From Actinomycetota bacterium (GTDB taxonomy: Bacteria > Actinomycetota > JAHEXW01): DNA of 64,000 bases. The stretch is taken from NCBI GenBank assembly GCA_025355855.1, contig JANXYU010000035.1, positions 20,604-84,603 on the forward strand. Reading direction: 5' to 3'. Shown one piece after another: positions 1 to 64,000 of this stretch; positions within the stretch are counted from its first letter, which is position 1, and every line of letters begins with the position of its first letter. Made by a program: the position numbers and the translations under genes. The notes below the pieces were generated by a model. That model did no database searches. It had not been told where the DNA came from and was given only the letters and a program-made list of their open reading frames with translations.

Positions 1-185
1 CGGGTACGTGGTTTAATGTGGCCTACGTCACGCACTCCAATGGCGCGGTACTGCTGGTTGTCATCACTTTGGTGACACATTTCTATAATATATACTGGTC
101 AACAGGGCATTTGTCGGACTGTATGATCATCTTTACCGGACAGATGACAGTCCGGCGAGCAAAACTTGACTAAAAGGTTATTCAT

Positions 186-215
186 TTGACAGGACCGGCC
201 GGCGTTATGTAATAT
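186..215 (+). promoter_or_regulatory. Candidate sigma70-type promoter: TTGACA (186-191), 18-nt spacer, TAATAT (210-215); predicted TSS ~222, upstream of RBS GAGGTGG (250-256)
   Basis: Hexamers read directly in the AT-richer 5' region preceding the first cytochrome gene. Confidence 0.3.
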
Positions 216-259
216 TGGTCGGTAGTTCCGACCAGGATTCAACAGGACTGAGGTGGCAG

Positions 260-1093
260 ATGGCAGATCAAGAACGGCGATCCGTGTGGCGCATATTTCT
301 CAACCGGGACAATCTAAAAAGACCCGTTTTCTGGCTTTCCGCGTTAGGTTTCGTTTTTATTATCGCTCTGATTTTGGGCATTCCCGCCTATATTTCGACT
401 CAGAACTCTTATTGCGCCAGCTGTCATGCCATGGAGCATTATTACAAGACCTGGCAGAATTCCACCCACGGCAACTACGCCTGCGTCGATTGCCACGTCG
501 AGCCTGGCGTCTCCAATCTAATGAAGCATTATGTGCGTTCAACGCGCGAGATATTTACCAACCTGGTCGGACAGTCCGGCCATAGCAACAACTTTGTCCG
601 GCCGACCAACGCTTTGTGTTTCACTTGCCACACCGAATACCGCAGCGTTTCGGCCAGCGGCGATCTCTTGATCCCGCATCAGCAACATGTCAAGATGCGC
701 AATCTGGAATGCGTCGACTGTCACCGCTACCTGGTTCACTATACGAATCCGGAAGGCACGTATACCCCGTCAATGACCATTTGTTACAAGTGTCATGACG
801 GCAAGAAGGCGACCAAGGAATGCAAAGCTTGTCATACCAAAAAGGCCTTCCCGGATAGCCACAAAGCGGCCGACTGGGATCAAGTTCATGGCGCTCAAGC
901 CAAGGTTAGCGGCAAGGAATGCGCCAAGTGTCACGCTTGGACCCCGCGCTACTGCGAGGACTGCCATTCGAAGAGACCGGCGTCACACGGCGGCGTTACC
1001 TGGCGAACGATGCATAAAGACCAGGCCATTGAGCGAGCCGACGGTTGCTATGTCTGCCACGGCAAGGCTTACTGTAAGAACTGTCACGACTGA
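260..1093 (+). CDS. Membrane-anchored NapC/NirT-family decaheme c-type cytochrome (putative quinol dehydrogenase); ORF-track start 215 is TTG, ATG at 260 has RBS GAGGTGG
   Basis: N-terminal TM helix followed immediately by CASCH; 10 CXXCH motifs in total (CASCH, CVDCH, CFTCH, CVDCH, CYKCH, CKACH, CAKCH, CEDCH, CYVCH, CKNCH); repeating W..H..CXXCH units in the C-terminal half. Confidence 0.85.
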   Translation: MADQERRSVWRIFLNRDNLKRPVFWLSALGFVFIIALILGIPAYISTQNSYCASCHAMEHYYKTWQNSTHGNYACVDCHVEPGVSNLMKHYVRSTREIFTNLVGQSGHSNNFVRPTNALCFTCHTEYRSVSASGDLLIPHQQHVKMRNLECVDCHRYLVHYTNPEGTYTPSMTICYKCHDGKKATKECKACHTKKAFPDSHKAADWDQVHGAQAKVSGKECAKCHAWTPRYCEDCHSKRPASHGGVTWRTMHKDQAIERADGCYVCHGKAYCKNCHD

Positions 1094-1114
1094 TAATTAG
1101 GAGAGGAACAATAG

Positions 1115-1963
1115 ATGGCTAGATTCGAGCGCCTGAGAAGTTGGTGGAAGCGCACATTCAACAAGGAAAACGCGCGCAAACCGATGTTCTGGGTTATCTG
1201 CGCCGGCATTCTTGGGGCCGTTATCATAGTGGTCGGCTCCGTTCTGTGGGTGACTGAGCAACCGTTTTTCTGCAATTCCTGTCACATCATGAACGCGCCT
1301 TATAAAACTTGGTCTAAATCGACGCATGCCAATGTGCGCTGTACCCAGTGCCATGTTAAGCCCGGCTTCATAGCGATGATTGAACACAAGCCGCAGGGCC
1401 TAAAGGAACTGTGGTCGGTAATTACCAAGAATCCTTCCAAGCCGAGTGAGGTACACCCGCCGGACAACGTGAACTGTGAGCTCTGTCATAAATCGAAACG
1501 CAAAGTCTCGTCAACCGGTGATTTGCTCATCCCGCACGAACAGCACACGAAACTGCGCGGCCTAAAATGTGTCGATTGCCACCGCTGGCTGGTTCATAAG
1601 CAAGGCACAGCGGGCAGCCGCAACCGTCCGCCAATGATCGTCTGTTATAAATGTCATGACGGCAAAAAGGCGCCGAACCGTTGTACCACTTGTCACACCG
1701 AAAAAAATGTGCCTGAGAACCACCTGACGGCCGAGTGGCCGGCGACCCACGCTGAGGTCCAGAAACAGGATCCGGCCTATTGCGAGAAGTGCCATGGCTG
1801 GGTTAAGGACTATTGCACAGAGTGTCATCAGCGCCGTCCGAAGAGTCATGACACCAAGTGGCGTAGTAATCATCGAACCATCGTCGCGGAACGAGGCAAA
1901 GCGGGCTGCATGTTCTGCCACAAAGATGAGTTCTGCGTCCGATGCCACGGTTTGATACCTTAG
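1115..1963 (+). CDS. Paralogous NapC/NirT-family decaheme membrane cytochrome c
   Basis: RBS GGAGAGG upstream; single TM helix; 10 CXXCH; colinear with the 260-1093 protein (e.g. LLIPH.QH.K.R.L.CVDCHR.LVH, CYKCHDGKKA). Confidence 0.85.
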   Translation: MARFERLRSWWKRTFNKENARKPMFWVICAGILGAVIIVVGSVLWVTEQPFFCNSCHIMNAPYKTWSKSTHANVRCTQCHVKPGFIAMIEHKPQGLKELWSVITKNPSKPSEVHPPDNVNCELCHKSKRKVSSTGDLLIPHEQHTKLRGLKCVDCHRWLVHKQGTAGSRNRPPMIVCYKCHDGKKAPNRCTTCHTEKNVPENHLTAEWPATHAEVQKQDPAYCEKCHGWVKDYCTECHQRRPKSHDTKWRSNHRTIVAERGKAGCMFCHKDEFCVRCHGLIP

Positions 1964-2003
1964 ATAATGTCGGGACAAGCGCCCGCGAACAACTGATTGA
2001 CGG

Positions 2004-2040
2004 ACAAGCAACCGCGCAAGTAGGGGTTGCTTGTTTGTCT
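2004..2040 (+). terminator. Rho-independent terminator: perfect 10-bp stem ACAAGCAACC/GGTTGCTTGT, 11-nt loop, T-rich tail (TTTGTCTT)
   Basis: Inverted repeat read directly, 40 nt after the stop of the second cytochrome gene. Confidence 0.5.
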
Positions 2041-2051
2041 TAAGAGGTTAA

Positions 2052-2573
2052 ATGCGTCATCACTCGGAAAAACCCGGAAAACCAGCGTTGTTGCGCCGCG
2101 GCTGTCTTGTCTTGCTCGGTCTGCTTCTACTGATGCCGTTGGCGTCGGGCTGCCAGCAACTGGCGACGCTGACGAAGACGGTTTCCAAAAGTACCTCGTC
2201 GTCGAGCCCATCAGGTCAAACTACCGACACCACCGGCCCTCTCAAAATGGATAAGCGCGACGCTCCAGGCACCGACGTCGGGGATCTAGCCCGCTATCCC
2301 GGCAGTGTGCGGCAATCGGATACGGTCGTGGCCGGACCGGGTGGCAAACAGAGCGGCACGTTAATCTACCAAACACCTGACCAGGTTTCTGAAGTCCTTA
2401 ACTTCTTTGAGAAAGAAGCGGACCGGCAAGACTGGACTATCGACGTCGTGTTGGATACTAAGGACGGCAAGATAATGCAGCTGGTCAAGGGTAATCGCAA
2501 GGCCGCGTTGAATATCGCGCGCCGCGAAGGCATCGACTTTACCGATATCATAATCCAATACAGGGAATTCTAA
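2052..2573 (+). CDS. Hypothetical lipoprotein (lipobox LASGC; Ser/Thr-rich linker)
   Basis: RBS AAGAGG 5 nt before the ATG; signal peptide with lipobox cysteine. Confidence 0.6.
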   Translation: MRHHSEKPGKPALLRRGCLVLLGLLLLMPLASGCQQLATLTKTVSKSTSSSSPSGQTTDTTGPLKMDKRDAPGTDVGDLARYPGSVRQSDTVVAGPGGKQSGTLIYQTPDQVSEVLNFFEKEADRQDWTIDVVLDTKDGKIMQLVKGNRKAALNIARREGIDFTDIIIQYREF

Positions 2574-2579
2574 TGTCCC

Positions 2580-4091
2580 GTGACTTGCGCTAAGCGTATC
2601 GTTTTAGCCGCCCTCGCGGGCGGCCTCCTAATTCTCAGTTTCCCTTGGGCCCGCCAAGGGTGGCTGGTCTATCTCGCGTTGCTTCCTCTTTTGGTAATAA
2701 TCTATAACACTCGCCCTTGGCAAGCCTGGCTTTACGGCTGGCTAACCGGCGCCGTCTTCTTTGGCGGGTTGTGTTATTGGGTCAGCTTTTATGGCCTTCT
2801 GCCGTGGTTGATAATGGCCGTCGGTATTGGGATATTCTTTGGCGCGGCGGCCGCCGGCGCGAGCTGGCTGGCGGCTCGCCTTGGGTCCGCGGCACGATTG
2901 TTGGCGCTGCCGGCCCTTTGGGCGGGGCTCGAGATATTGCGGTCGGAGACAGGCGTCTACAGTTTTCCCTTCGGCGTGCTCGGTTATTCCCAAGCCGGCT
3001 GGCAACCGGCGCTCGGGCTCGCGTCCTTCATCGGGGTCTATGGTATTTCCTTTGTCATTGTCATTGTAAACGTCGCTTTGTTTGAGGCGGCGCGCGTTTG
3101 GCGCAAGGAGAAAAGCCCGCGCTTCAGTGCCGCCGCGGCGGCCTTGTCTGTCGCGATCCTGGCGTTGGCCTTGGGCGCGTGGTCGGCGGCGACGGTTCCG
3201 GCAGGCGCGGGACCGGTCATCAAGGTAGCCTTAGTCCAGGCTAGTGTGCCCCAAGACGAGAAATGGCTGGCGACAAAACGAGATCAGATTATGACCGAGT
3301 ATAAGTCGCTGGTGCGCCGCGCCGCGCGCGGCCATCCCGACGTGATTGTCTTGCCGGAGGCAGCTTTGCCGGCTTATGTAGAAAAGGACAGTCCGCTATA
3401 CGAGGAGCTGGTTGGATGGGCTAAAGATGTCGAGACGCCGATTTTAGCCGGAGTTCCTCTTCTTAAAGGTAACGAAGCCATGAATACGGCGGTTCTGTTT
3501 GACGGCCGGGGCCGTTTCCTAGCTGACTACGCGAAGATGATCCCGACCCTATTTGGAGAGCAAGTGCCCTGGCGGCCGGTGACCGAGTTTATCTACCCGA
3601 TGTTCCGTTCGATCGGCGACATCACAGCCGGGCGGACCCAAACGATATTCCGCCTCCCCATACACCGCGAGGCGTTGACCTTTGGGGTATTGATCTGCTC
3701 GGAGTCGTTTTACCAGAGTCTAGCGCGGCAAGCGGTTGGCCGGGGCGGCGAGACCCTTTTCGTAATTACCAATGACGCCTGGTTTCGTTCATCGTCGGAA
3801 GCGCGTCTCCACTTCGACATGACCGCGTTCCGGGCGGCTGAAAATGGGCGGGAGGTAACGCAGACCGGCAACACCGGCATATCGGGTCACTTTGACGCCT
3901 CCGGTCACCCGGTCGAGACACTTGGGTTGGGGAACACGGGCGTTGTATTCGCAAAAGTGCAGGCTCGGACTGGGCGCACACTATATGGCCGGGGCGGCTG
4001 GTTTTTTCCCTACGCTTTGCTGATGGTCACGGCGTTGCTGCTAGGTCTATACCTAGCTGGTGAACGTTTGCACAAAGCCACAAAAGGCTAG
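2580..4091 (+). CDS. lnt: Apolipoprotein N-acyltransferase (Lnt): polytopic N-terminal membrane domain plus C-terminal CN-hydrolase (nitrilase-like) domain
   Basis: Multiple N-terminal TM helices; CN-hydrolase catalytic-triad context (VLPEAALPAY Glu, Lys, ICSESFY Cys); GTG start. Confidence 0.75.
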   Translation: MTCAKRIVLAALAGGLLILSFPWARQGWLVYLALLPLLVIIYNTRPWQAWLYGWLTGAVFFGGLCYWVSFYGLLPWLIMAVGIGIFFGAAAAGASWLAARLGSAARLLALPALWAGLEILRSETGVYSFPFGVLGYSQAGWQPALGLASFIGVYGISFVIVIVNVALFEAARVWRKEKSPRFSAAAAALSVAILALALGAWSAATVPAGAGPVIKVALVQASVPQDEKWLATKRDQIMTEYKSLVRRAARGHPDVIVLPEAALPAYVEKDSPLYEELVGWAKDVETPILAGVPLLKGNEAMNTAVLFDGRGRFLADYAKMIPTLFGEQVPWRPVTEFIYPMFRSIGDITAGRTQTIFRLPIHREALTFGVLICSESFYQSLARQAVGRGGETLFVITNDAWFRSSSEARLHFDMTAFRAAENGREVTQTGNTGISGHFDASGHPVETLGLGNTGVVFAKVQARTGRTLYGRGGWFFPYALLMVTALLLGLYLAGERLHKATKG

Positions 4092-4143
4092 TATAATTTA
4101 GTGGATATGCCCTATCGCGTAGCATAAACCATTTAGCATAAAC
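4067..4143 (+). promoter_or_regulatory. Candidate promoter (TTGCAC 4067-4072, 18-nt spacer, TATAAT 4092-4097) followed by a 9-bp direct repeat AGCATAAAC (4121-4129 and 4135-4143, 5-nt spacer) in the leader of the dodecaheme cytochrome gene
   Basis: Read directly. A second TATAAT (4152-4157) overlaps the ATG and is therefore not taken as the promoter. Confidence 0.25.
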
Positions 4144-4155
4144 AAAGTTGGTATA

Positions 4156-5235
4156 ATGGCAGACGAGACGCCACAAGATAAGAAAGCGCAACCGCCGAAG
4201 AAATCTTCCGTGCCGGTAGAAGCGGCCGGCAAGGCTCAGCCGCAGCGGCGGCCGGTTCCGCGCAAGAGACCGGTGCGGCGTCGCGCTCTAGATCGCCGGG
4301 GTCATCCGGTATTGCGCCGGGTCATTAATATTGCCGCCGCCGTCGGTGTCCTGCTCCTCCTACTGGTTTTCCTTGGTTTGCCCAATCTTGTGACCTATCA
4401 GCCGAGTTTCTGCGGCGCTTGCCATCCTGAAGTCTACAGAGAATGGTCTACTTCCACACACGCCAAGACAGGGTGTATGACCTGCCACGTCAAAAGCGGC
4501 TTCGGCAACCTCATGCTCAGCCGCGTAGGCCTGCTGCAGCGCATCTATCTGAGGATTAATCCTGGCGAAGTGACCAGAATGAAAGCGAGCAAAGAGAAAC
4601 CGATCGGTTTCGTGGCACCGCCTCCGAACGAGGTTTGTCTGCCGTGTCATGAGGCTCGCAAAAGGATTTCCCAGGGCGGCGACATTATTATCCCGCATCA
4701 GTCCCACATCAAGATCAGACAGCTGTCCTGTACCGATTGTCATGAGAGTTTTGTTTGCGCCCGCATCGGGAAAACAAAAGCGATTGTTACGATGGAAGGC
4801 TGTTACCGTTGTCACAATGGTCGCCGGGCGACCAACGAGTGTACCGCTTGCCACACAGAAAAAGGCGCTCCGCCGTCGCACCGGGGCAAGTGGGTCCTAA
4901 GTCACGGGGCGGAAGCGCAAGCAGATAAAAACGCTTGCATGGAATGCCATTCGAAGCCGAAGGACTTTTGCAAGAACTGTCACGGCAACAAGCCCCCTAG
5001 CCATGTCGCGGACTTTGCCGTGACGCACAGTGTGGTCGCTGCGCAGAACAAGGCGGCTTGCCTGGAGTGTCACGACGAGAAGGTGACTTGCGCCAAATGC
5101 CATGGTGAAAGCGGCCAGGCGCATGACTCCAACTGGCGCAGCGTTCATCCGACTATCGCCCGTAACGGCATTCGGGATTGTTTTACCTGTCATAGTAAAT
5201 ACCACTGCAACGCGTGCCATCGTAATCCGTCCTAA
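4156..5235 (+). CDS. NapC/NirT-family dodecaheme membrane cytochrome c with a Lys/Pro/Arg-rich cytoplasmic N-terminal tail
   Basis: ~55-aa basic low-complexity tail, then a TM helix; 12 CXXCH (CGACH ... CNACH); paralogous to the 260 and 1115 proteins. Confidence 0.85.
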   Translation: MADETPQDKKAQPPKKSSVPVEAAGKAQPQRRPVPRKRPVRRRALDRRGHPVLRRVINIAAAVGVLLLLLVFLGLPNLVTYQPSFCGACHPEVYREWSTSTHAKTGCMTCHVKSGFGNLMLSRVGLLQRIYLRINPGEVTRMKASKEKPIGFVAPPPNEVCLPCHEARKRISQGGDIIIPHQSHIKIRQLSCTDCHESFVCARIGKTKAIVTMEGCYRCHNGRRATNECTACHTEKGAPPSHRGKWVLSHGAEAQADKNACMECHSKPKDFCKNCHGNKPPSHVADFAVTHSVVAAQNKAACLECHDEKVTCAKCHGESGQAHDSNWRSVHPTIARNGIRDCFTCHSKYHCNACHRNPS

Positions 5236-5259
5236 CGCACTAAGGAGGCGTATCGCTTC

Positions 5260-5892
5260 ATGCGTCCGGAAATCATCCCCGAGCCAACGTTAGTCAGACT
5301 CACCATCTACGGACGGTGTTTGAACGACCTGATGGAAGAAGGGGCCACCCTCGTCGCCTCGGATGAATTAGCGCATCGAGCCGGGGTAAACGCGGCCCAA
5401 GTGCGTAAAGACCTTTCCTATCTAGGCAGTTTCGGCCGACGGGGTGTCGGTTATGACGTCAGGCATCTTTCTGATCGGATTGCCACCGCCATGGGATTAA
5501 CCAAAGAGCGAGGTTTCATAATCGTCGGGGCTGGCCGCTTAGGCAGCGCGCTCATGGGTTACGACGGTTTTAACAAGAAGGGTTTTCGGGCTGCCGCAGC
5601 CTTTGACGCGGATATAAACAAGGTCGGGCAAGCGATCGGGTCGATAACGATTCGCGACATAAATGAACTGCCGTCGTTCGTCCACTCAAACGGCACTGAG
5701 ATCGGGATTATTACGGTGCCCGCCTCCCATGCCCAAGCGGTGGCCGACAACTTGGTGAAATCCGGTATCAAAGCCATCCTTAATTTCGCACCGATCGTTA
5801 TCAAGGTGCCAGCCGGGATTCGTTACCGGCAGGTTGAGTTGTCGAGCGAGATGGAAGTCCTAGCCCACTACCTCAACTCTCAGGGGGATTAA
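5260..5892 (+). CDS. rex: Redox-sensing transcriptional repressor Rex (NADH/NAD+ sensor)
   Basis: RBS AAGGAGG; N-terminal wHTH (PEPTLVRLTIYGRCLNDL..ASDELAHRAGVNAAQVRKDLSYLGSFGRRGVGYDV) plus a Rossmann GAGRLG motif, which is the Rex family hallmark. Confidence 0.9.
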   Translation: MRPEIIPEPTLVRLTIYGRCLNDLMEEGATLVASDELAHRAGVNAAQVRKDLSYLGSFGRRGVGYDVRHLSDRIATAMGLTKERGFIIVGAGRLGSALMGYDGFNKKGFRAAAAFDADINKVGQAIGSITIRDINELPSFVHSNGTEIGIITVPASHAQAVADNLVKSGIKAILNFAPIVIKVPAGIRYRQVELSSEMEVLAHYLNSQGD

Positions 5893-5904
5893 TGTCGCGA
5901 CGGT

Positions 5905-6615
5905 ATGGATCCAGCTGAGAAGCGCCGCGTAATGGTCGCCGGTGCCGCTTCTCTCACGGTCGTGTTCGTGCTGGCCTATATCATGTTACGCTTATCCGCC
6001 GGCCTAGCCCCCCAGGCCGATGCCTACCGTCGGGCCGACAACCGACAAACATTGGGCACGCATAGCCGTTTCATAGTTTACGATTTCTCCCGCGGCTCCA
6101 GTGTAGCCGTCGATATGGTTTGCGTGAAAGTGAGTCGCCATGCCGCCGTGTATGCTGAGCCCGCCTTAACATTGGCGCCCGGTTTGGTTGATCGGATCGG
6201 CACGGAATTTGACGATAACATCTTCCCGCTCAATAAAGCCGGCCTGGCGCCCCCGGCTTTAATGGGTTTGAACGGGACGAAGATGACAAAGATATTACTT
6301 CTGGAAGAGAGGCGCGGGCGGTCGGCCAATGGGAAGAAGATGCTGGCCGGCTATTACACGCAACAGAACGAACAGTTGCGCGCCTATCAGTCTGCCAGCA
6401 ACCAAGCCAAAATCGTGCATGTGTTTGTCGGTAATTTCGATGTCGACCAGGACGATATTATGGATACGGTCGCGCACGAAACACGTCATCTTACCAATTG
6501 GGCGGAAACACGCAACAACGTTGGCATGGCAATTAGCGGTCTCTTCGCCCTGGCCACTGTCATAACCCTTTATCTAGGTTTATCTCATATGTATTTGAGG
6601 AGCTTCGCGGCGTGA
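5905..6615 (+). CDS. Membrane protein with an HExxH motif (HETRH); putative Zn-metallopeptidase-like
   Basis: N- and C-terminal TM helices; a single HExxH; no further family assignment possible by eye. Confidence 0.45.
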   Translation: MDPAEKRRVMVAGAASLTVVFVLAYIMLRLSAGLAPQADAYRRADNRQTLGTHSRFIVYDFSRGSSVAVDMVCVKVSRHAAVYAEPALTLAPGLVDRIGTEFDDNIFPLNKAGLAPPALMGLNGTKMTKILLLEERRGRSANGKKMLAGYYTQQNEQLRAYQSASNQAKIVHVFVGNFDVDQDDIMDTVAHETRHLTNWAETRNNVGMAISGLFALATVITLYLGLSHMYLRSFAA

Positions 6616-8027
6616 ACCACGACATCTTTGATCGCGTTATCATGGCCTTGATATTCATTTTCTATGTTGTCTTATTCGAGGCATGGTTGATTATCTCGCC
6701 CGATCCCAGCTGGGGCGGAGTTGAGTTGATCTTCATGACCATCCCGATTCTGACGATGGTCATCCTCTACAATCTGGGAGTGGGAGCCGCCGTTGGCATA
6801 TTTTTGCTCGCGCTTTACGTTCCGGCAATTTCACCGGCTATGGCGGCCGGTACTGTTTCCGGGCCCGAATTATTGATGAAATTCATCCTGATCGGCGCTT
6901 TGGCATTCGGAGCGGCAATCTACAAAAGATTTGAGGAGAAGAAAAGGGAACGCATACGCCGTTTGGCGACCCGTCTGCAGCGCAAGGTTGATCAACAGAC
7001 CGACATCATTCAAGCGCAACAAGCTCTCGGCGCCAATCTGGACTTATCCGGCCAGCTGGACGCTTTTCTGCACTGGTCGATCCGGCTGGTCAACGCGCGG
7101 GCTGGCTACATCGCGGTCTATGACAAAGAGAGACGTCGGATAGTCGGGGCGCACTCGGACCGGCGGGGTGCGACCCCAGGCGCAACCGTTTTGCCGCCGC
7201 CTTTCACAAAGCTTAAACAGCAGGGTTCGACCGCCCCCGACAGCAGCGTTATAGACACGTTTATAAGCGAAATGGAACAACTGGACGACAGCATCTGCGT
7301 GCCTCTGCGGGTGCGTAAAGAGACCGTGGGAGCGCTCTGCCTGACGCCGCATCCAGAGCGATATTTTTCCGACGAGGACGCGGAGTTGATCGCGATGCTT
7401 GGGGTCAAGGCGGCCATCGCGATCGAGAACGCCAAACTTCACGAACTTAATATCCAGTTGTTCGTTGACAGCATCCGGGCCCTGGCTAAGATAATCAATC
7501 TGCGCGACCCTTTGACAAAGGACCACTCGGATAGAGTTGCGCATATGGCCGGACGTCTGGCCCGGCATATAGGGTTGCGCGGACAACCGCTGTCGAATGT
7601 TGTCCTAGCGGCTGACCTGCACGACATAGGCCGCATTGTGATCCCGGACAAGATTTTGAATAAACCGGGCCGACTGACCAAACAAGAATATGAGGTAGTT
7701 AAGCAACACCCGGCAGCGGGCTTTGATCTACTGCAAGGTGTGCGCGCGCTAAAGGACGTGTTGCCCGGCATCCGCTACCACCACGAACGATTTGACGGCG
7801 ACGGCTATCCGGATGGCTTAAGCGGCGAAGCGATACCTTTGATTGCCCGGATCATCGCTGTCGCCGATGTTTTCGAGGCGCTGACTTCAACCCGGTCCCA
7901 TCGCGGAGCGGTCACTCCGGAGGAAGCTGGGAAGGTCCTAAATGAGGTCGCTGGCAGCCAGCTCGACCCCGAGCTCGTGAAAGCTTTCCTAAATACCTAC
8001 AAGCTGGCGGAAGGCGTCGCCAAATGA
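6612..8027 (+). CDS. Membrane-anchored GAF plus HD-GYP domain protein (c-di-GMP phosphodiesterase)
   Basis: N-terminal TM helices, coiled-coil, GAF-like middle region; HD motif (LHDIGRIVIPDKILNKPGRLT) and GYP-like motif (HHERFDGDGYPDGL). Confidence 0.8.
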   Translation: MNHDIFDRVIMALIFIFYVVLFEAWLIISPDPSWGGVELIFMTIPILTMVILYNLGVGAAVGIFLLALYVPAISPAMAAGTVSGPELLMKFILIGALAFGAAIYKRFEEKKRERIRRLATRLQRKVDQQTDIIQAQQALGANLDLSGQLDAFLHWSIRLVNARAGYIAVYDKERRRIVGAHSDRRGATPGATVLPPPFTKLKQQGSTAPDSSVIDTFISEMEQLDDSICVPLRVRKETVGALCLTPHPERYFSDEDAELIAMLGVKAAIAIENAKLHELNIQLFVDSIRALAKIINLRDPLTKDHSDRVAHMAGRLARHIGLRGQPLSNVVLAADLHDIGRIVIPDKILNKPGRLTKQEYEVVKQHPAAGFDLLQGVRALKDVLPGIRYHHERFDGDGYPDGLSGEAIPLIARIIAVADVFEALTSTRSHRGAVTPEEAGKVLNEVAGSQLDPELVKAFLNTYKLAEGVAK

Positions 8028-8084
8028 AGCCTTGTGAGCAGGCGTTATGCTGAACACTAGTTGTCACGAGGCGGCGCCGCAAGC

Positions 8085-8113
8085 TTGCCAAGACCAGGTG
8101 GACTTGTTACAAT
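8085..8113 (+). promoter_or_regulatory. Candidate promoter: TTGCCA (8085-8090), 17-nt spacer, TACAAT (8108-8113), upstream of the 15-heme cytochrome gene
   Basis: Read directly in the 214-bp intergenic region. Confidence 0.3.
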
Positions 8114-8241
8114 TGAAGGGCTCCAATTTCGCACTTGAAACGCTATATTTGCTCCCTATTCGGCTGTTTGGAAGGCATCAAACTGTCGATACACTAGGTA
8201 GGGAGTATTGTCGTGCGCTCCGTGGCGAACATTAAGGATAA

Positions 8242-9762
8242 TTGATGGCAGACGACAACATCAACGACAAACAAAAAAAGGGACAGGAACCGGACGACAG
8301 CAATAAGCCGTCCGACCCGAAGGAGCCGGTAAGGTCCAAGAAACCGGCGCCTCGAAAAGCGGTTCCGCCCAAACCTGGTTCGTCCCAGGCGGGCGTCGTC
8401 CGGCCAGCCGCCGGCAAGAAACCGGTAAATCGGCCGTTGCCGGCTGGGGCGGCCGCGATGACCATCAACGGGGACAAGGACGAAGAAGAGGAGCGCCGCC
8501 GGCGGCTCATTCTAGCTCTGTGGTTGTTCATGTTTACCATCCTGATTGTCATCTTTGTTTTTGTCTTCTACAACCTTTTTTCCCCTTATCGCGGCAAGGA
8601 TGTTACCCAGAAGAAATGCCTGTCCTGCCACGCCAAAGAGATGGCTCGCCAACTTGGCTCGCAATACTTGCACGAACCGTTCGCTAAGGAATCTTGCACC
8701 AACTGTCATATCGAGCCGGACACGCCGGACAAGGCGTGCGACCCGACCAAGAAGATATACGCGGTCGTCGCCAATAAACTGGACAAGGTCTGCCTGAAAT
8801 GCCACACCCAAGCGAAAGGCGAAATGGGCAAGGTGGCGACGCACAAACCGTTCAAGAACGCGCAGTGCACCGACTGTCACGATCCCCACGGATCTCAGTT
8901 TGAACGGTTGTTGGTATCGCCGCCGACCGAGTTATGCGTATCCTGCCACTATGGCAAGGGATTCACGCAAGCGCATCAACACCAGCCAGCGCAGGCGAGA
9001 AACTGCGTTGACTGTCATGAACCGCACGCCAGTGACACTAAGAACGATCTCGTTCTACCGGTCGGTCAGCTGTGCTATTCCTGCCACTTCAAGGTAGCCC
9101 AGCAGAACCTGCGGCCTTTCAAGCACCAGCCATTCTTAACCGGTGACTGCACGAGCTGTCATCAGCCGCACAGTACAGCGGAGCCAAGGCTGATGGCGAA
9201 GGAATATAACACGCTTTGCATTTCCTGTCACCCGGCCATCGGCTCCGACTTTAATCGGCTGAGTCATCACCCTCTAGGACGGGAGCCGATGAAGAATTGC
9301 GGGGTTTGTCACCTGTACCATGCCGCGGACAATAAGAAGTTGTTGCCGCATCAAAATACAGTCAACTGTTATCAAGCCAACTGTCATCCCGGACTTCAGG
9401 CATATTTTGATACCTCGGAACACAACAGTACGGTCATGGGCATGTTGGCCAAGAAAGATCTGGAGGTTACCTGCAGCGCTTGCCATTCGCCGCACGGCGC
9501 CGACTTTGGCAAGCTCCTGACCGTTGATCGCTATGTCGTTTGCCTGGTCTGCCATGCCAAAGAAACTGGAGACCCAGCCCACCAGGTTTTCGCGCACGCT
9601 TTCGGACCACCGTTCGCCGACAGCTGGCATGGCGGGTACATCTGGTGCGGCAGCTGTCACAACTTCCACGGCTCACCGAATCCGGCCATGCGGCTGGCGT
9701 TAGGTGATGATCTTTGCTTGAAGTGTCATAACGCTGATACGCTTACTAGTACGTTCCGATAA
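8242..9762 (+). CDS. Multiheme cytochrome c of the 'paired/doubled CXXCH' type, ~15 hemes, membrane-anchored with a ~100-aa Lys/Pro-rich N-terminal tail
   Basis: 14 CXXCH plus 1 CX4CH (CYQANCH), arranged as 7 repeats of C..CH-x(12-20)-H..PF-x-C..CH.PH; TM helix after the basic tail. Confidence 0.85.
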   Translation: MMADDNINDKQKKGQEPDDSNKPSDPKEPVRSKKPAPRKAVPPKPGSSQAGVVRPAAGKKPVNRPLPAGAAAMTINGDKDEEEERRRRLILALWLFMFTILIVIFVFVFYNLFSPYRGKDVTQKKCLSCHAKEMARQLGSQYLHEPFAKESCTNCHIEPDTPDKACDPTKKIYAVVANKLDKVCLKCHTQAKGEMGKVATHKPFKNAQCTDCHDPHGSQFERLLVSPPTELCVSCHYGKGFTQAHQHQPAQARNCVDCHEPHASDTKNDLVLPVGQLCYSCHFKVAQQNLRPFKHQPFLTGDCTSCHQPHSTAEPRLMAKEYNTLCISCHPAIGSDFNRLSHHPLGREPMKNCGVCHLYHAADNKKLLPHQNTVNCYQANCHPGLQAYFDTSEHNSTVMGMLAKKDLEVTCSACHSPHGADFGKLLTVDRYVVCLVCHAKETGDPAHQVFAHAFGPPFADSWHGGYIWCGSCHNFHGSPNPAMRLALGDDLCLKCHNADTLTSTFR

Positions 9763-9800
9763 ATGAACATGCTTAAACAATTGAAAAGAGGTACCCTAAA

Positions 9801-10565
9801 GTGGTTCTAGACAATCTTTCTGACGCTTCGCTGAACAAGGCGATAAAATATGTTGCGATCGCCGTAGCGGCGGTCATTGTTATCGGAATCGGCCTGGTGA
9901 TATATCAAGCGATTCCTTCCAACCAATTGTCCCCGGCGGTGCGGGACGAGATTGCGAAGACTAAGGCGGCGATCACTAAGGATCCGACAGACGCGGACGC
10001 CCACGTCAAATTGGCCAGCATCTATATCACGGAAGAGATGTATTCCGACGCCCAAACCGAACTGGACAAGGCACTGAAACTAAACAGCAACAACATGGCG
10101 GCCCTGCAGTTGATGGGCGCGTTATTTGAAAGGAACGGCAACCCCGCTAAAGCGGTCACCTACTACAACAAGGTCATCACACTGGGTGACAAGACGGAAT
10201 TCAAGTCGCTCAACCCATACCTGTACGAAGCCATTTACCGCCTAGGCAAGATCTATGTCGACGAGAAGAAGAACAAACAGGCGATCACCGTTCTGGAGAA
10301 AGGTGTTGCGATAAACTCGATAGACTCCGACCTAAGGTACGTCCTCGGCCTTGGCTACCTACACGACAACCAGCCGGACAAAGCGATATCTGAATTCGAG
10401 ACCGCTTTGAAGTATGTACCTGATTTCGCCGAAGCCTATTTCGGGCTCGGTCAAGCTTACGCCAAGAAAGGCGACAAGGCGCAAGCCAAAGCCGCGTACC
10501 AAAAAGCGGTAGCGAACAAAGCAAACTATACGGAAGCTGAGGAGGCTTTGAAAAAACTAAAATGA
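9801..10565 (+). CDS. TPR-repeat protein with an N-terminal TM anchor
   Basis: Tandem 34-aa repeats with the A..Y/L..G signature (e.g. AEAYFGLGQAYAKKGDKAQAKAAYQKAV). Confidence 0.75.
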   Translation: MVLDNLSDASLNKAIKYVAIAVAAVIVIGIGLVIYQAIPSNQLSPAVRDEIAKTKAAITKDPTDADAHVKLASIYITEEMYSDAQTELDKALKLNSNNMAALQLMGALFERNGNPAKAVTYYNKVITLGDKTEFKSLNPYLYEAIYRLGKIYVDEKKNKQAITVLEKGVAINSIDSDLRYVLGLGYLHDNQPDKAISEFETALKYVPDFAEAYFGLGQAYAKKGDKAQAKAAYQKAVANKANYTEAEEALKKLK

Positions 10566-11563
10566 GCGTAGATAACATAATTCAACAATCTCAGAGCAAA
10601 CGTAACAAAAAGTTGCTTCTGCTCGGCGGTCTTATTCTCATCCTGATTCTGATTATCATCGCGGTGCTCTATTATTTCCTGCACAAGCAATCGATTACCA
10701 GCGCCTTGCCGGGCCGGGCCACGGCGCCGATTTACCGCAGCTCTTTGGAGGGCGGTCTGGATTGGCCGCTCGGGGTTACGGTCAGCCCGGACGGTAATAC
10801 CATTTACGTGGTCGATTCCAATAACAAGATGGTCAAGATGTTCGACCCCAATGGCACGCAAACCGGCAACTTTGGACAAAGACCGGCCGACAAAACCGCG
10901 GACACGGCTTTCTCCAACCCGCTGTACGCCGCGGCGGCGTCGAATGGAAAAGTTTACGTGACCGACAGAAGCTCGGCGATGGTCGTGGTCTACGACCCCG
11001 CCACAAAGCAGACGACCAGATTCAGTCCGCAGGTCGATAAGACTTTTACCTGGAGCCCTCTCGGCATCTGCGTCGACAAGAAAGACAATATCTATGTTAC
11101 CGACGCGACCAAAGGCACCCATCGGGTCCTGGTTTTCAATCCGAACGGCAAGTTGATTCTTCAATTCGGCAAGGAAGGCCAGAACCAAGGCGAGTTCTCC
11201 TTCCCGAACGGGATCACCGTCGGAGGGGACGGCTCTATATATGTGGCCGACAGCAATAACAGCCGCGTCCAGGTCTTTAGTAAAACCGGCAAATACAAGT
11301 TCAGCATAGGGAACGCCGGCGGCAAGGCCGCGCTGGGTCATCCTGTGGGGATTTGTTTCGATGTCAGCGGAAACCTGAACGTGACCGACACGTTCGGCCA
11401 TGCCGTGCAGGTGTACGATAAAAACGGTAAATATCTCTATAAATATGGCGAATACGGAACGAAAAATGGGCAGTTCCAATTTCCTATGGGTATTGCGTCG
11501 CTAAATAATTCGGTGTATGTTGTCGATAGAGAAGGTAAGAGGGTTCAAATCTGGCAGCATTGA
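10562..11563 (+). CDS. NHL-repeat six-bladed beta-propeller protein, N-terminally membrane-anchored
   Basis: Six repeats of the NHL signature (G...YV.D..N.R..VF...G; FS.P.GI). Confidence 0.8.
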   Translation: MSVDNIIQQSQSKRNKKLLLLGGLILILILIIIAVLYYFLHKQSITSALPGRATAPIYRSSLEGGLDWPLGVTVSPDGNTIYVVDSNNKMVKMFDPNGTQTGNFGQRPADKTADTAFSNPLYAAAASNGKVYVTDRSSAMVVVYDPATKQTTRFSPQVDKTFTWSPLGICVDKKDNIYVTDATKGTHRVLVFNPNGKLILQFGKEGQNQGEFSFPNGITVGGDGSIYVADSNNSRVQVFSKTGKYKFSIGNAGGKAALGHPVGICFDVSGNLNVTDTFGHAVQVYDKNGKYLYKYGEYGTKNGQFQFPMGIASLNNSVYVVDREGKRVQIWQH

Positions 11564-11723
11564 TGACTCGAAAAGGTTGTTTTTTGCTTACCGAAGTGTT
11601 ACATTGGAAAGGTGCTAGAGGTAAACGTATCTACTGGTCATAATGCACCTCAGCTCTGATAGTGAGTAGCAGTTCCGGCGAACAAGCATAAGGAATGAGC
11701 TTACTAGCAAGGCAAGGGGCATC

Positions 11724-12827
11724 GTGGCGAACACAGGGTTCTTGAGGAATAAACGCGAATTTTCAACAAAGCCCGGCCATTGGGCTTTGTTTGCGCTTTA
11801 CAAAACTCTATTCCTATCAGCCGCGACACTCCTTTTTGTACTACCCCAAACAGCCGCAGCGGTCGGACCGCATGGTGGCTATTCAAACAAGACAGACCTC
11901 TGTAGCACTTGCCATATGGTCCATACCGCCAAGACGAAAACGCTACTGTCGCAAAGTACGGCTACCGGAACCTGTCTTTCGTGTCACTCGAACGGTATCG
12001 GTTCGGATACCGCCGTTAACGCCGGCGCGCTGATGCATCCGGTCAATCCGGGTGATCCGATTCCGACCACCTGGCCAAAGCTTTTGGGCGGCGGTTTCGT
12101 GACGGTAGGTAACGCGAGTCCGGTTACTCTGGGAAAACACACGCTTGGGTATTCTAACCATCCAGCCGGTAACAACAACGCCGGTGAGGTCTATCAGATG
12201 GAATGCACATCCTGTCATACACCGCATTTTGGCCCGAACTACCGGCTCCTGCGCCAGCGGCCGGGAGACGCGGCTAGTGACATCTCCGTCCCTTGGAACG
12301 GCCCGGAGACAACAACCGCAACCGACGCGAATGGCGTCTCGACAACGACTACCGACAACAAATATACAGAAGTCGACTATTCCGGCGGCAACCCGGCCGC
12401 TTCGAAAGAGATGACCCGCAACTACAAAGCGAACATTGCCACCTGGTGTACCGCGTGTCATGAGCGTTATATGACACGGGTAGACGAGACGGCCTTCAAC
12501 ACCGGCGACATGATCGGCAACGTCGCCCGGTATCGGCACGCCGTGGACGTGACGATAAATAAAGATACTCCGGATGTGATTAATTCCCGCGTCTATAAAC
12601 TAACGACCGACCTGCCTCTGCAGGATTTGACGGGCAACGGCCGGACGCCGGATGACACGATGACATGTCTTTCGTGCCACCGGGCACACGGTACGGACGC
12701 GACCGTCGGCGGCGAAGCTGTTCTGCCGGCGGCCGAACGCGGACCTTTGCCGGCAGGCGAAGACGCGATGCTTCTGCGTTTGAACGACAGGCTAGTGTGC
12801 AAGTCCTGTCATAAGGTAAGTGCCTAA
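11724..12827 (+). CDS. Secreted hexaheme c-type cytochrome, OmcS-like (nanowire cytochrome family) paralog 1
   Basis: Signal peptide; 6 CXXCH; motif pattern matches OmcS as recalled (HGGYS..CSTCH.VH, CLSCHSNG.GSDT, LLGGGF, CTSCHTPH...NYRLLR, TWCTACH.RYMTR, RYRH, CLSCHRAHGTD, C-terminal C..CH). Confidence 0.8.
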   Translation: MANTGFLRNKREFSTKPGHWALFALYKTLFLSAATLLFVLPQTAAAVGPHGGYSNKTDLCSTCHMVHTAKTKTLLSQSTATGTCLSCHSNGIGSDTAVNAGALMHPVNPGDPIPTTWPKLLGGGFVTVGNASPVTLGKHTLGYSNHPAGNNNAGEVYQMECTSCHTPHFGPNYRLLRQRPGDAASDISVPWNGPETTTATDANGVSTTTTDNKYTEVDYSGGNPAASKEMTRNYKANIATWCTACHERYMTRVDETAFNTGDMIGNVARYRHAVDVTINKDTPDVINSRVYKLTTDLPLQDLTGNGRTPDDTMTCLSCHRAHGTDATVGGEAVLPAAERGPLPAGEDAMLLRLNDRLVCKSCHKVSA

Positions 12828-12828
12828 G

Positions 12829-13950
12829 ATGAGGGTGAAGAAGATGCGCGGTCGTAATCTTACGACAATTAAAGAGAGCATCATCCGCCGGGCGGCGGTA
12901 GTGTTCGCCGCCGCCGCCACGGTGTTGATTTTGGCCGCTCCCTCCGCCTTCGGGCTTGATTTCTCGGGCGGATCGCACGTCGGCTTCACGTCCGGTTCGG
13001 GCTCGTGCGCTCTGTGCCACCGCTCTCACACCGGCGCGGCTAAGAACCTCTTAAAATCTAACTCGATGTGCGTCACCTGCCACGGGCACTTAATGGGTGC
13101 CGACACAGACACGGTCGACGGCGTTTACGCGGATTCGAAGAACCCGGCCCATTCCTGGGCCACCGACGGCGGTACGCTGCTCGGCGGCGGTTTCAAGTAC
13201 CTCGGCGGGACGGCCGGCAAACCGGTTACCTCCGCGCACCATATCGGGGACATCGACGGCGTCGCGCTCGATCCTATCACGCCGTACGGTTCGACGACCG
13301 GGGCCAGCATCGCGCTGGGCTGTACGGATTGTCACAGCATGCACTCCGATTTCGAGAATCCGGCCAGCGTTGGCCAATACCGATTATTGAGTCTGGATCC
13401 AGGCAAGAGCGGGCAAAGTCTGGCCGTTGCTTGGAATGGACCTTGGACGGACGGCACTCAGACGGCCAAGACGGCCGCGATCACGGCTACGACCAACATG
13501 GGATATACCGAGCATGACTTCTCCGGAGACCCCGCTCCGGCCTCAGGTTTGGTAGAATATACAAGGAACTATAGAAGCGGTATGTCCGCTTGGTGTGAAG
13601 GTTGCCATTCCGTTTACGGAACGCCGGAAGGCGCTGGCGGCAGTCCCGATAACGTCCCGTATCACCGGCACAAGATGGACGTGCCCTTGGTTTGGACGGC
13701 TCGTCTTTCTGGCGCGCCCGCGACCGATCTCCCCCTGAACGACCTGGGTGCTTTGGGTCGGTCGAGCGAGGACTTGATGAACTGCGCCACTTGCCATCGG
13801 GCGCATGGTACCGACAAACAGATGTCAGGGACGTTCCTAACGGCCGGCCGGATAGGCCTGCCAGCGATGAATACGAGTATGTTGCTTCGGTTGGATAACC
13901 GGGGCGTTTGCATAAACTGTCACGCTTATTTGAATTCGGACACTTACTAA
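12829..13950 (+). CDS. Secreted hexaheme OmcS-like cytochrome paralog 2 (ORF track starts at GTG 12820; ATG 12829 preferred, AAGGTAAG 8 nt upstream)
   Basis: Signal peptide; 6 CXXCH (CALCHRSHTGAAKN, CVTCH, CTDCH, WCEGCH, CATCHRAHGTD, CINCH); colinear with 11724-12827. Confidence 0.8.
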   Translation: MRVKKMRGRNLTTIKESIIRRAAVVFAAAATVLILAAPSAFGLDFSGGSHVGFTSGSGSCALCHRSHTGAAKNLLKSNSMCVTCHGHLMGADTDTVDGVYADSKNPAHSWATDGGTLLGGGFKYLGGTAGKPVTSAHHIGDIDGVALDPITPYGSTTGASIALGCTDCHSMHSDFENPASVGQYRLLSLDPGKSGQSLAVAWNGPWTDGTQTAKTAAITATTNMGYTEHDFSGDPAPASGLVEYTRNYRSGMSAWCEGCHSVYGTPEGAGGSPDNVPYHRHKMDVPLVWTARLSGAPATDLPLNDLGALGRSSEDLMNCATCHRAHGTDKQMSGTFLTAGRIGLPAMNTSMLLRLDNRGVCINCHAYLNSDTY

Positions 13951-13982
13951 CATGATGCTTCACATGAGGAAAGGATAAGGCC

Positions 13983-16900
13983 TTGGTTAAACTAGCTAAG
14001 AGCCACCCGCTTAAGTTCATAGGACTTGTTCTCGGTCTTGTCGTCATCTATGTGTGTCTGGGGACAAATGTCCTTATCCGAACCGCGCAAGGCGAAGGCG
14101 CCATCGGCGCCGCCTGGGCCATCCACGTTGATACGCCCGTTACGGTTAAACTTAACCAGACTTTTACCGTTAAGGTCGGTTTAGTCGACCAAATGGGCAA
14201 ACCGCTGACCGGGCGGACCTACGGTACCGGTTACGGCCAGTTCTACCTCCCCGGTGACGCCATTAAGAACGCCGACGGACAAGTGGCCGAATACTGGGCC
14301 GACACCAAGAACGTGCGTGAGGTCAAAGACAAGTCAGATAACGGCACCGGCGTTTACGCGATACCGGTAATCGTCAAAGCCTGGCCCGCTCCCGTCAGCT
14401 CTAATATATATACACTGGAAGCATCCTACATCGGCCAGGGTGCCGGTTCGGCCGATCAGGCGACTGATCCGACGTTTGCCTTGGTTGACAGGACGACGTT
14501 CACCGCCGACGGCGCCGACGGTACGGAAGGCGTGATCAGGTACGCGCCGGTACTCACTAATAAGCTGACTGTTAAAGTCCCGGTGACGCAACCCGATAAA
14601 CCTACACCTGAACCACTCCAAAACATAGTCACCGTTCGTGTGAAGCCGATTGCCCAGATAAGAGACTCTGTGCATCACAACCGGAAACTGAGCGGCTTGG
14701 CTGATCCCCTGGATACGAGCAACTGGCTGGCACCGACCGCCGTTGATAATACCGGCCACAATGTCGCTGTCACCTTCGGAACGATTAAAGAAGAGACCGT
14801 CATCAAGCACGGAGCCAAAGGCAACACAACCGTGGGGATAGGCGTTTATGATGTTCAGCTGATTATTACGAGCCCGGTCACACTGGCCGGCAAGCGGGCC
14901 GCGATCACGTTCGGCTTGGACGCGACCGGCGTGCAGATGAAGATGAGTACGACCGTCAACTTCTCGACGGCGGTGGAAGAATCCGCGAATTATAACTCTC
15001 TGTACGGTGTCCCATATCTCGTAGAGGTGCCGCACACTCCGGTTATCTACGATGATCCGGATATGGATTTCTTCTGGGTCGGAGTCACGCCGCTAAATGC
15101 CGAAGAGCGCTTTGCCGATTACGACGTCTATCCGGTGACCGACACCGGCGAGGTCACGAACTCCTTCTACATGATTAACGAAGAGGGGTTACGGGTCAGG
15201 ATCAAGTGTCTTCGCCTGTATGCCACAATCGAAGATCCCGATATGATCGAAGTTGGCACTCCGCCGGAACAGGTCTCGCTTAACGTCAAGGGCGCCGAGA
15301 TGTTCGTGCGCGAGAAAACCGGCAATCCGGCGCAAGACGTTCCGCCGGCTGGCGCGGGCGGCGGCGCCGGAGTTGGCGCCAACGGTACCGGATTTGCGAT
15401 GCGGGCGGTCGACGGAGCCTTTAACAGTCCTTACGAGCAAGTCAAATATGATATGTATCCGACCGGCTCCGACCCGACTTCACTCTACGCCAGTACGCTG
15501 GCCGAGAAACAATATCTGTTCTGGGTCCATGGTAAGAATCAGCTGGATGTTTGGGGTTACTACGGTATAGACGCAACGTCTATCCCGGTTCCCAAGATAC
15601 TAAGCATCGACCGGACGGCGCCGACGGTATCGATTACCGACCCGCCTTTCGAGAACCCGGCCCGACAAGTAGCCGGCAATCACTTAAGCGTAGCCGGAAC
15701 GGTCAACGCCGACAACGGCGGCACTTTCAGGTCTTCGCTCAACAGCGTCGAGATCTATGACGGCTGGGACGCCGCCTGGACCGACGCCGGCATCAACCTA
15801 GACAAATATACGAATACCTGGTCCACCATGTACGACACGCTTTTCGAACCCGGCAACGCGTACACGCTGCAAGCCAGAGCGATCGACGGGGCCGGCAACA
15901 TGACACCTGCCGGCAGCTACGGTACGCGCAACGTCATCATCGATAACACCAAGCCGCTTGCCAGTGTTTCTTCGCCCGGCGACGGCATGGGCTATCCGAC
16001 CGGGACGACTAATATCACCGTTACCGGCGCTGTCTATGATCCGGACACGGCCACGATCGGCGACTTGAGTTTTGACCATTACACTGTGGAGTGGGCTCCG
16101 GGTATCAAATTGAGCGGCGACGCCGACACCGGCTGGACAATGATCAATAGCGGCACCGCGGCCGTGGGCGGGGCGTCGACGACGGGTACCTTGGCCAACT
16201 GGAACGTTGGACCGACCGGGGCCAACCTTACGGAAGGTCCGTATTCGCTGCGCGTCCGTTGCTGGGACAAGGCAGGCAACCGCAGCGATGAGAACCCGAC
16301 CGGGTATAACAACCTGATGTACGTGTTTATCGACAGCAGTAACCCGTTTTCCGCGCTGACCGTTCCTTATGTTGACGGGTCGGCGAACAATTGGACAGCC
16401 TCGACGATTCGCGGGACCGGGCGCGATTTCATGGCGGTTGGCGGAGCGCAGCGCTACGAGGAAGACGCCGCCGGCATCAGCTACTTCACTAGCTCCGGTT
16501 CGGCGGGCGGCTGGGCACTGGCAACCTCGACCGATAATTCCTTTAGCAATAACGGGGCTCGCTACGCGGCCACAGCCAATTATTACGCTCAATTCACCTT
16601 CACCGGCACCTATGTAACCTGGGTTTCTACCCGAGGCCCGAACCGAGGTTCCGCTCAAGTGTGGATCGATGGCGCTTTCGTCAAAACCGTCAATCTGAAT
16701 GCCCCTGGAGTAACCTATTATTATCAGCAAGAGGTCTTTTCCAAGACATTTACCACGGGCGGATCACATACCCTAAAAATCGTCGTTGTCAGCGGTCAGG
16801 TCGACGTCGACGCAATGGATCTTTACGCCGGGTCCGGTGTCAACCTTATCGACACTCGGATCAGACGAGTTGCGGATGGCTACTACTGGCATGACAGCAC

Positions 16901-19900
16901 CGACGCCACCCCGAGCTACCGGAACACTTTCCAGCCGGCTTCAGCAGGCACGCCTTGGCTGGCCGCTACCGTTAATTCCGGGCGGCATACCGCCTACGTG
17001 ACCAACTGGCAATACAGCGTCGCGGCGATTCCCAGTCATACCCAGGTCGATATCTCTACGAGGGCTACGGATGACACGGGGAACGTGGAAGCGTCACCGA
17101 CTTCAACACGGATCCTGGTGCAAACCGAAGCACCCGTCACTACCTATCAACCGCCGGCCAACGGTCTGAATAACTGGTACGTTCTTGTTATGCCGGACAA
17201 CATAGTGCCGCCGTTGCTGCTTACCGGTACGGAGCCGTCCTCGCCCAACGCTGGCGCCAAAAACATCTACTATCAGTGGACTTCAACGGCCGTCGGGACA
17301 GCACCGACTTCAGGCTACATAAATTATTCCGCCGCTTCTCCGGCGACCTCGATCTCGCATATCTTAGATTTGGATTCACCAAGCCACGGGTTGACACAGG
17401 ATGGAACTCGGCGCCTTTGGTATTATTCCAGCGACATTGTGGGTAACTCGGAAACGCCCCACTATACTGACTTCAGCCGCGATATCGTCGCGCCCGTCGC
17501 GCCGGCATTCACGGCGCCCCAGCTGCCCGATTATCAATACCAGCGGGCCACGGTTTCCTTGACGGGCAATACCAGTGACGCGACTTCCGGCGTCAACAAA
17601 GTGGAGATGACAGCTCAGAACAATGCTGGTCTGTACTGGGGCGGACCCGGTACGACTACTTGGACTTCGACACCGGTCTGGTTCCAAATCTCCGGAACAA
17701 CGGCTTGGACCTACGGCTTCAACTCAGTCGCCGCGGCCGGCGGTGACGGCAACTATACCTTTAGAGCTAGGTCGACAGACAACGCGGGCAACGTGTCCGG
17801 TGTCGGGGCGCTGACGTGCGTTATTGACAATACGGCCCCGACGACGTATCACACGTTTAGCATCCCGTCACCCGACGGCGACAACGGCTGGTACAAGACT
17901 GATATCTCGGTCAGCTTGGTTCCTAGGGATCCGGCGCCCGGTTCCGGAATCAATTTGACCTATGGCGGCTGGAACTTCAATAACAGTAATGTGAATATAA
18001 CGGGTCAATGGGGCGGCCTTAGCACCAATCCCGACTTGAACGGCACGTATTATTTCGGTTACTATTCAACCGATAATTCCGGAAATAGCCAGACCCCTGT
18101 GTTTGTCAACTTCAAGAAAGACTCCGAACGTCCATTCTCGACGATCACGACTCCGACTTTAGACGGCCAGTATCTCAGACGGTCCATCGCTTTCGCCGGT
18201 ACGGCCTGGGATCCCACGAACCCCGGTTCCCCCGGGTCCGGATTGCAGCGGGAAGAAGTCACCATTCGGGAGAACTTCGCCCCATTCTATTATTGGAATG
18301 GTGTTGCCGGAGCGGGGGCCGCTTGGACCGCTACACCCGTTTGGGTACCGGCGACCGGCTCGACCAGTTGGACCTATAGCTGGGATACGCTCAATACGAA
18401 TGTTCCGCAGGATAACGCGGATTACAAATTAGTAGCGCGGGCCGTAGACAATGCGGGCGGCGCCCAAGTTACCCCGGTGGAGCGGGTTGTTCACGTCGAT
18501 AACACGCCTCCGGTCGTTACCTTAGTCGACCCGCCGGACAACGAAGGTTTGGTCCCGACGGACTATCCAATCCGCGCTACGTTTAGCGAGAAAATGGCGC
18601 CGGGAACAATAAATAGCCCGGCGGCCAACTTTATTATCAAGAATTCCGTAGGTGCGGCGATGCCCGGAACGATTCTGTATAGCGAGCAAGGCGCCAGCTA
18701 TTTCGCGGTCTTCAGTGTAACCGGTACGTTCTCGCGCGGCGCCGTTTTGACCGGTGTCGTCAACCGGGGCGCGACCGACTTGGCCGGTAACCCCGTCATC
18801 GTGAATCACTCGGCCTCCGGCACTTCGATTGTCGGCCAGGAGCCTTGGAGCGCCATAACGTATTCCGGCGCCGGCTGGAGTACGGTAAGCGACGCGGGCG
18901 CCAGCGGCGGCGCCTACAAACACTCCAACGTAGACACCAACTACGCCGAGGTCACATTCACCGGAACCGACTTCAAATGGCTCTCCGGCAAAGGTCCGAA
19001 TTACGGTATCGCGCACGTTTGGTTGGATGACACCGTCGATCAGGGCACATTTGATTTATATAATGCCAGCCAGCAATACAAACAGGCAATCGTCAACTTA
19101 ACCGGGCTGACGGACACCACTCATAAGCTGAAAATCATTGTCACCAACGCGAAGAACGCCGCCTCCTCCGACTATTTCATCGACATTGACGCGTTCGAGG
19201 GGGCAGTTAACACGACTTGGAAATTCACGACCGCCGGCGTTGACGCTCAGATCTGGCAGCCGGTAACGGGTTCGCGCGTCTATGGTCAAGTGCCGATCAT
19301 GGGTCAGGCCAACGGCGAAGCGTTCCAGCAGTACAAGCTGCAGTATAAAAAGAACGACGGAACGGATACATTCCACGACTTCGGCGTGGTTCATACGACG
19401 CCACAGGTTTCGCAGGTCTGGCCTTTCCAGACTGACTGGTCCGACGGCGCGACCGGCGGACCTAGCCCGCAAGAGGTCATTGACCCGGCGAATCCGGAAC
19501 ATCCGGCGGGACGTTATCACACGGCCACTAATATCACGGCCAACGGCGCGGACGCCGCCTCATCGTTGCAGCTGTCATCGGCCGGCACAGTCTGGCCTTA
19601 TCGCAAAGCAATCACAATAACTAATACGGGCGCCCAGATGACGGATTATCAGATTCGTGTACCTGTAACTTTCGTCACCAGCCACATGAAGGCAAATTTT
19701 GACGATATCCGGTTCACCGACAGTAACGGCCAAGACATCCTAGCCCACTGGAAGGAATCCTTTACGGCGTCGTCGGCGGCCGTCTTCTGGACAAAGATCC
19801 CCGTAGTACCCGCGGGCACACCGGCGAACCCAACGGTTAAAACTATCTACATGAACTACGGCAACTTTAATGCCCAGAGCGGATCATCTAATGGCGCCAA

Positions 19901-22900
19901 TGTCTTTGACCGTTTCGATGACTTTAACGACGCCTCGCTCAATAGCAGCGTGTGGACCAACCTGGGCGGAGCGTCCGAAGGCAGTGGCACGCTGAACTTC
20001 AATGTCGACGCCTACAACTACAACGATTGGACGGCCGGCGGCCGCAGCGCGCCGGCGGTGAAATTGGCGACGCCGCCGACTGGCGACTTTACCGCGCGAA
20101 TCAAGATTTCCGCGTTCTCGGCGCAAGCCTATACTCAGGCCGGTATCTCCGCTTATAACTCTGATATCTCGGCTTATCTGATGGGGTTGGAGAATAACGC
20201 AACCGTAACGCGATACCAGCTCGACAAGATCGGCGGAACGGCTATCCCGGCGACTTACTACGCCAATAACCAGGCGACGAAGTTCCTGTATATCACCAGG
20301 TTAGGCGCAAGCTATATCTTCCAGATCTCAGACATAGACGGTACCAACCTGCAGCAGATCGGCACGACACCATACAACGACATTCCGTTGAGTAACGTCG
20401 TCCTATTCGCACGCGAATGGTACAACCCGGCGACCGGTACTTCCGGCTATCCGAGCGTAAACATGGACGACTTTTTTGTCCAGAAATATTCCGGTACGGC
20501 CACCGCGTCTACTTTCGTCAACAATGTCACAGTGGGTAATCCCGGAGCGGAAAATATGGACGGGCCGTTGGCGACCGCTTACGCGGCCAGCGGTTCGCTG
20601 GTTTCATCCGTCTTTAACTCCACATCCCCCAACGATTGGGGCTTGGTTAAGTGGACGGAGAGCGTCCCGACGGGTACGAGAATTACGATTCAGGTACGAC
20701 ACAACACGACTGCCGCCGACAACAATCCCGAAGACGGGGGTTGGAGCGCTTGGTCGGCTCCGATAACCGTATCGGCCGGTGAACAGATTCCCGGATTTAA
20801 CGCGCAGTACATTCAGTACAAGGTGAACATGTTCGCCAACTCTAACGCGACTAAGACGCCGGTTTTGAACGACATCACTTTCTATAACGGAGTCCTGGAG
20901 ACTTGGGACACAACGTCGTTACCTCTAGGAGACGGCTCATACACAATCCGCCTGCTAGTGTCCGATCAGCTGACCGATCCGCCTGATCCGTGGAAAACTG
21001 ACGCTCCCGGCAAGCACTCGATTTCCGCTCAGGTCGTCGTGAATGTTGAAAACACCAGCAAGCCGACATCAACCATAACAGCCCCGGCAATTGCGCCACC
21101 GAAAAACACCACGGCCGTACAGATCAAAGGCACGACCGATGTCACGGGTACCGGTTACGACGAGTTCCCGGGCGTGGGTAAAATCGAGATCAGAGTGAAG
21201 AGAAGTTCCGACGGTCTCTACTGGAGCGGCAGCGGCAACAATTGGTCGTCCAATGCCAACCAATGGATTTTGACGACCGATATCGAGGGGGCGGCGGCGT
21301 ACCGGTATTGGAAATACTCACTCAATACAACGTTGCAGGATTCCGGAAACTCGGTCTTTACCGACGGTTTATATACGATTGAATCTAAAGCGACGGACAA
21401 AGCGGGGGCCCAAGCGCTGTTAAGTCCGGATCCCTATCCTTTGATTACCATTAGAATAGACAATACCCCGCCGACCGGATCGATAACGTTCCCGGCGTCC
21501 AATGGCTATGTCAGCGGCGGGTTTGTCTCTGTTGACGGCGGCGTCAACGATCCGCCGGACGACGCCAACCTTCTTGACTTCAAACTAGAATATCGCAAAA
21601 CCGGGGCGTCGACCTGGAACGTGATCGCCAACGATAGCTATGAACATCCGCGGCTGCCGTTAGGTACCCGCTACTGGAAGCAAACGTCCGGCGCGGACTT
21701 CAACGCCGGTTCGAACGCGCTGGCCAACGGTAACGGAACGACCTTGATGGCCACAACCGTTTTGGCTCAAGGCACGACGACAACCGCCCTGGCGGATACG
21801 CTGTATCTGGGCGGCGCCTGGACCTTCGACGCCAACAGCGGACTATATACGCTGGTTTTCGCCAATCGTACGCTGCTTGCCGACGTCGATTTCCTGACGC
21901 TGCAAGGGGAAGTCAGGTTGGCGCCCGGCTCGTGGCTGCCGTATCGGACTATCCTTTTGGTCGGCACGACTACGACCAGCTTCGACGATACCACCAATAT
22001 CGGCGGTGTCTGGTCGAATGCCAACGGACTATATACTTTAATCACGGCCAACCGCTTGGTGTCGACCGGAGTCACCTTGCAAGGCAAGTTGAATATGGGC
22101 GGGCGGGTCGAGATGGATAGGTTCTTGTTGACGGACGGCTTTAACGGGTCATCTATCAACGGTACGAACTGGCTGAGTGTCGACACGGGCGGTAACATGT
22201 CAGTAGCTAATGCCGTCTCGGTCAACGGCCCAAACGATTCACAGCAGATGACATACACGCCGGCTTTGGCTACGGTACGCAATTTTGACCGGTCGACCAC
22301 GCAAAACATCGAGGCGGACTTCACTTTCAGCAGCTTTACGGCGACTTCCTTGGGCAATGCCGGCACTTATTTCGGCTGGAAGAACACGACATCGCTCTAT
22401 GACCTCGGGCAGTATGTCCACGCGTTTTGGATTTTCAACGGCCAGGTTAATGTTTATAACAATGGCGCCTCGGCCAGTACAGGCTACTCTCTGACAGCCG
22501 GTGTCAAGTACCGTTTACGGGTCGATCTGAAAACCGCCGGCGGAGCGACCTACTATTTCAGTAACGACGGAGGTATGACCTGGACTACGGCCTACGACAC
22601 CGCCGCCGGCACGGCTACGCCCCTTAAGGCGGGATTCACGAATAACAAGTATCCCTACCTCGGTTATCCCGTCAACACTTTCACGTTCGACACTGTGACT
22701 ATTCAAAAATATCTGACCGGTCCGAGCACCTACACGTCGGCCGTTTACGACGCCGGCGCATCCATCAACTGGAACACCACCGGCCAGATCAAATGGAGCG
22801 AAGCCAACGTCAACGGAACCACGAGCGATGTTACACTGCAGACGCGAACCGGTTCCTCGGCGACCGCCGGAGATCAAAACTGGACCGGCTGGAGCACGTC

Positions 22901-25900
22901 GTATACCAACCCGGCCGGCGAAGCCATCACGTCGGTGCCCAATCGCTATATCCAATACCGTGTGTCCGAGACGTATACAGGCACCTATGCCCCGAACTCG
23001 CCACTGCCTGCCGTGGGCGATGTAACGTTAAGCTACACCGGCGGTACGGGCGCCAGTCAACTGGAATACTGGAATACATCCGGGTTGCAAGAAGGCACCT
23101 ATACGCTGCGCCTGACAATTACAGACAAAGCCGGCAACACCAATACGACGCCGATTGAGAGCAAACCGGTAACGCTGGACAAGACGGCGCCGCACGCTTC
23201 TTTGAACAATATTGGCACCGTTTTCGGCGCCAAGCGCTATATCCGGGCTAACATCGGCTTAACCGGCACGGCTGACGACGGCATGTGGACCAATAGAATG
23301 CCGATAGCGATCACTAACCCGACCGGCAGCGCGCAGACCGATTACCAAGTCAAGGTCCCCGTTACGTTTGCCGCGGGCATGCGGTCGGATTTCAATGACC
23401 TGAGGTTCACGGATGGCTCGGGCAACAAGTTGCCGTACTGGATCGAGACATTTACCGCCAGCTCGGCCGCGACGGTCTGGGTTCTGTTGCCGGCACTGCC
23501 GTCGCCGGGCGGCACGACCATCTATATGACGTATGGCAACAGCGCCGCCGACGTCACTAACCAATCTTTCAACAAAGTTATGCGCGACGCGAACGATATG
23601 GCCAATGCCTACCGGCAGGATCTGCCGGTCACCGGCGCTGTCGGTCTCTGGCATTTAGAGACGCCGACAACCAGCGGTCTCAACTACCTCTGGACCGATT
23701 CCACGGCCAACGCGAATAACGCGGTACTAGACAACGGCGCTTGGTCGTACACCCAGTATGGGCATATGCAAGGGGCAGCCGGCGCTTACTTCGACGGCAT
23801 TGATGACGTCGCTACCGTTGCCAACAGCGCTTCACTGCAAGCCTTGACCGGCAACGCGACCTTTGAGTTCTGGATCTACCCGCAGAACATCAGCGCCGGC
23901 CGGTCCAATCCGATCGACAAATCATATGGCGGTCAGTTCTCCTTTACGCTGGAGACAAATGGCAGCTTGACCTACTATCATGGTACAGCCAAGACCAACG
24001 GCAGTTATACCACCTTCATGGCGGTGCCGCCGGGTTCGTTAGAGAATAATAACTGGTACCATGTCGCGGTCGTGCGGGATAATACGGCCAAGACTTTAAA
24101 GGGCTATCTGAACGGTGTTCTTGTCAGCTCGACAACCTACACGATTCTACCGGGCGCCGCGACGGATAACATGACGTTTGGAATCGGCTACGCCGGCACG
24201 CCGTTCAAGGGCTTGTTGGACGAGGTGCGAATCAGCAACGCCGCCTTGACGTCAGACGCGATCATGAAGGACGTCGGCATCCGGAAATGGTCCGCCAGCG
24301 AGCCGGTCGCGGGCGCTCCGGGCGCGAACGCGGCCAACATATATGAGTGGGGTAATTTCGGGCATTACGAATTAACCTTTGCCGGGCCGGAAGGCGGAAC
24401 AATCCCGCCGGCATTCGCGGGCGGCACGACGCCTGTTACGGGGGGCGCGCTGGGCACTTGGAACACCCGCGCCGTTCAGGATGGCGATAACTATTCGGTT
24501 AAGCTCTATGACATCGATTTGGCTAATAACACCGCGACGACCAGCCTTACCGGTATGACGATCGACAATACCCCGCCACGCGTTTCGTCAATGGTTCCGG
24601 CGAAGAACGAGACTTTTGTCGATGACCGAATCTCGCAAAAGGCGTATTTCACCGAATCTGTTCGGGCGGCTACGCTGGATACGCCAGCCGTCTCATTTAC
24701 CAAGAAGCTAATGAATTTGCCGAACACGCTTGTGGCCGGAACGGTCAAATATACCGAGCTCGGCGCCATGTACTATGCGACCTTTACCCAGACGACACCG
24801 CCGCTTACCTATGACGCCTGGTATACGGATACCATTTCCCCGGCCGTCAAGGACCAGGCGGGCAATCCGCTGGCCGTAGCGTTTGAGGAAACCGACGCGC
24901 TTGTCTCGTATACCGGCACCGGCTGGACCGACGCGACGAGCGCCAGCGCCAGCGGCGGCGCTTATAAGTGGTCAAACACCGCCGCCGATGATGTCACTAT
25001 CGGCTTCGATACAGACACGGCCGCGGGGACGGGAACGGCCGTGGCTTGGGTCGGCCAGAAAGGGCCGAACCGCGGTATCGCTCGCGTTTATCTGGACGGT
25101 GTAGATGTCGGCACAATCGATCAGTACTCGGCCACAACGGTTTGGCAACAGCCGCTCTATAAGACCGGCGATTTCACCAACGGACATCACACGTTGCGCA
25201 TTGTCGCCACCGGCACGAAGAATGGCGCGTCGTCCGATACCAGGGTCGATGTTGACGCTTTTTGGCTGGACTTCAACACGGTCTGGAACTTCCAGGTGGC
25301 GGGGATCGAAGTCGGCATAAGCTCGCCGACCCCGAATCAACGACTGCGCGGTACGGCGCCGATCACCGGCACGGCGGACGGCAGCGTTGCCAGCTTCCAG
25401 AATTGGATCCTGGAATACGCGCCTCATGGGACGAACAGCTGGACAAACATAACGACCAGCACCACTCGAGTCGTCAACGGTTTGCTGGCCAATTGGGCGA
25501 CACCGGCCAGCGGCCAGTATGACGTGCGGCTGACGGTCAACGATACCACCAGCCCGACCCCGAGATTTAAACAGAAGACGGTAGTGGTGACGGTTGACAA
25601 CACCAACCCGACGGTAAGCGTCGATAGGCTGACCTACTTCCGTGACTCGTTTGACGCCCGCGACGCGACCAATTGGAGCTATAACAACGCGCTGACAACC
25701 GTTCCTGTCTCACTAAATGGTCAGAACGTAATTCGTAACGTCGGAGCCGGCGGTCAGACGTGGGCCAGTAATTTCTACCGGCCGAACTATACCATCAAGG
25801 ATCGCGACCAGGTGTCATTTGACTTCAGGATGGCCAGCGGGGCTACCTCTTTCTACAACTTCCTGGAAGGCAATGATAACCAGGGCGAATACATGCGCTG

Positions 25901-28900
25901 GGGTATCGTCGCCACGGCGCCGTCAAGCATCGTCGCGGAAAGCAAGGATAAGTCCGGCTACGCGAGTACCGCACTTGCTCTGGGAGACATGACTAATAAA
26001 TGGTTCCACGCGACGCTGTCAGTGGACGATGCCGCAGCCGGGACTTTCTCGACATTTGTTTATGAAATAAATAACCCGGGCAACAGCGCGACCTTTACCA
26101 AGGCGATGCCGCGCGGCATTTCGTGGCGCTTCCATAGCTCTATGGACGTGGGAACGGGATATATCGATAACTATGAGGAAGTGCGGCCCGCAGCCGCGAC
26201 GGTCATTCAAGGTCAATCATTTACGCTCGCCGGTACGGCAAATGACGCCCTGACGGGCATCGACGACGTGCAAATCAATATTGACGGGCGAGCCTGGTGG
26301 GAACCGATGGGCCCGTCGACGATAGTTGACACGTGCGATGCGATTGCGGGTTGGGCCAGCTCGTCGGGCACCTTATTGCTTAACGCACCCGACATTGTCA
26401 GCAGTTTTAGTTCTAACGGAACATTCGTCATGCCCAGCGGGCCGAGCACGGTTAAAGCGCTTGTGGTTGGCGGCGGCGGCGGCGGGGCCAATACCGGGTC
26501 CGGCGGCGGCGCCGGAGGCTATATATACCAATCCGCTTTGTCGCTAACCCCGGGTAGCTATCCTATAGTGGTTGGCGGCGGCGGCGCGGGCGGCGCGACC
26601 ACCGCAGCTGCCGGAACAAAAGGCAATAATTCGACCTTCGCCGGTATGACAGCCGAGGGCGGAGGTAATGGGGTATCGCACGGCAGCGGCAACGGCGGTA
26701 ACGGCGGCAGTGGCGGCGGCGGCGCGATTTCGACAACAACTCTGTTTGCGGGCGGTACAGGGTCGCAAGGCAACGCCGGCGGTGCCGGTTTCCTTGAAAC
26801 CAACTGGCTCGGTAATAGCGGCGGCGGCGGCGGCGCGGGAACCGCGGGCGTAACCGGAGGAAACTACCCCGGCGCCGGTAACGGCGGCACCGGTCTTAGT
26901 AACTTTATTTCAGGATCGGCTGTGACATATGCGGGCGGCGGCGGCGCTGGCGAGGTCAACGGAAGCTACGTTGGCGTTGGCGTCGACGGCGGCGGCAATG
27001 CGAACGTGAACGCGGCCGGTTCCAACGGGGTCAACGGCCGGGGCGGCGGCGGCGGCGGCGGTTCCTATAATTCTGGAACCTATACCAACGGCGGCAGCGG
27101 CGGATCCGGAGTGGTGATTGTCAGCTACGCCGATTCCAGCGGCACGTCCCAGATCGAAGGCAATTCCGCGTTGCGGCTGCAAAAGACGTCAACAGCTTCG
27201 ACACAGAACGCCTTTAGTAAAACAATCAGTGCGACTGATATGAGCGGCAAGCGGATCAATGTCTGGCTGTATGTTCGTGACGCTACGGCTCGCAATAAGA
27301 TTTCCCAAGTCCAAATGTACGTCGGCGGATCGACCTGGCTGCTGCAGAAAGCAGTCGACCGGAGCAGTTTGGCAATAGGTTGGAACACAATCTCCATCGA
27401 TATGATGAGCCCGGACGGGGTTTGGTTCAGCGGGGGTACTCCCGATTTGCGCTCCGTAACCACGATTAGGCTTGACGTGAATACTAACAACGCGTCTGAC
27501 TTATACGGTAGCGGTGAATTCATCATGGACCGCTGGACCTTATCGCCGTCGACCCGGGTCGATCAATCTGTGGGGACGACTTCCACCGGGCTGGTCGGGG
27601 ACTGGCATCTCGACGAGAATGCCGCGACGACGGCAATCGATTCTACCGGCAACAATAACGGCACAGTATCGGGTACCGGCTACTGGACCACCGGGCGCTA
27701 CGGCGCGTCCGCGATGTTGGGCAGCGGCGACGATATGGTCAACGTGCCTGAGACCAACACGGCGCTCAGATTAGGCGCTCAGCAGAGTACGGAAGCGTGG
27801 GTAAAATTCAACGGTACCGCGGCGGATTCGGTTCGCCTGGTCGGCAAAGGCAACGGTAATAACCGCAATTACGGCCTCTGGTTAATGACCGACGGATCGA
27901 TTCTTAATCAATTCCAGAATACCTCGTGGGCAGTTTATAGTTGTCAATCAACCACAAAGGTTAATGACGGGGCCTGGCATCACGTGGTCGGCACGTATAA
28001 CGGCAGTGTCATGAAAGTCTACATCGATGGCGTGGAAGCTGCCTCCTACAGTCCTGGAGCGATAACGCCGGTTACCTCGGTCGATCCGCTGACGATTGGC
28101 TACGGCAACGCCGGCGCCGCCTTGAACGGCGTCATCGACGAGGTCAAAGTATATAATGTAGCGCTCACGGCCGATCAGGTATCCAGCCGCTACGTAGAAG
28201 GGCCGGTAACCAGCGGTTCGCCTTATCTGACTTACCAAGGCAACTGGCGCCACCTGCTTAACCCGGTCGGTACCTACATGAGCGGCGGCAGCGTTAAGAC
28301 CAGCAATCACGCGACTGATACGGCGACAGTTACGTTCACCGGAACGTCCGTTACCTGGATCGGTACGCGCGGTCCGGACCGAGGAATTGCTCAACTGTTT
28401 GTCGACGGCTTCCGCGTGACGGACGGCGATACTCTGCTTACTGGAGATACAGGTACGGGGTCGAACGGTTTGCCAAACATGAGCGGTTTTGACCTCTACA
28501 GTGTAGCCGGTTCGTACCGGCAACTCCTGTACACCAAGAGCGGTTTGTCGAATGCTCAGCATACGTTGACAATAACTGTTACCGGCGCGAAAAATGGTGC
28601 CGCGACCGACGGTTATGTCGATGTTGACGCCGTCGACCTCGGCAACGCATATCCCTGGACCTATACCTTTAGCACGGCCGGTTGGGCCGCGGGCGCCCAT
28701 ACGCTAACGGCCCGAACTTTTGATAAGGCCGGCAATACGGCGACCGCGCCGACTGCGTATACGATTAATATTGACGACGCCGATCCTGTCGTTGCCCTAA
28801 CCAGCCCGGCGGATGGCATTTGGTCCAACGCGTCCGCCTTTGACATCAAAGGCCGGGCGACCGACGCCGACTTCAATTACTATATGCTGGAATACGGCTT

Positions 28901-31900
28901 GACCGCCTCGCCGTCTTACTGGTTCCCGGTCAACTCGAATCCGCGCTACAATCAGGTGACGGGCACCCCGCCCAACGATTATCTCGGTAAATTCAAGCCG
29001 CCATATGCCACACTCGACCCAGGCAACCAATTCCTGGCTGGGTGGGACCGTGCCAGCGCGGAAGGCTGGACGGCCGCCGGTTTTACGGCCGGACTTTCGA
29101 ATGGCGCTATCGGCGGTACGACCAATTCGACCGACGCCAGCTTGACGAGTCCGGGGATTGCCCTTGACAGTAACGTGTCTAAGGTCTTGCACGTGCGGAT
29201 GAAGAACGCCAATACAGCGGGCGATTCCGCCCAGTTCTACTGGTTGTACAGCTACCCCTATTCGGGATATTATGTGACCGGCAATGAATTTCTGCAACTC
29301 GGCGAGCTGCAGCCGACAACCCAGAATGAAAACGGCACATTCTCGGCGAGCCGAGGCATCTCGTGGCCGCTTGGACCGGCCAGTTACGCCGGTAAGTGGG
29401 TCGACTATCGCCTGAACATGAAGACCGGACAGGTTAGCGGTACGGCCAGAACGGAAGGCCCGACCACGACCACCGGTACCTGGACGACGGAGACCAATCC
29501 CGACGCCAGTGACGGTACCTCGCTGTACGCGACCGCCGCCGGCTCGGCGTCATATACGTTTAGCAACAACAATATCTCGGTCTTTACGACCAAGGGACCC
29601 AATCGCGGCAAGGCGCGTGTGTATTTTGACAACGCGTTAATAGTGGACGGGGACAATAAACTGACGACCGACAACCCGAACGATATCAACAAGTCCGGGC
29701 TTGATCTATACGCTCCGGTCACCCTGGGCCAACAGCTGGTCTACAGCAAGACGGCGATTCCGGATGTCTATACTTTATCGTCACCACGCACGCTGTCCAG
29801 CGGGTCGTCACTCCAGAGCCAGATGAACCTGACCGCCGGATCCGTCTTATCGATTGGCTCGACGCTAAAGATCGGCACCATCGCTCAAAATGCCGGCGAC
29901 GTCGCCAATATCGGCGGCTTTTGGACCGGAACCGGCCCTTGGACCCTCATCGGCACGCGCGCGATCATCAACAGCAACGTGGGTCTTCAAGGACCGTTAA
30001 CGGTAGTCCAAGGAGCGATCTTGCTCGCAAACTCCGCTATCAATACGAACTCGACAACCAACTCCTTGGTCGATACGCTTAATGTCGGCGGCAACTGGGT
30101 ATTCAGCAATACTCATACGATAAAGATCGAGTACACGGGTGAGAAAAACACCCTCTCCACCGGGACCCGAATCGATGTTGACGCCTACGAGGATACGTCT
30201 CTGCTGCAGGACTACCCCACCGGCTGGCCGGCGGTAGGCTTCTGGGCCGGCACCATCACCCAGATCAGACTTGATCCTAATTCAACCAGCGGCAACATAT
30301 TCGGTGTTGACTACATATCCCGGGAGGCGTCGGACGGCGTCTATAAGATCCGCTTGAGCGCATACGATAGGGCCGGACGGACCGCATCCACGCAAAGAAC
30401 CATAAACGTCGATACCACGCCGCCGAAGTGCATTCTAACGACGCCGACCAATATGCAATTCCTGTCCAGCGGCACCAACGTCAGCGTTACGGGCAACGCC
30501 GGCGACTACAACACCAACGGTGTCCAGAGCGGGGTCAACAAGGTTGAAGTCAGGGTTATCGCGGGTGTCAACGGCTTGACCGCGAATCCGGGTCCGTGGC
30601 AATTGGCAACGGGCACGACCAGCTGGAGCAAGACGATAAGTATCGCCGATGGCTGGTACGGGGTGCAGGCGCGCGCTACGGATAACGCCGGCAACATCCG
30701 GGAATCGAACATCGTCTATGTCACCGTCGACAACACACCGCCGCCGGTGCCGCGCTTGCGAGCGGTTACGTCCAAAACCGCGGGCGGAATACTCTTATCC
30801 TGGACGCCGGTCAAGGATGAGGGGTCAGGCGTCGACTACTATGTCGTCTATCGGAACAATGTTCCGATCACCGATAAGCTGTACTATCCGGACATGCGGA
30901 CAATCGACACCGTGGAAACCGGTACTACGCCAAAGAACTTCGGCGGTTCCAGCGACGAGATCTTCCGCAAATATTATGGCTGTAACGCGATCGATAAAGA
31001 CGGGTTTGGCTTTAACGCGAACGCGAACGTCAGATACGCGGTTCGCGCCGTAGACGCCGCCGGAAACTATTCGGCTAAGTACAGTCTGGCCGTGTACTAT
31101 GACACCAGACCGCCGGACGCGCCGGGTAACCCTGCCGCGTCGGTCGCCGGTGTCACCAATACAGGTCTGCTTTCATGGAGTCCTTCGGCCGACAACCAGG
31201 GCGTCGCCGAATACCGGATATATCGCGGTACTTCGCCGGGCTTCGTCGCTCCTGACGAAACGAAACAGGTCGGTTCCTGCGACGTGTCCGATCCGGGTAG
31301 CGGCGCCACAACGGTCACCAAGTTCTACGACCCGAATCTAGCCTGGAACCAGGACTACTACTATAAGGTAGTGGCCTTCGACGATATGATGAACTACTCA
31401 TCTCCGAGCGCCGAGGTCCATATCAAGACGCCGGCGTCCAAGACCGACTTTAACAGCGCCCTGCCTCACCTGGCTTATTCCAGCAATCCGACCGAGTGCG
31501 CCTTGTGTCACCGGGCGCATACGGCCAAAGGCGAGAAGCTAATCAACGAGACATATGAAGCCAAGTTATGCTTTACCTGTCACGACGGCTCCGGTTCGAA
31601 CTCCCCGACCAAGGCCGAGTTCGACTACTCGCCATCCGGCGCGCATCGTGTCCGAGACGAGCTGTATCCGGCGGGCAAGTTGTCTTGTATCGATTGTCAT
31701 AACCCGCACTTGAATACGGAAGCGGCCTCGGTCGACAACTTTGACGATGACCTTAGGCTTAACACCGATCCGGTTACAGGTAAGCCGATATCCATAATTC
31801 CCACCGTCCCCAGTGATTGGACCTGCACAGGCGGGAATTGGGCGATGTCTACCAGCCTGATCGGCAGCCCGGCCTATCCTGATCCGACCCACGCGGAGCT

Positions 31901-34900
31901 GCGCCAATCAGACACCGGCGCGAGTGCCGCGTTCGCCAAAAAGGATACCGGCTTGGTCGGAATTGCCAGCAAGGGCGGCTACTTCTCAACAGAGGTGAAA
32001 CTCAATAGTGACGGCCGGGCTTATCTAAGCATCGCGGGAGACGGATCGGCCTCCAGCGGGCTGATTGGCTCGATTACGCGGACGGGATCATCGGCTGTCT
32101 TCTCACTGACGGATGGTATCACGACCAAAACCGCCAGTTTCGCGTACGATTCCGCGATTCAGTATCGCATTAACTTAAAGATCAACCCGGAGCGCTGGGT
32201 GCAAGGAACCGTTACTACGGTTACCAAGGCCGATCTGCCGGACGGTCACGATACGATAACCGACGCGGCGGTTGCGCGCGGCGACTTCATCGCTAGCGCC
32301 ACTTCGTTTGTGGGCTCCTGGGTCGGTCTCGGCACCAGCGGCGCGTCGGCCGATTTTGACATGGTCAAGATCAATAATCCGGGCATGCTCCAGACTCGCT
32401 ATCGCGAGTTCACTCAGACGTCAGGTTCCAGCTATAGCATTCCCGATGACCGTGTTCTTACCGAAGCGTTCTGTCTGTCCTGCCACGGCACGTCGAATGA
32501 CAACCCGGGCGGCAGCCAGATGCAGTACTATACCTCCATCCATAACCCGGAAATGGGCGGCATGCAGGGTCAGATCAGCGACCAAGACTTAACCAACTAT
32601 GTCCGGAACAACCCGGGCCAGGTCACGCCTCGTTGGCAGGTTATCCGGGATGAATGGAAGGATCTTAAGACCAATCCTGCCTACGTCCTGTTGGGCACGG
32701 GACAAACCATCGGGTCATCGCTGAAGAATACCTCGAACGGTTGTTTCTACTGCCATGGCTACCACGGCCTGCAGTTCTACTATAGAACGCAGAAGGGCGA
32801 GGAAGAGCTGTGTTACAACTGCCATGGTCGGACGGCCAACAAATCCAGGGACGGCTGGAATGTCTACCAGCAATACAACGGCTTTGTCCAGCAGAACTCG
32901 CCCTTCCTGACCTACGCGGGCACCTGGCTGACCGAGGAAAGCGCCAACTATGGCGACAACGCCGTCAAATACGCCGTCGGCGGCGTCGTTGTCCCGCCCT
33001 GGTACAACGCCTCGTGGGTAAGCCGGAAACTGATCACGATCAATAATCCAAACGTCGGCGTGGACAACTATCAAGTCAAACTGACTATCGCCAAAGAGCC
33101 CGGCATGAAGGCGGATTATTCCGATCTTAGGTTTGCCACCTCAGACGGCACGACGATGCGGACTTTCTGGATGGAGAAATACGATTCCGCCTCGGCTATC
33201 GTCTGGGTCAACCTGCCGCGTTTGGACAGCGGCAACAGCTCCAACAACAATAAACTCTATCTATACTATGGCAACCCCGGCGCGGCGTCGGCCTCCAATA
33301 TTGTCGGAACGTTCCTATACGCCGATGACTTTACCGCAACAACGATCGACTCATCCTGGTCACCGGTCGGTTCGGTGACAATGGACGGAACCGCTGCCGG
33401 TTGGGTTACGCTGAATTCCGTCGGCGCCACCGGCCCGGCGACCATTACTCATAGCTATCCGGTCCAGACCGGCGACTATGTGGTTGAGGCTAAGGCGAAG
33501 TTCCCGTCCGTCTACCGTCAGCGCCCGCGTCTGTTGAAATCGGACAACACCGATCCGACGGGCATCACCGACTACGGTTTCGGCGACAACCAGGTAACTG
33601 TCACCGCCTACGGCGGCGGCACTACCTTGACCGATTACATGACCAGCTGGTGGAATGGTGATCCGTCAGCGACAACAGCAGTACCCCCGTGGGACAACAA
33701 TGCCGGGAACGACTATGTTACCGGCTTGACACCGCAGGAACTCTTGATGCAATATAAACTGCAAGCCTCACCACAGCAATTCACCTGGCAATATTACGAC
33801 TACGCCGGTTATAACAGCGGCGGCGCCCCCCTGCGGACGCACAGCACGACCGGCGGAACCACCAATACCTATGCTAAGGTTCAATTCTCGGGTTCGCAGA
33901 GCGACAACTCCGACTGGCTGATCGATTGGGTCCGCGTTCGCAAGTACTTGCCGACAGACCCGACGGTCGTCTATAGTCCCCCTGACGGCACAACGGCCAA
34001 TTCGGTTTCCTTCACGTTCACCGGAACGGAATTCTCCTGGGCCTCGACCAAGGGACCGGATCGCGGCGTCGCCACCGTCTTTATCGACAATGTCTCGCAA
34101 GGCGACGTAAACTTGCAGCTGCCGCCCGAGCAAGGTTATCTCTACAACACGACCGTATTCAACAAGCAATACCTGTCACTGACGCCGCACACCGTAGTCA
34201 TCACGGCGAAAGCCGGCCGAGTCGACATCGACGCGGTTCAGGGCGGCACCAACGGTTCACGCCATGGTTTGACGATTCGCGACGCCCAGATAAAATGTAC
34301 CAGCTGTCACGGCCAGCGGGCGATGACCGACCGGCATGTCTACGAGGGCTTTGCGACGTCGATTATCGCCAACCCGGCTAATATCAAGCAGTACTGGTCT
34401 GACATGCGCAACGTCAACAAGACAATCAATGACTACTGCAACACGTGTCACAAGGAAGCGGATACGAGAGGCCGCGTCTTGCGCGAGACCCATACGTCCA
34501 GCAAGATCATTCCTTATACCATCAAGTATCCGCCGCTGATCACTACGACCTCGGCTAACGGTTTCGACCGGACCGGTTATACCCTGGGCGATATCTACCC
34601 GATCCAGGAGAACTTCACTGGCGTGGTGAAATATCCGCTGGCCGCTTGGACGACCGATTCGCCGGGTACGGACGATTATGAAGGCGGCGAGGATATCTAT
34701 AGTTCGCCGACCAGCCCCGATATCACCGCTTACGTAGAGTACACGTTCACCGGTACCTACTGCGCCTACGTGGCGCGCTATGGACCGGACAGCGGAATCG
34801 CTCAGGTGCTCATCGACGGGCAACGCTACACAGACGGCAACGTCTCGTTGCCTGGGGATAACCCCAACGAATACTCGGGTGTCGACCTCTATAGCTCTGT

Positions 34901-35516
34901 GCCTGCCTATCGAATCGTCGCGGCCACCCGCAGCAGTCTCCCGATGGGTTCGCACACGATAAGAGTAAAGGTTACGAGCAATAAGAATGCCTTGTCCAGC
35001 GGTTATAGAATTGATGTCGACGCGTTCAAATATGCGGTACCGCGCGTCGGCCACTATCTGTTCGCGCCGCAAGGCCCGGCCACGACGATAATATCGATAG
35101 CCGATCCGACTCACTTCACAGTGGCGAACGCCGGGATGGCTCAGTTGGCGGTCGGCAACACCATCACCATCGACTTCGGCGAAGTGCCGCATCCGGCGCA
35201 ATCGATGACAATCGTCAGTTTGGCGGGCAATGCCGTCGAGGTATCGAGCGGGCTTAACGCCAGTCACACGGTTGACTGCACGGTATCCAACACGACCAAG
35301 GCCAACTGCGCCGGTGTTTGTCACGACCCGTTGCCTGACTATATCAAGAACTCTCAGGAAGCCAAGACCAAGATCACCTGCGTCACCTGTCACCATCCGC
35401 ACGCGACGCCGTATCAAAGGGTTGTCAGGTGGCCGGAAGACACCAAAGTAGGTAATATCGTGACCGAGGGAGCCTGCCTCCACTGTCACAACGGCTCGGT
35501 TAAGTATAATTATTGA
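13983..35516 (+). CDS. Giant (7177 aa) mosaic cell-surface protein: N-terminal TM/signal anchor, tandem Ig-like modules, 8x ~110-aa 'TFTGT..GPNRG' beta-modules, 3x DUF2341, 2x LamG, Gly-rich (PF12810-like) domain, 2x FN3, and a C-terminal OmcS-like multiheme module (10 CXXCH + 1 CX3CH) split by lectin-like insertions
   Basis: 21.5 kb without an in-frame stop; TTG start with RBS GAGGAAAGG; domain signatures read from the translation (see findings); ends in TGA at 35514-35516. Confidence 0.85.
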   Translation: MVKLAKSHPLKFIGLVLGLVVIYVCLGTNVLIRTAQGEGAIGAAWAIHVDTPVTVKLNQTFTVKVGLVDQMGKPLTGRTYGTGYGQFYLPGDAIKNADGQVAEYWADTKNVREVKDKSDNGTGVYAIPVIVKAWPAPVSSNIYTLEASYIGQGAGSADQATDPTFALVDRTTFTADGADGTEGVIRYAPVLTNKLTVKVPVTQPDKPTPEPLQNIVTVRVKPIAQIRDSVHHNRKLSGLADPLDTSNWLAPTAVDNTGHNVAVTFGTIKEETVIKHGAKGNTTVGIGVYDVQLIITSPVTLAGKRAAITFGLDATGVQMKMSTTVNFSTAVEESANYNSLYGVPYLVEVPHTPVIYDDPDMDFFWVGVTPLNAEERFADYDVYPVTDTGEVTNSFYMINEEGLRVRIKCLRLYATIEDPDMIEVGTPPEQVSLNVKGAEMFVREKTGNPAQDVPPAGAGGGAGVGANGTGFAMRAVDGAFNSPYEQVKYDMYPTGSDPTSLYASTLAEKQYLFWVHGKNQLDVWGYYGIDATSIPVPKILSIDRTAPTVSITDPPFENPARQVAGNHLSVAGTVNADNGGTFRSSLNSVEIYDGWDAAWTDAGINLDKYTNTWSTMYDTLFEPGNAYTLQARAIDGAGNMTPAGSYGTRNVIIDNTKPLASVSSPGDGMGYPTGTTNITVTGAVYDPDTATIGDLSFDHYTVEWAPGIKLSGDADTGWTMINSGTAAVGGASTTGTLANWNVGPTGANLTEGPYSLRVRCWDKAGNRSDENPTGYNNLMYVFIDSSNPFSALTVPYVDGSANNWTASTIRGTGRDFMAVGGAQRYEEDAAGISYFTSSGSAGGWALATSTDNSFSNNGARYAATANYYAQFTFTGTYVTWVSTRGPNRGSAQVWIDGAFVKTVNLNAPGVTYYYQQEVFSKTFTTGGSHTLKIVVVSGQVDVDAMDLYAGSGVNLIDTRIRRVADGYYWHDSTDATPSYRNTFQPASAGTPWLAATVNSGRHTAYVTNWQYSVAAIPSHTQVDISTRATDDTGNVEASPTSTRILVQTEAPVTTYQPPANGLNNWYVLVMPDNIVPPLLLTGTEPSSPNAGAKNIYYQWTSTAVGTAPTSGYINYSAASPATSISHILDLDSPSHGLTQDGTRRLWYYSSDIVGNSETPHYTDFSRDIVAPVAPAFTAPQLPDYQYQRATVSLTGNTSDATSGVNKVEMTAQNNAGLYWGGPGTTTWTSTPVWFQISGTTAWTYGFNSVAAAGGDGNYTFRARSTDNAGNVSGVGALTCVIDNTAPTTYHTFSIPSPDGDNGWYKTDISVSLVPRDPAPGSGINLTYGGWNFNNSNVNITGQWGGLSTNPDLNGTYYFGYYSTDNSGNSQTPVFVNFKKDSERPFSTITTPTLDGQYLRRSIAFAGTAWDPTNPGSPGSGLQREEVTIRENFAPFYYWNGVAGAGAAWTATPVWVPATGSTSWTYSWDTLNTNVPQDNADYKLVARAVDNAGGAQVTPVERVVHVDNTPPVVTLVDPPDNEGLVPTDYPIRATFSEKMAPGTINSPAANFIIKNSVGAAMPGTILYSEQGASYFAVFSVTGTFSRGAVLTGVVNRGATDLAGNPVIVNHSASGTSIVGQEPWSAITYSGAGWSTVSDAGASGGAYKHSNVDTNYAEVTFTGTDFKWLSGKGPNYGIAHVWLDDTVDQGTFDLYNASQQYKQAIVNLTGLTDTTHKLKIIVTNAKNAASSDYFIDIDAFEGAVNTTWKFTTAGVDAQIWQPVTGSRVYGQVPIMGQANGEAFQQYKLQYKKNDGTDTFHDFGVVHTTPQVSQVWPFQTDWSDGATGGPSPQEVIDPANPEHPAGRYHTATNITANGADAASSLQLSSAGTVWPYRKAITITNTGAQMTDYQIRVPVTFVTSHMKANFDDIRFTDSNGQDILAHWKESFTASSAAVFWTKIPVVPAGTPANPTVKTIYMNYGNFNAQSGSSNGANVFDRFDDFNDASLNSSVWTNLGGASEGSGTLNFNVDAYNYNDWTAGGRSAPAVKLATPPTGDFTARIKISAFSAQAYTQAGISAYNSDISAYLMGLENNATVTRYQLDKIGGTAIPATYYANNQATKFLYITRLGASYIFQISDIDGTNLQQIGTTPYNDIPLSNVVLFAREWYNPATGTSGYPSVNMDDFFVQKYSGTATASTFVNNVTVGNPGAENMDGPLATAYAASGSLVSSVFNSTSPNDWGLVKWTESVPTGTRITIQVRHNTTAADNNPEDGGWSAWSAPITVSAGEQIPGFNAQYIQYKVNMFANSNATKTPVLNDITFYNGVLETWDTTSLPLGDGSYTIRLLVSDQLTDPPDPWKTDAPGKHSISAQVVVNVENTSKPTSTITAPAIAPPKNTTAVQIKGTTDVTGTGYDEFPGVGKIEIRVKRSSDGLYWSGSGNNWSSNANQWILTTDIEGAAAYRYWKYSLNTTLQDSGNSVFTDGLYTIESKATDKAGAQALLSPDPYPLITIRIDNTPPTGSITFPASNGYVSGGFVSVDGGVNDPPDDANLLDFKLEYRKTGASTWNVIANDSYEHPRLPLGTRYWKQTSGADFNAGSNALANGNGTTLMATTVLAQGTTTTALADTLYLGGAWTFDANSGLYTLVFANRTLLADVDFLTLQGEVRLAPGSWLPYRTILLVGTTTTSFDDTTNIGGVWSNANGLYTLITANRLVSTGVTLQGKLNMGGRVEMDRFLLTDGFNGSSINGTNWLSVDTGGNMSVANAVSVNGPNDSQQMTYTPALATVRNFDRSTTQNIEADFTFSSFTATSLGNAGTYFGWKNTTSLYDLGQYVHAFWIFNGQVNVYNNGASASTGYSLTAGVKYRLRVDLKTAGGATYYFSNDGGMTWTTAYDTAAGTATPLKAGFTNNKYPYLGYPVNTFTFDTVTIQKYLTGPSTYTSAVYDAGASINWNTTGQIKWSEANVNGTTSDVTLQTRTGSSATAGDQNWTGWSTSYTNPAGEAITSVPNRYIQYRVSETYTGTYAPNSPLPAVGDVTLSYTGGTGASQLEYWNTSGLQEGTYTLRLTITDKAGNTNTTPIESKPVTLDKTAPHASLNNIGTVFGAKRYIRANIGLTGTADDGMWTNRMPIAITNPTGSAQTDYQVKVPVTFAAGMRSDFNDLRFTDGSGNKLPYWIETFTASSAATVWVLLPALPSPGGTTIYMTYGNSAADVTNQSFNKVMRDANDMANAYRQDLPVTGAVGLWHLETPTTSGLNYLWTDSTANANNAVLDNGAWSYTQYGHMQGAAGAYFDGIDDVATVANSASLQALTGNATFEFWIYPQNISAGRSNPIDKSYGGQFSFTLETNGSLTYYHGTAKTNGSYTTFMAVPPGSLENNNWYHVAVVRDNTAKTLKGYLNGVLVSSTTYTILPGAATDNMTFGIGYAGTPFKGLLDEVRISNAALTSDAIMKDVGIRKWSASEPVAGAPGANAANIYEWGNFGHYELTFAGPEGGTIPPAFAGGTTPVTGGALGTWNTRAVQDGDNYSVKLYDIDLANNTATTSLTGMTIDNTPPRVSSMVPAKNETFVDDRISQKAYFTESVRAATLDTPAVSFTKKLMNLPNTLVAGTVKYTELGAMYYATFTQTTPPLTYDAWYTDTISPAVKDQAGNPLAVAFEETDALVSYTGTGWTDATSASASGGAYKWSNTAADDVTIGFDTDTAAGTGTAVAWVGQKGPNRGIARVYLDGVDVGTIDQYSATTVWQQPLYKTGDFTNGHHTLRIVATGTKNGASSDTRVDVDAFWLDFNTVWNFQVAGIEVGISSPTPNQRLRGTAPITGTADGSVASFQNWILEYAPHGTNSWTNITTSTTRVVNGLLANWATPASGQYDVRLTVNDTTSPTPRFKQKTVVVTVDNTNPTVSVDRLTYFRDSFDARDATNWSYNNALTTVPVSLNGQNVIRNVGAGGQTWASNFYRPNYTIKDRDQVSFDFRMASGATSFYNFLEGNDNQGEYMRWGIVATAPSSIVAESKDKSGYASTALALGDMTNKWFHATLSVDDAAAGTFSTFVYEINNPGNSATFTKAMPRGISWRFHSSMDVGTGYIDNYEEVRPAAATVIQGQSFTLAGTANDALTGIDDVQINIDGRAWWEPMGPSTIVDTCDAIAGWASSSGTLLLNAPDIVSSFSSNGTFVMPSGPSTVKALVVGGGGGGANTGSGGGAGGYIYQSALSLTPGSYPIVVGGGGAGGATTAAAGTKGNNSTFAGMTAEGGGNGVSHGSGNGGNGGSGGGGAISTTTLFAGGTGSQGNAGGAGFLETNWLGNSGGGGGAGTAGVTGGNYPGAGNGGTGLSNFISGSAVTYAGGGGAGEVNGSYVGVGVDGGGNANVNAAGSNGVNGRGGGGGGGSYNSGTYTNGGSGGSGVVIVSYADSSGTSQIEGNSALRLQKTSTASTQNAFSKTISATDMSGKRINVWLYVRDATARNKISQVQMYVGGSTWLLQKAVDRSSLAIGWNTISIDMMSPDGVWFSGGTPDLRSVTTIRLDVNTNNASDLYGSGEFIMDRWTLSPSTRVDQSVGTTSTGLVGDWHLDENAATTAIDSTGNNNGTVSGTGYWTTGRYGASAMLGSGDDMVNVPETNTALRLGAQQSTEAWVKFNGTAADSVRLVGKGNGNNRNYGLWLMTDGSILNQFQNTSWAVYSCQSTTKVNDGAWHHVVGTYNGSVMKVYIDGVEAASYSPGAITPVTSVDPLTIGYGNAGAALNGVIDEVKVYNVALTADQVSSRYVEGPVTSGSPYLTYQGNWRHLLNPVGTYMSGGSVKTSNHATDTATVTFTGTSVTWIGTRGPDRGIAQLFVDGFRVTDGDTLLTGDTGTGSNGLPNMSGFDLYSVAGSYRQLLYTKSGLSNAQHTLTITVTGAKNGAATDGYVDVDAVDLGNAYPWTYTFSTAGWAAGAHTLTARTFDKAGNTATAPTAYTINIDDADPVVALTSPADGIWSNASAFDIKGRATDADFNYYMLEYGLTASPSYWFPVNSNPRYNQVTGTPPNDYLGKFKPPYATLDPGNQFLAGWDRASAEGWTAAGFTAGLSNGAIGGTTNSTDASLTSPGIALDSNVSKVLHVRMKNANTAGDSAQFYWLYSYPYSGYYVTGNEFLQLGELQPTTQNENGTFSASRGISWPLGPASYAGKWVDYRLNMKTGQVSGTARTEGPTTTTGTWTTETNPDASDGTSLYATAAGSASYTFSNNNISVFTTKGPNRGKARVYFDNALIVDGDNKLTTDNPNDINKSGLDLYAPVTLGQQLVYSKTAIPDVYTLSSPRTLSSGSSLQSQMNLTAGSVLSIGSTLKIGTIAQNAGDVANIGGFWTGTGPWTLIGTRAIINSNVGLQGPLTVVQGAILLANSAINTNSTTNSLVDTLNVGGNWVFSNTHTIKIEYTGEKNTLSTGTRIDVDAYEDTSLLQDYPTGWPAVGFWAGTITQIRLDPNSTSGNIFGVDYISREASDGVYKIRLSAYDRAGRTASTQRTINVDTTPPKCILTTPTNMQFLSSGTNVSVTGNAGDYNTNGVQSGVNKVEVRVIAGVNGLTANPGPWQLATGTTSWSKTISIADGWYGVQARATDNAGNIRESNIVYVTVDNTPPPVPRLRAVTSKTAGGILLSWTPVKDEGSGVDYYVVYRNNVPITDKLYYPDMRTIDTVETGTTPKNFGGSSDEIFRKYYGCNAIDKDGFGFNANANVRYAVRAVDAAGNYSAKYSLAVYYDTRPPDAPGNPAASVAGVTNTGLLSWSPSADNQGVAEYRIYRGTSPGFVAPDETKQVGSCDVSDPGSGATTVTKFYDPNLAWNQDYYYKVVAFDDMMNYSSPSAEVHIKTPASKTDFNSALPHLAYSSNPTECALCHRAHTAKGEKLINETYEAKLCFTCHDGSGSNSPTKAEFDYSPSGAHRVRDELYPAGKLSCIDCHNPHLNTEAASVDNFDDDLRLNTDPVTGKPISIIPTVPSDWTCTGGNWAMSTSLIGSPAYPDPTHAELRQSDTGASAAFAKKDTGLVGIASKGGYFSTEVKLNSDGRAYLSIAGDGSASSGLIGSITRTGSSAVFSLTDGITTKTASFAYDSAIQYRINLKINPERWVQGTVTTVTKADLPDGHDTITDAAVARGDFIASATSFVGSWVGLGTSGASADFDMVKINNPGMLQTRYREFTQTSGSSYSIPDDRVLTEAFCLSCHGTSNDNPGGSQMQYYTSIHNPEMGGMQGQISDQDLTNYVRNNPGQVTPRWQVIRDEWKDLKTNPAYVLLGTGQTIGSSLKNTSNGCFYCHGYHGLQFYYRTQKGEEELCYNCHGRTANKSRDGWNVYQQYNGFVQQNSPFLTYAGTWLTEESANYGDNAVKYAVGGVVVPPWYNASWVSRKLITINNPNVGVDNYQVKLTIAKEPGMKADYSDLRFATSDGTTMRTFWMEKYDSASAIVWVNLPRLDSGNSSNNNKLYLYYGNPGAASASNIVGTFLYADDFTATTIDSSWSPVGSVTMDGTAAGWVTLNSVGATGPATITHSYPVQTGDYVVEAKAKFPSVYRQRPRLLKSDNTDPTGITDYGFGDNQVTVTAYGGGTTLTDYMTSWWNGDPSATTAVPPWDNNAGNDYVTGLTPQELLMQYKLQASPQQFTWQYYDYAGYNSGGAPLRTHSTTGGTTNTYAKVQFSGSQSDNSDWLIDWVRVRKYLPTDPTVVYSPPDGTTANSVSFTFTGTEFSWASTKGPDRGVATVFIDNVSQGDVNLQLPPEQGYLYNTTVFNKQYLSLTPHTVVITAKAGRVDIDAVQGGTNGSRHGLTIRDAQIKCTSCHGQRAMTDRHVYEGFATSIIANPANIKQYWSDMRNVNKTINDYCNTCHKEADTRGRVLRETHTSSKIIPYTIKYPPLITTTSANGFDRTGYTLGDIYPIQENFTGVVKYPLAAWTTDSPGTDDYEGGEDIYSSPTSPDITAYVEYTFTGTYCAYVARYGPDSGIAQVLIDGQRYTDGNVSLPGDNPNEYSGVDLYSSVPAYRIVAATRSSLPMGSHTIRVKVTSNKNALSSGYRIDVDAFKYAVPRVGHYLFAPQGPATTIISIADPTHFTVANAGMAQLAVGNTITIDFGEVPHPAQSMTIVSLAGNAVEVSSGLNASHTVDCTVSNTTKANCAGVCHDPLPDYIKNSQEAKTKITCVTCHHPHATPYQRVVRWPEDTKVGNIVTEGACLHCHNGSVKYNY

Positions 35517-35518
35517 TG

Positions 35519-35527
35519 TGGTATAAT
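35519..35527 (+). promoter_or_regulatory. Extended -10 element TGgTATAAT at the very 3' end of the giant gene, positioned to drive the downstream cytochrome gene
   Basis: TG at 35519-35520, TATAAT at 35522-35527; no obvious -35. Confidence 0.3.
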
Positions 35528-35563
35528 CGAAAAACACCAGTCAACAGCGATAATGAGGGAGAA

Positions 35564-37978
35564 ATGATGAACCGATTGCACCGGTTCCAGCCGGTAGGTA
35601 GGGGCGGATTTACCCCGTGGTTGATTGCGGCGGTCGGCGTTTTGGCAACGCTGTTTCTGACCTATTTCTCCGCTTCCGGGCTGACCTACAAAAATATTGA
35701 AACGGATTATCAGAAGACTTATTCCCATTACGCTCCGGCGGGCAAGCACAGCGATACCGAAACCTATGCCTGGGATCCGTCCCTTGGCTCGACCGACGTC
35801 GAACGGCTGACGGCCAATCTCAGCAAGCGGCACGCTAATTGCGACGACTGCCATGATCCGCATTCGGCCACGCGAGCCTCGTCACCTCTCGGTAGCTATT
35901 TCGGCGCCGGGACGCAAGCCAATGTCAGCGGCGTCCGCCCGGTTTACGGATTGACGGCAGGCACGGTACCGCAGTTCGCTTTCGAAGCCTCAGTCGTCAA
36001 AGAGTACGAGCTCTGTTTCAAGTGCCATTCCAGCTATGCTTTCAACTACGATTTGTATCAGGCGACCTATGGACACCCAATGGCGTTCAACTGGACAAAG
36101 CGGCGTTACTGGCAGCCCGGCGATCCGGGGACTGACGATATTATCAACGAGACGGATACCGCCAAAGAATTCAACCCGAACAACGTTTCTTACCACCCCG
36201 TGCTAAAGCAAGGACCAATCCCGGGAAACAAGACTCTAACCTGGGCCAACGGAATATATTTCGACGAGACGTTCGTGCCGGGGATGGGCGCGGGCAGCTA
36301 CATAAAATGCAGCGACTGCCATACCAGCGACACCAATAACGCCAAAGGCCCGCACGGGTCCAACCAGCGTTATATCCTAGCGGCGCGCGCGCCGACGCAG
36401 GAACCGACGATTACCCGGTCCATCACACTTGGCGCCATCCGGCCGACCAACGGGGGCGGCCGATCTGCGGCGGCCATGGTCTGGTACATCCGGACAACTG
36501 AACTCCTCTGTTATAAATGCCATAGCGTCGACTATTATGGTCCAGGCAAAGGGCATCCGTCGCACGGTAAGCATTCGACCAACTGTACCTGGCACCGGCC
36601 TATCGCCTTAGATGAAGTAGGCTGCGCGACGTGCAAGGCGACGCCGATTCACGGCTCAGTGGCGACACCTTATTTGATGATTTTTAATAACGGCAGCTGG
36701 TGCTACAACTGCCACCCGTTTAGGGCTGGCGCGCGCGGTTCCGACTATATGGGCGGCGAACCGTCCTGCCCCCGCTTCTATTCCGTTGCCTCCGACGGGA
36801 CGACAGTCGAAGAGACCCGCGTCCACTTCCAGTCCTCTCGCCTGAAGGCGGGCGCTGAGTACGATGTGCCCCTGCCGACGCCGGACATGCCTAACCTGAA
36901 GGGCCTGGGCAACATCCCGGCCTACAGATACTACAATCGCGACGACGACTACGTCCTGTTCAAAAAAGGCACACCGGTCATCGATGCGAAAGCCAACACA
37001 TACTCGGTCACCTTCAACCAACCCTCCTCGGGCGACAGGCCCGACGGCCAACCGGTGGGCGAGGTCGGCTACGAGGACCAGATATCATTGTGGACGGTAG
37101 ACCACGCCAAAGACAGTCAGGTCTATGTCTCCGTCGAGGGGAACGTGACCGCAGTCAAACCTACCGACGTAGTCACGCCGAAGACGGCCACCGACAACCT
37201 GGGCAACGACGTAACCGACGTCATCGCTCGCCGGACGCTCTCGACCGAGGACCGCTCCGGCTGGTTTACCGGCACCGTCGGCTACGGCAACACCATCGAC
37301 GAGATCTACAAATCAGGCAACTCCTTCGTCATGGACTTCGGGGACTTGAGTTCCGCCAAGACGGTCAAGCTCCTCTGGGGCGTCAACGAGGAGAAAGGCG
37401 GCAAACTGCCGATATACGTCCAGACGAAGAACGCCAAAGGACAATGGGTCACCCGAGGGAGTGCCCGACACTCCGAGGACCGTTTCGGCTACCTCGACTT
37501 GACCGGACTCTTCCCCAAGGGGACCCGTCACTTCCAGGTGAAGATCATCCCAACCTTGAACTCCATTGACTACATGGCGATCGCCACGAAAGACTCGCCC
37601 GTCAAGGTAAATAAGCTACCTATCAAGCAAGCGACCTATACCAAGTATCAGGGAGAGACGACCGACGTCACGGCCTTACTAAACGCGCGCGACAACCAAT
37701 ACGTCACATATGATTATCGCGATACGAGCAATCTCTTATTCACCATACCCGCCAAGGACAAGACCTTGACGCGACGCGACTTCCTGTTCGCGCCCGTCGG
37801 CTACTACGAGACTGGCGGCGACATCAACCCGAAAGCAACGCTGGACCCAATGACGGCGGAGAAGGCGCAAGACTTCGCCACGGTCACTCCGGCCGGCGGT
37901 TACGCCAATCATTACAACATCGGCTTGATCGACCCGGGCGCTTGGAACGAGACTTGGGATAGCAGGCTGGTGAAGTGA
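35564..37978 (+). CDS. Membrane-anchored pentaheme c-type cytochrome (N-terminal ~400 aa) fused to a C-terminal ~400-aa beta-rich domain of unknown function (ORF-track start 35513; ATG 35564 with RBS GAGGGAG preferred)
   Basis: TM helix; CDDCHDPH, CFKCH, CSDCHTSDTNNAKGPHGS, CYKCH, CYNCH; no heme motifs in the C-terminal half. Confidence 0.8.
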   Translation: MMNRLHRFQPVGRGGFTPWLIAAVGVLATLFLTYFSASGLTYKNIETDYQKTYSHYAPAGKHSDTETYAWDPSLGSTDVERLTANLSKRHANCDDCHDPHSATRASSPLGSYFGAGTQANVSGVRPVYGLTAGTVPQFAFEASVVKEYELCFKCHSSYAFNYDLYQATYGHPMAFNWTKRRYWQPGDPGTDDIINETDTAKEFNPNNVSYHPVLKQGPIPGNKTLTWANGIYFDETFVPGMGAGSYIKCSDCHTSDTNNAKGPHGSNQRYILAARAPTQEPTITRSITLGAIRPTNGGGRSAAAMVWYIRTTELLCYKCHSVDYYGPGKGHPSHGKHSTNCTWHRPIALDEVGCATCKATPIHGSVATPYLMIFNNGSWCYNCHPFRAGARGSDYMGGEPSCPRFYSVASDGTTVEETRVHFQSSRLKAGAEYDVPLPTPDMPNLKGLGNIPAYRYYNRDDDYVLFKKGTPVIDAKANTYSVTFNQPSSGDRPDGQPVGEVGYEDQISLWTVDHAKDSQVYVSVEGNVTAVKPTDVVTPKTATDNLGNDVTDVIARRTLSTEDRSGWFTGTVGYGNTIDEIYKSGNSFVMDFGDLSSAKTVKLLWGVNEEKGGKLPIYVQTKNAKGQWVTRGSARHSEDRFGYLDLTGLFPKGTRHFQVKIIPTLNSIDYMAIATKDSPVKVNKLPIKQATYTKYQGETTDVTALLNARDNQYVTYDYRDTSNLLFTIPAKDKTLTRRDFLFAPVGYYETGGDINPKATLDPMTAEKAQDFATVTPAGGYANHYNIGLIDPGAWNETWDSRLVK

Positions 37979-39087
37979 GCCGGCGCGCCATTATGGCCAC
38001 CATTGGCGTTGTCATAGCGGCGATCGTGCTAATTGGCGGAGGATACCTGCTCTACCGGTATCTGAGGCCGAGTTACAAGTTGCAAGCGGTATATGTAACG
38101 ACAGAACCAAAGTTGGACGGCCAAGGGAATGACGCGGTCTGGAAAAACGCGCCGGAGCTGACGATTCCGATAGATCAGGCCGAGCCGATTACGATTAAGG
38201 CGGTCTATACGAAGACCAAGATTTTCTTTCTGGCGCGTTATGCCGATTCGAGCCAAGACGCGGTCTTCTCGCCCTGGGTGTACGACGGCAAGACTTGGGC
38301 ACACGGACGCCGCGGGGACGCTCTGGAGCTGTTTTTTGACATCGGAAACTCGGTGGTTGGTTTCCCGGACAAGGGTTTCAAGATAATGACCTACGGGTTT
38401 AAGCCGGGTTTAGAGATTTATAATTTTGGCCAGATAAACAAAGGGAAAAGCAAGAAGGTCTGGCCGGGCAGCCGGGGACGCGCCGATGTATGGCTGATGG
38501 GCGCGGGTAACGGGGCCGCTTTCGGAATCGGAGACGATATGATCTACCAGGCTAATCAGGACTATCTATTCAGTCCGGAGACAAGTCAGGCGCAAGTTTG
38601 GCCGCAATGGGATCAATTCACGAATCTTCGGGCCATCAACTTGAATAGTGACACGTGGCGCGAGGCCATCGCGGCCAGTGAAGGCGGCGAAGCGAAAAGC
38701 GTTAAGCAGGAGCAGCCGTATCTAATGTACACAGAGGGATTGAATCTCAACAATACGCCATATCCCTTCGACGATCAGCTGACGCCGATGACCGCCAGCG
38801 CGACCGCTCGAGCGGGCGACAAACTGCCTTTTGTCTACTACGCTCGCGATACCAAGGGAAATTGGGGTGGCAGCCGGGGAGACGTTAAGGGCACCATGAA
38901 ATGGTTGGCCGGAAACTGGACCGTCGAGATGGGCCGAAGTCTGAACACCAAGAACCCGGACGACATCGTATTTCGGACCAGAGAAGTAAATAACGTTCAT
39001 TTCGGGGCTTTGGTGCGGCGCGACGGGCAGACGACCCGGTTTAGCCCGCCGGCCACACTTGAGCTAGTGCCCCAGGGAGGCGAATAG
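37975..39087 (+). CDS. DOMON/CBM9/EB_dh-like secreted protein, family member 1 (TM-anchored, no heme-c motif)
   Basis: Family motifs: KLDGQGNDAVWKNAPELTI, GDDMIY, NNTPYPFD, WGGSRGDV, LNTKNPDDIVF; GTG start overlapping the upstream stop. Confidence 0.65.
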   Translation: MSRRAIMATIGVVIAAIVLIGGGYLLYRYLRPSYKLQAVYVTTEPKLDGQGNDAVWKNAPELTIPIDQAEPITIKAVYTKTKIFFLARYADSSQDAVFSPWVYDGKTWAHGRRGDALELFFDIGNSVVGFPDKGFKIMTYGFKPGLEIYNFGQINKGKSKKVWPGSRGRADVWLMGAGNGAAFGIGDDMIYQANQDYLFSPETSQAQVWPQWDQFTNLRAINLNSDTWREAIAASEGGEAKSVKQEQPYLMYTEGLNLNNTPYPFDDQLTPMTASATARAGDKLPFVYYARDTKGNWGGSRGDVKGTMKWLAGNWTVEMGRSLNTKNPDDIVFRTREVNNVHFGALVRRDGQTTRFSPPATLELVPQGGE

Positions 39088-39088
39088 C

Positions 39089-40138
39089 ATGATAAAAAGA
39101 CATGGCTTAGTTAGTCTGGCGTTATTTGTCCTCCTCGCGGCGGCTTCCGGCTGCGCGACCGCTAGCAAAGCGGCGACATTCAAGGCTCCGGCCAACACCT
39201 TAAGCGCAGTCAAGGTAACCGGCGCGTTTACGATTGACGGCAATTCCAGTGAACCGGCCTGGAGTAAAGCCACAGCGGTAATGATTCCGCTCAAGGCTGA
39301 AGCAGGCGTCGAGGCCAAAAAGGTCACACTGCGCGCCGTCTACGACGACAAAAACATATATGTGGCGGCGGCTTACGCCGACGCGACACCGCTTAAATTA
39401 GGCGAGGCGTGGACATTTGACGGCGCGGCCTGGAAGAAGGGCAGCTTTGACGACACGCTGGCTTTCGTTTGGAACATTAATGACTCCATTCCCGGCTTCA
39501 ATCAGCGGGGCATGGGTGTCATGACGAAACCGCTGACGAAGGGTATGGACGTTTTCGACTTCCAGCTGGCTGCCTCCGACAATAAGACAGCGGCCGCCAA
39601 AGCTGATTTTTGGGGCTGGTGCGGGATGCCGGAATTCTATGGCCGGGGCGACGACATGATATTTGCGCTTGATGAGCAAACCAAACTGGGCGGGCTAACA
39701 AAGACGCTAACGGTGCGGCATGACGCGCATACGAACAGCACGCCTTGGATTCGCAACGAAGCCACGGTCAACGGCTCGGCCGTTCCTAAGTATAAATATA
39801 AAGCGGGTTTCGACATCAACAACACGCCCCGGCCTTACGAGGATCAAGTGGAAGCTATCACCGACTACTCGACGTTCAAAGCCGGAGACCGAGCTCCATA
39901 TGTAGTAGGTATTAGGGGCGCCACCTGGGGCGGCAGTAAGGACGACATTAGAACAAAAGGCAGGCGTTCCGCGGGTGATTGGCAGGTTGAGTACGCGCGA
40001 GCGCTGGACACAGGACACGCCGACGATATCAAACTCGTACCCGGCGAGACGGTGACGTTCATCGTTGTTTTGCGCGATGACGCTAAGGGCTACGCGATCA
40101 GCGCTCCCGTTACGCTAAGACTCGGAGAAGGTGGGTAG
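39089..40138 (+). CDS. DOMON/CBM9/EB_dh-like lipoprotein, family member 2
   Basis: RBS GGGAGG; lipobox AASGC; motifs IDGNSSEPAWSKATAVMIPL, WNINDSIPGFNQRG, FWGWCGMPEFYGRGDDMIF, NNTPRPYED, WGGSKDD, LDTGHADDI. Confidence 0.7.
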   Translation: MIKRHGLVSLALFVLLAAASGCATASKAATFKAPANTLSAVKVTGAFTIDGNSSEPAWSKATAVMIPLKAEAGVEAKKVTLRAVYDDKNIYVAAAYADATPLKLGEAWTFDGAAWKKGSFDDTLAFVWNINDSIPGFNQRGMGVMTKPLTKGMDVFDFQLAASDNKTAAAKADFWGWCGMPEFYGRGDDMIFALDEQTKLGGLTKTLTVRHDAHTNSTPWIRNEATVNGSAVPKYKYKAGFDINNTPRPYEDQVEAITDYSTFKAGDRAPYVVGIRGATWGGSKDDIRTKGRRSAGDWQVEYARALDTGHADDIKLVPGETVTFIVVLRDDAKGYAISAPVTLRLGEGG

Positions 40139-40141
40139 GTC

Positions 40142-41206
40142 ATGAACAGACAATACAGGGCTTTTGCCAAAATTTCCGTAACGATTGTCCCCTTGATTCT
40201 TCTCCTGGGGGCCGTTACCGGCTGCGCTACATCAGGCAAGGCGGCGACCGTTAACAAATCTGCCGCACCTGTGCTACCGGCAGTCAAAACAATCGGCCGG
40301 ATTATCATTGACGGGAAGACGAACGAGGCAGCTTGGAACGATGCGCAAGCGCTGACTATTCCACTAAAAGCCGAGGCGGGCGTGGAGGCCAAAAAAGTTA
40401 CTCTGCGCGCTGTTTATGACAAAGAGAACATATATTTGGCGGCGGAATATGCCGACGCAACGCCTGTCAAGATGAATGAGGCCTGGGTTTATGACGGTAC
40501 GGCCTGGAAGAAAGGAAGCTACGACGACACCCTGGCGTTCGTCTGGAACATGGATAACTCAATCCCCGGTTTCAACGAACGCGGCCTAGGCGTGATGACC
40601 ACTCCGCTAGTCAACGGCAAGGATGTTTTTGATTTCCAGTTGGCCGCCGCCACCGACGCGACGGCCGATTCCAAGGCTGATTTCTGGGGTTGGTGAAGCA
40701 TCCCCGAACTCTACGGTCGTGGAGACGATATGATCTTTAAGCTCAATGAGGAAACCAAACTGGGAGGTCTGACCAAGACCCTCACGGTTCAGCACGACGC
40801 GCACATCAATGACCGGCCCTGGATCGCCAATACGACCAAGAGCAACAACGGGGACGGCCAGCCCATTTACCGCTTCAAGGACGGGTTGTCGTTTGCTAAT
40901 ACGCCTAACCCTTACCGGGGCGATGTTGTAGAGATAACGCCCGCCGATACGTTCAAAGCAGGCGACCGAGCCCCCTTTGCCATCGGTGTCCCGGGCGCCG
41001 TCTGGGGCGGCAGCAAGGACGACATCTTAACCAAAGGCATCAGCGCTAATGGTACGTGGACCGTCGAGTTCGCGCGGCGCTTAAATACCGGCAATCCCGA
41101 CGACATCAAACTTGTCCCCGGACAGGCAGCCACATTTGTCGTTGTCGTCCGCGATGACGCCAAGGGCTACGCTCTCAGCGCTCCGGTTACGCTTAATCTT
41201 GAATAA
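40142..41206 (+). pseudogene. DOMON-like lipoprotein family member 3, one reading frame interrupted by an in-frame TGA (40694-40696) where the adjacent paralog has Cys (TGC); pseudogene, sequencing error or selenocysteine
   Basis: ORFs 40142-40696 and 40730-41206 are in the same frame and colinear with 39089-40138 (FWGW*SIPELYGRGDDMIF versus FWGWCGMPEFYGRGDDMIF). Confidence 0.6.
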
Positions 41207-41238
41207 GGAAGGTAACGCGAACGGCGCGTAATTCACAT

Positions 41239-42294
41239 ATGCGGCAAATAATCACCACCAGCCGGCCGATTGCGGTCGCGCTCACGTCTATGATCCTCTT
41301 GCTCGGCCTAAGCGGCTGCAAAACCGGCGCGTCACCTGACTCAACGGCGGCAACAGCGCCTACGGTCAAAGCTGTCTTTACCAAGATCGCCCCGAGCGTT
41401 GACGGCAAGAGTGACGCTATCTGGAAAACCGCCCCGGAGACAAAGGTTAAGCTGCTGGAGACCAACGAAACAATCAACCTTAGGTTTCTGTACACGAATA
41501 CATCCATCTACGTCAAGGCGACATATCCGGACAGTACGCACGACTATATCGATCGGCCTTGGCGATTTGACGGCCAGAAATGGAAGCAAATAGGCCAGCA
41601 AGACTCCCTTTGTTTTATCTGGAATGTCAATGATTCGATTCGCGATTTCAACGCACGCGGCTTTGCTATCCTGACCCGCGGTTTGGAAGAGAACCGGCAT
41701 CCCTGGGATATCGAGATTGAAGGAGGCAAGCAGGCCGCCGTGCCTCCCTGGTTCAAAGCGCAAAAAGGGGACTTCTGGTCGACGGGGCTGCAATTGCCGT
41801 ACGGCAAGGCGGAAGACTGGGTCCTGAAGACGGGCAAAGCTCGCTGGTCGAACGGTGACTGGCATATCAAGCTGGTGAATCAGCACGACGCTTTTACCAA
41901 CCCCGCTCCATGGGTGCTGAACAAAGCAGCCGATTGGACACAGCCTATCTGGATACTCAAGCCGGGCCTAACGCTGCAATCCGACCCTTACCCGGTAAGC
42001 GCCGACATGGTCGAGATCGGCGACCACGTGCCGGTGGCCGGTGAGATGCAGCCGTTCATCGTCTATCGAACTCGACAAGCCCGTTGGGGCGGCAGCAAGG
42101 ACGACATTGACGGAGCGGAGGCCTGGCGCTCCGGCGTCTGGACGGTCGAGATGGGGCGGTTGTTGAATACGGGGCATAGCGACGATATTTATTTTCAACC
42201 TAAAAGCGGCCGGACGTACACTTTCGGCCTTCTGGTTCGGCGGACGGGCAGCCGCTACCAGCCGACGGATCCGGTGAAGCTTGTTTTTAACTAA
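41239..42294 (+). CDS. DOMON/CBM9/EB_dh-like lipoprotein, family member 4
   Basis: Lipobox LSGC; motifs SVDGKSDAIWKTAPE, WNVNDSIRDFNARG, WGGSKDDI, LNTGHSDDIYF. Confidence 0.7.
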   Translation: MRQIITTSRPIAVALTSMILLLGLSGCKTGASPDSTAATAPTVKAVFTKIAPSVDGKSDAIWKTAPETKVKLLETNETINLRFLYTNTSIYVKATYPDSTHDYIDRPWRFDGQKWKQIGQQDSLCFIWNVNDSIRDFNARGFAILTRGLEENRHPWDIEIEGGKQAAVPPWFKAQKGDFWSTGLQLPYGKAEDWVLKTGKARWSNGDWHIKLVNQHDAFTNPAPWVLNKAADWTQPIWILKPGLTLQSDPYPVSADMVEIGDHVPVAGEMQPFIVYRTRQARWGGSKDDIDGAEAWRSGVWTVEMGRLLNTGHSDDIYFQPKSGRTYTFGLLVRRTGSRYQPTDPVKLVFN

Positions 42295-44722
42295 AGCGCA
42301 ATCAGACGGGAATCAGCAAAATATTAACCCAGGCCCGACCTCGGCCAGGCCTAACGCGGATAGAAGAGTAGGCTACGTAGGGCTATTCTTTCTTTCTCTA
42401 GCTCTATTGATGATTGAGATCGTTTACTCGCGTACCGCACGCGTGTCTTTTGGCTATGAGTATCAGCTGTTGGTGATTTCTCTGGCCATCTCCGGCCTAG
42501 GTCTCGGCGGAATCCCCGTTTACTATCTTTTCAAACGTGTCAATCAGAGCTTTAACCGCTGGTTGAGCCCGCTGGCTTTGGTTTTTACCGCGTCTCTGCC
42601 TCTGCCATTTCTTACTGTAAATAGTCTAGGCGTTGAATACGCGGCCAAAAACGTGGGTAACGAGCTTACCTATTTCGGTGTTTCGACGGCCACAATGACG
42701 CAATTCTCATTGGCGGTTTTCGCTGTGTATTTTGTGGCCGGCGTGCTGATTGCAGCTTTCCTTAGCCACTATAGTGAGCGCGTGTCGTCGGTCTACGCCG
42801 TGAACTTGGTCGGTTCGGCTGTCGGCGCGTTGGCGGTGATACCGTTGATGAACCTGTTCGGTATGGAAACGACGATTGTAATAATCTATGCCGTGGCTGC
42901 CGCCGCCGCTTTATTGTTTGTCTCGCGGGCCGGTTTGAAGCCGGTGCTCATGGCGGCTTTAATCATAGTTGTTCTGCTTAGCATAGGTTTGCTGGCTCGC
43001 ACTGCGCCGGCCTTGCGCGCCGGCGGCAGGGACAGCAAGGCTGTTATATCGGCTTCTAATTCTTTCTCGCAGATCGATGTGTTTCGGGTCGACCCGACCA
43101 GCCTGGCGAAGGGTCTAAGCGCCTCGTTTGGTGAGGCTATTAAACCGAGCGTGCACGCCTACAGCTTGGTGTACGACCGGAAACTTAAAACTAACGCCAT
43201 CGTCTACACAAATCTGGCCGATGTTAAGTATCTAACCTATGATCTTTTCTATTTCCCGTACTATTTGAAGCCTCGTTCCGACGTTTTGATCATCGGTGCG
43301 GGCGGCGGTGTTGATGTGGCGCGGGCCAGCCTGGCGGACAGCCGAACGATTGACGCCGTGGAGGTCAATCCGCTGATGATTGATATCGCTCGCAACCGGC
43401 TGAGGACCAAGGCGTTCGACGCCCCCAACGTCCGCTTGCATGTGGGCGAGGCCAGAAATTTTGTCACCGGCTCGAAAAGACCATATGATCTCATCTTCTT
43501 ATCCAACACCGGCGGATTCGGCGGCCGCAGTGTCAACTCGAATTACTACCCTGACAATTACCTTCATACCAAGGAAGCCTACGTTACTTATCTGAAACAT
43601 CTTAGACAGAACGGTATCCTAGCTGTCAGTAACAAAGATATGGTTGTGCGCGAGTTTGTCGGAGTCGGTATAGCCGCATTGGGTCAGCAGGGGATCGCGG
43701 CCGCGCATCACGTCGCGCTGCTGGCGGGTCACGGCTATTCTGTCGTCCTTTTCAAGCCGGCAGGTTTTTCGCGCCAAGAGGAACGTCTGATCGCCAAAAA
43801 GGCGGCGCGTCTAAACTTCAGCGCTGAATTTCCCGCGTCTTTGCCCGCTGACGCTATCATGGGAGCAAGCCTAACTGACGATAAGCCTTTCTTGTCTGAT
43901 AGGACTTCGCTTCTCCAGATACTATCTTCTCCCCCCACTAAGTCAGAAGCGATGGCGCCTGCGACACTCCCGGGAGCGGTAGCTTTGCCGACGACGAACG
44001 CGGGAGGGACGGGTGAGGCGGATGGATATCTGGCAATTCGTTTTCTGGCGTGGCTGGGCGGCCTCGGTTTAGCCGTTGTGCTTTTATTGCTGGCGGCGCC
44101 GCCTCTGTCTTCCGGGATTCGGGGAACGCGGCAGTCGCTTAACGTTTTGCTCTCACTTGGGTACTTTGTCGCCTTGGGTCTCGGCTTTATCGTCTTCCAG
44201 ATGGTCATGTTGCAGCGAGCTTTCCTGTTTATCGGTAATCCATCGTACTCCATGGTTCTTGTCCTCGCTTCATTCTTGTTATTTGGAGGTTTGGGAAGCC
44301 TAGCCACGGCCAAGATTAAGCCCGAACGATTCCGGTTCGCGATTGGCATCGCCGGCGGAGCATCCGCAGCCTGCCTGCTGGTTTACTCATATTCGCTGAA
44401 TCGGCTGTTCGTCGATCTGATCTATCTCAGCCCGGCCGTTCGCGCTCCTTTGCTTGTCTTGCTGCTCGCCGTCCCTTGTTGGCTGGCCGGTCTCATGTTT
44501 CCAATCGGCCTAAAGCTAACAAACTCCCTAACCGAGCAGCTAATACCGTTGATGTGGAGCATTAACGGGGTCGCAATCGTTTTGGGCGGCGCCACCGCGG
44601 CTTTGCTCGCATTCTTCTACGGATTTAGGATTACCCTGGGCGCAGGCGCAGGCTTCTATCTCGCCGCGGTTTTCCTGTTTATCGGCGTCAAAACTAAGAG
44701 CTTGCGGTCATTTACAGAATGA
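42281..44722 (+). CDS. Polytopic membrane protein with an embedded spermidine-synthase-like (aminopropyl/methyltransferase-fold) domain; start uncertain (track start is a TTG inside the previous gene)
   Basis: ~7 N-terminal TM helices; Rossmann motif VLIIGAGGGVDVARASLADSRTIDAVEVNP and YDLIFLSN resembling spermidine synthase; more TM helices at the C-terminus. Confidence 0.65.
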   Translation: MFLTKAQSDGNQQNINPGPTSARPNADRRVGYVGLFFLSLALLMIEIVYSRTARVSFGYEYQLLVISLAISGLGLGGIPVYYLFKRVNQSFNRWLSPLALVFTASLPLPFLTVNSLGVEYAAKNVGNELTYFGVSTATMTQFSLAVFAVYFVAGVLIAAFLSHYSERVSSVYAVNLVGSAVGALAVIPLMNLFGMETTIVIIYAVAAAAALLFVSRAGLKPVLMAALIIVVLLSIGLLARTAPALRAGGRDSKAVISASNSFSQIDVFRVDPTSLAKGLSASFGEAIKPSVHAYSLVYDRKLKTNAIVYTNLADVKYLTYDLFYFPYYLKPRSDVLIIGAGGGVDVARASLADSRTIDAVEVNPLMIDIARNRLRTKAFDAPNVRLHVGEARNFVTGSKRPYDLIFLSNTGGFGGRSVNSNYYPDNYLHTKEAYVTYLKHLRQNGILAVSNKDMVVREFVGVGIAALGQQGIAAAHHVALLAGHGYSVVLFKPAGFSRQEERLIAKKAARLNFSAEFPASLPADAIMGASLTDDKPFLSDRTSLLQILSSPPTKSEAMAPATLPGAVALPTTNAGGTGEADGYLAIRFLAWLGGLGLAVVLLLLAAPPLSSGIRGTRQSLNVLLSLGYFVALGLGFIVFQMVMLQRAFLFIGNPSYSMVLVLASFLLFGGLGSLATAKIKPERFRFAIGIAGGASAACLLVYSYSLNRLFVDLIYLSPAVRAPLLVLLLAVPCWLAGLMFPIGLKLTNSLTEQLIPLMWSINGVAIVLGGATAALLAFFYGFRITLGAGAGFYLAAVFLFIGVKTKSLRSFTE

Positions 44723-44895
44723 CCCGGGTTTGATAGAATATGTCCAGAATTACGGCAAGTGTTGACTTGCTTGACCTGCAACAACAGCTCTCAAGTACTA
44801 AGTGTACACAACGGTTCTGCCGATACTAGTAATAGGTCTTCTACCCGCGCTAAGACTGGGGTCCGGCGACTAGGCTAAAGGACGCGCAGCTTGGA

Positions 44896-45963
44896 ATGGG
44901 GCAGAAGATGGCAGGAGAGAGGCTTTTGACGCAAACTGAATGCATCAAATCCGTCGGCGACGGCCTGGGACGGACGATTTTCGCTTATACGGCATTTGTC
45001 TTGACCATGACATTAGTCATGGTCATGCTGTTGTCTTCTCCTGTTTTCGCGGCCGATGACAGCCCTCACGGCCACTTTACCTCCAATACCGATAAATGCA
45101 AATCCTGTCACCGGGTGCACAGCGGCAGCACGGCCAGCTTGCTTCCTGAACAATCCATAACGCAGACTTGCGTTTCTTGCCATTCCAACGGTTCGGGCGC
45201 CGACACCGGTGTTATGCAAGGCGCCTATTTCGACGCCGGGCATCCGGGGCACTCCTGGGGAGTCAACGGCGGCACTTTGGTCGGAGGCGGTTTTGCTCTG
45301 GTAGGCAATAGCGCCGCTGTGACCGGCAGTCATCAATTGGACGCGGCCGGGAAGCCGTACGGCACGACAACTGGTGTTTCTTATGTACTGACATGTGTTA
45401 GTTGCCATACCCCGCACGAGGGCCCTAACTATCGTTTGCTCCGGCGTAATGTCGCCGATTCCCCGACTGACATCCGCGTTACCAGCAACGAACTCGACAA
45501 AAACTACTGTGTGACCGATTACGGCGCGGCGCCGGGTATTCAGGAATACACTCGGAATTATAAAAGCGGGATTGCGGCGTGGTGCACGGCCTGCCACGCC
45601 AAGTACATGACGCGCGGCGGCGTTTTTGGGGCCGATGTTTATAACGCCGGCGACATGTACGGTTCAGTCACGCGATACCGCCATGCCATCGACGTGCCGA
45701 TAACCGGACGCGCTGATGCCGCCAACGGTATCGCCTACAATCTGACGACAAATCTGCCGCTGCAGGATCTGACCGGCGACGGACGGACAGCCGACGACAC
45801 GATAACCTGTTTGACGTGCCATCAAGCGCACGGCGGCGCAGCGATAATGCACGGAGCGGCGATTCTGACATCCGGCCAGCGCGGCGCCTTACCGAGTAGC
45901 GGCGATAGTACGTTACTAAGGCAGGACGATCGGAATGTCTGCCGCGACTGCCATAATCTGTGA
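44896..45963 (+). CDS. Secreted hexaheme OmcS-like cytochrome paralog 3
   Basis: Signal peptide; 6 CXXCH (CKSCHRVHSG, CVSCHSNGSGADTG, CVSCHTPHEGPNYRLLRR, WCTACHAKYMTRGG, RYRH, CLTCHQAHGG, CRDCH). Confidence 0.8.
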   Translation: MGQKMAGERLLTQTECIKSVGDGLGRTIFAYTAFVLTMTLVMVMLLSSPVFAADDSPHGHFTSNTDKCKSCHRVHSGSTASLLPEQSITQTCVSCHSNGSGADTGVMQGAYFDAGHPGHSWGVNGGTLVGGGFALVGNSAAVTGSHQLDAAGKPYGTTTGVSYVLTCVSCHTPHEGPNYRLLRRNVADSPTDIRVTSNELDKNYCVTDYGAAPGIQEYTRNYKSGIAAWCTACHAKYMTRGGVFGADVYNAGDMYGSVTRYRHAIDVPITGRADAANGIAYNLTTNLPLQDLTGDGRTADDTITCLTCHQAHGGAAIMHGAAILTSGQRGALPSSGDSTLLRQDDRNVCRDCHNL

Positions 45964-45986
45964 TTGAGAAGTGAGAGGAGAGGGAA

Positions 45987-47099
45987 ATGAACGTGCTTAG
46001 AAGATTATCACGATTTACACATTTTTCTGGAAAGGTGGTGAAACCAATGAAAACCAAATTGCTAGGAACGACTGTCATTACGTTGGTCGTGTTCCTGTGC
46101 TTGAGCGGCTCAGCTTGGGCGGCATATCCGCACGGCTTGTTCGGCGCGACGCCGGACGCTTGCGCGGCTTGCCATCGCATGCACACGGCGACCAGCAACA
46201 ACTTGATCGCCGACCCGAACGGTTCATCGATGTGCGATTCTTGCCATCGGGGCGGTACGGGAGCCGATACGGACGTCGGGACAGGCACCTACGTAACCAA
46301 CGGAGAGCCCGGCCATGCCTGGGGCGCGAATGGCGGTACACTGCTCGGCGGTGGTTTTGTGACTGTTAACGGGGCAACGGCGACATCGATGCACGTCATG
46401 AATACAGCTTTGACGCCGCCCGGGTCGACGACTGGCGCGACGATTAAGTTGCGCTGTATTGACTGTCACAGCCCGCACCCGGACAAGAGCTATCCGAACC
46501 AGTACCGGTTGCTGAGGCTGAATCCGAACAACGTAGCTGCGGCTCGACCGGTCGCGTGGAACGGTCCTTGGACCGACGCCACTCAGACGGCCTATCAGTC
46601 AGACGGCTATCGCGGTTATACGGAAACGGACTTTGTCTCCGGAACAGCCGGAACACAGTATTATACCCACAACTATAAAACGGGTATCGAGAATTGGTGC
46701 ATCGCGTGCCACAGCAAATACATGACGCGCGGCGGCCAATTCGGTACTGACGTGTACAACACGGGAGACAAGTACGATAGCGACCCCGCGGCTGTTAACG
46801 GACGTTTCCGCCACGGCGTCGGCGTGCCTCTGAAGAGCGGGAATCCGGATCAAGCGAACCAGATCACCTATGACCTGACAACCGATCTGCCCTTGGAGGA
46901 CGTAAACGGCAGCATGACGCGTGACTATACGACCGATCTGTTGACATGTACGTCGTGTCACCGGTCGCATGGCACGAACGCGACGATGTCCGGCGAAGCG
47001 GTACTTGAAAATCGCGGCACCGTTTTACCGGCCGGAGTGGACAGCATGCTCTTGCGTCAGAACGACCGTGTCATGTGCGTTAACTGTCACAACATGTAA
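45987..47099 (+). CDS. Secreted hexaheme OmcS-like cytochrome paralog 4 (strong RBS GAGGAGAGGG; alternative ATG at 46047)
   Basis: 6 CXXCH (CAACHRMHTA, CDSCH, CIDCHSPHPDKSYPNQYRLLR, WCIACHSKYMTRGG, RFRH, CTSCHRSHGTN, CVNCH). Confidence 0.8.
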   Translation: MNVLRRLSRFTHFSGKVVKPMKTKLLGTTVITLVVFLCLSGSAWAAYPHGLFGATPDACAACHRMHTATSNNLIADPNGSSMCDSCHRGGTGADTDVGTGTYVTNGEPGHAWGANGGTLLGGGFVTVNGATATSMHVMNTALTPPGSTTGATIKLRCIDCHSPHPDKSYPNQYRLLRLNPNNVAAARPVAWNGPWTDATQTAYQSDGYRGYTETDFVSGTAGTQYYTHNYKTGIENWCIACHSKYMTRGGQFGTDVYNTGDKYDSDPAAVNGRFRHGVGVPLKSGNPDQANQITYDLTTDLPLEDVNGSMTRDYTTDLLTCTSCHRSHGTNATMSGEAVLENRGTVLPAGVDSMLLRQNDRVMCVNCHNM

Positions 47100-47174
47100 A
47101 AAGTACCTAATTGAAGGAGAAGAACCGCTTTCTTGACGGATAGCCTAGAGATCCAAGAGCAAAGCGAGAGAATC

Positions 47175-48227
47175 ATGAAGAACAGAGTGTGGGTATCAGG
47201 GATGATCTTAATAGCGATGTACCTGGCCTTGGGCGGCAACGCCCTGGCCGGGTATCCGCACGCGTCATTTAGCGGTCACCCTGATGCCTGCGCTTCTTGT
47301 CACCGCGTTCACACGGCCACGGCCGGTAACTTGATCAAGGATCCAGCCGGTACGTCCTTATGCTACTCCTGTCATTGGGGCGGATTGGGTGCGGATACGG
47401 ATGTAAAGAACGGTCAGTATGTCAGCACAGGAGAGACGGATCACAGCTGGGGCGATCCTAATATGCCTCTGCTGGGCGGCGGTTTCGCTCAAGTCAAAAG
47501 CACATCGACCACAACCAGCCATCACATCATGGATACAGCCATAACCCCGCCGGGCGTCAATGATTATCAAGACCCGGGTGCGGTAATCACCTTGAAATGT
47601 ATGTCTTGTCACAGCGCGCATCCCGACAAGGGCTACCCAAATCAATACCGCTTGTTGCGCGTTTGGCCGAATGGTGTTGCCAAAAACGACCCGCGCGAGG
47701 TTAAGTGGAACGGGCCGTGGGATGACGCGACGCAAACGACCAAGAATAACCCGGCTCGTGAATATCGGGCTTACTCCGATAAGGACTGGAATCCCGACCT
47801 GCCGGGCACGCAAATCTACACAATGAACTACGGCGAAGGCATGAGTCAGTGGTGCGTAAGCTGCCACACGAAGTATTTGACCCCCAAGGATAGCTCGCCT
47901 TACGACGCCGGCGACGCCTACGGCGCTTTGGTACGCTACCGGCATCACGCGGACACCAAGATTACCAATCTGACCGATACGAACAGCGGTCTGGCCTATA
48001 ACCTCCACACCGATCTGCCTTTGGCGCACGTCGATGACCCCGGGATCCCGGCGGCCGACCGGAGCAAAATGAACTGCGTTACTTGTCACCGCTCGCACGG
48101 AACCGACGCGGTCATGGTGGGCGAGGCGATTCTGAGCCCGACCACGCGGGTCAGCCTGCCGACCGACAGCACCTTGCTGAGGCGGGACAACCGCGGGGTC
48201 TGCGGCAACTGCCACACCAACATCTAG
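47175..48227 (+). CDS. Secreted hexaheme OmcS-like cytochrome paralog 5 (track start TTG 47133; ATG 47175 gives a clean signal peptide)
   Basis: 6 CXXCH; motifs MSQWCVSCHTKY, NCVTCHRSHGTDA and C-terminal CGNCH match OmcS (MSEWCANCH; NCLSCHRAHASG) as recalled. Confidence 0.8.
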   Translation: MKNRVWVSGMILIAMYLALGGNALAGYPHASFSGHPDACASCHRVHTATAGNLIKDPAGTSLCYSCHWGGLGADTDVKNGQYVSTGETDHSWGDPNMPLLGGGFAQVKSTSTTTSHHIMDTAITPPGVNDYQDPGAVITLKCMSCHSAHPDKGYPNQYRLLRVWPNGVAKNDPREVKWNGPWDDATQTTKNNPAREYRAYSDKDWNPDLPGTQIYTMNYGEGMSQWCVSCHTKYLTPKDSSPYDAGDAYGALVRYRHHADTKITNLTDTNSGLAYNLHTDLPLAHVDDPGIPAADRSKMNCVTCHRSHGTDAVMVGEAILSPTTRVSLPTDSTLLRRDNRGVCGNCHTNI

Positions 48228-48509
48228 TCCGTGCCTCAACGCCTTTTGGCCGCTGACCTTAGCCTGGGTTATAATTAACCTAGACAAGCGTGCGAGAAAG
48301 GTTATCCGATAATAGCTATAAACAACACCAGTAAGATTGTAGTCATTGCGACCTTATTACTATTCCTTAGCGGCTGCGGCTATGCCAACCGACCGGCCAA
48401 TAACCCTTCGTCGCCGACAGCCCGTGTCCTTGAAGCCGAGTTCGGGCCTGCTCCGGTCGTCGATGGTCGGGCCGGTGACCCGGTCTGGTCTTCCGCCCGG
48501 TCTCTCACC

Positions 48510-49385
48510 GTGACCACCGCAGGCGGACCGGCGGTAACGCTTAAATCAGCAATTTCGGGAGAATACATATACATGTTGCTCACATGGGCCGATTCGACGA
48601 ACGATAACGTGGATGAAGTGTGGCGATATGACGGCGCGACCTGGACGCAGGGCCCGATTGACGACGCCGTTGCCGTGTTCTGGAATATCGACGAGTCAAT
48701 CAACGGTTTCGACAGGAGCGGCTGCCGGGTCCTATGTCACGCGGTTAACGGCCAACCAGCGATGAGCCTGGTGGGGCCGGTAACGCCCACGGGGAAATGG
48801 AGCGGCGTCAAACAGCGAGGCGATATCTGGGATATGTCGTTGGGCATCAGCAATGTCAGAGGGGTAGGGAACGACTATTTCTTCGGCATCGACGAGGCCT
48901 ACGTTAAGAATCCGACGACCATCACGCCGGTGATCCGGCGCCGGCACGACGCCTATACCGCCCGGGCTCCCTTCGAGCTCAACAAGCGCGTCGATCCGGC
49001 CACCGGTAAAAACGTGCCGCGCTATCGTTTGCGCGCCGGCTTGACGACGACCACGACCCCTTACCCCCAGATCGACCAGGTTGAATTAATCACAGGTGAC
49101 ATGTCTTTCGCCGCCGGGGATACTATACCGTATGTCGTTTTCTATCCGCTTGACACACCGTGGGGCGGCAGTCGCGATGACTTGGTAGCTAAGGGCGTCT
49201 GGCTGGACGGACAGTGGACGGTTGAGTTCAAGCGTAAACTAGACACGGGTCACCCAGCGGACGATATAAAGTTCGTTAAAAAGGCGGGACAGACAAGCTA
49301 TTATGTATTTGACGTCGCGCTGTTTAACAGGACGATCAGCCAACATACCTATTCGGGACCAATTAGTCTGGAGATCAAACAATGA
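48510..49385 (+). CDS. DOMON-like family member 5 carrying a CX3CH heme-c-type motif (GCRVLCH); true start probably upstream (~48309-48336) at a non-ATG codon, giving a lipoprotein signal ...LLLFLSGC
   Basis: Family motifs VVDGRAGDPVWSSA, WNIDESINGFDRSGCRVLCHAVNG, WGGSRDDL, LDTGHPADDIKF; the in-frame upstream extension encodes KIVVIATLLLFLSGCGYAN. Confidence 0.65.
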   Translation: MTTAGGPAVTLKSAISGEYIYMLLTWADSTNDNVDEVWRYDGATWTQGPIDDAVAVFWNIDESINGFDRSGCRVLCHAVNGQPAMSLVGPVTPTGKWSGVKQRGDIWDMSLGISNVRGVGNDYFFGIDEAYVKNPTTITPVIRRRHDAYTARAPFELNKRVDPATGKNVPRYRLRAGLTTTTTPYPQIDQVELITGDMSFAAGDTIPYVVFYPLDTPWGGSRDDLVAKGVWLDGQWTVEFKRKLDTGHPADDIKFVKKAGQTSYYVFDVALFNRTISQHTYSGPISLEIKQ

Positions 49386-49401
49386 AGGCCGAATACCAAT
49401 A

Positions 49402-50556
49402 GTGAGACCCAAATACCTAAGTAGCATCGCGCTCAGTTTAATGTTAATCGCAGCGCTCGCCTCGACGGGTTGCGCGACGAAAACAGGCGCCGTTAAGGCG
49501 CCTACCAAGCTAACGGTAAAAGCGGTCAAGGTTGATACATCGCCCAAGCTGGACGGTCAGGGCAGTGATGCCGTATGGCGCCAAGCCAAGCCGGCCACTA
49601 TCCACACGAAGAATGGCGCGGATCTAGTCCTAAGAACCGTTTACACGGCGGACAGCATCTACTTTCTGGCGACATGGAAAGACTGGACTCCGCAAAAAGG
49701 CTTGCTGTATTGGGAGTATGACGGGCAAAAGTGGCATTCGAATCTAAACGAAGACGACAAAATCTCATTTATCTGGAATATCGACCGTTCCATCGACGGT
49801 TTCGACAAGACCGGCTGCGCGGCCATCTGCCACAAGGGACCGGAAGGTCGCGACGAGATGGCTGTCTTTGGACCGCCCAAACAAAGCGGGAAAGTCTGGC
49901 CCGGATATAAAGAAAAAGCAGACGCCTGGAAATGGGCGCCCGGTGTGATGAGTGAGAAGCACGTTGTTGACGATGGGCTGTTTAGTGCGGGCCGCGAAGC
50001 CTTAGCGCGCCCGGAGATGCAAACAAGATTTAAGTTGTCCCTTTTATTTGACGGGGGCGACCAGGGAACAAAACAATGGTGGACACGCAACCCGAACGCA
50101 GCCGGCGGGATGCACGGTGATGAGGAAGAAGAGAACGAGACGCCGGGCAGTTTTAAACCGACGTATATGCCCAAGCCGGGCTATGATCTAAGCAAGCACC
50201 CTTTCCCGAACGCTCGCGATATGGTGCCGATCACGGACTACTCGATCTTCAAAGCGGGCGACAAGGTGCCGTTGGTAATGTACTTCGATCTGACAACCGC
50301 GAAGAATAAGATAGACTTTCCCGCTGGGCGGCCCTCCGGCAGCCGGGTCGATCTATCCGGGCAAGCGGTTTATAAGGACGGGCATTATACTCTCGAGTTC
50401 GGGCGTAAGCTTGATACCAAGCACAACGACGACGTCCAGTTCCGGCCGCAGAGCGGTCGGGCGGTGGCTGAGAATGTCTTTGGGGTGGCGCTCTTTAACG
50501 ACACCCGCTACGGTCATACCACCAGCGATCCCGTGACCTTAACCCTAGAACCGTAG
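49402..50556 (+). CDS. DOMON-like lipoprotein family member 6 with a CX3CH motif (GCAAICH); the ORF-track start 49303 overlaps the previous gene and is unlikely
   Basis: GTG 49402 yields MRPKYLSSIALSLMLIAALASTGC (lipobox); motifs KLDGQGSDAVWRQAKPATI, WNIDRSIDGFDKTGCAAICHKGPEG, LDTKHNDDVQF. Confidence 0.65.
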   Translation: MRPKYLSSIALSLMLIAALASTGCATKTGAVKAPTKLTVKAVKVDTSPKLDGQGSDAVWRQAKPATIHTKNGADLVLRTVYTADSIYFLATWKDWTPQKGLLYWEYDGQKWHSNLNEDDKISFIWNIDRSIDGFDKTGCAAICHKGPEGRDEMAVFGPPKQSGKVWPGYKEKADAWKWAPGVMSEKHVVDDGLFSAGREALARPEMQTRFKLSLLFDGGDQGTKQWWTRNPNAAGGMHGDEEEENETPGSFKPTYMPKPGYDLSKHPFPNARDMVPITDYSIFKAGDKVPLVMYFDLTTAKNKIDFPAGRPSGSRVDLSGQAVYKDGHYTLEFGRKLDTKHNDDVQFRPQSGRAVAENVFGVALFNDTRYGHTTSDPVTLTLEP

Positions 50557-50557
50557 C

Positions 50558-51880
50558 ATGAAGAATACCATTTTGCTCTATTCGCCTCCGCCGGTTCTGG
50601 AGAAGCCCTCGACCCGGGCGCCTCTGGCCTTGCTGGCCATCGCCGGTCCGCTGACCGTCGCCGGCTATCGCGTGATAATTTTGCCTCGCGATCCGGCCGC
50701 CCATTCCGCCGTTTTCCAGGCCTTAGCCGGGGACATTCTATGTTATGGCCTGTCGGTCATGACGGGGCCGCAGATCAATATAGCGTTGGCCTCGACGCGA
50801 GCGTTTAAGGAGTGCTGCAGCGCGCCGGTCGTCTGGGGCGGTTGGCATCCGACAATATTCCCCGAACAAGTCGCCCGGCAGGCGGAGATTGATTTTGCCG
50901 TCGCCGGACGGGGTGAGGACGCATTCCTCGCGCTGGCAAAATGCTTGTCAGGAAAGATGTCTTACCGGGGCATTGAGGGTCTGGTTTTCGCGGCAGACGG
51001 TCGCCTGATTAATAACGGTATAGCGCGCGGTAAGGACATCAATGGGTATCCGCCGCTTGACTATGGTCTTCTGGAAATGGACAACTATATATTTGCCGAC
51101 GATATTGCGGCGCGCACCATCAATTATGTATCAAGCCGGGGCTGTCCGAAGAACTGCCCATCCTGCGCCCAGAGCCTGGTTAGCGGCGGAACTTGGCGAG
51201 CCTATACGCCGGCGCGCCTGGTGAATGAGGCTATCCGCCTGCGCGACAACTTTGGCATAGGTGGGATACTTTTTGACGACGCCAATTTCTTTGTCGACGG
51301 CGACCGGGCGCGCGATTTCGCTGCGGGATTGATTAACCGGCAGGCCGCTTTACATTGGGGGATGCCGACAGCGCGCCTGGAGGACGCTGTTGGCTTCAGC
51401 GATTTGTTTTGGGACCTGCTGCGTAATAGTGGTCTGCAAAGCGTTTTTGTCGGCCTCGAGCCGCGTTGCGGCGCTATCAGCCGAAGCCAGACAGACGTTT
51501 ATGGTGAGTTTCGTCCCGCGGTCGATGGTCTAGCCGGCACCTTAAACCGCCACGGCATCGCTCTAAAGCTGTCCATTCTGGTTGGATTTCCTCCGAGCGG
51601 CGTTTATAAGTGGACCTTTGAGGACGAACTGACTGCGGCTACACAGTTAATTGACTCCGCTATAACCGCCGGCGCCTCGGTCAGTCCATCGATATCCCTT
51701 TACCTGCCTTTTCCTCACGCGCCCTTGTACGATCTGGCCCTGAAGAGCGGCCTCAGGCCGCCGACTACCCTGGACGGATGGGGCAGTTGGGATCCCGGTT
51801 CCCAAGATATGCCCTGGGTTCCAACGGGAGCCAAAGAGAAGATAGGCAACCTCAATAACGTCTACTCGAGGACCTCCTGA
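50558..51880 (+). CDS. B12-binding-domain radical SAM enzyme (class B)
   Basis: N-terminal B12-binding-like Rossmann region; radical SAM cluster motif CPKNCPSC (CX3CX2C). Confidence 0.75.
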   Translation: MKNTILLYSPPPVLEKPSTRAPLALLAIAGPLTVAGYRVIILPRDPAAHSAVFQALAGDILCYGLSVMTGPQINIALASTRAFKECCSAPVVWGGWHPTIFPEQVARQAEIDFAVAGRGEDAFLALAKCLSGKMSYRGIEGLVFAADGRLINNGIARGKDINGYPPLDYGLLEMDNYIFADDIAARTINYVSSRGCPKNCPSCAQSLVSGGTWRAYTPARLVNEAIRLRDNFGIGGILFDDANFFVDGDRARDFAAGLINRQAALHWGMPTARLEDAVGFSDLFWDLLRNSGLQSVFVGLEPRCGAISRSQTDVYGEFRPAVDGLAGTLNRHGIALKLSILVGFPPSGVYKWTFEDELTAATQLIDSAITAGASVSPSISLYLPFPHAPLYDLALKSGLRPPTTLDGWGSWDPGSQDMPWVPTGAKEKIGNLNNVYSRTS

Positions 51881-53340
51881 TGACCGTGGACACCCGGACG
51901 GCGCGTCTACTTGATCCGCTGACTCGATTCATGCGTTGGCTTGAGGACCTGCCGATCTCTCTGCCTGGGGTACTTGCTTTCTATATTGTGATTGCGTTTA
52001 TCAGATCATATTTCGAAACGACGCTTTTACATCCCGGAATCTTCCTGGTAATTTGGTTCTTTTGGAACGCGTATTTCTGTTTCTGTTTCATCAGCGCCTC
52101 GTATATCGCCAGCATCGCCGCTCAGCGCCCGTCCCTCAAGACATTGCGGGCCTCGATGGCAATCGTCTGGCTCGTCATCATACCGCCGCTTTTTGACTAC
52201 TACCTTGTCGGCCGGCGTTTGCCCTATGACTACCTCTTTAGCCAGCAAATATTTAAGGCAGTCGTCGAATTCTTCACTGCGGGAACTGTCAGTGTCGGGA
52301 TGCGTCTGGAAGTCAGTTTGTATGTATTAGCCGTCACCGTCTACGTCGGTCTAATGGCGCGCTCATGGACGAGGGCGATAATATCGGGAATCATCTTCTT
52401 TTTTGTCGGCATAGTCTTGGTCGCTCAATATCCGGGACTGTGGGTGCCGCTCGCCAACTACGCCGCGCCGATGCTCCCCGACCGGCCTTATCAGCCGAGC
52501 TTTCTGTTGCTTTTATACCTGGTCTTAGCTATCGCGTTTTTAGCGATCGTTATGAGACGGCAGGATAAGGATTGGGCCGCCCGTATTGTCCGCGCAGTGA
52601 CGGCTCCCCCGTTGGGAATGGTTCTGCTAGCTTGTCTGACTGGTTTGGTCTTCGCTCGACAGACAATCATCCTGGCGCTCACTGGTCCCGTATATGCGGC
52701 TCTTAGCCTGATTACCGTCACTTTTTGTCTGGCCGCTGTGCGGTGGGCCGGGGTCGGTGACGGGCGCGGCAAGCCGTTGGTGCTTTGGGATTGGGCGGCG
52801 CTGGCCGCTGTCTTGGCTTTAGCGTTAGGTTATCTGATCAGCGGCATTTATGGCGTCATAGTTGTCGCCGTTTGGTTGTTCGTGGCTGCTGCGGCGAAGA
52901 TTCTAACTAGCGGTAAGCCGGCCGGCATTTACGGGCAAGCCGCGCTGACGTCGATATGGGTCTTATTGGCCTTTCTGTTCGGCGCCGTCGCGACTCGATA
53001 TCAACTTTTGCCGGAGCACTTATTTGAAATCGGGCGAGCGGCGGCTGTCGTCGCGATCGTCGCTGTCGGAGTTTGTCTCGGGCCGGCGCTAGTGGATGCC
53101 GGAAAAACAAAAAGACGGAGGCAAGAGGCCGGCCTGCTGGTCTGGTTTACGTTTCTCAGCCCGTTGTTCTTCAGCCAAGCGAAGCCGGTCCTATTCTTTA
53201 CCATCGGCGGCGCCAGTCTGGCCGCGCTTACGATTTGGCACGGGCGTTGGCCGCGGCTCGTTCAACCGCTCGGGTTAATGGTGGCGTTGGTGGCTTTTAT
53301 ATTCGGCTCCGGCCTGTTGGCGACCCCTATTGTGCTTTAG
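51880..53340 (+). CDS. Polytopic integral membrane protein (>=12 TM helices), function unknown
   Basis: Uniformly hydrophobic helices; 1-nt overlap with the upstream gene. Confidence 0.55.
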   Translation: MTVDTRTARLLDPLTRFMRWLEDLPISLPGVLAFYIVIAFIRSYFETTLLHPGIFLVIWFFWNAYFCFCFISASYIASIAAQRPSLKTLRASMAIVWLVIIPPLFDYYLVGRRLPYDYLFSQQIFKAVVEFFTAGTVSVGMRLEVSLYVLAVTVYVGLMARSWTRAIISGIIFFFVGIVLVAQYPGLWVPLANYAAPMLPDRPYQPSFLLLLYLVLAIAFLAIVMRRQDKDWAARIVRAVTAPPLGMVLLACLTGLVFARQTIILALTGPVYAALSLITVTFCLAAVRWAGVGDGRGKPLVLWDWAALAAVLALALGYLISGIYGVIVVAVWLFVAAAAKILTSGKPAGIYGQAALTSIWVLLAFLFGAVATRYQLLPEHLFEIGRAAAVVAIVAVGVCLGPALVDAGKTKRRRQEAGLLVWFTFLSPLFFSQAKPVLFFTIGGASLAALTIWHGRWPRLVQPLGLMVALVAFIFGSGLLATPIVL

Positions 53341-53414
53341 CGTCGATCTGTTTACGGCCCTGACGTGTGATAAAATAATATATATAGTTTTCCAAGGAGA
53401 TAACCGAACAAAAC

Positions 53415-54269
53415 ATGACATCTTCAACACAAGAACGGCGCTATGCTGTCGCCCTCGTCCGGTCCGTCCGGTGGCCGGAAACCATTCATTTCTTGATCAT
53501 GGGCGGCGCGGGCCTTCTGCTGGCGGGCCGCGTTATCGGTCAAGGTTGGGCTGTTATCCCTATTTCGTTGATCACGTTCTTTATCGTGGCTTGCCTATAT
53601 ATGTTCGCTTCGTTGGTGAATGATGCCAATGACGTCCCGGTAGACATTGTCTCTAATCCGGACCGTCCGATTGTCGTCGGTTTAATGACGCCGGCCGACG
53701 CGATGCGGGCCGCCTGGTTTTTCGCCGCCGCGGCTCTGATATTGGGGTTCTTTATCGCGTCCGAGGTGCGCTGGCTAGTCGCTCTGGGCTTGGTGTTGGC
53801 CTGGGTGTACTCGGCCCCGCCGATCCGGCTTCGACGGTATGTTTTGAGCTCACTCGTAATTGGCGGAGGATCCATGTTGGCTTTCCTAATCGGATATATG
53901 ACGATGGATTTCAGCCACAGCTGGGGTCTGCCGGTGTCAATCAAACTAGTCGCGTTGGTGATTCTCGTAGCCTTCTCCGCCGGCCAGATGATTCGCGACC
54001 TGAAGGACTACGCGGGCGACAAGGCAGCGCGTATCACGACTTTGTTCACAATCTTTGGAAGGGAGCGCGGCAAACAGATAATGACAGGTTTGTTGGTGTT
54101 TTGCTTTCTGGTTCCATTAGTAATCCTGCACGGCTGGCCCGACGCGCTTGTTTACCTGACAGTCGGGGCCGCTTCGGTTTACTTCTTCCAGTTCAAGGAG
54201 GCTGTTGACCGCGTCATTCTGTTGTCTTCCGTGGTCTCCCTTTACACAGTAGTAAGGCTGTTGACCTGA
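53415..54269 (+). CDS. UbiA-family aromatic/isoprenoid prenyltransferase
   Basis: NDANDVPVDIVSNPDRP (UbiA NDxxDxxxD motif); ~8 TM helices; second Asp-rich region around DLKDYAGD. Confidence 0.8.
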   Translation: MTSSTQERRYAVALVRSVRWPETIHFLIMGGAGLLLAGRVIGQGWAVIPISLITFFIVACLYMFASLVNDANDVPVDIVSNPDRPIVVGLMTPADAMRAAWFFAAAALILGFFIASEVRWLVALGLVLAWVYSAPPIRLRRYVLSSLVIGGGSMLAFLIGYMTMDFSHSWGLPVSIKLVALVILVAFSAGQMIRDLKDYAGDKAARITTLFTIFGRERGKQIMTGLLVFCFLVPLVILHGWPDALVYLTVGAASVYFFQFKEAVDRVILLSSVVSLYTVVRLLT

Positions 54270-54270
54270 C

Positions 54271-55662
54271 ATGAAATTAGTGATCATTGTTCCGGCACCC
54301 AAAGATGTTCCTTCCCCCTGGTTCGGCCTACCGCTGCGGGCGCCGGGAGGCGGGCCGATGTCTGCTTGGCCGCCGCTGAACGCGATGTTGCTAGCGGCTT
54401 TATGCCCGCCGGATGTCGACGTTTCGATCATCGATGAATACGTGGACCGAGCTGACAATAATTTACAAGCTGATCTGGTGGCGATCTCCGTCTTAACGGC
54501 GGCTGCGCCGCGTGCCTACGAGTTGGCTGACCTTTTTCGGGCGAGAGCCATACCTGTAGTCTTGGGCGGGCCTCATGTTACCGGCGCTCCCGAAGATGCC
54601 GCGGCCCATGCCGACGCGATCGTGGTCGGGGAGGGCGAATCTGTTTGGCCAAACATAATCGCTGACGCCAGCGCCGGGTCACTCAAACCTGTTTATGTCG
54701 GGGAGCCGTTAACTGATCTTAGCGGCCTGCCGTTGCCTCGCTGGGATCTAGTGAAGCGCGAACGATATATCGTGCCCGACATCATCGGCATTTCCCGAGG
54801 ATGCACTAATTCTTGCGACTTCTGCTATTTGAACACTCAGTATAAGGCGCCGTACAGGTTGCGGCCGATCCCCGAGGTCATTGCAGAGATAAAAGCTATG
54901 CCGCCGGGGCGGTTCATGTTTCTGACCGACGACAATTTGGCCGCGGACCTGGCCTATGCCAAAGAGCTTCTTCGGGCGATGATCCCATTGAAGCGGCGCT
55001 GGCTGGGTCAAGCCACGAACGAGGTCACGGAGGACGACGAGTTGATGGAACTGCTGGCGCGCAGCGGTTGTCACACTCTGCTGTGGAACGCGAGATCATT
55101 CGCTACGGCCAAGGCTAAGAGCGATTTGAGCCAAACCGAAGAGGTCGCGTTCTATCGTCGGGCGGTTACACGGTTTCATCATTATGGAATCGCGACGGCG
55201 GCGACGATTATAGTGGGTGCTGAGGATTCAAAGAGAGATGTCGATGACGTGGTCTGGCCTTTCATTAAAGGCTGCGGTTTTGTCATGCCCTATGCATTTA
55301 TGATGACTCCCTTGCCCGGGACGCCGCTGGAACGCCGTTTACGCCGAGACGGTCGGCAAATGGACACCGACTGGGGCAAATACGATTTTTTCCACAGCGC
55401 TTTCGCGCCCCTAACCCAAACAAATGCCGAGGTCGAGACCATTTACGCCGACCTAATCAGGAAGATTCACGCGCCTGGTCAAATGGTGCGGCGGGGCATC
55501 CTTGGCACCTCGGTAATACTTCGCAGTCTGCGCTGGCAGCCCCGCGGTCCCGTCGCCCTCTGGGGCGATTTTCGCGTGTCGCTTCGATTTTTCCGTCTAT
55601 ATGTTAGACATGGCCGTGAACTTGTTCGCCGCCTCGGCCACCGCGGGGAGGGCAACGGCTAA
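54271..55662 (+). CDS. B12-binding-domain radical SAM enzyme (class B), paralog
   Basis: CTNSCDFC (CX3CX2C) after a B12-binding-like N-terminal region. Confidence 0.75.
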   Translation: MKLVIIVPAPKDVPSPWFGLPLRAPGGGPMSAWPPLNAMLLAALCPPDVDVSIIDEYVDRADNNLQADLVAISVLTAAAPRAYELADLFRARAIPVVLGGPHVTGAPEDAAAHADAIVVGEGESVWPNIIADASAGSLKPVYVGEPLTDLSGLPLPRWDLVKRERYIVPDIIGISRGCTNSCDFCYLNTQYKAPYRLRPIPEVIAEIKAMPPGRFMFLTDDNLAADLAYAKELLRAMIPLKRRWLGQATNEVTEDDELMELLARSGCHTLLWNARSFATAKAKSDLSQTEEVAFYRRAVTRFHHYGIATAATIIVGAEDSKRDVDDVVWPFIKGCGFVMPYAFMMTPLPGTPLERRLRRDGRQMDTDWGKYDFFHSAFAPLTQTNAEVETIYADLIRKIHAPGQMVRRGILGTSVILRSLRWQPRGPVALWGDFRVSLRFFRLYVRHGRELVRRLGHRGEGNG

Positions 55663-56837
55663 TGCGTTTATCCATCCCTACGAGCTGGGATAACAAACTT
55701 ATCACGGGCGTGACCGGCTTGCCGGTGACGGATGTCTACGGGAAGTTGGCCCGCGATGTTGTCGGCGGGGCGCGCTATCCGTATTGGCTGCCGCACGTAT
55801 CCGGAGCCGGAGCGGAGGCCCACATCAAGCTGGCCAGGGACGCCGGTATCGCTTTCAATTACGTTATCAACGCGACCTGCTTGGGTGGCGAAGAGAAGAA
55901 CCCGGAATACCGCCGCTCGGTTATCGAACTGCTGGATTGGATCAACGATCAAGGGGTTGAGATCATCACGGTCTCGTCCGTCTGGCTGCTCCGTCTGGCT
56001 AAGGAACTTTACCCGCGTCTTCGGGTCGCGACGTCGGCTTTCCAGCAGGTCCGATCGCTGGAGAAAGCCAAACAATTCGAGGCTCTGGGGGCGGACATAA
56101 TCACCATCCAGGACGCCAACCGCGACTTCCGACTACTTGAATCGTTGCGGCAGGGGCTGAACTGCGATATTCAGATGGTTGTCAACAATTCCTGTATCTT
56201 TAACTGTCCTTTCGAGTACGCGCACGGCAACACCATGAGCCACAGCTCCCAGACAGGCCATCGGAACAATGGCTATGTTGTCGACACGGCGGTGTTTGCC
56301 TGCGCCAACACGAAGTTCGCCGACCCGGTTGAGTTGATCCGGTCGCGGTGGATCCGCCCCGAGGATCTGAAGACGTATGAAGATATCGGCTTGGATCACT
56401 TCAAGCTGGTGGATCGCAACATGCCGACGGATCGTCTGATCGAGATCACCAAAGCCTATGCCGCGCGCCGTTGGGACGGCGACCTCCTGGACCTGCTGGT
56501 ATTTCCGCCGCGAGATTTTCCGCTTAAGTTCGGTACACCGCACCGGTTTAGGTATTTCCTAAGGAACTGGCGGCAGGCCAATCCACTGAAACTTCTGAGC
56601 CGCGTGACGTCCAAGGTGTCGGAATCGGTCGACCCGATCAGCATCGATAATAACCAGCTGGACGGGTTCCTGGAGCATTTTCGTAACATCGACTGCGCGG
56701 CTATCGATTGCGACACCTGCGGCTACTGCCGGCGCGTCGCCGACCAAGTGATGACGATCGACGAGACTGTAGTCCGCGACCAGCTGAAGGCGTACGACGA
56801 GATCCGCCATAACCTGACGGACGGCAAGATATTCTAG
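55662..56837 (+). CDS. Putative U32-family (UbiU/UbiV-like) Fe-S protein, TIM-barrel-type
   Basis: Alternating beta/alpha N-terminal region with Y.INATC..EE (U32-like Y-x-G-E-x-x-C context); Cys cluster CIFNCPF ... DCAAIDCDTCGYC. Confidence 0.4.
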   Translation: MRLSIPTSWDNKLITGVTGLPVTDVYGKLARDVVGGARYPYWLPHVSGAGAEAHIKLARDAGIAFNYVINATCLGGEEKNPEYRRSVIELLDWINDQGVEIITVSSVWLLRLAKELYPRLRVATSAFQQVRSLEKAKQFEALGADIITIQDANRDFRLLESLRQGLNCDIQMVVNNSCIFNCPFEYAHGNTMSHSSQTGHRNNGYVVDTAVFACANTKFADPVELIRSRWIRPEDLKTYEDIGLDHFKLVDRNMPTDRLIEITKAYAARRWDGDLLDLLVFPPRDFPLKFGTPHRFRYFLRNWRQANPLKLLSRVTSKVSESVDPISIDNNQLDGFLEHFRNIDCAAIDCDTCGYCRRVADQVMTIDETVVRDQLKAYDEIRHNLTDGKIF

Positions 56838-56839
56838 GG

Positions 56840-57814
56840 GTGACCATCAAGCGTTTATTTGTCGAAACCAATTGGGACGATGCGCTGCTGCCGGAGGTGG
56901 CCGGTACTTCCTGCCGCGGCATGTTCGGCCGTCCGGCCGGCGGTGTTCTGACGGAGGCGGCAGCCGGGCACATCCGGACCGTTAAGCGCGGCGGTCTTGC
57001 GTTCAGCTATGCCTTGGATGAGCTTTGTCTCGACAATCGTGAGCTCACGCGGGAGGGCAATCGGCGGCTGCGGCAACTGCTGGATAAGCTGGCGGCTCTG
57101 GAGGTGGACGAGGTGATCGTGTCTTCGTTCTTCTTGCTAGAGCTGATCAAGGACAAGTATCCGTCCCTGGCGGTCGTCATGTCCGATACTGTCGCCTTCG
57201 ACAGCGTCCAGCGGGTGCGTGAGTTTATGCAGCTGGGGGCACGCTACGTCTGGTTGCGCGACATGAATCGTGATTTTAAACAGCTCAAGACGCTCGCCGG
57301 CACGTCGCCCGGAGTCTGCCGTCTGGTCGCGAATCGCGCCTGCGGCTTCGATTGCGCGTTGGCCATTACCCACTCCAACGAGCGTTCCCATACCAGGGAC
57401 GATCACACGGGGACGGACCTTTTGGTAGCGGATTTATGCGTTCAAAGAATGCTGCGCGAACCGGCCGCTCTTATGAAAGCGCGTTGGATCAGGCCCGAGG
57501 ATCTGGAATTCTACGCGACCCGCGGTTTCTCTGATTTTGTGATTTATGCGCCGACCCCGGAGACGGTCCGGATAGTTGATGCCGTGCGAGCCTACGACTC
57601 GGCTGAATCTCCTGCCAACCTGTTGGACATCCTCAGCCTGCCAGACGACGTAAGATTTGACCAGGTACGACAGGCCGTGCAGCTGGATACCGCGCAGCTG
57701 GAAGATTTTGTCCAGGGATTCGGCGACAAGGATTGCCGACGGGCGGACTGCGACGTCTGCGGCTACTGCTCCGCTGCCGCGGCTGCCGCGGTGCGGCCGC
57801 GCTCGGCCAAATGA
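56840..57814 (+). CDS. Putative U32-family (UbiU/UbiV-like) protein, paralog of 55662-56837
   Basis: Colinear with the upstream gene (FSYALDELCLDNRE, CGFDCALAITHSNE, DCRRADCDVCGYC). Confidence 0.4.
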   Translation: MTIKRLFVETNWDDALLPEVAGTSCRGMFGRPAGGVLTEAAAGHIRTVKRGGLAFSYALDELCLDNRELTREGNRRLRQLLDKLAALEVDEVIVSSFFLLELIKDKYPSLAVVMSDTVAFDSVQRVREFMQLGARYVWLRDMNRDFKQLKTLAGTSPGVCRLVANRACGFDCALAITHSNERSHTRDDHTGTDLLVADLCVQRMLREPAALMKARWIRPEDLEFYATRGFSDFVIYAPTPETVRIVDAVRAYDSAESPANLLDILSLPDDVRFDQVRQAVQLDTAQLEDFVQGFGDKDCRRADCDVCGYCSAAAAAAVRPRSAK

Positions 57815-58419
57815 ACCAGCGCGATCTCGGTTCCTGCAAACAGCGGACGCATGGACTCGGCGGTCTCCAAACCGGCGCGGCGTACCAATCCGTCTAGGCC
57901 GACCTCCAGAAAGACAAAGAAGCTGGGCTCTTCTACGCGCCCAATCGTTTGTTTGAGCGCCCAGGTGCCTATTCTTGTGCGGGGCACGGCGAAGTCGGCC
58001 GCTACGATCGCCCGGCGCGTGACGCGCGCCATCTCTTTTAAGAAAGCCTCCGCGTCCGACAACGGCACCTCGTGCAACGCTAACGAAATAAAGCTGACAT
58101 CAAAACTGTTGTCAGGAAAGGGTAGGTCGGTCGCGTCCGCCTGGCGCAGATCCGCTCCGGTGCCGCGCAGACGGCGGGCTGCTCGTTCCAGCATCGCCGG
58201 AGACAAGTCGACCAACGTTACCGCCGCGTCATGCCGGGTCAAGCGTACCGCCAGGCTGCCCGTGCCACCTGCTACGTCCAACACGCGATCGCCTGGTTGC
58301 AGCCGGGCGATAGTCGCCATGCGGTTCCACGTTCGCCACATAAATGGCGTAACCAGACCGTAAACCTTGGCCAAATGGTCGAATCTGTCAATAATCTCGG
58401 TCTTGTCTCCAGCCGGCAT
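57763..58419 (-). CDS. Class I SAM-dependent methyltransferase (UbiE/MenG-like)
   Basis: Motif I VLDVAGGTGSLA; convergent with the upstream + genes; fills the only + strand coding gap of this region. Confidence 0.7.
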   Translation of the reverse strand: MPAGDKTEIIDRFDHLAKVYGLVTPFMWRTWNRMATIARLQPGDRVLDVAGGTGSLAVRLTRHDAAVTLVDLSPAMLERAARRLRGTGADLRQADATDLPFPDNSFDVSFISLALHEVPLSDAEAFLKEMARVTRRAIVAADFAVPRTRIGTWALKQTIGRVEEPSFFVFLEVGLDGLVRRAGLETAESMRPLFAGTEIALVHLAERGRTAAAAAAEQ

Positions 58420-58543
58420 GCGTGCGACTCCTTTAGACCCTTGCGTGTTGCGCCACCATTGGCAACATTATACGTCACGGGCGCTTTCGGTCTACGTTCA
58501 GTGTGCTTGGCGATGAACCGTTTGACCTGATAGAATTAAATCT

Positions 58544-59608
58544 ATGAGACAATCATCAAGACCGGCGTCGAGGCTTCGATCCCGTGGCATAATCATTTCC
58601 AATCTGCTGATCCCGCTTGTGTTGGCTGGTTTCGTCGTCGCCGCGACCGGCTGTGACCGTGCCGCATCTCCGCAGACCAGACTGGTAGTGCCAGCGAACT
58701 ATACCCAAGAAAAGATCAAGGCGGACGGCCAAATAACAGAAAAGGCCTGGACGACCGGAAAGTTTACTAAGATTCCGACGACGGGAGGCCCGGACGTCTA
58801 TATGAAGAGCGCCTACGGCGCTAAAGACATCCATTTCTTGCTAAAGTGGCGCGACTCGACTCAAAATAACATCTCTAAGGTCTGGGAATACGACGGCAAG
58901 ACTTGGAAGAACGGTCTAGAGCAGGACAAGTTGGCCATTCTCTGGAACAAAGACGACAGCGTCGCGTATTTCTCGCTCAAGGGTTGCGGCGCCGTCTGCC
59001 ATACCGAGAATAAGGACAAGAATCTTTGGTATATGGCGACCAATAGTCGCAAAGAGAAAACGGATGAATGGTTTTGGCTCGCCGGCATCACCAATGTGTA
59101 TGGTTTTGTTGAAGACCGTTATCTGGATGACGCGGTCGATCCAACCTTTATGAAAGCGGCTCTGAAGCGCGACCAGGGTGACCCGGGCTTTCTCAAGAAC
59201 GGCTACAAGACCGCGATTGAGCGCATCGCCCCGACCCGCCCGACGAAGAAACTGATCGGAGACTTGACAGTCGCGGACACGCCGTATCCCACCAGCGAGC
59301 AAATGGAGGACATAACTTCCTTTAAAACATTCAAGGCGGGGGACAAAGAACCTTTTATTTACTTTACGGGGACCCCGACGGGCAGCGCTGCCGACGTTCT
59401 TGGTCACGGCGTCTGGAAAGACGGCTGGTGGTATCTAGAGGTGTCCCGGAAGCTGGATACAGGCCGCCGGGACGATATGCCTTTCAAGCCCGGCCGCGGG
59501 CCGGTTTATTACATGTTCGGCTTGGCGGTTTTTGACCACACTGAACCGCCGCCGATTAAACATGGGACCAGTGCCCCGGTTTCGCTGGAACTCCTGCCAA
59601 AACCCTAA
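58544..59608 (+). CDS. DOMON-like lipoprotein family member 7 with a CX3CH motif (GCGAVCH)
   Basis: Lipobox ATGC; motifs KADGQITEKAWTTGKFTKIPT, WNKDDSVAYFSLKGCGAVCHTENKD, LDTGRRDDMPF. Confidence 0.7.
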   Translation: MRQSSRPASRLRSRGIIISNLLIPLVLAGFVVAATGCDRAASPQTRLVVPANYTQEKIKADGQITEKAWTTGKFTKIPTTGGPDVYMKSAYGAKDIHFLLKWRDSTQNNISKVWEYDGKTWKNGLEQDKLAILWNKDDSVAYFSLKGCGAVCHTENKDKNLWYMATNSRKEKTDEWFWLAGITNVYGFVEDRYLDDAVDPTFMKAALKRDQGDPGFLKNGYKTAIERIAPTRPTKKLIGDLTVADTPYPTSEQMEDITSFKTFKAGDKEPFIYFTGTPTGSAADVLGHGVWKDGWWYLEVSRKLDTGRRDDMPFKPGRGPVYYMFGLAVFDHTEPPPIKHGTSAPVSLELLPKP

Positions 59609-60187
59609 TTGATGTCCTATAATAATCTGATATACCTGACTACTGGAGCGTTCGAGACCTTGACTAATTTAGACTGTAATGTTGAATCTGTCCGTGCGGC
59701 GGTCGCCGTCCACATTGCCTCGCTGTCTGAAGCGCCGGCCGATGATTTACTGCTTTTCGAGAGGGGCCGCTGCCAACGGGCGATCCTACTTTATCGCACC
59801 GCGGACGGAGCCAGCGCTCCCGCCGAGTCGCTTCTGGCTACCGCGACCGCGCTGGAGTTGCTCGAGCTTGGTCTGACAAAACATTTTAAACAGGCGGAAC
59901 CGCCCGTCTATGGTCTGACGCCGGCCAATCTGGCGTTGATAACGGCCGACCGCTATTACGCGAAAGCCTTGGCGTTGGTGGTCGATCTAAGGGACGACCG
60001 TCTCGTCCGGATTCTTTGCGACGCGTTGGCTGAGGCCAGCGAAAGCTACAGTCAAGGCCAGCTAAATGGCAGTTCCGGCCGACCAGGCGCTCTCGCTCAG
60101 GCCGCGTCACACTTGGGCTGCCTGCTGGGCGGGCAGCGCGATTATCAGGAAGCATCGATAAACGACATTGATCGAGGAGGTCAATAG
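59609..60187 (+). CDS. Hypothetical protein; weak resemblance to the first helices of trans-polyprenyl synthases but lacking a DDxxD motif (possible non-catalytic small subunit)
   Basis: AAVAVHIASLSEAPADD region; ATG overlaps the upstream stop. Confidence 0.4.
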   Translation: MMSYNNLIYLTTGAFETLTNLDCNVESVRAAVAVHIASLSEAPADDLLLFERGRCQRAILLYRTADGASAPAESLLATATALELLELGLTKHFKQAEPPVYGLTPANLALITADRYYAKALALVVDLRDDRLVRILCDALAEASESYSQGQLNGSSGRPGALAQAASHLGCLLGGQRDYQEASINDIDRGGQ

Positions 60188-61923
60188 TGCTCTTTTCCCC
60201 AACCCATCCTGACTTGATATTTCTCCACGCGCCGAGCGTGTATGATTTTCGAGAGAAGTCTATTGTCTATGGACCGGTTAGTGATCTTGTCCCCTCGACG
60301 CCGATTTTCGAGATGTATCCGGTCGGTTTTTCGAGCATCTCTCACTACCTGCGCAAACATGGTTTGCATGTTCGGATAATCAACATCGCGCTCCAGATGC
60401 TTAAAAGTCGCGACTTCGACGCCGAGAAGTACATCGCGGGTCTGAAAAGCCCGGCGATTTTCGGTATCGACCTGCATTGGATGCCTCACTGCCACGGGTC
60501 GGTTGAGCTGGCCAAGATCGTCAAGAAATACCATCCGGACACGCCGATTGTTTTCGGCGGTTTTTCTTCGTCTTATTTCTACGACGAGCTGATCGAGTTG
60601 CCGGAAATCGATTTCGTCATGCGCGGCGACACCACTGAAGAGCCGATGAGGCAGCTCGTGGAGGCGGTCAAAACGGGCGGCGACCTGTCAGCCGTTCCGA
60701 ACCTCGTCTGGAAGAAGGACGGCCAACCCGTTGTTAATCCGTTCACCTACGTACCCGCGGACATCGACGAATACAGTATCGGCTACAACGAAATGGTACG
60801 GTCCGTTTTTAAGTATCGCGATTTCACCGGCGTTATCCCGTTCATGGACTGGACCAGGTATAACATCATGGCCGCTTTCGTCGGTCGCGGTTGTACGATG
60901 AACTGCGTGTTTTGCGGCGGATCGCGCTATACGTTTGATAATACATACAACCGCAAGAAGATGGCCTTTCGCAGCCCCGAGGCTTTTCTAAAAGACGTTC
61001 GGACGATCAGCCACCTGTCGCGCGGCCCCATTTTCATTCTGGGTGACTTACTTATGAACGACTGGGCGCACGGCGAGACGATTCTGCGCGGCATCGCCGA
61101 AATGAAGATCAAGAACAAGATTATTCTGGAGTTCTATGTATTGCCCCCGGTCGAGGTTTTCGACCTGGTCGACAAGTATCTAGATGACTATAGTTACGAA
61201 ATGTCGGTCGAGAGCCACGACGAAGACGTGCGAAAGCTGGTCGGCAAGGGCTACTCTGACGAGGATTTTGAGGCCTGCCTGGCGGCGGCGCTCTCGCATG
61301 AGGATTGCGAGCGATTCGATCTCTATTTCATGGTAGGCATGCCGGGCCAGACATATGAAAAGACCATGTCGACCATCGATTATTGCCGCAAACTATACAC
61401 TCAATTGGGCAACGACAAGCGTCTTTTGCCGTTCATTTCTCCGCTGGCGCCGTTCCTGGATCCGGGCAGCCGCGCTTTTGTCGAACCCGAGAAGCACGGA
61501 TACATATTGCTGGCCAAAACATTGGAAGAACATCGCCAGGCCCTGCTCCAACCCAGCTGGAAATACATCATGAACTATGAGACGAAATGGATGAACCGGG
61601 ATCAGATCGTTGACGCGACGTACGACTCGGCCTTTGAGCTAAATAGACTGAAACTCGAGGTAGGAGCCATTACCGAGAAGACCGCTCGGGACACCGAGAC
61701 TCGTATTGTGCGAGCCCGAGATATCATGCAGCGGGTTGATGAAATCATGGTTTTGCCGGACAAAGCCGAGGTCGAACAGAAGCTGAAAGAGCTGAAAGCG
61801 GAGGTCGACCGCTCCAGTATCTCAACTGTCGCAGATAAACAGGAGTTGGAATGGTCGGTGCGTCAGCTGACCAAGTTTCGTATTCCGCATATCATAAGAC
61901 TGATGTTCGGCGCCGGAGACTGA
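60187..61923 (+). CDS. B12-binding-domain radical SAM enzyme (class B), third paralog
   Basis: CTMNCVFC (CX3CX2C); N-terminal B12-binding-like region. Confidence 0.75.
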   Translation: MLFSPTHPDLIFLHAPSVYDFREKSIVYGPVSDLVPSTPIFEMYPVGFSSISHYLRKHGLHVRIINIALQMLKSRDFDAEKYIAGLKSPAIFGIDLHWMPHCHGSVELAKIVKKYHPDTPIVFGGFSSSYFYDELIELPEIDFVMRGDTTEEPMRQLVEAVKTGGDLSAVPNLVWKKDGQPVVNPFTYVPADIDEYSIGYNEMVRSVFKYRDFTGVIPFMDWTRYNIMAAFVGRGCTMNCVFCGGSRYTFDNTYNRKKMAFRSPEAFLKDVRTISHLSRGPIFILGDLLMNDWAHGETILRGIAEMKIKNKIILEFYVLPPVEVFDLVDKYLDDYSYEMSVESHDEDVRKLVGKGYSDEDFEACLAAALSHEDCERFDLYFMVGMPGQTYEKTMSTIDYCRKLYTQLGNDKRLLPFISPLAPFLDPGSRAFVEPEKHGYILLAKTLEEHRQALLQPSWKYIMNYETKWMNRDQIVDATYDSAFELNRLKLEVGAITEKTARDTETRIVRARDIMQRVDEIMVLPDKAEVEQKLKELKAEVDRSSISTVADKQELEWSVRQLTKFRIPHIIRLMFGAGD

Positions 61924-61926
61924 CGC

Positions 61927-62892
61927 GTGAATACCTATCCTGTTCCGGCCAGAATACGTCGAGATCTCAAAAAAGTTGAGAACGGACTGGGAACAGTATT
62001 AGCCGCCTATCCGGGTGTTTTGCGCGAACCGACCCAACACATCATAAAGGCCGGAGGCAAGCGTTTGCGTCCGGCTCTGGTACTGATCTCCGGCCAAGCG
62101 GGCGAGTATGATTATGACAGGCTGGAACCTCTGGCTCTCTGCGCTGAGCTGCTACACACGGCGACTTTAGTCCATGATGATGTTCTGGACGGAGCAGGGG
62201 AACGTCGGGGACGCGCAACCGTGAACGGACGGTGGGACGACAGGATTGCCCTAGCGACAGGGAATGTATTACTGGCGGCTAGTTTCGCGGCGTTATGCGA
62301 CAGAGCCGCGCCCCGTGTCATGGCCGGCATGGCCGTCGCCGCTGAACTGCTCAGTGCCGGCGAGACTATGCAGCAGCGAGCCTGGCGCGACACGTCTCTG
62401 TCTATTGAAGACTATACGCGCCGAGTTTGCTATAAGACGGCTTCTTTATTCGCGGCTTGCTGCGAACTGGGCGGCGTGGCCGGGGGCGCGCCGGAAGCGG
62501 ATATTCGGGCGCTTAAACAATTCGGCGAGTGCCTTGGCCTAGCGTTTCAAGTCTTTGACGACGTTTTAGATATCGTGGCAGACGAGGCCAAACTAGGCAA
62601 ATCGGTGGGTGCTGACGTTCGAGATGGGACCGTGACTTTGCCGGCGATATACGCGCTGGCGGGGGACGAGAGCGGGGAACTGAAAGCGATTCTTGAGGAT
62701 CCGACGTTGCCGGAGGACGCTGTTCAACGCGCTTTGCGCCTTATCGTCGCCAGCGGCGGCGTTGAAGAGGCAAAGAATGACGCGCGTGATTATGTCTCGC
62801 GAGCGCTTGAAGCCATTGAACACGTTAGTCGTAAGGCGTTAAAGACTGAATTGAAGGCAATCGGCGAATTCGTCGTTGACAGGTATAATTAG
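61927..62892 (+). CDS. trans-Polyprenyl diphosphate synthase (IspB/HepT/GGPPS family)
   Basis: FARM LVHDDVLD and SARM VFDDVLD Asp-rich motifs with conserved R/K context. Confidence 0.85.
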   Translation: MNTYPVPARIRRDLKKVENGLGTVLAAYPGVLREPTQHIIKAGGKRLRPALVLISGQAGEYDYDRLEPLALCAELLHTATLVHDDVLDGAGERRGRATVNGRWDDRIALATGNVLLAASFAALCDRAAPRVMAGMAVAAELLSAGETMQQRAWRDTSLSIEDYTRRVCYKTASLFAACCELGGVAGGAPEADIRALKQFGECLGLAFQVFDDVLDIVADEAKLGKSVGADVRDGTVTLPAIYALAGDESGELKAILEDPTLPEDAVQRALRLIVASGGVEEAKNDARDYVSRALEAIEHVSRKALKTELKAIGEFVVDRYN

Positions 62893-63004
62893 AAGTAGGA
62901 ACCGTAGGCAAGAGGAATGAGGCATGAGTGGCAACAAGGTCTGTTTTGGAAGCCAAACTCGCGCCTCGCGCCTCGTGCCTCACGCCTAGCAGGGAGAGAC
63001 TAAG

Positions 63005-63577
63005 ATGATCATGTTAGACAAAAAGAAAGCCGGGGTCTGGATAAAGATCGGCGCCGTAGTGGTCGCGCTGTCCTTTATACTCACCCTGATGCCTGCTTTA
63101 CGCTCCGGCGACCTTGGTGCTTTCTTCAAATCGATATTCCAAGGCAGTACGGGATCATCGGCGGATACCCAGGCGCAGGCGCAGATAATACAGCTGAAGG
63201 CGAAGTTGGCTAAGTCGCCCAAGGACACCCCTAGCTGGATCGCGTTGGGTAACGCCTATTTCGATACGGGCAAGTATCAGAACGCGATCGCCTCATACCA
63301 GAAGGTTCTCGCTCTGGAGCCGACAAACTATGACGTCATGACCGATATGGGGGTTGCCTACAACGCCTTGAATCAAAACGAGAAAGCGCTGGAAATATTC
63401 AAAAAGGTGACCGGCGCCAAACCGGACCATGCCATGGCCTGGTTCAACCTGGGCGTAATCTATAAGAGCAAGAACGACATTCCAAACATGAAGTTCGCCT
63501 GGCAGCGATTTTTGACTCTGCAACCGACCGGGGCCCAGGCCGACAATGTGCGGCAGGAGCTGGCCGCAGCGAAGTAA
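63005..63577 (+). CDS. TPR-repeat protein with an N-terminal TM anchor
   Basis: RBS AGGGAGAG; 3-4 TPR units (WIALGNAYFDTGKYQNAIASYQKVLALEP...). Confidence 0.7.
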   Translation: MIMLDKKKAGVWIKIGAVVVALSFILTLMPALRSGDLGAFFKSIFQGSTGSSADTQAQAQIIQLKAKLAKSPKDTPSWIALGNAYFDTGKYQNAIASYQKVLALEPTNYDVMTDMGVAYNALNQNEKALEIFKKVTGAKPDHAMAWFNLGVIYKSKNDIPNMKFAWQRFLTLQPTGAQADNVRQELAAAK

Positions 63578-63696
63578 AGTTTGCCGCGAAAAGTATGTAA
63601 CATATTTGACAATCTTTTAAGCCGGCATTAGAGTATTTCGTATCGAATGATACTTGAAGAGAAGGGACGACAGTTGTCCCGGGAGGTGTGTAAGTA

Positions 63697-63906
63697 GTGT
63701 TTGGTCTGGGTATTCCCGAACTAGTAATCATCTTGGTCATTGTGTTGATCATATTCGGTCCCTCCAAGCTGCCGCAGCTCGCGAAGTCTATCGGGCAGGG
63801 CGTGAAGGCTTTAAGAAAAGCCTCCAGCGAAGAGGAAACCGACGCCAAGAAAGAAGCCGACAAAGCGGACGACAAGACTAAAGAAAAGTCTAAAGACGAC
63901 GCCTAA
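63697..63906 (+). CDS. tatA: Twin-arginine translocase subunit TatA/E
   Basis: MFGLGIPELVIILVIVLIIFGPSKLPQL..., the canonical TatA TM helix plus amphipathic helix; acidic/Lys-rich tail. Confidence 0.85.
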   Translation: MFGLGIPELVIILVIVLIIFGPSKLPQLAKSIGQGVKALRKASSEEETDAKKEADKADDKTKEKSKDDA

Positions 63907-63910
63907 GAAC

Positions 63911-64000
63911 ATGGTCGATCGCCGCATGGCGTTTCTGGCTCATCTTGCTGAGCTTCGGAAACGCATCATAATATCAGCCTCCGTTCTCGCAGTCACGTTT
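63911..64000 (+). CDS. tatC: Twin-arginine translocase subunit TatC (5' fragment, runs off the window)
   Basis: MVDRRMAFLAHLAELRKRII matches the conserved TatC N-terminus (HL.ELR.R). Confidence 0.6.
   Translation, partial: MVDRRMAFLAHLAELRKRIIISASVLAVTF

Follow-up and report, generated by a model that had tools for sequence, protein, structure and literature searches.

Do the genes for a TPR protein and an NHL-repeat beta-propeller that stand directly ahead of two hexahaem cytochromes in an uncultured Actinomycetota bacterium make up a module devoted to assembling or secreting cytochrome filaments, as an earlier note on this DNA proposed from their likeness to the Geobacter omcS neighbourhood? 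We addressed this question by analysing the window, the whole 64,000-nucleotide stretch of contig JANXYU010000035.1, with positions counted from its first letter.

Organization of the gene cluster

The proposed order of TPR, NHL, two six-haem cytochromes and a giant gene was confirmed: these genes follow one another head to tail, and all are on the + strand. The features of the cluster are as follows.

215-1093 and 1115-1963, + strand: pair of NapC/NirT-type decahaem cytochromes, ImdcA/PdcA-like (Pfam Cytochrom_NNT; ten CxxCH each)
4156-5235, + strand: 12-haem cytochrome, ImdcA/PdcA relative (kept in related loci L001, L002 and L010)
5260-5892, + strand: Rex redox-sensing repressor inside the cluster (Pfam Put_DNA-bind_N and CoA_binding)
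5905-6615, + strand: membrane protein of 236 aa with an HExxH motif (translation; hydrophobic segments)
6612-8027, + strand: GAF and HD-GYP-type (HD_5) protein (Pfam)
8242-9762, + strand: membrane-anchored 14-haem cytochrome, opening the TPR-NHL-hexahaem block (Paired_CXXCH_1, E 7e-63)
9801-10565, + strand: TPR protein of 254 aa, single N-terminal membrane anchor (Pfam TPR_2, E 1e-25)
10562-11563, + strand: NHL six-bladed beta-propeller of 333 aa, N-terminal membrane anchor and flexible linker (Pfam NHL, E 6e-39)
11724-12827, + strand: OmcS/CwcA-family hexahaem cytochrome A, 367 aa, signal peptide (six CxxCH)
12829 (ATG) or 12820 (GTG) to 13950, + strand: OmcS/CwcA-family hexahaem cytochrome B, 373-376 aa
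13983-35516, + strand: giant surface-type protein of 7177 aa with ten CxxCH
42281-44722, + strand: polytopic membrane spermine-synthase-like protein (Pfam)
44896-45963, 45987-47099 and 47133-48227, + strand: three further hexahaems after the spermine-synthase-like gene, completing a second OmcS-like block (42281-48227)

The TPR stop and NHL start share an ATGA overlap, and the ATG of cytochrome B at 12829 lies one base past the cytochrome A stop. The description of the lineage as Rex-bearing was borne out by Pfam, whereas its description as high-GC was not, the measured GC of 0.51-0.59 being moderate. Rex occupies the same position in L001, L002 and L010, and the order of the 236-aa HExxH gene and the GAF/HD_5 gene is kept in L001 and L002; the products of these last two genes are candidates for processing or regulatory functions.

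Thermincola ImdcA matched the product of 1115-1963 at 9e-38 by BLASTP and, as a phmmer query, the two decahaems at 3e-28 and 2e-25; the corresponding values for PdcA were 3e-22 and 1e-20. The decahaems of 215-1963 are thus candidate quinol oxidases at the membrane. The 14-haem cytochrome has 14 CxxCH motifs and a hydrophobic segment at residues 86-118. A promoter-like site, for which the evidence is weak, lies ahead of its gene at 8085-8113. In the giant protein, all ten CxxCH motifs fall within the final ~1340 residues; L001 (7157 aa) and L002 (6500 aa) have homologues at the same position that carry Big_5, DUF2341 and Laminin_G_3 domains, and in many loci cytochromes of ~900-3000 aa come after the hexahaems. 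The giant protein is a candidate distal electron-transfer partner.

The membrane anchor of the TPR protein spans residues 9-41, and 53 of 57 TPR orthologues have such an anchor, as do 76 of 81 NHL orthologues at the N-terminus. An AlphaFold2 model of the NHL protein (pLDDT 73) consists of a helix at residues 3-46, a linker and then 23 strands forming a six-bladed propeller, and matched solved NHL domains in Foldseek (E 7e-19, TM 0.78-0.82). We infer a role for the TPR and NHL proteins as membrane-anchored scaffolds or as factors that assemble multihaem cytochromes of the wall zone.

Both hexahaem cytochromes are remote members of the OmcS superfamily

Cytochromes A and B, which are 35% identical, each have exactly six CxxCH motifs. 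Searching the PDB by phmmer with either sequence singly gave no OmcS match at E<=1, and pairwise BLASTP to OmcS gave 5e-7 and 2e-6. However, a 39-sequence family profile matched OmcS (6ef8) at E 5e-21, and hhalign against an OmcS-family alignment returned 99.8% probability and E 3e-29 over 252 columns. Together with the histidine ligands, these results uphold the proposed relationship to OmcS as a remote one. The window hexahaems are ~60 residues shorter than OmcS, and their detection in the PDB is by profile methods only.

The sequence blocks said to be shared with OmcS were located in A and B. Where B has MSAWCEGCH for the MSxWC..CH block, A has IATWCTACH, and the block quoted as NC.SCHRAHG reads TCLSCHRAHG in A and NCATCHRAHG in B; both proteins have the C-terminal CxxCH, and in each a histidine stands just ahead of haem 1 (H50 of A and H53 of B). 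In OmcS, all twelve haem ligands are histidines, one of them from the neighbouring subunit (PMC6584659). All twelve haem-ligand histidines of the window cytochromes fit the OmcS pattern, and twelve histidines are invariant among the window paralogues, as are twelve in the OmcS family; hhalign leaves two of the six distal histidines, H50 and H272, unaligned with the OmcS residues whose positions are analogous. The paralogues of the second block, at 34-48% identity, keep the same twelve. Among the ligands that the window hexahaems have in common with OmcS is the CxxCHxxH histidine following haem 1, whose OmcS counterpart binds haem 5 in the adjacent subunit. Of 98 hexahaems in the fetched loci, 94 share with OmcS the restriction of CxxCHxxH to motifs 1, 3 and 5, as do all 18 hexahaems from loci coupled to enzymes. 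To our knowledge, no OmcS-like cytochrome of a monoderm has so far been seen to polymerise.

The locus is closer to the Thermincola cluster than to Geobacter omcS

The cluster GSU2505-GSU2493 of Geobacter sulfurreducens, which includes the omcS-companion (osc) genes described by Shen et al. (2025, Cell Chem Biol 32:239; summarised in PMC13194489 and PMC12977616), resembles the window in its tandem OmcS-superfamily hexahaems and in an NHL-class propeller gene directly upstream on the same strand. In the Geobacter locus (L008), this gene is a GSU2505-like ORF of 315 aa immediately upstream of omcS, matching the window NHL at 4e-10 (BLASTP); GSU2505 has been called an NHL repeat protein possibly required for OmcS assembly or expression (PMC9070056). 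The claim that the window mirrors the omcS neighbourhood, with NHL and TPR genes next to omcS, therefore holds for the NHL class but fails for the TPR gene: Geobacter lacks the small anchored TPR partner that the window has, and the only TPR gene of its locus encodes a 544-aa PMT_2 glycosyltransferase-TPR fusion on the opposite strand, ~5 kb upstream past a two-component system, with a generic match only (3e-9). Thus, TPR-NHL-omcS is not the arrangement of Geobacter. In a leave-out test, a monoderm NHL profile scored the Geobacter NHL at 75 bits, compared to 100-111 bits for unrelated opposite-strand NHL proteins; the window and Geobacter NHL proteins share fold class and position, and orthology is not demonstrable. 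Similarity searches and Pfam found no genes in the window like those for OscD (a YncE-type propeller), OscE or OscH (a PPIase) of the osc cluster, and the match of the window NHL to OscD (E 0.002) does not make it OscD-like. The closer Geobacter parallel lies outside the TPR-NHL span, where the spermine-synthase-like gene and OmcS-like genes at 42281-48227 resemble GSU2502-GSU2501; in both organisms this polytopic membrane gene stands ahead of another OmcS-like gene, and the 42281-44722 product matched the protein at the GSU2502 position at 7e-11 (BLASTP).

The closest known match to the window is instead the ImdcA...CwcA cluster of Thermincola potens and T. ferriacetica (TherJR_1117-1122, Tfer_0070-0075), which shares the order NapC-type decahaem(s), large membrane multihaem, TPR, NHL, hexahaem. 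The nearest ImdcA homologue (63% identity) heads locus L052, with the order ImdcA, NapC-like, 17-haem, TPR, NHL, hexahaem; this order fits Tfer_0070 to Tfer_0075, the equivalence resting on the 63%-identical ImdcA relative and locus-tag arithmetic. The 14-haem, TPR, NHL and cytochrome A genes of the window matched their positional counterparts in L052 at 4e-62, 1e-10, 3e-32 and 4e-24 (BLASTP). CwcA and the window hexahaems alike have six bis-His haems in the OmcS ligand pattern, although a window hexahaem is only ~25% identical to the CwcA-position protein. Unlike the Thermincola cluster, the window, from Actinomycetota rather than Bacillota, has five hexahaem paralogues, EB_dh proteins and the giant 7177-aa protein with its haem motifs, and its cluster includes Rex and GAF-HD regulators; an OcwA-like nonahaem terminal reductase was not found in the window.

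The TPR-NHL pair lacks specificity for filaments

Upstream sequence was sufficient in 69 species-level loci, mostly from Actinomycetota, Chloroflexota and Bacillota. An NHL gene precedes the OmcS-like gene in 60 of these, a TPR-NHL pair is adjacent in 51, and NapC-TPR occurs in 21. Carriers include Desulfosporosinus paludis SB140 (locus L072). The TPR-NHL-hexahaem order is thus conserved across three mainly monoderm phyla, far above chance expectation, and the whole block is retained at 88% and at 46% cytochrome identity. In ~20 loci, a NiFe hydrogenase or a Tat-exported Mo-oxidoreductase lies between NHL and hexahaem within a NapC-TPR-NHL...hexahaem frame; these variants show that the hexahaem could be a short-range electron carrier and not a wire. 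Of 51 metagenome loci found with NHL as the seed, 37 have a more distant relative of the NHL gene immediately ahead of some other multihaem cytochrome, and the presence of such relatives beside 11- and 16-haem cytochromes suggests that their role may be generic. The TPR-NHL module therefore has no specificity for filaments or extracellular electron transfer.

These results bear directly on the proposal that TPR and NHL are the Geobacter omcS-companion counterpart, a dedicated filament assembly or secretion module co-inherited with omcS, which we regard as unlikely. In its favour are the NHL-class genes that directly precede omcS in Geobacter and its OmcS-like relatives in MAGs of Krumholzibacteria, Poribacteria and Ignavibacteriales, the GSU2502-like membrane protein ahead of more OmcS-like genes, and the effect of the OscD beta-propeller on OmcS nanowire morphology (Shen et al. 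2025, summarised in PMC13194489). However, an equivalent TPR gene is absent from Geobacter and other diderm-type loci, the OscD, OscE and NHL comparisons above fall short of a counterpart, ~20 loci have enzymes within the frame, and NHL relatives precede non-OmcS multihaems. Moreover, Geobacter is a diderm with a periplasm and outer membrane to cross, whereas a monoderm cell has no outer membrane, and TPR and NHL resemble neither a channel nor an ATPase.

There is little to recommend a second possibility, in which the TPR protein would be a CcmI/CycH- or NrfG-like holdase presenting the unfolded apocytochrome to haem attachment, NHL would aid folding, and the role of both would be over before assembly. 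In CcmI of System I, the TPR domain faces outward and is joined to a membrane anchor. CcmI/CycH, NrfG and the window TPR share this architecture and are encoded beside c-type cytochromes, and the TPR protein matched NrfG weakly and TPR_CcmH_CycH (PF23914) at 2e-8, with 34.7 bits against a cut-off of 42; this resemblance to chaperones, weak as it is, would point to maturation rather than placement. In Tenderiales clusters, the maturation of multihaem cytochromes has also been linked to TPR/NrfG-like genes (bioRxiv 10.1101/2022.05.06.490989). Nevertheless, these matches are below curated thresholds and are outscored by MamA, PilW and other generic TPR models; every haem motif is canonical CxxCH, making a special lyase unnecessary; Pfam identified no cytochrome-maturation genes, lyases included, in the window; and the 14-haem and decahaem neighbours would need equal service, yet TPR-NHL tracks the hexahaem. 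Very improbable is a role in adhesion, with NHL and TPR binding wall polymers, minerals or partner cells and merely co-expressed with cytochromes that they do not contact: adhesion or nanocrystal binding has been suggested for NHL proteins of electron-transfer clusters (PMC12016550; bioRxiv 10.1101/2022.05.06.490989, citing Gmet_0556), but here a short linker ties each protein to the cytoplasmic membrane, under the wall and far from minerals, and the pair is equally conserved with hydrogenase or molybdoenzyme partners that act on soluble substrates.

A model for the cluster

We consider it probable that 9801-13950 forms the central part of an extracytoplasmic electron-transfer cluster of the Gram-positive, Thermincola-like type, in which anchored TPR and NHL proteins help wall-zone cytochromes. 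The NapC-type cytochromes and the 14-haem protein would draw electrons from the quinol pool, and the hexahaems would then carry these electrons on to the giant surface protein. By analogy with CwcA, a hexahaem of the cell wall that was insoluble when expressed alone and that has been modelled, with OmcS as the template, as a polymer spanning the wall (PMC7911101), the hexahaems are probably stacked head to tail across the wall zone. The TPR and NHL proteins, probably translationally coupled, would each be held by one N-terminal helix with the repeat domain outside the membrane, providing a protein-interaction platform that may catch the Sec-exported, haem-loaded hexahaem and position or nucleate it beside the membrane cytochromes.

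NHL/TPR proteins have been suggested as assembly or orientation factors before (PMC9070056, PMC10376724, PMC5815863). NHL proteins, sometimes with TPR, occur beside multihaem cytochromes in Dethiobacter alkaliphilus (PMC10376724), Desulfovibrio ferrophilus IS5 (PMC5815863) and Ca. Tenderia (UetH/I; bioRxiv 10.1101/2022.05.06.490989), and the authors of these descriptive reports, which concern cytochrome families other than those of the window, proposed that they stabilise, secrete or orient cytochromes. In our model, the pair would help wall-zone multihaem cytochromes generally, being neither a secretion channel nor nanowire-specific, and the same frame would also wire hydrogenases and molybdoenzymes to the membrane. 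The type of cluster is already known from Thermincola, and the window adds an Actinomycetota case.

Organization of the cytochrome gene block

The window contains a closely spaced run of genes, all on the forward strand, in which a membrane-anchored 14-haem cytochrome precedes a TPR protein, an NHL protein, two six-haem cytochromes (A and B), and a giant ORF. ORF calling and Pfam searches bore out the coordinates and gene calls made for the TPR, NHL, and hexahaem genes in an earlier note on this DNA.

Genes of the block and further hexahaem paralogues in the window
8242–9762, + strand, 14-haem cytochrome, membrane-anchored
9801–10565, + strand, TPR protein, 254 aa (Pfam TPR_2, E 1e-25)
10562–11563, + strand, NHL protein, 333 aa (Pfam NHL, E 6e-39)
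11724–12827, + strand, six-haem cytochrome A, six CxxCH
12820/12829–13950, + strand, six-haem cytochrome B, six CxxCH
13983–35516, + strand, giant ORF, 7177 aa, ten CxxCH, all within the last ~1340 residues
44896–45963, + strand, further hexahaem paralogue
45987–47099, + strand, further hexahaem paralogue
47133–48227, + strand, further hexahaem paralogue

The TPR stop and NHL start overlap in an ATGA, coupling the two genes translationally, and the stop of cytochrome A precedes the start of cytochrome B by one base. The TPR and NHL proteins each carry one N-terminal hydrophobic segment. In the AF2 model (pLDDT 73), the NHL protein has a long helix at its N-terminus, followed by a disordered linker and ~23 strands, and the model matched solved six-bladed NHL domains in Foldseek (E 7e-19, TM 0.78–0.82). 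A promoter and terminator scan of the window gave signals at about background level.

Relationship of the hexahaems to OmcS

The five hexahaem paralogues in the window are 355–376 aa long with six CxxCH motifs apiece, as expected of OmcS-family hexahaems, which have six CxxCH in a single chain of ~350–430 residues. Single-sequence phmmer searches of all PDB chains with cytochromes A and B returned no match to OmcS at E ≤ 1, indicating that the relationship is remote. Pairwise BLASTP against OmcS gave E-values of 5e-7 and 2e-6 at ~25% identity, a 39-member family profile matched OmcS (6ef8) with an E-value of 5e-21, and hhalign of this profile against a 16-sequence OmcS-family alignment gave 99.8% probability (E 3e-29) over 252 columns covering haems 1–5. 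Judged by these sequence comparisons, the window hexahaems are homologues of OmcS, and the resemblance on which the earlier note relied is significant, though remote.

Exactly twelve histidines are invariant among the five window paralogues, as are twelve in the OmcS family, and their order is the same in both: one directly before haem 1, CxxCHxxH at motifs 1, 3, and 5, one between haems 2 and 3, and one after haem 4. Four of the six distal histidines were aligned to OmcS by hhalign, and the remaining two occupy analogous positions. The CxxCHxxH pattern at motifs 1, 3, and 5, and at those motifs only, recurred in 94 of 98 strong six-haem matches from the loci fetched for comparison. In the published OmcS structure, the histidine three residues after haem motif 1 is reportedly the trans-ligating one, binding haem 5 of the next subunit. 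All twelve axial ligands of OmcS are histidines, one of them donated by the neighbouring subunit (PMC6584659), and the predicted ligand set of the window proteins lends further support to their OmcS likeness. A haem-free AF2 model of a hexahaem was poor and matched no structure.

Conservation of the TPR–NHL–hexahaem arrangement

The nearest relative, at 88% cytochrome identity, is GCA_023251915.1, a groundwater MAG (Actinomycetes bacterium isolate nzgw113) with the same order as the window from Lnt through Rex, GAF-HD, multihaem, TPR, NHL, and two hexahaem genes to a 7157-aa gene; gene order was also kept at 46% identity in GCA_040960625.1. Among species-representative genomes, members of the hexahaem family occurred mostly in Actinomycetota (including Coriobacteriia), Chloroflexota, and Bacillota (Thermincola, Desulfosporosinus, and Carboxydocellales), with diderm lineages a minority. 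At 50% identity the family comprised 8374 clusters at E ≤ 1e-3, 3515 at E ≤ 1e-10, and 821 at E ≤ 1e-30. A paper from 2020 had already described an OmcS homologue from a Coriobacteriales genome (PMC7399161).

For a survey of synteny around OmcS-like genes, ORFs were called in every fetched locus and searched with TPR, NHL, NapC-like, and hexahaem profiles built from the window proteins and their first relatives. Of these loci, 69 were distinct and had 2.5 kb or more of sequence upstream of the OmcS-like gene; in 60 of the 69, an NHL-family gene lay within 6 kb upstream on the same strand, and in 39 it lay within 500 nt. An adjacent TPR-then-NHL pair was present in 51/69 loci, and 21/69 also had NapC directly before TPR. 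Among orthologues, 53/57 for TPR and 76/81 for NHL retained the N-terminal anchor. Together, these counts, which represent non-independent events because the loci are phylogenetically related, and the conserved anchors show that the arrangement is real and far beyond chance, in agreement with the proposal that a TPR–NHL–omcS-like order is conserved. No other uncharacterised partner accompanies the OmcS/CwcA-type cytochromes of monoderm phyla as consistently as the TPR–NHL pair.

Comparison with the Geobacter omcS locus

The Geobacter omcS locus starts with an opposite-strand PMT_2–TPR glycosyltransferase gene, a histidine kinase, a sigma-54 response regulator, and a 315-aa ORF, and continues with omcS, omcT, a 1017-aa spermine-synthase-like membrane protein, the OmcS-like gene GSU2501 (oscC), OscD, a YncE-type propeller, and OscE. 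The product of the 315-aa ORF, at the GSU2505 position, had no Pfam match and aligned with the window NHL protein over ~280 residues (E 4e-10). Geobacter and the window thus have in common, in position and fold class, an NHL-class gene directly upstream of omcS or an OmcS-like gene. When diderm sequences were left out of the NHL profile, the Geobacter protein scored 75 bits, below the 100–111 bits of unrelated opposite-strand NHL proteins from two loci, and specific orthology between the Geobacter and window proteins is therefore not demonstrated.

The only TPR gene near Geobacter omcS is the PMT_2–TPR gene, which lies 5 kb away; we rejected it as a counterpart on its architecture, its opposite strand, and this distance. 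The earlier note had held that the TPR–NHL–omcS order mirrors that of Geobacter: the NHL half of this claim stands, but an equivalent TPR gene is absent. Diderm-type loci from Krumholzibacteria, Poribacteria, and Ignavibacteriales likewise had the NHL gene and lacked the TPR gene.

The Geobacter omcS and omcS-companion (osc) genes lie in the region GSU2505–GSU2493 (Shen et al., 2025, as summarized in PMC13194489 and PMC12977616). Profiles for OscD, the channel-like OscE, and PPIases found no match in the window, and Pfam detected no rotamase domain in window ORFs of at least 150 aa. By these profile and Pfam searches, the window differs from Geobacter in missing the OscD YncE-type propeller, OscE, and an OscH-type prolyl isomerase. 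The window NHL protein was also considered as an OscD equivalent and rejected (E 0.002 against the OscD-position protein).

A second likeness to Geobacter lies downstream, where a polytopic membrane protein (42281–44722; Pfam Spermine_synth) matched the GSU2502-position protein (BLASTP 7e-11). Its gene is followed by three OmcS-like genes (42281–48227 in all), as GSU2502 is followed by GSU2501, and their products are 34–48% identical to cytochromes A and B. An NCBIfam search returned no curated family for the spermine-synthase-like, TPR, NHL, or hexahaem proteins. A similar spermine-synthase-like/OmcS-like pairing was observed in a Coriobacteriia MAG (locus L042). With these two likenesses set beside the missing Osc components, we regard a true Osc-type dedicated filament machine as unlikely.

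The closest known system

By gene order and sequence, the closest known system is the Thermincola ImdcA…CwcA cluster (Tfer_0070–0075); its six-haem protein, CwcA, did not stay in solution, and the published model, based on OmcS, is of a polymer that crosses the peptidoglycan (PMC7911101). The comparison was made with fetched locus L052, which encodes a 63%-identical relative of ImdcA and was its best match, in place of Tfer_0070–0075 itself; the ImdcA query was taken from the supplement of PMC7911101, and no fetched locus carried a match to the published primers for cwcA and imdcA. The order in L052 is ImdcA-like, NapC-like, 17-haem, TPR, NHL, hexahaem, so that ImdcA leads to the hexahaem in five genes, as Tfer_0070 does to Tfer_0075 (CwcA). 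Pairwise E-values between window proteins and their L052 counterparts were 4e-62 for the 14-haem cytochrome, 1e-10 for TPR, 3e-32 for NHL, and 4e-24 for the hexahaem. A large multihaem, TPR, NHL, and an OmcS-like hexahaem on a single strand are found in the window as in L052, and also in L055, L056, L072 (Desulfosporosinus paludis SB140, NZ_CP144211.1), and L087. The genes of L072 run NapC, NapC, TPR, NHL, cytochrome, NHL, cytochrome.

The window and the Thermincola type also have in common an ImdcA-like decahaem of the NapC/NirT type, a candidate quinol oxidase: the window decahaems at 215–1093 and 1115–1963 contain ten CxxCH each and matched ImdcA with BLASTP E-values of up to 9e-38. A phmmer search of all window ORFs found no OcwA-type nonahaem reductase at E ≤ 0.01, which is weak evidence of difference because OcwA is encoded elsewhere in Thermincola and the search covered 64 kb.

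Dethiobacter clusters contain NHL- and TPR-repeat genes that were suggested to aid cytochrome secretion and orientation (PMC10376724), and NHL propellers occur in clusters of Desulfovibrio ferrophilus, Geoalkalibacter, and Ca. Tenderia (PMC5815863; PMC12016550; bioRxiv 10.1101/2022.05.06.490989). Both the NHL/TPR–cytochrome association and the OmcS–CwcA link are thus already published; taken with the Thermincola match, they indicate that this type of system is known and that the window holds an actinobacterial member.

Association with enzymes and other multihaem cytochromes

In many loci from Coriobacteriia and Actinomycetes, the NHL and hexahaem genes are 3–5 kb apart with enzyme genes between them. 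The gap in locus L048 (5302–11056) encodes a Tat-signal molybdopterin oxidoreductase and an FeS subunit, and that in L030 (6844–11305), from the same MAG as the GCA_023251915.1 relative, encodes the small and large subunits of a NiFe hydrogenase. The molybdoenzyme pair occurred in at least 12 loci and the hydrogenase in ~10, and the OmcS histidine pattern was kept in 18/18 hexahaems of enzyme-coupled loci. No cytochrome b subunit was seen in the hydrogenase and molybdoenzyme loci (L030, L048, and ~20 further), where the hexahaem, with a NapC-type cytochrome, may stand in for the customary anchor in the membrane. The placement of enzymes inside a NapC–TPR–NHL…hexahaem frame points to a general membrane link for extracytoplasmic redox modules, not just a mineral-reducing wire.

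In a converse test, metagenome contigs were searched with a 6-sequence NHL alignment, yielding 51 loci with enough downstream sequence. The closest NHL relatives lay inside TPR–NHL–hexahaem clusters. A multihaem ORF started within 700 nt downstream of NHL in 37/51 loci, most commonly an 11-haem protein of ~630 aa whose start overlapped the NHL stop, and a strong OmcS-like gene was present in only 5/51. From these frequencies, the NHL propeller accompanies multihaem cytochromes generally. The earlier note's reading, a dedicated assembly or secretion module for cytochrome filaments, is accordingly upheld in part: the hexahaems are OmcS-like and the gene order is conserved, but the module is not dedicated to filaments, as the same frame also holds hydrogenases and molybdoenzymes and NHL precedes other multihaems. 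The NHL/11-haem overlap was observed in contigs L111, L116, L122, L126, L128, L130, L134–L136, L139, and L149–L156; the NHL/11-haem contigs among L111–L156 came mostly from soil and peat, often with a 16-haem cytochrome and a second NHL gene ~5 kb upstream.

Other genes of the cluster

Conserved members of the cluster include Rex (5260–5892) and a GAF/HD-GYP-type protein (6612–8027). Sequences resembling a Rex box occur at 4058–4075 (2 mismatches), upstream of the 12-haem/rex genes, and at 7975–7992 (3 mismatches), upstream of the 14-haem gene; the operator search as a whole gave 4 sites against 1.5 expected, a number equalled in 5/100 shuffles and not significant.

Between Rex and the GAF-HD gene, a position kept in fetched loci L001 and L002, the ORF at 5905–6615 encodes 236 aa with no Pfam or NCBIfam match, a hydrophobic segment at either end, and an HExxH motif (VAHETRHL). 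OzpA processes OmcZ, and by analogy the 5905–6615 product is possibly a membrane metalloprotease with a processing role for one of the cluster's proteins.

Big_5, DUF2341, and Laminin_G_3 domains are present in homologues of the giant ORF of 7157 and 6500 aa. In many other loci the hexahaem genes are followed by cytochromes of 900–3000 aa, and in a Thermincola MAG (L061) by one of 3054 aa. Eight ORFs with EB_dh domains (ethylbenzene dehydrogenase gamma-like, haem-b-binding) are interleaved with the cytochromes at 37975–42294, 48510–50556, and 58544–59608. Three B12-binding radical SAM genes, a UbiA prenyltransferase, two peptidase-U32-like genes, and a polyprenyl synthetase at 50558–62892 suggest a pathway for quinone or another isoprenoid cofactor beside the cytochrome cluster. 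Another TPR protein of the window (63005–63577) exceeded the Pfam cut-off for the TPR domain of CcmH/CycH.

Proposed mechanism

We think it reasonably likely that electrons run from quinol through the NapC-type, 14-haem, and hexahaem cytochromes to the giant protein, with TPR and NHL positioning the hexahaem. The NapC-type decahaems would oxidize quinol and pass electrons to the anchored 14-haem protein and then to the hexahaems, which would probably be stacked head to tail via the trans-ligating histidine and would reach the giant haem-bearing surface protein. The TPR and NHL proteins, tethered directly outside the membrane, would catch the hexahaem after its export and place or nucleate it next to the cytochromes of the membrane.

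A broader proposal is tentative and on balance doubtful: the anchored TPR–NHL pair might be a minimal two-protein nucleation platform, the functional counterpart in monoderms of Geobacter Osc, for a universal OmcS-type wall-zone cable with interchangeable distal modules. Such haem wires would start at the cytoplasmic membrane, cross the wall zone, and link distal modules to the quinone pool. In the window this module would be the giant haem-bearing surface protein; in its place, Coriobacteriia and related lineages would have NiFe hydrogenases or Tat-exported molybdoenzymes. A sub-threshold PF23914 match of the TPR protein raised the alternative that it is a CcmI/NrfG-like apocytochrome chaperone, which we consider improbable. 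Adhesion or mineral binding by the TPR and NHL proteins is very improbable.

Significance

The passage of respiratory electrons across the thick monoderm wall has been largely a model drawn from a single insoluble protein, Thermincola CwcA. The window places a Thermincola-type module in subsurface Actinomycetota, and the survey identifies the TPR–NHL pair as the module's most faithful companion across three phyla and finds the module connected with hydrogenases and molybdoenzymes besides surface reductases. An OmcS homologue therefore need not mean an extracellular nanowire, a caution that bears on metagenomic "nanowire" annotations because the family is large. The assembly or anchoring factors missing from this picture now have a concrete candidate that can be tested, the TPR–NHL pair, and cultured carriers exist.

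Follow-up and report, generated by a model that had tools for sequence, protein, structure and literature searches.

The open problems in extracellular cytochrome wiring include the anchoring of nanowires, the entry and exit of electrons and the connection to solids in cells that lack an outer membrane (PMC12307469). In filaments of the OmcS type, one heme obtains its distal histidine across the subunit interface (PMC12307469). Fusions of multiheme cytochromes to surface-type domains are on record: in the giant ANME cytochromes MHC-A, -B and -C the fusion partners are of the S-layer, peptidase-M6-like or pectin-lyase-like kind (PMC9012536), and OetF, a conduit cytochrome that bears FN3, is encoded in clusters of syntrophic sulfate reducers (PMC10553843). 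NHL and beta-propeller genes have been documented in other outer-surface cytochrome clusters (PMC9769857; bioRxiv 10.1101/2025.10.22.684050).

Here we analyze a 64,000-nucleotide stretch of contig JANXYU010000035.1 (the window), in which a single gene encodes a very large protein with a heme-free, modular N-terminal part and a C-terminal heme region. The preliminary description of this gene stated that a giant surface protein tethering an OmcS-type multiheme module had not been described, which is too strong given the ANME fusions (PMC9012536) and OetF (PMC10553843).

Results

A giant gene in an electron-transfer island

The giant reading frame and its cytochrome-related neighbors are arranged as follows.

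9801..11563, forward strand: TM-anchored TPR protein and NHL beta-propeller protein, syntenic in relatives
11724-12827 and 12820-13950, forward strand: two OmcS-family hexaheme genes directly upstream of the giant
13983..35516, forward strand: giant ORF of 7,177 aa, with a TTG start, a Shine-Dalgarno-like sequence (AGGAAAGGA) upstream and one terminal stop
35513..37978, forward strand: 821-aa TM-anchored pentaheme gene overlapping the stop codon of the giant (TGATG)
44896..48227, forward strand: three more OmcS-family hexaheme paralogs

The uninterrupted 7,177-codon frame was recovered at exactly the coordinates first assigned to it. With a stop probability of 0.036 per codon from base composition, the chance of so many stop-free codons is about 1e-114, and the remaining five frames contain 119-399 stops each. 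GC content is 69% at third codon positions versus 51% at the first two, and 57.2% over the whole ORF rather than the 60% given initially. The only family of DNA self-repeats inside the ORF is 42 nt long with 67-74% identity. Because no long internal repeats were found, repeat-driven mis-assembly, which had been named as a possible flaw, is unlikely. The protein is acidic, rich in Thr, Gly, Ala, Ser and Asn, and poor in Cys. It is, as claimed, a contiguous extracellular-type mosaic encoded by one gene, with c-type heme sites confined to the last 19%.

Only 32 nt separate the upstream OmcS-like pair from the start of the giant. The gene order TPR-NHL-OmcS-like (two genes)-giant is conserved in relatives, and the pairing of the giant with the pentaheme gene is kept in four other loci (L003, L001, L007, and L008). 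The giant appears to lie in one operon with the OmcS-like pair upstream and a translationally coupled pentaheme gene downstream. The island also encodes NapC/NirT-type quinol-dehydrogenase-like cytochromes, an MtrA/DmsE-like 14-heme protein, and DOMON/EB_dh-like lipoproteins, a gene content that bears out the assignment of the locus as an extracellular-electron-transfer island. An NHL-repeat gene presumably also neighbors omcS in Geobacter, to which we give no weight here.

The family is conserved and under selection

The closest ortholog, reassembled in this analysis from MAG nzgw113, has 7,157 aa and shares 84% nucleotide and 90% amino acid identity with the giant; it agrees with the giant in its start and upstream sequence. 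All indels between the two are in frame, and dN/dS is 0.062 over 5,089 aligned codons, ranging from 0.03 to 0.13 per 250-aa block. An exhaustive search of 1.84 billion representatives returned proteins 5,958-7,590 aa long (lengths taken from public gene and protein records) that fall into about six clusters at 50% identity. In all of them an N-terminal hydrophobic helix precedes a mosaic stalk that lacks hemes, and the hemes are confined to the final 1,200-1,360 aa. In another MAG the gene is called at 6,500 aa in the same synteny, and two more homologous ORFs are open over the whole stored locus (5,247 and 5,166 codons). One ortholog carries a GH130-like propeller. The search for homologs thus found the same architecture in independent assemblies. 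The host is an uncultured bacterium of groundwater or sediment. Named relatives are labeled Actinomycetes or Actinomycetota and remoter ones Chloroflexi; the taxonomy of the host, and hence its envelope type, rests on such MAG labels.

Some records could be taken to indicate that the long frame is artefactual or that the gene is fused or decaying, the frame arising from mis-joined repeats or from read-through of separate adhesin and cytochrome genes: gene calling split the L001 homolog in two (2,780 and 1,236 aa), the L004 homolog is fragmented, and several assemblies break within or just past the gene. However, the L001 split is a frameshift inside a conserved KGG(Y/L)FS motif and not a gene boundary, and the name of its contig (contig_69666) suggests a long-read assembler. 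Moreover, the reading frame continues through the junction between stalk and cytochrome in the 7,157-aa ortholog, in the 5,958-7,590-aa records and in the two ORFs of more than 5,100 codons. With orthologs in frame, a dN/dS of 0.06 and no long internal DNA repeats, we reject this reading as highly improbable. The giant gene is real and under selection, and its family is conserved.

An N-terminal helix precedes a heme-free stalk

The part of the protein that precedes the hemes consists of three segments.

13983..14081, forward strand: N-terminal basic stretch and 21-residue hydrophobic helix (aa 1-33), by Kyte-Doolittle
14082..15596, forward strand: family-specific N-terminal region (aa 34-538) without Pfam match, colinear and 34-39% identical in all orthologs
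15597..31418, forward strand: heme-free mosaic stalk (aa 539-5812) of Pfam domains; CXXCH is absent before aa 5839

In agreement with the N-terminal TM/signal anchor proposed earlier, residues 12-33 are the sole strongly hydrophobic segment and the sole TM candidate (Kyte-Doolittle 19-residue maximum of 2.36 at aa 14; runner-up window 1.41), and the pattern P.KFI...G......GT is kept in six orthologs with 34-39% overall identity. Judged by these features, aa 1-33 would serve either as a signal anchor or as a signal peptide of unusual length. If it is a signal peptide that is cleaved, either end of the protein may be the cell-proximal one. The C-terminus is a heme motif and bears no sortase or other covalent anchoring signal; the sole LPxTG string is internal, at aa 3214. 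Pfam returned no RTX or hemolysin-type calcium-binding domain, and S-layer domains (SLH, DUF1608) were absent among the matches at E<=0.1. Outside the family, a word-indexed database search with the N-terminal ~540 aa yielded no homolog.

The Pfam scan confirmed most of the modules listed in the preliminary description. Three DUF2341 domains start at aa 1905, 3136, and 6378 (scores of 69, 54, and 63 bits; cut-off, 23.4), two Laminin_G_3 domains at aa 3272 and 4582 (163 bits summed over both), and two weak fn3 matches lie within aa 5591-5812; the Ig-like units belong to Big_5, Big_13, and Big_3_3. The single glycine-rich domain (aa 4145-4382) is PF21722 (Gly_rich_2) and not PF12810. Each of the two DUF2341 units in the stalk is paired with a ConA-like region, and by its Pfam scores the giant tests positive as a DUF2341/ConA-like plus Laminin_G_3 surface protein. 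Instead of eight copies of a ~110-aa beta-module we counted seven, which are CE2_N/CBM35-like; five of them lie in the stalk (aa 847, 1627, 3643, 4765, and 5167), the last being split by an insertion. The D-N-T-[AP]-P-T junctions were recovered as the motif IDNTxP at seven Ig-like junctions, but one further match is not a junction. BLAST with protein fragments as queries showed that the stalk modules form a mosaic at 30-45% identity without a regular tandem repeat; the whole protein compared with itself gave the identity match only. By their domain assignments the stalk modules are predicted to be carbohydrate-binding-like.

The stalk of ~5,800 aa holds no heme motif and only nine scattered Cys, and because of this it cannot conduct. 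A role of the protein as a cell-envelope-spanning electron conduit, as once suggested, is consequently unlikely.

Eleven heme motifs lie in four clusters toward the C-terminus

All heme motifs fall within the last ~1,350 aa, where conserved heme clusters alternate with heme-free inserts.

31446..31718, forward strand: heme cluster I (aa 5822-5912), with a PH motif, CXXCHxxH (5839), CXXCH (5863), and CXXCHxPH (5902)
31728..32402, forward strand: insert 1 (aa 5916-6140), beta-rich and without hemes, 38-46% identical among orthologs
32403..32882, forward strand: heme cluster II (aa 6141-6300), with CXXCH at 6164 and paired CXXCH at 6254/6277
32883..34247, forward strand: insert 2 (aa 6301-6755), with DUF2341 (aa 6378-6459), a ConA-like region and beta-module 6
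34248..34607, forward strand: heme cluster III (aa 6756-6875), with CXXCH at 6772 and 6819
34608..35282, forward strand: insert 3 (aa 6876-7100), with beta-module 7 and a small domain lacking in L007
35283..35513, forward strand: heme cluster IV (aa 7101-7177), with CX3CH at 7109, CXXCHHPH at 7133, and CXXCH at 7165

Ten CXXCH motifs and the CX3CH, which is conserved in seven of the eight homologs, add up to 11 heme motifs, distributed over the clusters as 3, 3, 2, and 3 with heme-free spacers of 225, 455, and 225 aa; the last CXXCH is 12 residues from the C-terminus. The statement that the protein ends in a multiheme cytochrome therefore holds insofar as hemes occur only in the last 19%, but they form four clusters split by heme-free modules and not one terminal block.

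Within the protein, conservation is highest in the heme segments, at 60-79% identity among orthologs versus 32-53% for the inserts. Cluster III is the most conserved segment (75-78%), cluster I reaches 62-79% among distant orthologs, and insert 2 is missing from the partial homolog P0001. To judge from this pattern, the modules between the heme segments behave as variable loop decorations. Exactly 22 Cys, all in the 11 motifs, and 26 His are conserved in the heme region; the latter include 11 proximal His and 13 more outside the beta-modules, which would probably be enough for bis-His ligation of the hemes. Pfam matches at this end comprise Paired_CXXCH, c3, c7, and MtrC-II families, with Paired_CXXCH_1 (55 bits) and Cytochrom_c3_2 (37.5 bits) over their cut-offs, while an NCBIfam scan gave generic multiheme matches only, all far under the cut-offs. 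With conserved CXXCH motifs, distal-ligand candidates and an N-terminal export/anchor helix, the giant classifies as a multiheme c-type cytochrome in general.

The first heme unit resembles the OmcS-like paralogs

The five flanking hexaheme paralogs belong to the OmcS family (family profile against OmcS in the PDB, E 1.4e-25), each with exactly six CXXCH at conserved positions. Using a 96-sequence alignment of this OmcS-like family as the template, hhalign matched aa 5821-5911 of the giant to paralog hemes 1-3 (probability 99.5, E 2.5e-23, template 30-159) and aa 7089-7148 to hemes 5-6 (probability 78, E 1.8e-5). The corresponding HMM E-values were 1e-14 for cluster I and 1e-6 for cluster IV, whose resemblance to hemes 5-6 is weak. 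From these profiles the first three-heme unit appears clearly homologous to the N-terminal half of the OmcS-like paralogs, although much of the similarity between giant and paralogs lies in a paired-CXXCH motif so generic that it matches the 14-heme neighbor seven times as well. From the first heme to the last, the heme segments are arranged colinearly with those of the OmcS-like family; the HMM and hhalign signal fits a hexaheme core with a heme-bearing insert and a 4+6 tandem alike.

Searched against the PDB, the C-terminal 1,377 aa gave MtrA as the best match (E 0.023) and a heme-segment profile of six orthologs gave nothing significant (best 9yuq_N, E 0.004), OmcS being absent in both cases. 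The giant also differs from the OmcS-family criterion of six CXXCH in ~350-410 aa, having ten CXXCH and one CX3CH over 1,350 aa. The initial label "OmcS-type" is thus apt for the paralogs and for the first three-heme unit, but less so for the module as a whole, considering its 11 motifs, its large inserts, the 78% match at the C-terminus and the PDB results.

Residue H5846, the final His of CALCHRAH (CXXCHxxH), is conserved in all eight giant homologs. Its equivalent, H66, is invariant in the 96 paralogs and aligns with the final H of CEGCHTMH in OmcS. This OmcS histidine, three residues past the first heme motif, would be His16, which ligates a heme of the neighboring subunit. The OmcS-like head of the giant is fused to FN3 exactly at the position of the mature N-terminus of the free paralogs, a fusion that may block filament-type contacts. 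An AF2 model of a hexaheme paralog reached a pLDDT of 77.5 with the 96-sequence alignment (31 with five sequences).

Discussion

We propose, with a probability of about 0.5, that the giant is a membrane-tethered glycan- or surface-binding stalk presenting a heme module that works with OmcS-like wires. The N-terminal helix would tether the protein to the cytoplasmic membrane, and the modular stalk, with a reach of perhaps 100-200 nm, would bind to glycans or to a surface, for example that of matrix, a partner cell, or a mineral coating. The working end would be the heme module at the C-terminus, which would exchange electrons with the OmcS-like paralogs, assembled into filaments or complexes, and hand them to whatever the lectin-like loops hold. 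Overall, the giant would act as a redox-active adhesin tip that docks to OmcS-type wires and physically couples them to the cell or the substrate, and the data are compatible with a nanowire-anchor, tip-adhesin, or mineral-binding role. More speculatively, the giant might be a dedicated terminal subunit of an OmcS-type filament in bacteria without an outer membrane, its heme module joining or capping the hexaheme polymer while helix and stalk tether the wire to the cell or clamp its end on a glycan-coated solid or partner cell; we consider this unlikely as it stands.

The spacing of the hemes invites a different explanation, in which four separate heme domains between folded spacers are swung by a flexible stalk between cell-surface cytochromes and acceptors, so that the giant would be a membrane-tethered analogue of PgcA and docking to OmcS-like proteins would be unneeded. 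Clusters of 3, 3, 2, and 3 hemes set apart by 225-455-aa heme-free modules fit such a diffusive shuttle, the heme profile has no significant match to any filament cytochrome, and in PgcA the tethers between heme domains lengthen the range of electron transfer (PMC12307469). Yet the spacers of the giant are folded beta-sandwich modules, unlike the flexible Pro-Thr linkers of PgcA. A whole insert is missing from one homolog and part of an insert from another, with the flanking heme segments unaltered, which fits loops in one core, and the colinearity with the OmcS-like family also speaks against independent heme domains. A shuttle is therefore doubtful, if worth keeping in mind.

Two further explanations assign the stalk another orientation or purpose. 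If the N-terminal peptide is cleaved, the heme end might bind the 821-aa pentaheme partner or surface cytochromes while the lectin-like stalk projects outward onto mineral, matrix, or a partner, letting other cytochromes make contact. The partner gene overlaps the stop of the giant and comes directly after it in every relative examined, an A-Q-G after the hydrophobic stretch is a possible signal peptidase site, and the C-terminus lacks a covalent anchor signal. Nevertheless, we regard this arrangement as quite unlikely, since the helix is 21 residues long, its pattern is kept across orthologs at 34-39% identity, a degree of conservation not usual in cleaved signal peptides, and the best-conserved, decorated end is the C-terminal one, like in adhesins with a distal ligand-binding end. 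Alternatively, the giant could be a structural protein of a surface layer, sheath, or cell-cell junction, with hemes for local redox buffering or intercellular electron sharing and not for external solids. Its size, its many beta-sandwich modules and its composition, typical of extracellular structural proteins, would suit this role, and giant ANME cytochromes have been proposed to integrate into S-layers (PMC9012536). But Pfam found no SLH or DUF1608 domain, the protein is encoded by a single gene with a single TM helix and no self-assembly signature, and it is tightly linked to OmcS-like and quinol-oxidizing cytochromes, so that we judge a structural role improbable.

The family described here is small but conserved, and its 6-7.6-kaa members combine a membrane helix, a surface-binding stalk and an OmcS-related heme module while being encoded among OmcS-like subunits, which makes them a testable candidate for the missing link that would join such wires to cells or solid surfaces. 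It also places OmcS-family genes, five per locus, in MAGs labeled Actinomycetota and Chloroflexi; in the searchable literature we found no paper that mentions "OmcS-like" together with Actinobacteria. If the giant were a terminal subunit, it would be the first anchor or tip adaptor to be identified for a cytochrome nanowire. If its heme module is a loop-decorated wire segment, it also illustrates how a heme chain can accept grafted lectin-type domains, which would be useful for engineering targeted bioelectronic interfaces.

Comparison with known systems

The giant shares with OmcS from Geobacter sulfurreducens (PDB 6EF8/6NEF) and the OmcS-like family a first heme unit homologous to paralog hemes 1-3 and a last block, with CXXCHxPH followed by CXXCH ~10 residues before the C-terminus, that mirrors hemes 5-6. 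Bis-His ligation is probable in the giant too, and its gene adjoins the paralog genes. However, OmcS-like proteins have six heme motifs whereas the giant has 11, with ~900 aa of non-heme inserts, behind a 5,800-aa stalk, and it gives no direct significant match to OmcS. Giant modular adhesins with a distal ligand-binding end, such as SiiE, LapA, and RTX adhesins of the MpIBP type, resemble the giant in their N-terminal anchor, a long run of Ig-like extender domains, a length of 5-7 thousand residues and sugar-binding-type modules gathered towards the C-terminal working end. In contrast to these adhesins, the giant has no RTX repeats, type I secretion signal, or regular tandem repeat, and its distal end is a multiheme cytochrome.

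Like the giant, the ANME MHCs are very large extracellular c-type cytochromes with heme-free surface- or carbohydrate-binding-type domains and a TM helix anchor, proposed to export electrons from cells without an outer membrane (PMC9012536). They are archaeal, carry 20-86 hemes along most of their length, and have S-layer domains and C-terminal helices (PMC9012536), whereas the giant is bacterial and 81% heme-free, lacks an S-layer domain, has its helix at the N-terminus and gathers its 11 hemes at one end. FN3 or Ig-like domains on multiheme cytochromes, in clusters that also contain OmcS-like genes, are shared with OetF and with proteins of 1.1-1.7 kaa combining CXXCH with fn3/Big that we found by database search. 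The giant is four to six times the size of these proteins, which have neither the DUF2341/LamG/CBM-like set nor the OmcS-related heme unit; those known from the literature come from outer-membrane bacteria (PMC10553843). PgcA, the "hemes on a string" triheme cytochrome of Geobacter, likewise has heme units split by non-heme sequence, and tethering could extend its reach (PMC12307469). PgcA is a small, soluble protein without an anchor, in which flexible Pro-Thr tethers separate domains of one heme each (PMC12307469), whereas the giant has folded-domain spacers and two to three hemes per cluster and is predicted to be membrane-tethered.

An intact and conserved giant reading frame

The stretch 13983..35516 (+) is a single ORF that starts with TTG, has its lone stop at the end of the translation and encodes a protein of 7,177 aa, here called the giant, which consists of a stalk followed by a C-terminal heme region. 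At the base composition of the ORF (57.2% GC rather than the 60% of the preliminary description), a random frame would meet a stop every 28 codons, and a run of 7,177 codons without one has a probability of about 1e-114. Each of the other five frames contains 119-399 stops and GC3 (69%) exceeds GC1/2 (51%), so that the frame is clearly non-random, as had been claimed. We found no long DNA repeats inside the ORF, the sole repeat family being a 42-nt unit of 67-74% identity that codes for IDNTxP domain junctions; mis-assembly by repeats is therefore unlikely. In run SRR22198310, Logan contigs matched the window at 99.95%.

A scan of a genome collection revealed a relative in contig JAHEXW010000002.1 ("MAG: Actinomycetes bacterium nzgw113", NODE_204_length_115261_cov_5.2), whose DNA is 82-84% identical to the window (84% over 20195-39501). 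Its ortholog, reassembled from two overlapping loci and called at 7,157 aa, shows 90% protein identity, the identical TTG and upstream sequence, and six small in-frame indels. Over 5,089 aligned codons we obtained a dN of 0.054, a dS of 0.87 and a dN/dS of 0.062; the ratio stays at 0.03-0.13 in all 250-aa blocks, and 10 of 10 CXXCH motifs are retained. Two metagenome contigs carry homologs with at least 5,247 and at least 5,166 uninterrupted codons, which span the stalk-cytochrome junction, and MAG contig JBFOMW010000098.1 carries a 6,500-aa gene with the synteny of the window.

We searched 1.84 billion cluster representatives exhaustively by HMMER, taking the final 433 aa of the giant as query, and obtained only 12 matches below 1e-30: five full-length giants, the second half of a split gene (P0161), four partial or fragmentary proteins and two that match in the beta-module only. 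The full-length proteins (5,958-7,590 aa) end in the C-terminal module of the giant, and all giants share the N-terminal helix pattern, hemes confined to the last 1,200-1,360 aa and global colinearity with the window protein. The same architecture thus recurs, and the frame is kept in independent assemblies. Full-length orthologs, the dN/dS value and the lack of long internal repeats refute an assembly artefact. The ortholog stalks are mosaics in which the set of carbohydrate-related modules is specific to the lineage.

Public collections of MAGs and metagenomes already contain orthologs, either as called genes or as predicted proteins, and the only name seen among them is the generic "DUF2341 domain-containing protein" (P0001, a partial homolog). 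According to MAG labels only, the relatives belong to Actinomycetes, Actinomycetota, Chloroflexi and Chloroflexia, from which we infer cells without an outer membrane. At locus L001, whose contig name hints at a long-read assembler, a frameshift in the conserved KGG(Y/L)FS motif accounts for the one apparent split of the homolog, into 2,780 and 1,236 aa. Among long-read-style "contig_N" contigs, the homolog is frameshifted once in L001 (8590-8640) and many times in L004, and contigs L003, L007, L008 and L012 stop inside or just past the giant gene or in the downstream paralog-rich region. Such breaks mean that automated annotation will frequently overlook members of this family or divide them.

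A heme-free stalk of surface-type modules

The only strongly hydrophobic stretch of the giant, aa 12-33, is preceded by Lys residues and is a predicted export or anchor helix, in agreement with the N-terminal segment proposed earlier. No heme motif and just 9 Cys occur in the first 5,838 residues, which upholds the view that about 5.8 kaa of surface-type modules precede the heme part. A Pfam scan recovered these domains:

in the stalk, Ig-like units Big_3_3, Big_13 and Big_5
aa 1905, 3136 and 6378, three DUF2341, each followed by ConA-like sequence
aa 3272 and 4582, two Laminin_G_3
aa 4145-4382, Gly_rich_2
aa 5591-5812, two fn3 (weak)
C-terminal end, Paired_CXXCH_1, c3, c7 and MtrC-II matches

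The CE2_N/CBM35-like beta-module of ~110 aa occurs in seven copies, one of them split by an insertion, rather than in the eight first counted, and mutual identity is just 30-45%. From ~45 modules of 3-4.5 nm we roughly estimate a stalk reach of 100-200 nm. The ortholog P0162 (6,495 aa, the L008 protein) has a GH130-like beta-propeller at aa ~2880-3300 (Glyco_hydro_130, 49.7 bits) that the window protein lacks. The giant is thus an exported or anchored protein with a cofactor-free stalk of adhesion- or carbohydrate-binding-type modules.

The heme region and its relation to OmcS

The giant has ten CXXCH motifs and one CX3CH, none before aa 5839, arranged in four clusters of 3, 3, 2 and 3 motifs with heme-free spacers of 225, 455 and 225 aa. 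A comparison of five to eight homologs showed precisely 22 conserved Cys, which make up the 11 motifs; the CX3CH is retained in seven of eight. The 26 conserved His comprise 11 proximal ligands, 2 in beta-modules and 13 others, a count that suffices for bis-His ligation of 11 hemes. By these motifs, the C-terminus is a conserved, heme-binding region bearing the same kinds of modules as the stalk.

In distant orthologs the heme segments are 60-79% identical and the modules between clusters 32-53%; one homolog wholly lacks an insert and another lacks part of one, with the adjoining heme segments unaltered. Because the heme segments are better conserved and inserts are lost without change in their flanks, the comparison favours, rather than proves, folded decorations set into loops of a heme core. 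In P0164, a 7,590-aa ortholog, the second heme motif is enlarged to CX13CH (CFSGPKLLDNSTPGCH), and P0163, of 5,958 aa, lacks the CX3CH site, so the family is not uniform in heme count or in motif type.

Five flanking genes encode proteins of ~365 aa with six hemes apiece:

11724-12827 and 12820-13950 (+), two OmcS-like genes
within 44896-48227 (+), three OmcS-like genes

An alignment of 96 sequences of this paralog family matched OmcS (6ef8_A; E 1.4e-25) over all six motifs, which places the five neighbours in the OmcS family; the match to OmcE had an E of 4e-8. Giant residues 5821-5911 align with paralog hemes 1-3 (hhalign probability 99.5, E 2.5e-23) and the last block, aa 7089-7148, with hemes 5-6 (probability 78); in the HMM alignments, colinearity holds over the whole span between the first and the last heme. 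H5846, a conserved CXXCHxxH histidine, aligns with the His three residues past the first heme motif of OmcS, which we take to be His16, an inter-subunit ligand. One OmcS heme receives its distal His from the adjoining subunit (PMC12307469).

The paired-CXXCH portion of the match is generic, as the 14-heme neighbour was matched too, seven times. Searched against the PDB, the giant alone did not find OmcS, and a profile of its own heme segments found nothing significant (best 9yuq_N, E 0.004). The label "OmcS-type" is therefore just partly right: the heme region comprises 11 hemes and has its first unit, and probably also its last, in common with the OmcS-like family.

Gene neighbourhood

All genes in the 64-kb window are oriented forward, in this order:

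215-1963 (+), two NapC/NirT-like decahemes (10 CXXCH in 282-292 aa)
2580-4091 (+), Lnt
4156-5235 (+), 12-heme protein
5260-5892 (+), Rex-type regulator
next (+), GAF-HD protein
8242-9762 (+), MtrA/DmsE-like 14-heme protein
next (+), TM-anchored TPR and NHL proteins, two OmcS-like genes, the giant
35513-37978 (+), pentaheme of 821 aa with an N-terminal TM helix and five CXXCH
37975-42294 (+), five EB_dh/DOMON-like (PF09459) lipoprotein ORFs
42281-44722 (+), 813-aa predicted membrane protein with a central spermidine-synthase/methyltransferase-like domain
next (+), three OmcS-like genes
48510-50556 (+), two EB_dh-like ORFs
50558-57814 (+), two B12-binding radical-SAM genes, an unannotated 486-aa gene, UbiA prenyltransferase and two U32-peptidase-like paralogs (UbiU/UbiV-like)
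58544-59608 (+), EB_dh/DOMON-like sequence

Only 32 nt separate the preceding OmcS-like gene from the giant, whose stop overlaps the pentaheme start (TGATG). The pentaheme follows the giant homolog wherever downstream DNA of a relative is visible (L003, L001, L007 and L008; 56-91% identity). This overlap and conserved position make the pentaheme a likely physical partner of the giant; its heme-free C-terminal half (~400 aa) had no Pfam match. The order TPR-NHL-OmcS-like x2-giant is likewise conserved in relatives. Upstream, the NapC/NirT-like and 12-heme proteins, the redox-sensing Rex-type regulator and the 14-heme protein, built of seven paired-CXXCH repeats, could plausibly carry electrons from the membrane to the surface as a set. 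We saw no porin-like gene in the window.

The seven to eight EB_dh/DOMON-like paralogs, interspersed with cytochromes, mostly have lipoprotein-type signal peptides ending in Cys and share the island with Lnt; these paralogs may represent surface lipoproteins that bind heme b or glycans. ORFs 40142-40696 (184 aa) and 40730-41206 (158 aa) correspond to the N- and C-terminal halves of the 39089-40138 paralog (67% and 63% identity). Since the same pair occurs in MAG nzgw113 (L010) and in L009, this split is conserved and no assembly error. In these two loci, counterparts of the 813-aa protein (770-804 aa) hold the same place, flanked by the EB_dh block and the second OmcS-like block. There, too, the block 50558-57814 shows synteny with the cytochrome island; this block may modify quinones as a module linked to the electron-transfer system.

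Possible function of the giant

The preliminary description considered an envelope-spanning electron conduit, which does not agree with a heme-free stalk. As such a stalk presumably cannot conduct, it would act as tether and binder, and the heme end would be the working end. Electrons would have to reach it via other cytochromes, for which the OmcS-like paralogs are the obvious candidates. We favour the general model, with a probability of roughly 0.5, that the giant is a redox-active adhesin tip through which OmcS-type wires are coupled to the cell or to a substrate. That it is truly incorporated into, or caps, an OmcS-type filament seems unlikely.

One doubtful alternative is that the giant works as a tethered shuttle, with "hemes on a leash" in the manner of PgcA (PMC12307469). 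Somewhat less probable again is an adhesin of the reverse orientation, in which the heme end docks on the membrane pentaheme and the stalk is directed outward, and we give least credit to a structural layer protein.

Comparison with known systems

The earlier statement that such a protein had not been described was too broad, as multiheme cytochromes fused to surface domains are known: giant MHCs of ANME carry S-layer, peptidase-like or pectin-lyase-like domains (PMC9012536) and OetF combines a multiheme cytochrome with FN3 (PMC10553843). Large MHCs in Anaerolineales (PMC7399161) belong here too, as do several CXXCH proteins with fn3 or Big domains (1.1-1.7 kaa). In the literature that we searched, no paper links DUF2341 to multiheme cytochromes or brings OmcS-like together with Actinobacteria. 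New in the giant are the inverted proportions (81% stalk versus 11 hemes), a heme unit related to OmcS, lectin-type modules between heme clusters, a predicted membrane helix at the N-terminus and the strict linkage with several genes of the OmcS family in MAGs that carry the labels Actinomycetota and Chloroflexi. Since nanowire anchoring and the contact points of wires are acknowledged open questions (PMC12307469), the giant is of real interest.

Follow-up and report, generated by a model that had tools for sequence, protein, structure and literature searches.

A giant multidomain gene with repeated jelly-roll modules and putative haem motifs in an Actinomycetota bacterium

Giant multihaem cytochromes have been described in ANME, where very large exported proteins carry haem c segments fused to non-haem envelope or putative sugar-binding domains (PMC9012536). 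It has been suggested that these proteins perform the outermost step in extracellular electron transfer (Chadwick et al. 2022, PMC9012536). The searched literature makes no mention of DUF2341 together with multihaem cytochromes, and a search for work on CE2_N (PF17996) returned nothing relevant. The gene described here belongs to an Actinomycetota bacterium and lies in a stretch of 64,000 nucleotides that was analysed as a whole (the window). The best explanation, to which a probability of about 0.6 is given, is that it is a genuine multidomain gene and that lectin-type modules retain its product, a surface cytochrome, in a glycan matrix.

A single, selectively maintained gene

The reading frame runs without interruption for 7,177 amino acids from a TTG start codon, and it encompasses the span of 14000-35100 that an earlier note on this DNA had given for the giant gene. 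A protein identical to its product (P0280) is recorded at NCBI. The N-terminus is predicted to be a Sec signal peptide or signal anchor, and no C-terminal anchor motif was seen on reading the protein sequence.

13983..35516 (+): giant open reading frame, with the Shine–Dalgarno-like sequence GGAAAGGA upstream of the TTG start
13983..14087 (+): N-terminal basic stretch and hydrophobic helix, MVKLAKSHPLKFIGLVLGLVVIYVCLG... (sequence reading; N-terminus the same in ortholog P0130)

A full-length ortholog of 7,157 amino acids (P0130) is present in a separately assembled MAG and is collinear with the giant frame, at 89.9% amino acid identity with 20 gap columns over 7,177 residues and 83% nucleotide identity. 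It shares with the giant protein the seven copies of the repeated TFTGT module, the inserts and all 11 haem motifs. The dN/dS against this ortholog is 0.06 overall and 0.03-0.14 in every domain, with its minimum in the haem segments (0.005-0.035). In a more distant homolog (L001, 51% identical), each module best matches its positional counterpart in the giant protein. The MAG of the nearest ortholog is labelled Actinomycetes, and the more distant relatives come from Chloroflexota MAGs.

The earlier note had warned that the repeats predispose the gene to assembly collapse or expansion, and had proposed that repeats identical at the DNA level would suggest an artefact. The module copies share 25-43% amino acid and 43-55% nucleotide identity in pairwise comparison. 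There are no tandem repeats at the DNA level in the giant gene, and no exact repeat in it exceeds 19 nt, the longest lying in the GGC-rich part that encodes a glycine-rich domain. As the copies are this diverged and the independent ortholog is collinear, assembly collapse is not a concern. That the repeat architecture consists of collapsed, expanded or chimeric repeats is scarcely credible; the suspicion stemmed solely from the presence of repeats and found no support, while the divergence of the copies, the ortholog and the low dN/dS all count against it, so that it can be regarded as effectively refuted. The TFTGT repeats are real, old and highly diverged copies. The frame is one genuine gene, maintained by selection, for a secreted 7,177-residue multidomain protein that arose by ancient duplication and shuffling of beta-sandwich domains. 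For annotation practice, a highly repetitive protein architecture need not mean an assembly hazard at the DNA level.

The TFTGT module and its fold

Two HMMs and three motif regular expressions, run over the giant protein, recover seven TFTGT modules of 120-145 amino acids each. Eight copies of about 110 residues had been proposed, with a degenerate copy among them. Further HMM matches score about 0-1 bit at best (i-Evalues 0.01-0.02), and no eighth copy was found, whereas intact copies reach 1e-38 to 1e-62, far beyond chance. All seven positions listed earlier are real by motif and HMM searches, and the four peptides quoted as examples are all present in the protein. The protein has exactly seven instances of the motif GP[ND]xG and as many of H-[TK]-x-x-[IV]...D-x-DA. 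The proposed ending, HTL.I....KN..S......D.DA, is recognisable in all seven copies, except that its KN..S part is absent from m1 and m6. A six-frame HMM scan of the window finds the module in the giant frame only.

16458..16829 (+): TFTGT m1, aa 826-949, CE2_N-like jelly roll (HMM; weak Pfam CE2_N match)
18837..19205 (+): TFTGT m2, aa 1619-1741 (HMM; the copy modelled, with 11 beta strands)
24885..25271 (+): TFTGT m3, aa 3635-3763 (HMM)
28212..28643 (+): TFTGT m4, aa 4744-4887 (HMM)
29445..29765 (+): TFTGT m5, N-terminal part, aa 5155-5261 (HMM)
29766..30107 (+): 114-aa insert in a loop of m5, aa 5262-5375 (self-comparison, homologs)
30108..30194 (+): TFTGT m5, C-terminal part, aa 5376-5404 (HMM, motif)
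32895..32987 (+): TFTGT m6, N-terminal strands, aa 6305-6335 (HMM match at aa 6271-6331)
33000..33311 (+): DUF2341 copy 3, nested in m6, aa 6340-6443 (Pfam scan, own HMM)
33312..33989 (+): probable ConA/L-type-lectin-like jelly roll after DUF2341 copy 3, within m6, aa 6444-6669 (moderate-confidence model)
33990..34247 (+): TFTGT m6, C-terminal part, aa 6670-6755 (HMM)
34605..35036 (+): TFTGT m7, aa 6875-7018 (HMM)

The AF2 model of m2 (pLDDT 95.7) and its Foldseek matches in the PDB bear out the earlier suggestion of a carbohydrate-binding-type beta-sandwich. The top match is the C-terminal domain of 3nqh (BT_2959; E 1e-7, TM 0.77), which the module profile also matches at the sequence level (E 0.04). 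The other best matches are the xanthan lyase 6f2p, the xanthan-binding module 7ehg, the N-domains of CE2 enzymes and members of CBM6 (2cdp, 1gmm, 8j3x), CBM35 (2wz8) and CBM36 (1ux7, 7ay3), the CBM matches lying at E 1e-3 to 6e-3; the modelled fold is of the CBM6/35/36 jelly-roll type. In Pfam, single modules fall below the gathering score of CE2_N (27.9 bits), with the best at 20.4-21.9 bits (E 2e-4 to 5e-4) and a lowest single-module E-value of 5.3e-5, and there is a weak, sub-threshold match to CBM_35_2 (E 0.0012). Among relatives bearing arrays of the module, 61 of 62 match CE2_N at E<=1e-5. The module, which the earlier note could not place in a named family, can be assigned by fold and sub-threshold Pfam matches to the CE2_N / CBM6-35-36 jelly-roll superfamily, in which it is a diverged member.

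At E<=1e-3 the family comprises 12,253 representative protein clusters, and its 150 best-scoring members have 3-19 copies of the module each. Partner domains among the 62 relatives include NlpC/P60 (6), cohesin (8) and TIG (8), as well as Amidase_3, SpoIID, YkuD and PG_binding_1 (2 each), in a census biased towards top-scoring multi-copy proteins of at most 1,000 amino acids. The TFTGT modules belong to a large uncharacterised subfamily, usually found as tandem arrays in secreted envelope proteins. The occurrence of relatives on peptidoglycan-active enzymes points to envelope polymers. Diderm lineages also have the family (in records labelled Nitrospirae, Burkholderiales, Rokubacteria and MYXO-CTERM), which therefore does not imply a dedicated "monoderm cell-wall anchor", and the strict monoderm-only form of this idea was rejected. 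With this analysis a very common repeat, which otherwise surfaces only as sub-threshold CE2_N matches, acquires a name and a fold, and it could serve as a new candidate glycan-binding or cell-wall-binding module.

Two of the modules are interrupted. The halves of m5, on either side of the 114-aa insert, are complementary on the module profile (positions 78-164, then 165-201), as are those of m6 (37-104 at aa 6271-6331 and 106-222 at aa 6670-6784), which is split by a DUF2341 and lectin-like insert of approximately 334 residues. The m5 insert is homologous to aa 2585-2703 and is present in P0130, while absent from L001. The m6 insert is conserved in L001, whose counterpart of m7 bears an insert of its own. 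For the nested m6 region, AF2 yields a model of moderate quality (pLDDT 72, with the N-terminal strands at 56-69). The domain-in-domain reading therefore rests on the profile coordinates and conservation, which indicate that a complete DUF2341 and lectin-like unit is nested inside m6.

Accompanying domains, haem segments and surface attachment

The remainder of the protein holds further domains, for which the list and positions in the earlier note prove essentially accurate.

18498..18794 (+): Big_5 Ig-like domain, aa 1506-1604 (Pfam scan, self-comparison)
19590..19889 (+): DUF2341 copy 1, aa 1870-1969 (Pfam scan, own HMM)
20595..20969 (+): repeated domain of about 130 aa, copy a, aa 2205-2329 (self-comparison; lacks a Pfam match)
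21735..22112 (+): N-I-G-G-x-W repeat region, aa 2585-2710 (homologous to the m5 insert)
22728..23129 (+): repeated domain of about 130 aa, copy b, aa 2916-3049 (self-comparison)
23280..23555 (+): DUF2341 copy 2, aa 3100-3191 (Pfam scan, own HMM)
23796..24263 (+): Laminin_G_3 copy 1, aa 3272-3427 (Pfam scan)
24564..24881 (+): Big_5 Ig-like domain, aa 3528-3633 (Pfam scan)
26415..27128 (+): Gly_rich_2 (PF21722), aa 4145-4382 (Pfam scan)
27726..28184 (+): Laminin_G_3 copy 2, aa 4582-4734 (Pfam scan)
30744..31427 (+): two FN3 domains, approximately aa 5588-5815 (Pfam scan, self-comparison)

A Pfam scan and an own-built HMM agree on exactly three copies of DUF2341 (PF10102; 71.1, 56.3 and 65.1 bits for copies 1-3, above the gathering score of 23.4), at the places given for them previously. 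The two LamG copies are likewise where they had been reported, as Laminin_G_3 (PF13385) domains of 86.7 and 97.0 bits (E 2e-24 and 1.5e-27; threshold 27.6). The single glycine-rich domain is real; its assignment as PF12810-like is not, as no PF12810 match appears there even at E<=1, and PF21722 matches over profile positions 3-225 of 226 (85.8 bits, E 5.7e-24). The FN3 pair that had been proposed passes the PF00041 gathering score of 25 bits in two stretches (31.2 bits) when its 231-aa segment is scanned alone and falls below threshold in larger slices; the two copies are 39% identical to one another. Self-comparison also reveals a duplicated super-unit, in which aa 1469-1788 match aa 3492-3812 and to which the Big_5 domain at aa 1506-1604 belongs.

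An own HMM gave no significant match to further ConA-like domains at aa 2711, 3885 and 5917 or behind the first two DUF2341 copies, a weak DUF1349 match being the sole support for one after copy 1. Sequence searches of the PDB with both halves of the protein and the glycine-rich domain returned LamG-type matches only, or none.

The lectin-type jelly rolls thus comprise seven TFTGT, three DUF2341 and two Laminin_G_3 domains together with further repeats, set among Ig-like spacers of the Big_13/OmpL47, Big_5 and FN3 types. Given this interspersion, the modules might themselves be ligand-free beta-sandwich spacers that lengthen or stiffen a fibre-like surface protein, as Ig-like domains do; a structural role could account for every residue that the copies conserve (G, P, F, W, H, D), and the loops tolerate large insertions. 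This appears distinctly improbable, however, as every positional copy is kept distinct under purifying selection, the fold class and nearest solved relatives are binding modules, and the protein holds three further lectin-type families beside the module. The giant protein is unusual, yet assembled from known kinds of parts.

The C-terminal 1,340 residues contain ten CxxCH motifs and one CxxxCH motif (aa 5839-7169), in four short putative haem c segments that alternate with lectin-type domains. These motifs, which the earlier note leaves out along with the gene island around them, are the most function-relevant feature of the protein.

31470..31727 (+): putative haem segment A, CxxCH at aa 5839, 5863 and 5902 (Paired_CXXCH_1, cytochrome c3/c7-like)
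32433..32882 (+): putative haem segment B, CxxCH at aa 6164, 6254 and 6277 (motif)
34248..34592 (+): putative haem segment C, CxxCH at aa 6772 and 6819 (motif)
35283..35513 (+): putative haem segment D, CxxxCH at aa 7109, CxxCH at aa 7133 and 7165 (motif, Pfam)

The matches to Paired_CXXCH_1 (PF09699; 55.8 bits, threshold 20.6) and TIGR01905 (53.2 bits, threshold 25.2) are clear, all 11 motifs are conserved in the ortholog, and segment C is the most conserved part of the whole protein (dN/dS 0.005). The gene product is thus a predicted multihaem c-type cytochrome, in which 11 haems over 7,177 residues, in four separated segments, do not allow one conductive chain to be inferred. The neighbouring genes carry 5-15 haem motifs each and form an electron-export gene island of NapC/NirT-type and MtrC-like cytochromes; the window also encodes two NapC/NirT-type decahaems and EB_dh-like lipoproteins.

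From its sequence, the protein would function as a surface cytochrome held in place by its lectin-type modules. It would be exported via the N-terminal signal or anchor, and its many weakly binding modules could attach it multivalently to a polysaccharide matrix, most likely the cell's own wall, sheath or exopolysaccharide. This attachment would keep the haem-bearing C-terminal part at the cell surface, where it may form the outermost link in the electron-export chain of the neighbouring NapC/NirT-type and MtrC-like genes.

The placement of m6 and m7, interleaved with haem segments B, C and D much as CBMs sit beside catalytic domains, could instead mean that the lectin-type modules, and these two especially, dock the cytochrome onto an external redox partner and not onto its own envelope. 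Such a partner might be an organic-coated mineral surface, humic or polysaccharide material, or another cell, in line with the carbohydrate or mineral binding suggested in the earlier note. The closest solved folds do bind foreign polysaccharides (e.g., xanthan, xylan and agarose), and recognition of partner cells has been proposed for those ANME giant cytochromes that have putative sugar-binding domains (PMC9012536). Docking nevertheless seems unlikely, as thousands of residues separate five of the seven modules from the nearest haem, the company of peptidoglycan-active enzymes speaks for envelope polymers, and there is no sequence sign of mineral binding.

Retention of the cytochrome in a glycan matrix remains the preferred reading. 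To our knowledge, how haems are placed outside bacteria that do not have a classical outer-membrane porin-cytochrome conduit is poorly understood. The giant protein suggests a solution, with a few haem segments embedded in a huge scaffold of lectin-type and Ig-like domains, by which they could be anchored in the wall, sheath or biofilm matrix. A broader and quite tentative proposal is that TFTGT defines a large unnamed class of envelope-glycan-binding repeats, in more than 12,000 protein clusters, which would tether cargo non-covalently at the surface, with loops permissive for the insertion of whole domains and, in m6 and m7, sugar binding beside the haems. If so, the tethered cargo would include peptidoglycan hydrolases, cohesin proteins and a giant electron-export cytochrome, and electron transfer would be coupled to attachment to a polysaccharide matrix.

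Comparison with known systems

The TFTGT modules share the beta-jelly-roll of CE2_N (PF17996; 2wao, 6hfz; Foldseek E 6e-4 to 1e-3, TMq 0.63-0.65), although single modules match it weakly in sequence (E 5e-5 to 5e-4). CE2 enzymes carry an SGNH esterase domain, whereas Pfam scans detect none in the giant protein. Unlike CE2_N, the modules occur in arrays, dispersed here through 7,177 residues, and have the hallmark motifs TFTGT, GP[ND]xG-x-A, H-T-L-x-I and D-x-D-A-F. The best structural matches (E 1e-7 to 1e-4, TMq 0.66-0.77) are the jelly-roll binding modules of 3nqh, 6f2p from Paenibacillus, MiXBM (7ehg) and CBM6/35/36, but sequence identity to these is only 11-22%. Those modules serve glycoside hydrolases and lyases, whereas TFTGT sits in a surface protein with predicted cytochrome segments.

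Like the ANME giant cytochromes, the protein is large, predicted to be exported, and combines putative haem c segments with envelope or putative sugar-binding domains (PMC9012536). The ANME proteins are archaeal and carry 20-86 haems, against 11 putative haems in this bacterial protein (PMC9012536). They possess an S-layer (DUF1608) or pectin-lyase domain, neither of which is detected here by Pfam scans; the non-haem part consists instead of DUF2341, LamG, CE2_N-like and Ig arrays. The giant protein thus falls outside the ANME-type S-layer cytochromes, which combine DUF1608 with at least 20 haem motifs (PMC9012536).

The succession of DUF2341 and a ConA-like domain, as in copy 3, recurs in the relatives P0305, P0307 and P0312. 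In contrast to such DUF2341 and LamG/ConA surface proteins, the giant protein has one DUF2341 apparently nested within another domain, and it also bears putative haem-binding sites.

The giant gene and the haem segments of its product

The giant gene is conserved and encodes an exported protein in which lectin-type and Ig-type domains are joined with haem c segments. Its open reading frame (ORF) runs from 13983 to 35516 on the + strand and codes for 7,177 aa from a TTG start, with a Shine–Dalgarno-like GGAAAGGA a few bases 5′ of this codon. The interval to which the earlier note had assigned the repeats, 14000-35100, lies wholly inside it. An NCBI record from a 102.8-kb contig, P0280, is identical to the protein and has M as the first residue. 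At the N-terminus a basic stretch leads into a hydrophobic helix of 16 residues, predicted to serve as a Sec signal peptide or else as a signal anchor. In the protein sequence no anchor motif can be seen at the C-terminus.

Domains of the giant protein (residues; strand; identity). TFTGT modules were located by HMM and haem segments by motif search.
826-949; +; TFTGT module, copy m1
1619-1741; +; TFTGT module, copy m2
1870-1969; +; DUF2341
3100-3191; +; DUF2341
3272-3427; +; Laminin_G_3
3635-3763; +; TFTGT module, copy m3
4145-4382; +; Gly-rich domain
4582-4734; +; Laminin_G_3
4744-4887; +; TFTGT module, copy m4
5155-5261 and 5376-5404; +; TFTGT module, split copy m5
about 5588-5815; +; two FN3 domains
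5839-5902; +; haem segment A
6164-6277; +; haem segment B
6305-6335 and 6670-6755; +; TFTGT module, split copy m6
6340-6443; +; DUF2341
6772-6819; +; haem segment C
6875-7018; +; TFTGT module, copy m7
7109-7165; +; haem segment D

The C-terminal 1,340 aa hold ten CxxCH motifs and one CxxxCH motif in four short segments, all of which had been left out of the earlier domain map. These segments match Paired_CXXCH_1 (55.8 bits), cytochrome c3/c7, MtrC/MtrF domains II/IV and TIGR01905. Conservation within the protein is highest here (dN/dS 0.005-0.035), and a three-way alignment shows near-invariant blocks. Haem and non-haem domains alternate: haem A is followed by ~235 aa without assignment, haem B, m6 with its nested DUF2341 and lectin domains, haem C, m7, a linker and haem D.

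Nearly all of the remaining map proposed from the sequence is recovered. The three DUF2341 domains score 56-71 bits (cut-off 23.4), and an own-built HMM also returns exactly three. The two LamG copies are Laminin_G_3 domains (E 2e-24 and 1.5e-27), and the FN3 pair reaches 31.2 bits against the Pfam threshold of 25 when the segment is scanned alone. The Gly-rich domain is likewise real, but its supposed likeness to PF12810 is not, as that family gives no match to it even at E<=1; it belongs to PF21722 (Gly_rich_2, E 5.7e-24, profile covered in full). Additional repeats were located by chunked self-comparison of the protein. Beyond the domains listed earlier, the protein has over a dozen Ig-like domains of the Big_13/OmpL47 type and two of Big_5. 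A super-unit of Big_5, TFTGT module and Ig domain is duplicated at aa 1469-1788 and 3492-3812 (35-38% identity). A further domain of ~130 aa, with the pattern '...W..I.W.......T.I....R......W..WS...', occurs at aa 2205-2329 and 2916-3049 (20595-20969 and 22728-23129 in the window; 33% identity) and matches no sequence in Pfam, NCBIfam or the PDB.

Copies, insertions and age of the TFTGT modules

Two HMMs, built from five copies and, at greater depth, from 56 sequences, recover an identical set of seven modules, two of them split, in place of the eight previously counted. The seven positions listed at that time are all real, and the four peptides quoted are all present in the protein. Intact copies have i-Evalues of 1e-38 to 1e-62, and the best extra matches reach only 0.01-0.02 (~0-1 bit). 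The hallmarks GP[ND]xG and H-[TK]-x-x-[IV]...D-x-D-A occur exactly seven times each. The modules measure 120-145 aa, longer than the ~110 aa first estimated, and a six-frame HMM scan finds none in other genes of the window.

The repeats had been regarded as prone to assembly collapse or expansion, with identity at the DNA level as the sign of an artefact. The copies are mutually 25-43% identical in amino acids and 43-55% in nucleotides. The best DNA repeat family of the gene is 61 nt long at 61-70% identity, Tandem Repeats Finder reports no tandem repeats in the gene, and the longest exact repeat is 19 nt, within the GGC-rich Gly domain. An independently assembled genome (MAG nzgw113, JAHEXW010000002.1) contains a collinear ortholog of 83% nucleotide identity. 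Its full-length product, P0130 (7,157 aa), is 89.9% identical with 20 gap columns and shares the modules, the inserts and all 11 haem motifs. An artefactual origin of the architecture is effectively excluded by these observations. Nei–Gojobori dN/dS comes to 0.06 over the whole gene, and each domain falls within 0.03-0.14. In L001, a 51%-identical homolog, every module scores highest against its positional counterpart, which indicates that the copies diverged before these lineages split, with no ongoing homogenisation.

Profile coordinates show m5 to be interrupted by 114 aa between positions 164 and 165, and m6 by ~334 aa between positions 104 and 106. On the model of m2 both points map to loops: one precedes the H-T-L strand, and the other separates the 'SGG-x-Y-K' and TFTGT strands. 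The sequence that interrupts m6 comprises a complete DUF2341 and, after it, a second domain. In an AF2 model of the nested region (pLDDT 72 overall, >90 in the DUF2341 part), the Foldseek matches of this second domain are to L-type and legume lectins (E ~1e-5). The complementary profile coordinates and the conservation in homologs suggest that m6 is a domain-in-domain arrangement. In L001 the m6 counterpart is split alike, the m5 counterpart is uninterrupted, and the m7 counterpart has an insert of its own of ~127 aa. Given these inserts, the module loops appear to be recurrent insertion sites.

The m5 insert (29766-30107) shares homology, at 30-37% identity, with an 'N-I-G-G-x-W' repeat region located ~2,700 residues upstream in the protein (21735-22112); by self-comparison, aa 2585-2703 recur at aa 5281-5376 within m5. 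This homology suggests an intragenic copy-and-insert event. Neither region has a Pfam match.

Fold, family and proposed role of the module

The AF2 model of m2, from a 56-sequence alignment, has eleven beta strands (pLDDT 95.7, pTM 0.89). In Foldseek searches of the PDB it matches the C-terminal domain of BT_2959 (3nqh; E 1.2e-7, TMq 0.77), a Paenibacillus xanthan lyase (6f2p; E 5.8e-6), the xanthan-binding module MiXBM (7ehg; E 1.2e-5 to 1.4e-4), CE2 esterase N-domains (6hfz, 2wao; E 6e-4 to 1e-3) and various CBM6, CBM35 and CBM36 entries (E 1e-3 to 6e-3). The module profile finds 3nqh by sequence (E 0.04), and single modules match two Pfam families below threshold, CE2_N (PF17996, E 5e-5 at best) and CBM_35_2. 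CE2_N is also matched in 61 of the 62 top relatives of <=1,000 aa. On these grounds the module, which the earlier note could not assign to a named family, is placed by its predicted fold in the CE2_N / CBM6-35-36 jelly-roll superfamily, as a diverged subfamily that forms arrays. No esterase is attached to it in the giant protein.

At E<=1e-3 a full-library HMMER search returns 12,253 representative clusters, of which 5,455 remain at E<=1e-10, with 3-19 copies per protein among the 150 best-scoring matches. Partner domains in the 62 relatives include cohesin (8), TIG (8), NlpC/P60 (6), and Amidase_3, SpoIID, YkuD and PG_binding_1 (2 each). The subfamily is typical of secreted envelope proteins. 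An envelope polymer is favoured as the probable target because the partners include peptidoglycan enzymes. The family also occurs beyond monoderm lineages, and a dedicated cell-wall anchor is therefore not claimed.

It is proposed that the numerous lectin-type modules would bind polysaccharide with avidity. The protein, and with it the end that bears the haems, would thereby be retained in the wall, sheath or exopolysaccharide layer, where it could serve the neighbouring cytochromes as their outermost partner. Docking of the modules onto an external redox partner is considered unlikely, although the placement of m6 and m7 between haems would fit it. That the modules are ligand-free spacers is more doubtful still.

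Gene neighbourhood, relatives and known systems

The neighbourhood of the giant gene (215-13950 and 35513-50556) is an extracellular-electron-transfer island. Its other cytochromes carry 12, 14-15, 6, 6, 5, 6, 6 and 6 CxxCH motifs, and TPR and NHL-repeat proteins are also encoded.

Further genes of the island (window positions; identity)
215-1963; two NapC/NirT-type decahaem proteins
5260-5892; Rex-type redox regulator
6612-8027; GAF-HD protein

At least seven consecutive or clustered ORFs (37975-42294, 48510-50556) match EB_dh (ethylbenzene dehydrogenase gamma-like, haem b/DOMON-type fold). Several carry lipoprotein-type signal sequences, and those at 48510-49385 and 49303-50556 each have a Cx3-4CH motif. 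An 813-aa protein with a weak spermine/spermidine-synthase-like methyltransferase domain mid-protein is encoded at 42281-44722, with the EB_dh genes on one side and a second hexahaem cytochrome block, of three genes, on the other. Downstream of the cytochromes, three B12-binding radical SAM genes (50558-51880, 54271-55662, 60187-61923) and a UbiA prenyltransferase gene (53415-54269) may form a cofactor or lipid modification cluster.

The architecture is limited to a small clade: the window protein, P0130, L001/P0121, L002/P0122 (labelled Chloroflexi) and fragments in L004. L001 (ENA ERZ25039513 contig_69666, 301-12350) has no counterpart of the N-terminal ~3,400 aa. Two ORFs are called in it, of 2,780 and 1,236 aa, which overlap by ATGA at the equivalent of window aa ~6000; the first is called joined to a UbiE-type methyltransferase N-terminus. 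A frameshift, an artefact of gene calling or a genuine split could each account for this. The MAG carrying the P0130 gene is labelled 'Actinomycetes bacterium', and the next relatives (L002, L004-L010) bear the labels Chloroflexi, Chloroflexia or Anaerolineales. Either the Actinomycetes label is wrong or the island has been transferred between phyla.

As judged from sequence, the giant protein is probably a surface cytochrome fused to binding domains, every part being of a known fold class. The architecture is striking, and a large uncharacterised repeat family gains a name. In the library of papers searched, none links DUF2341 with multihaem cytochromes. More distant Anaerolineales matches differ in being ordinary haem-dense cytochromes, with 26 haems in ~1,100 aa. 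The nearest known kind is found in ANME archaea, whose giant multihaem cytochromes carry fused S-layer or pectin-lyase-like domains (PMC9012536). In contrast to these, the window protein is bacterial, has 11 haems only, is without S-layer domains and is made up mainly of DUF2341, LamG, CE2_N-like and Ig arrays.
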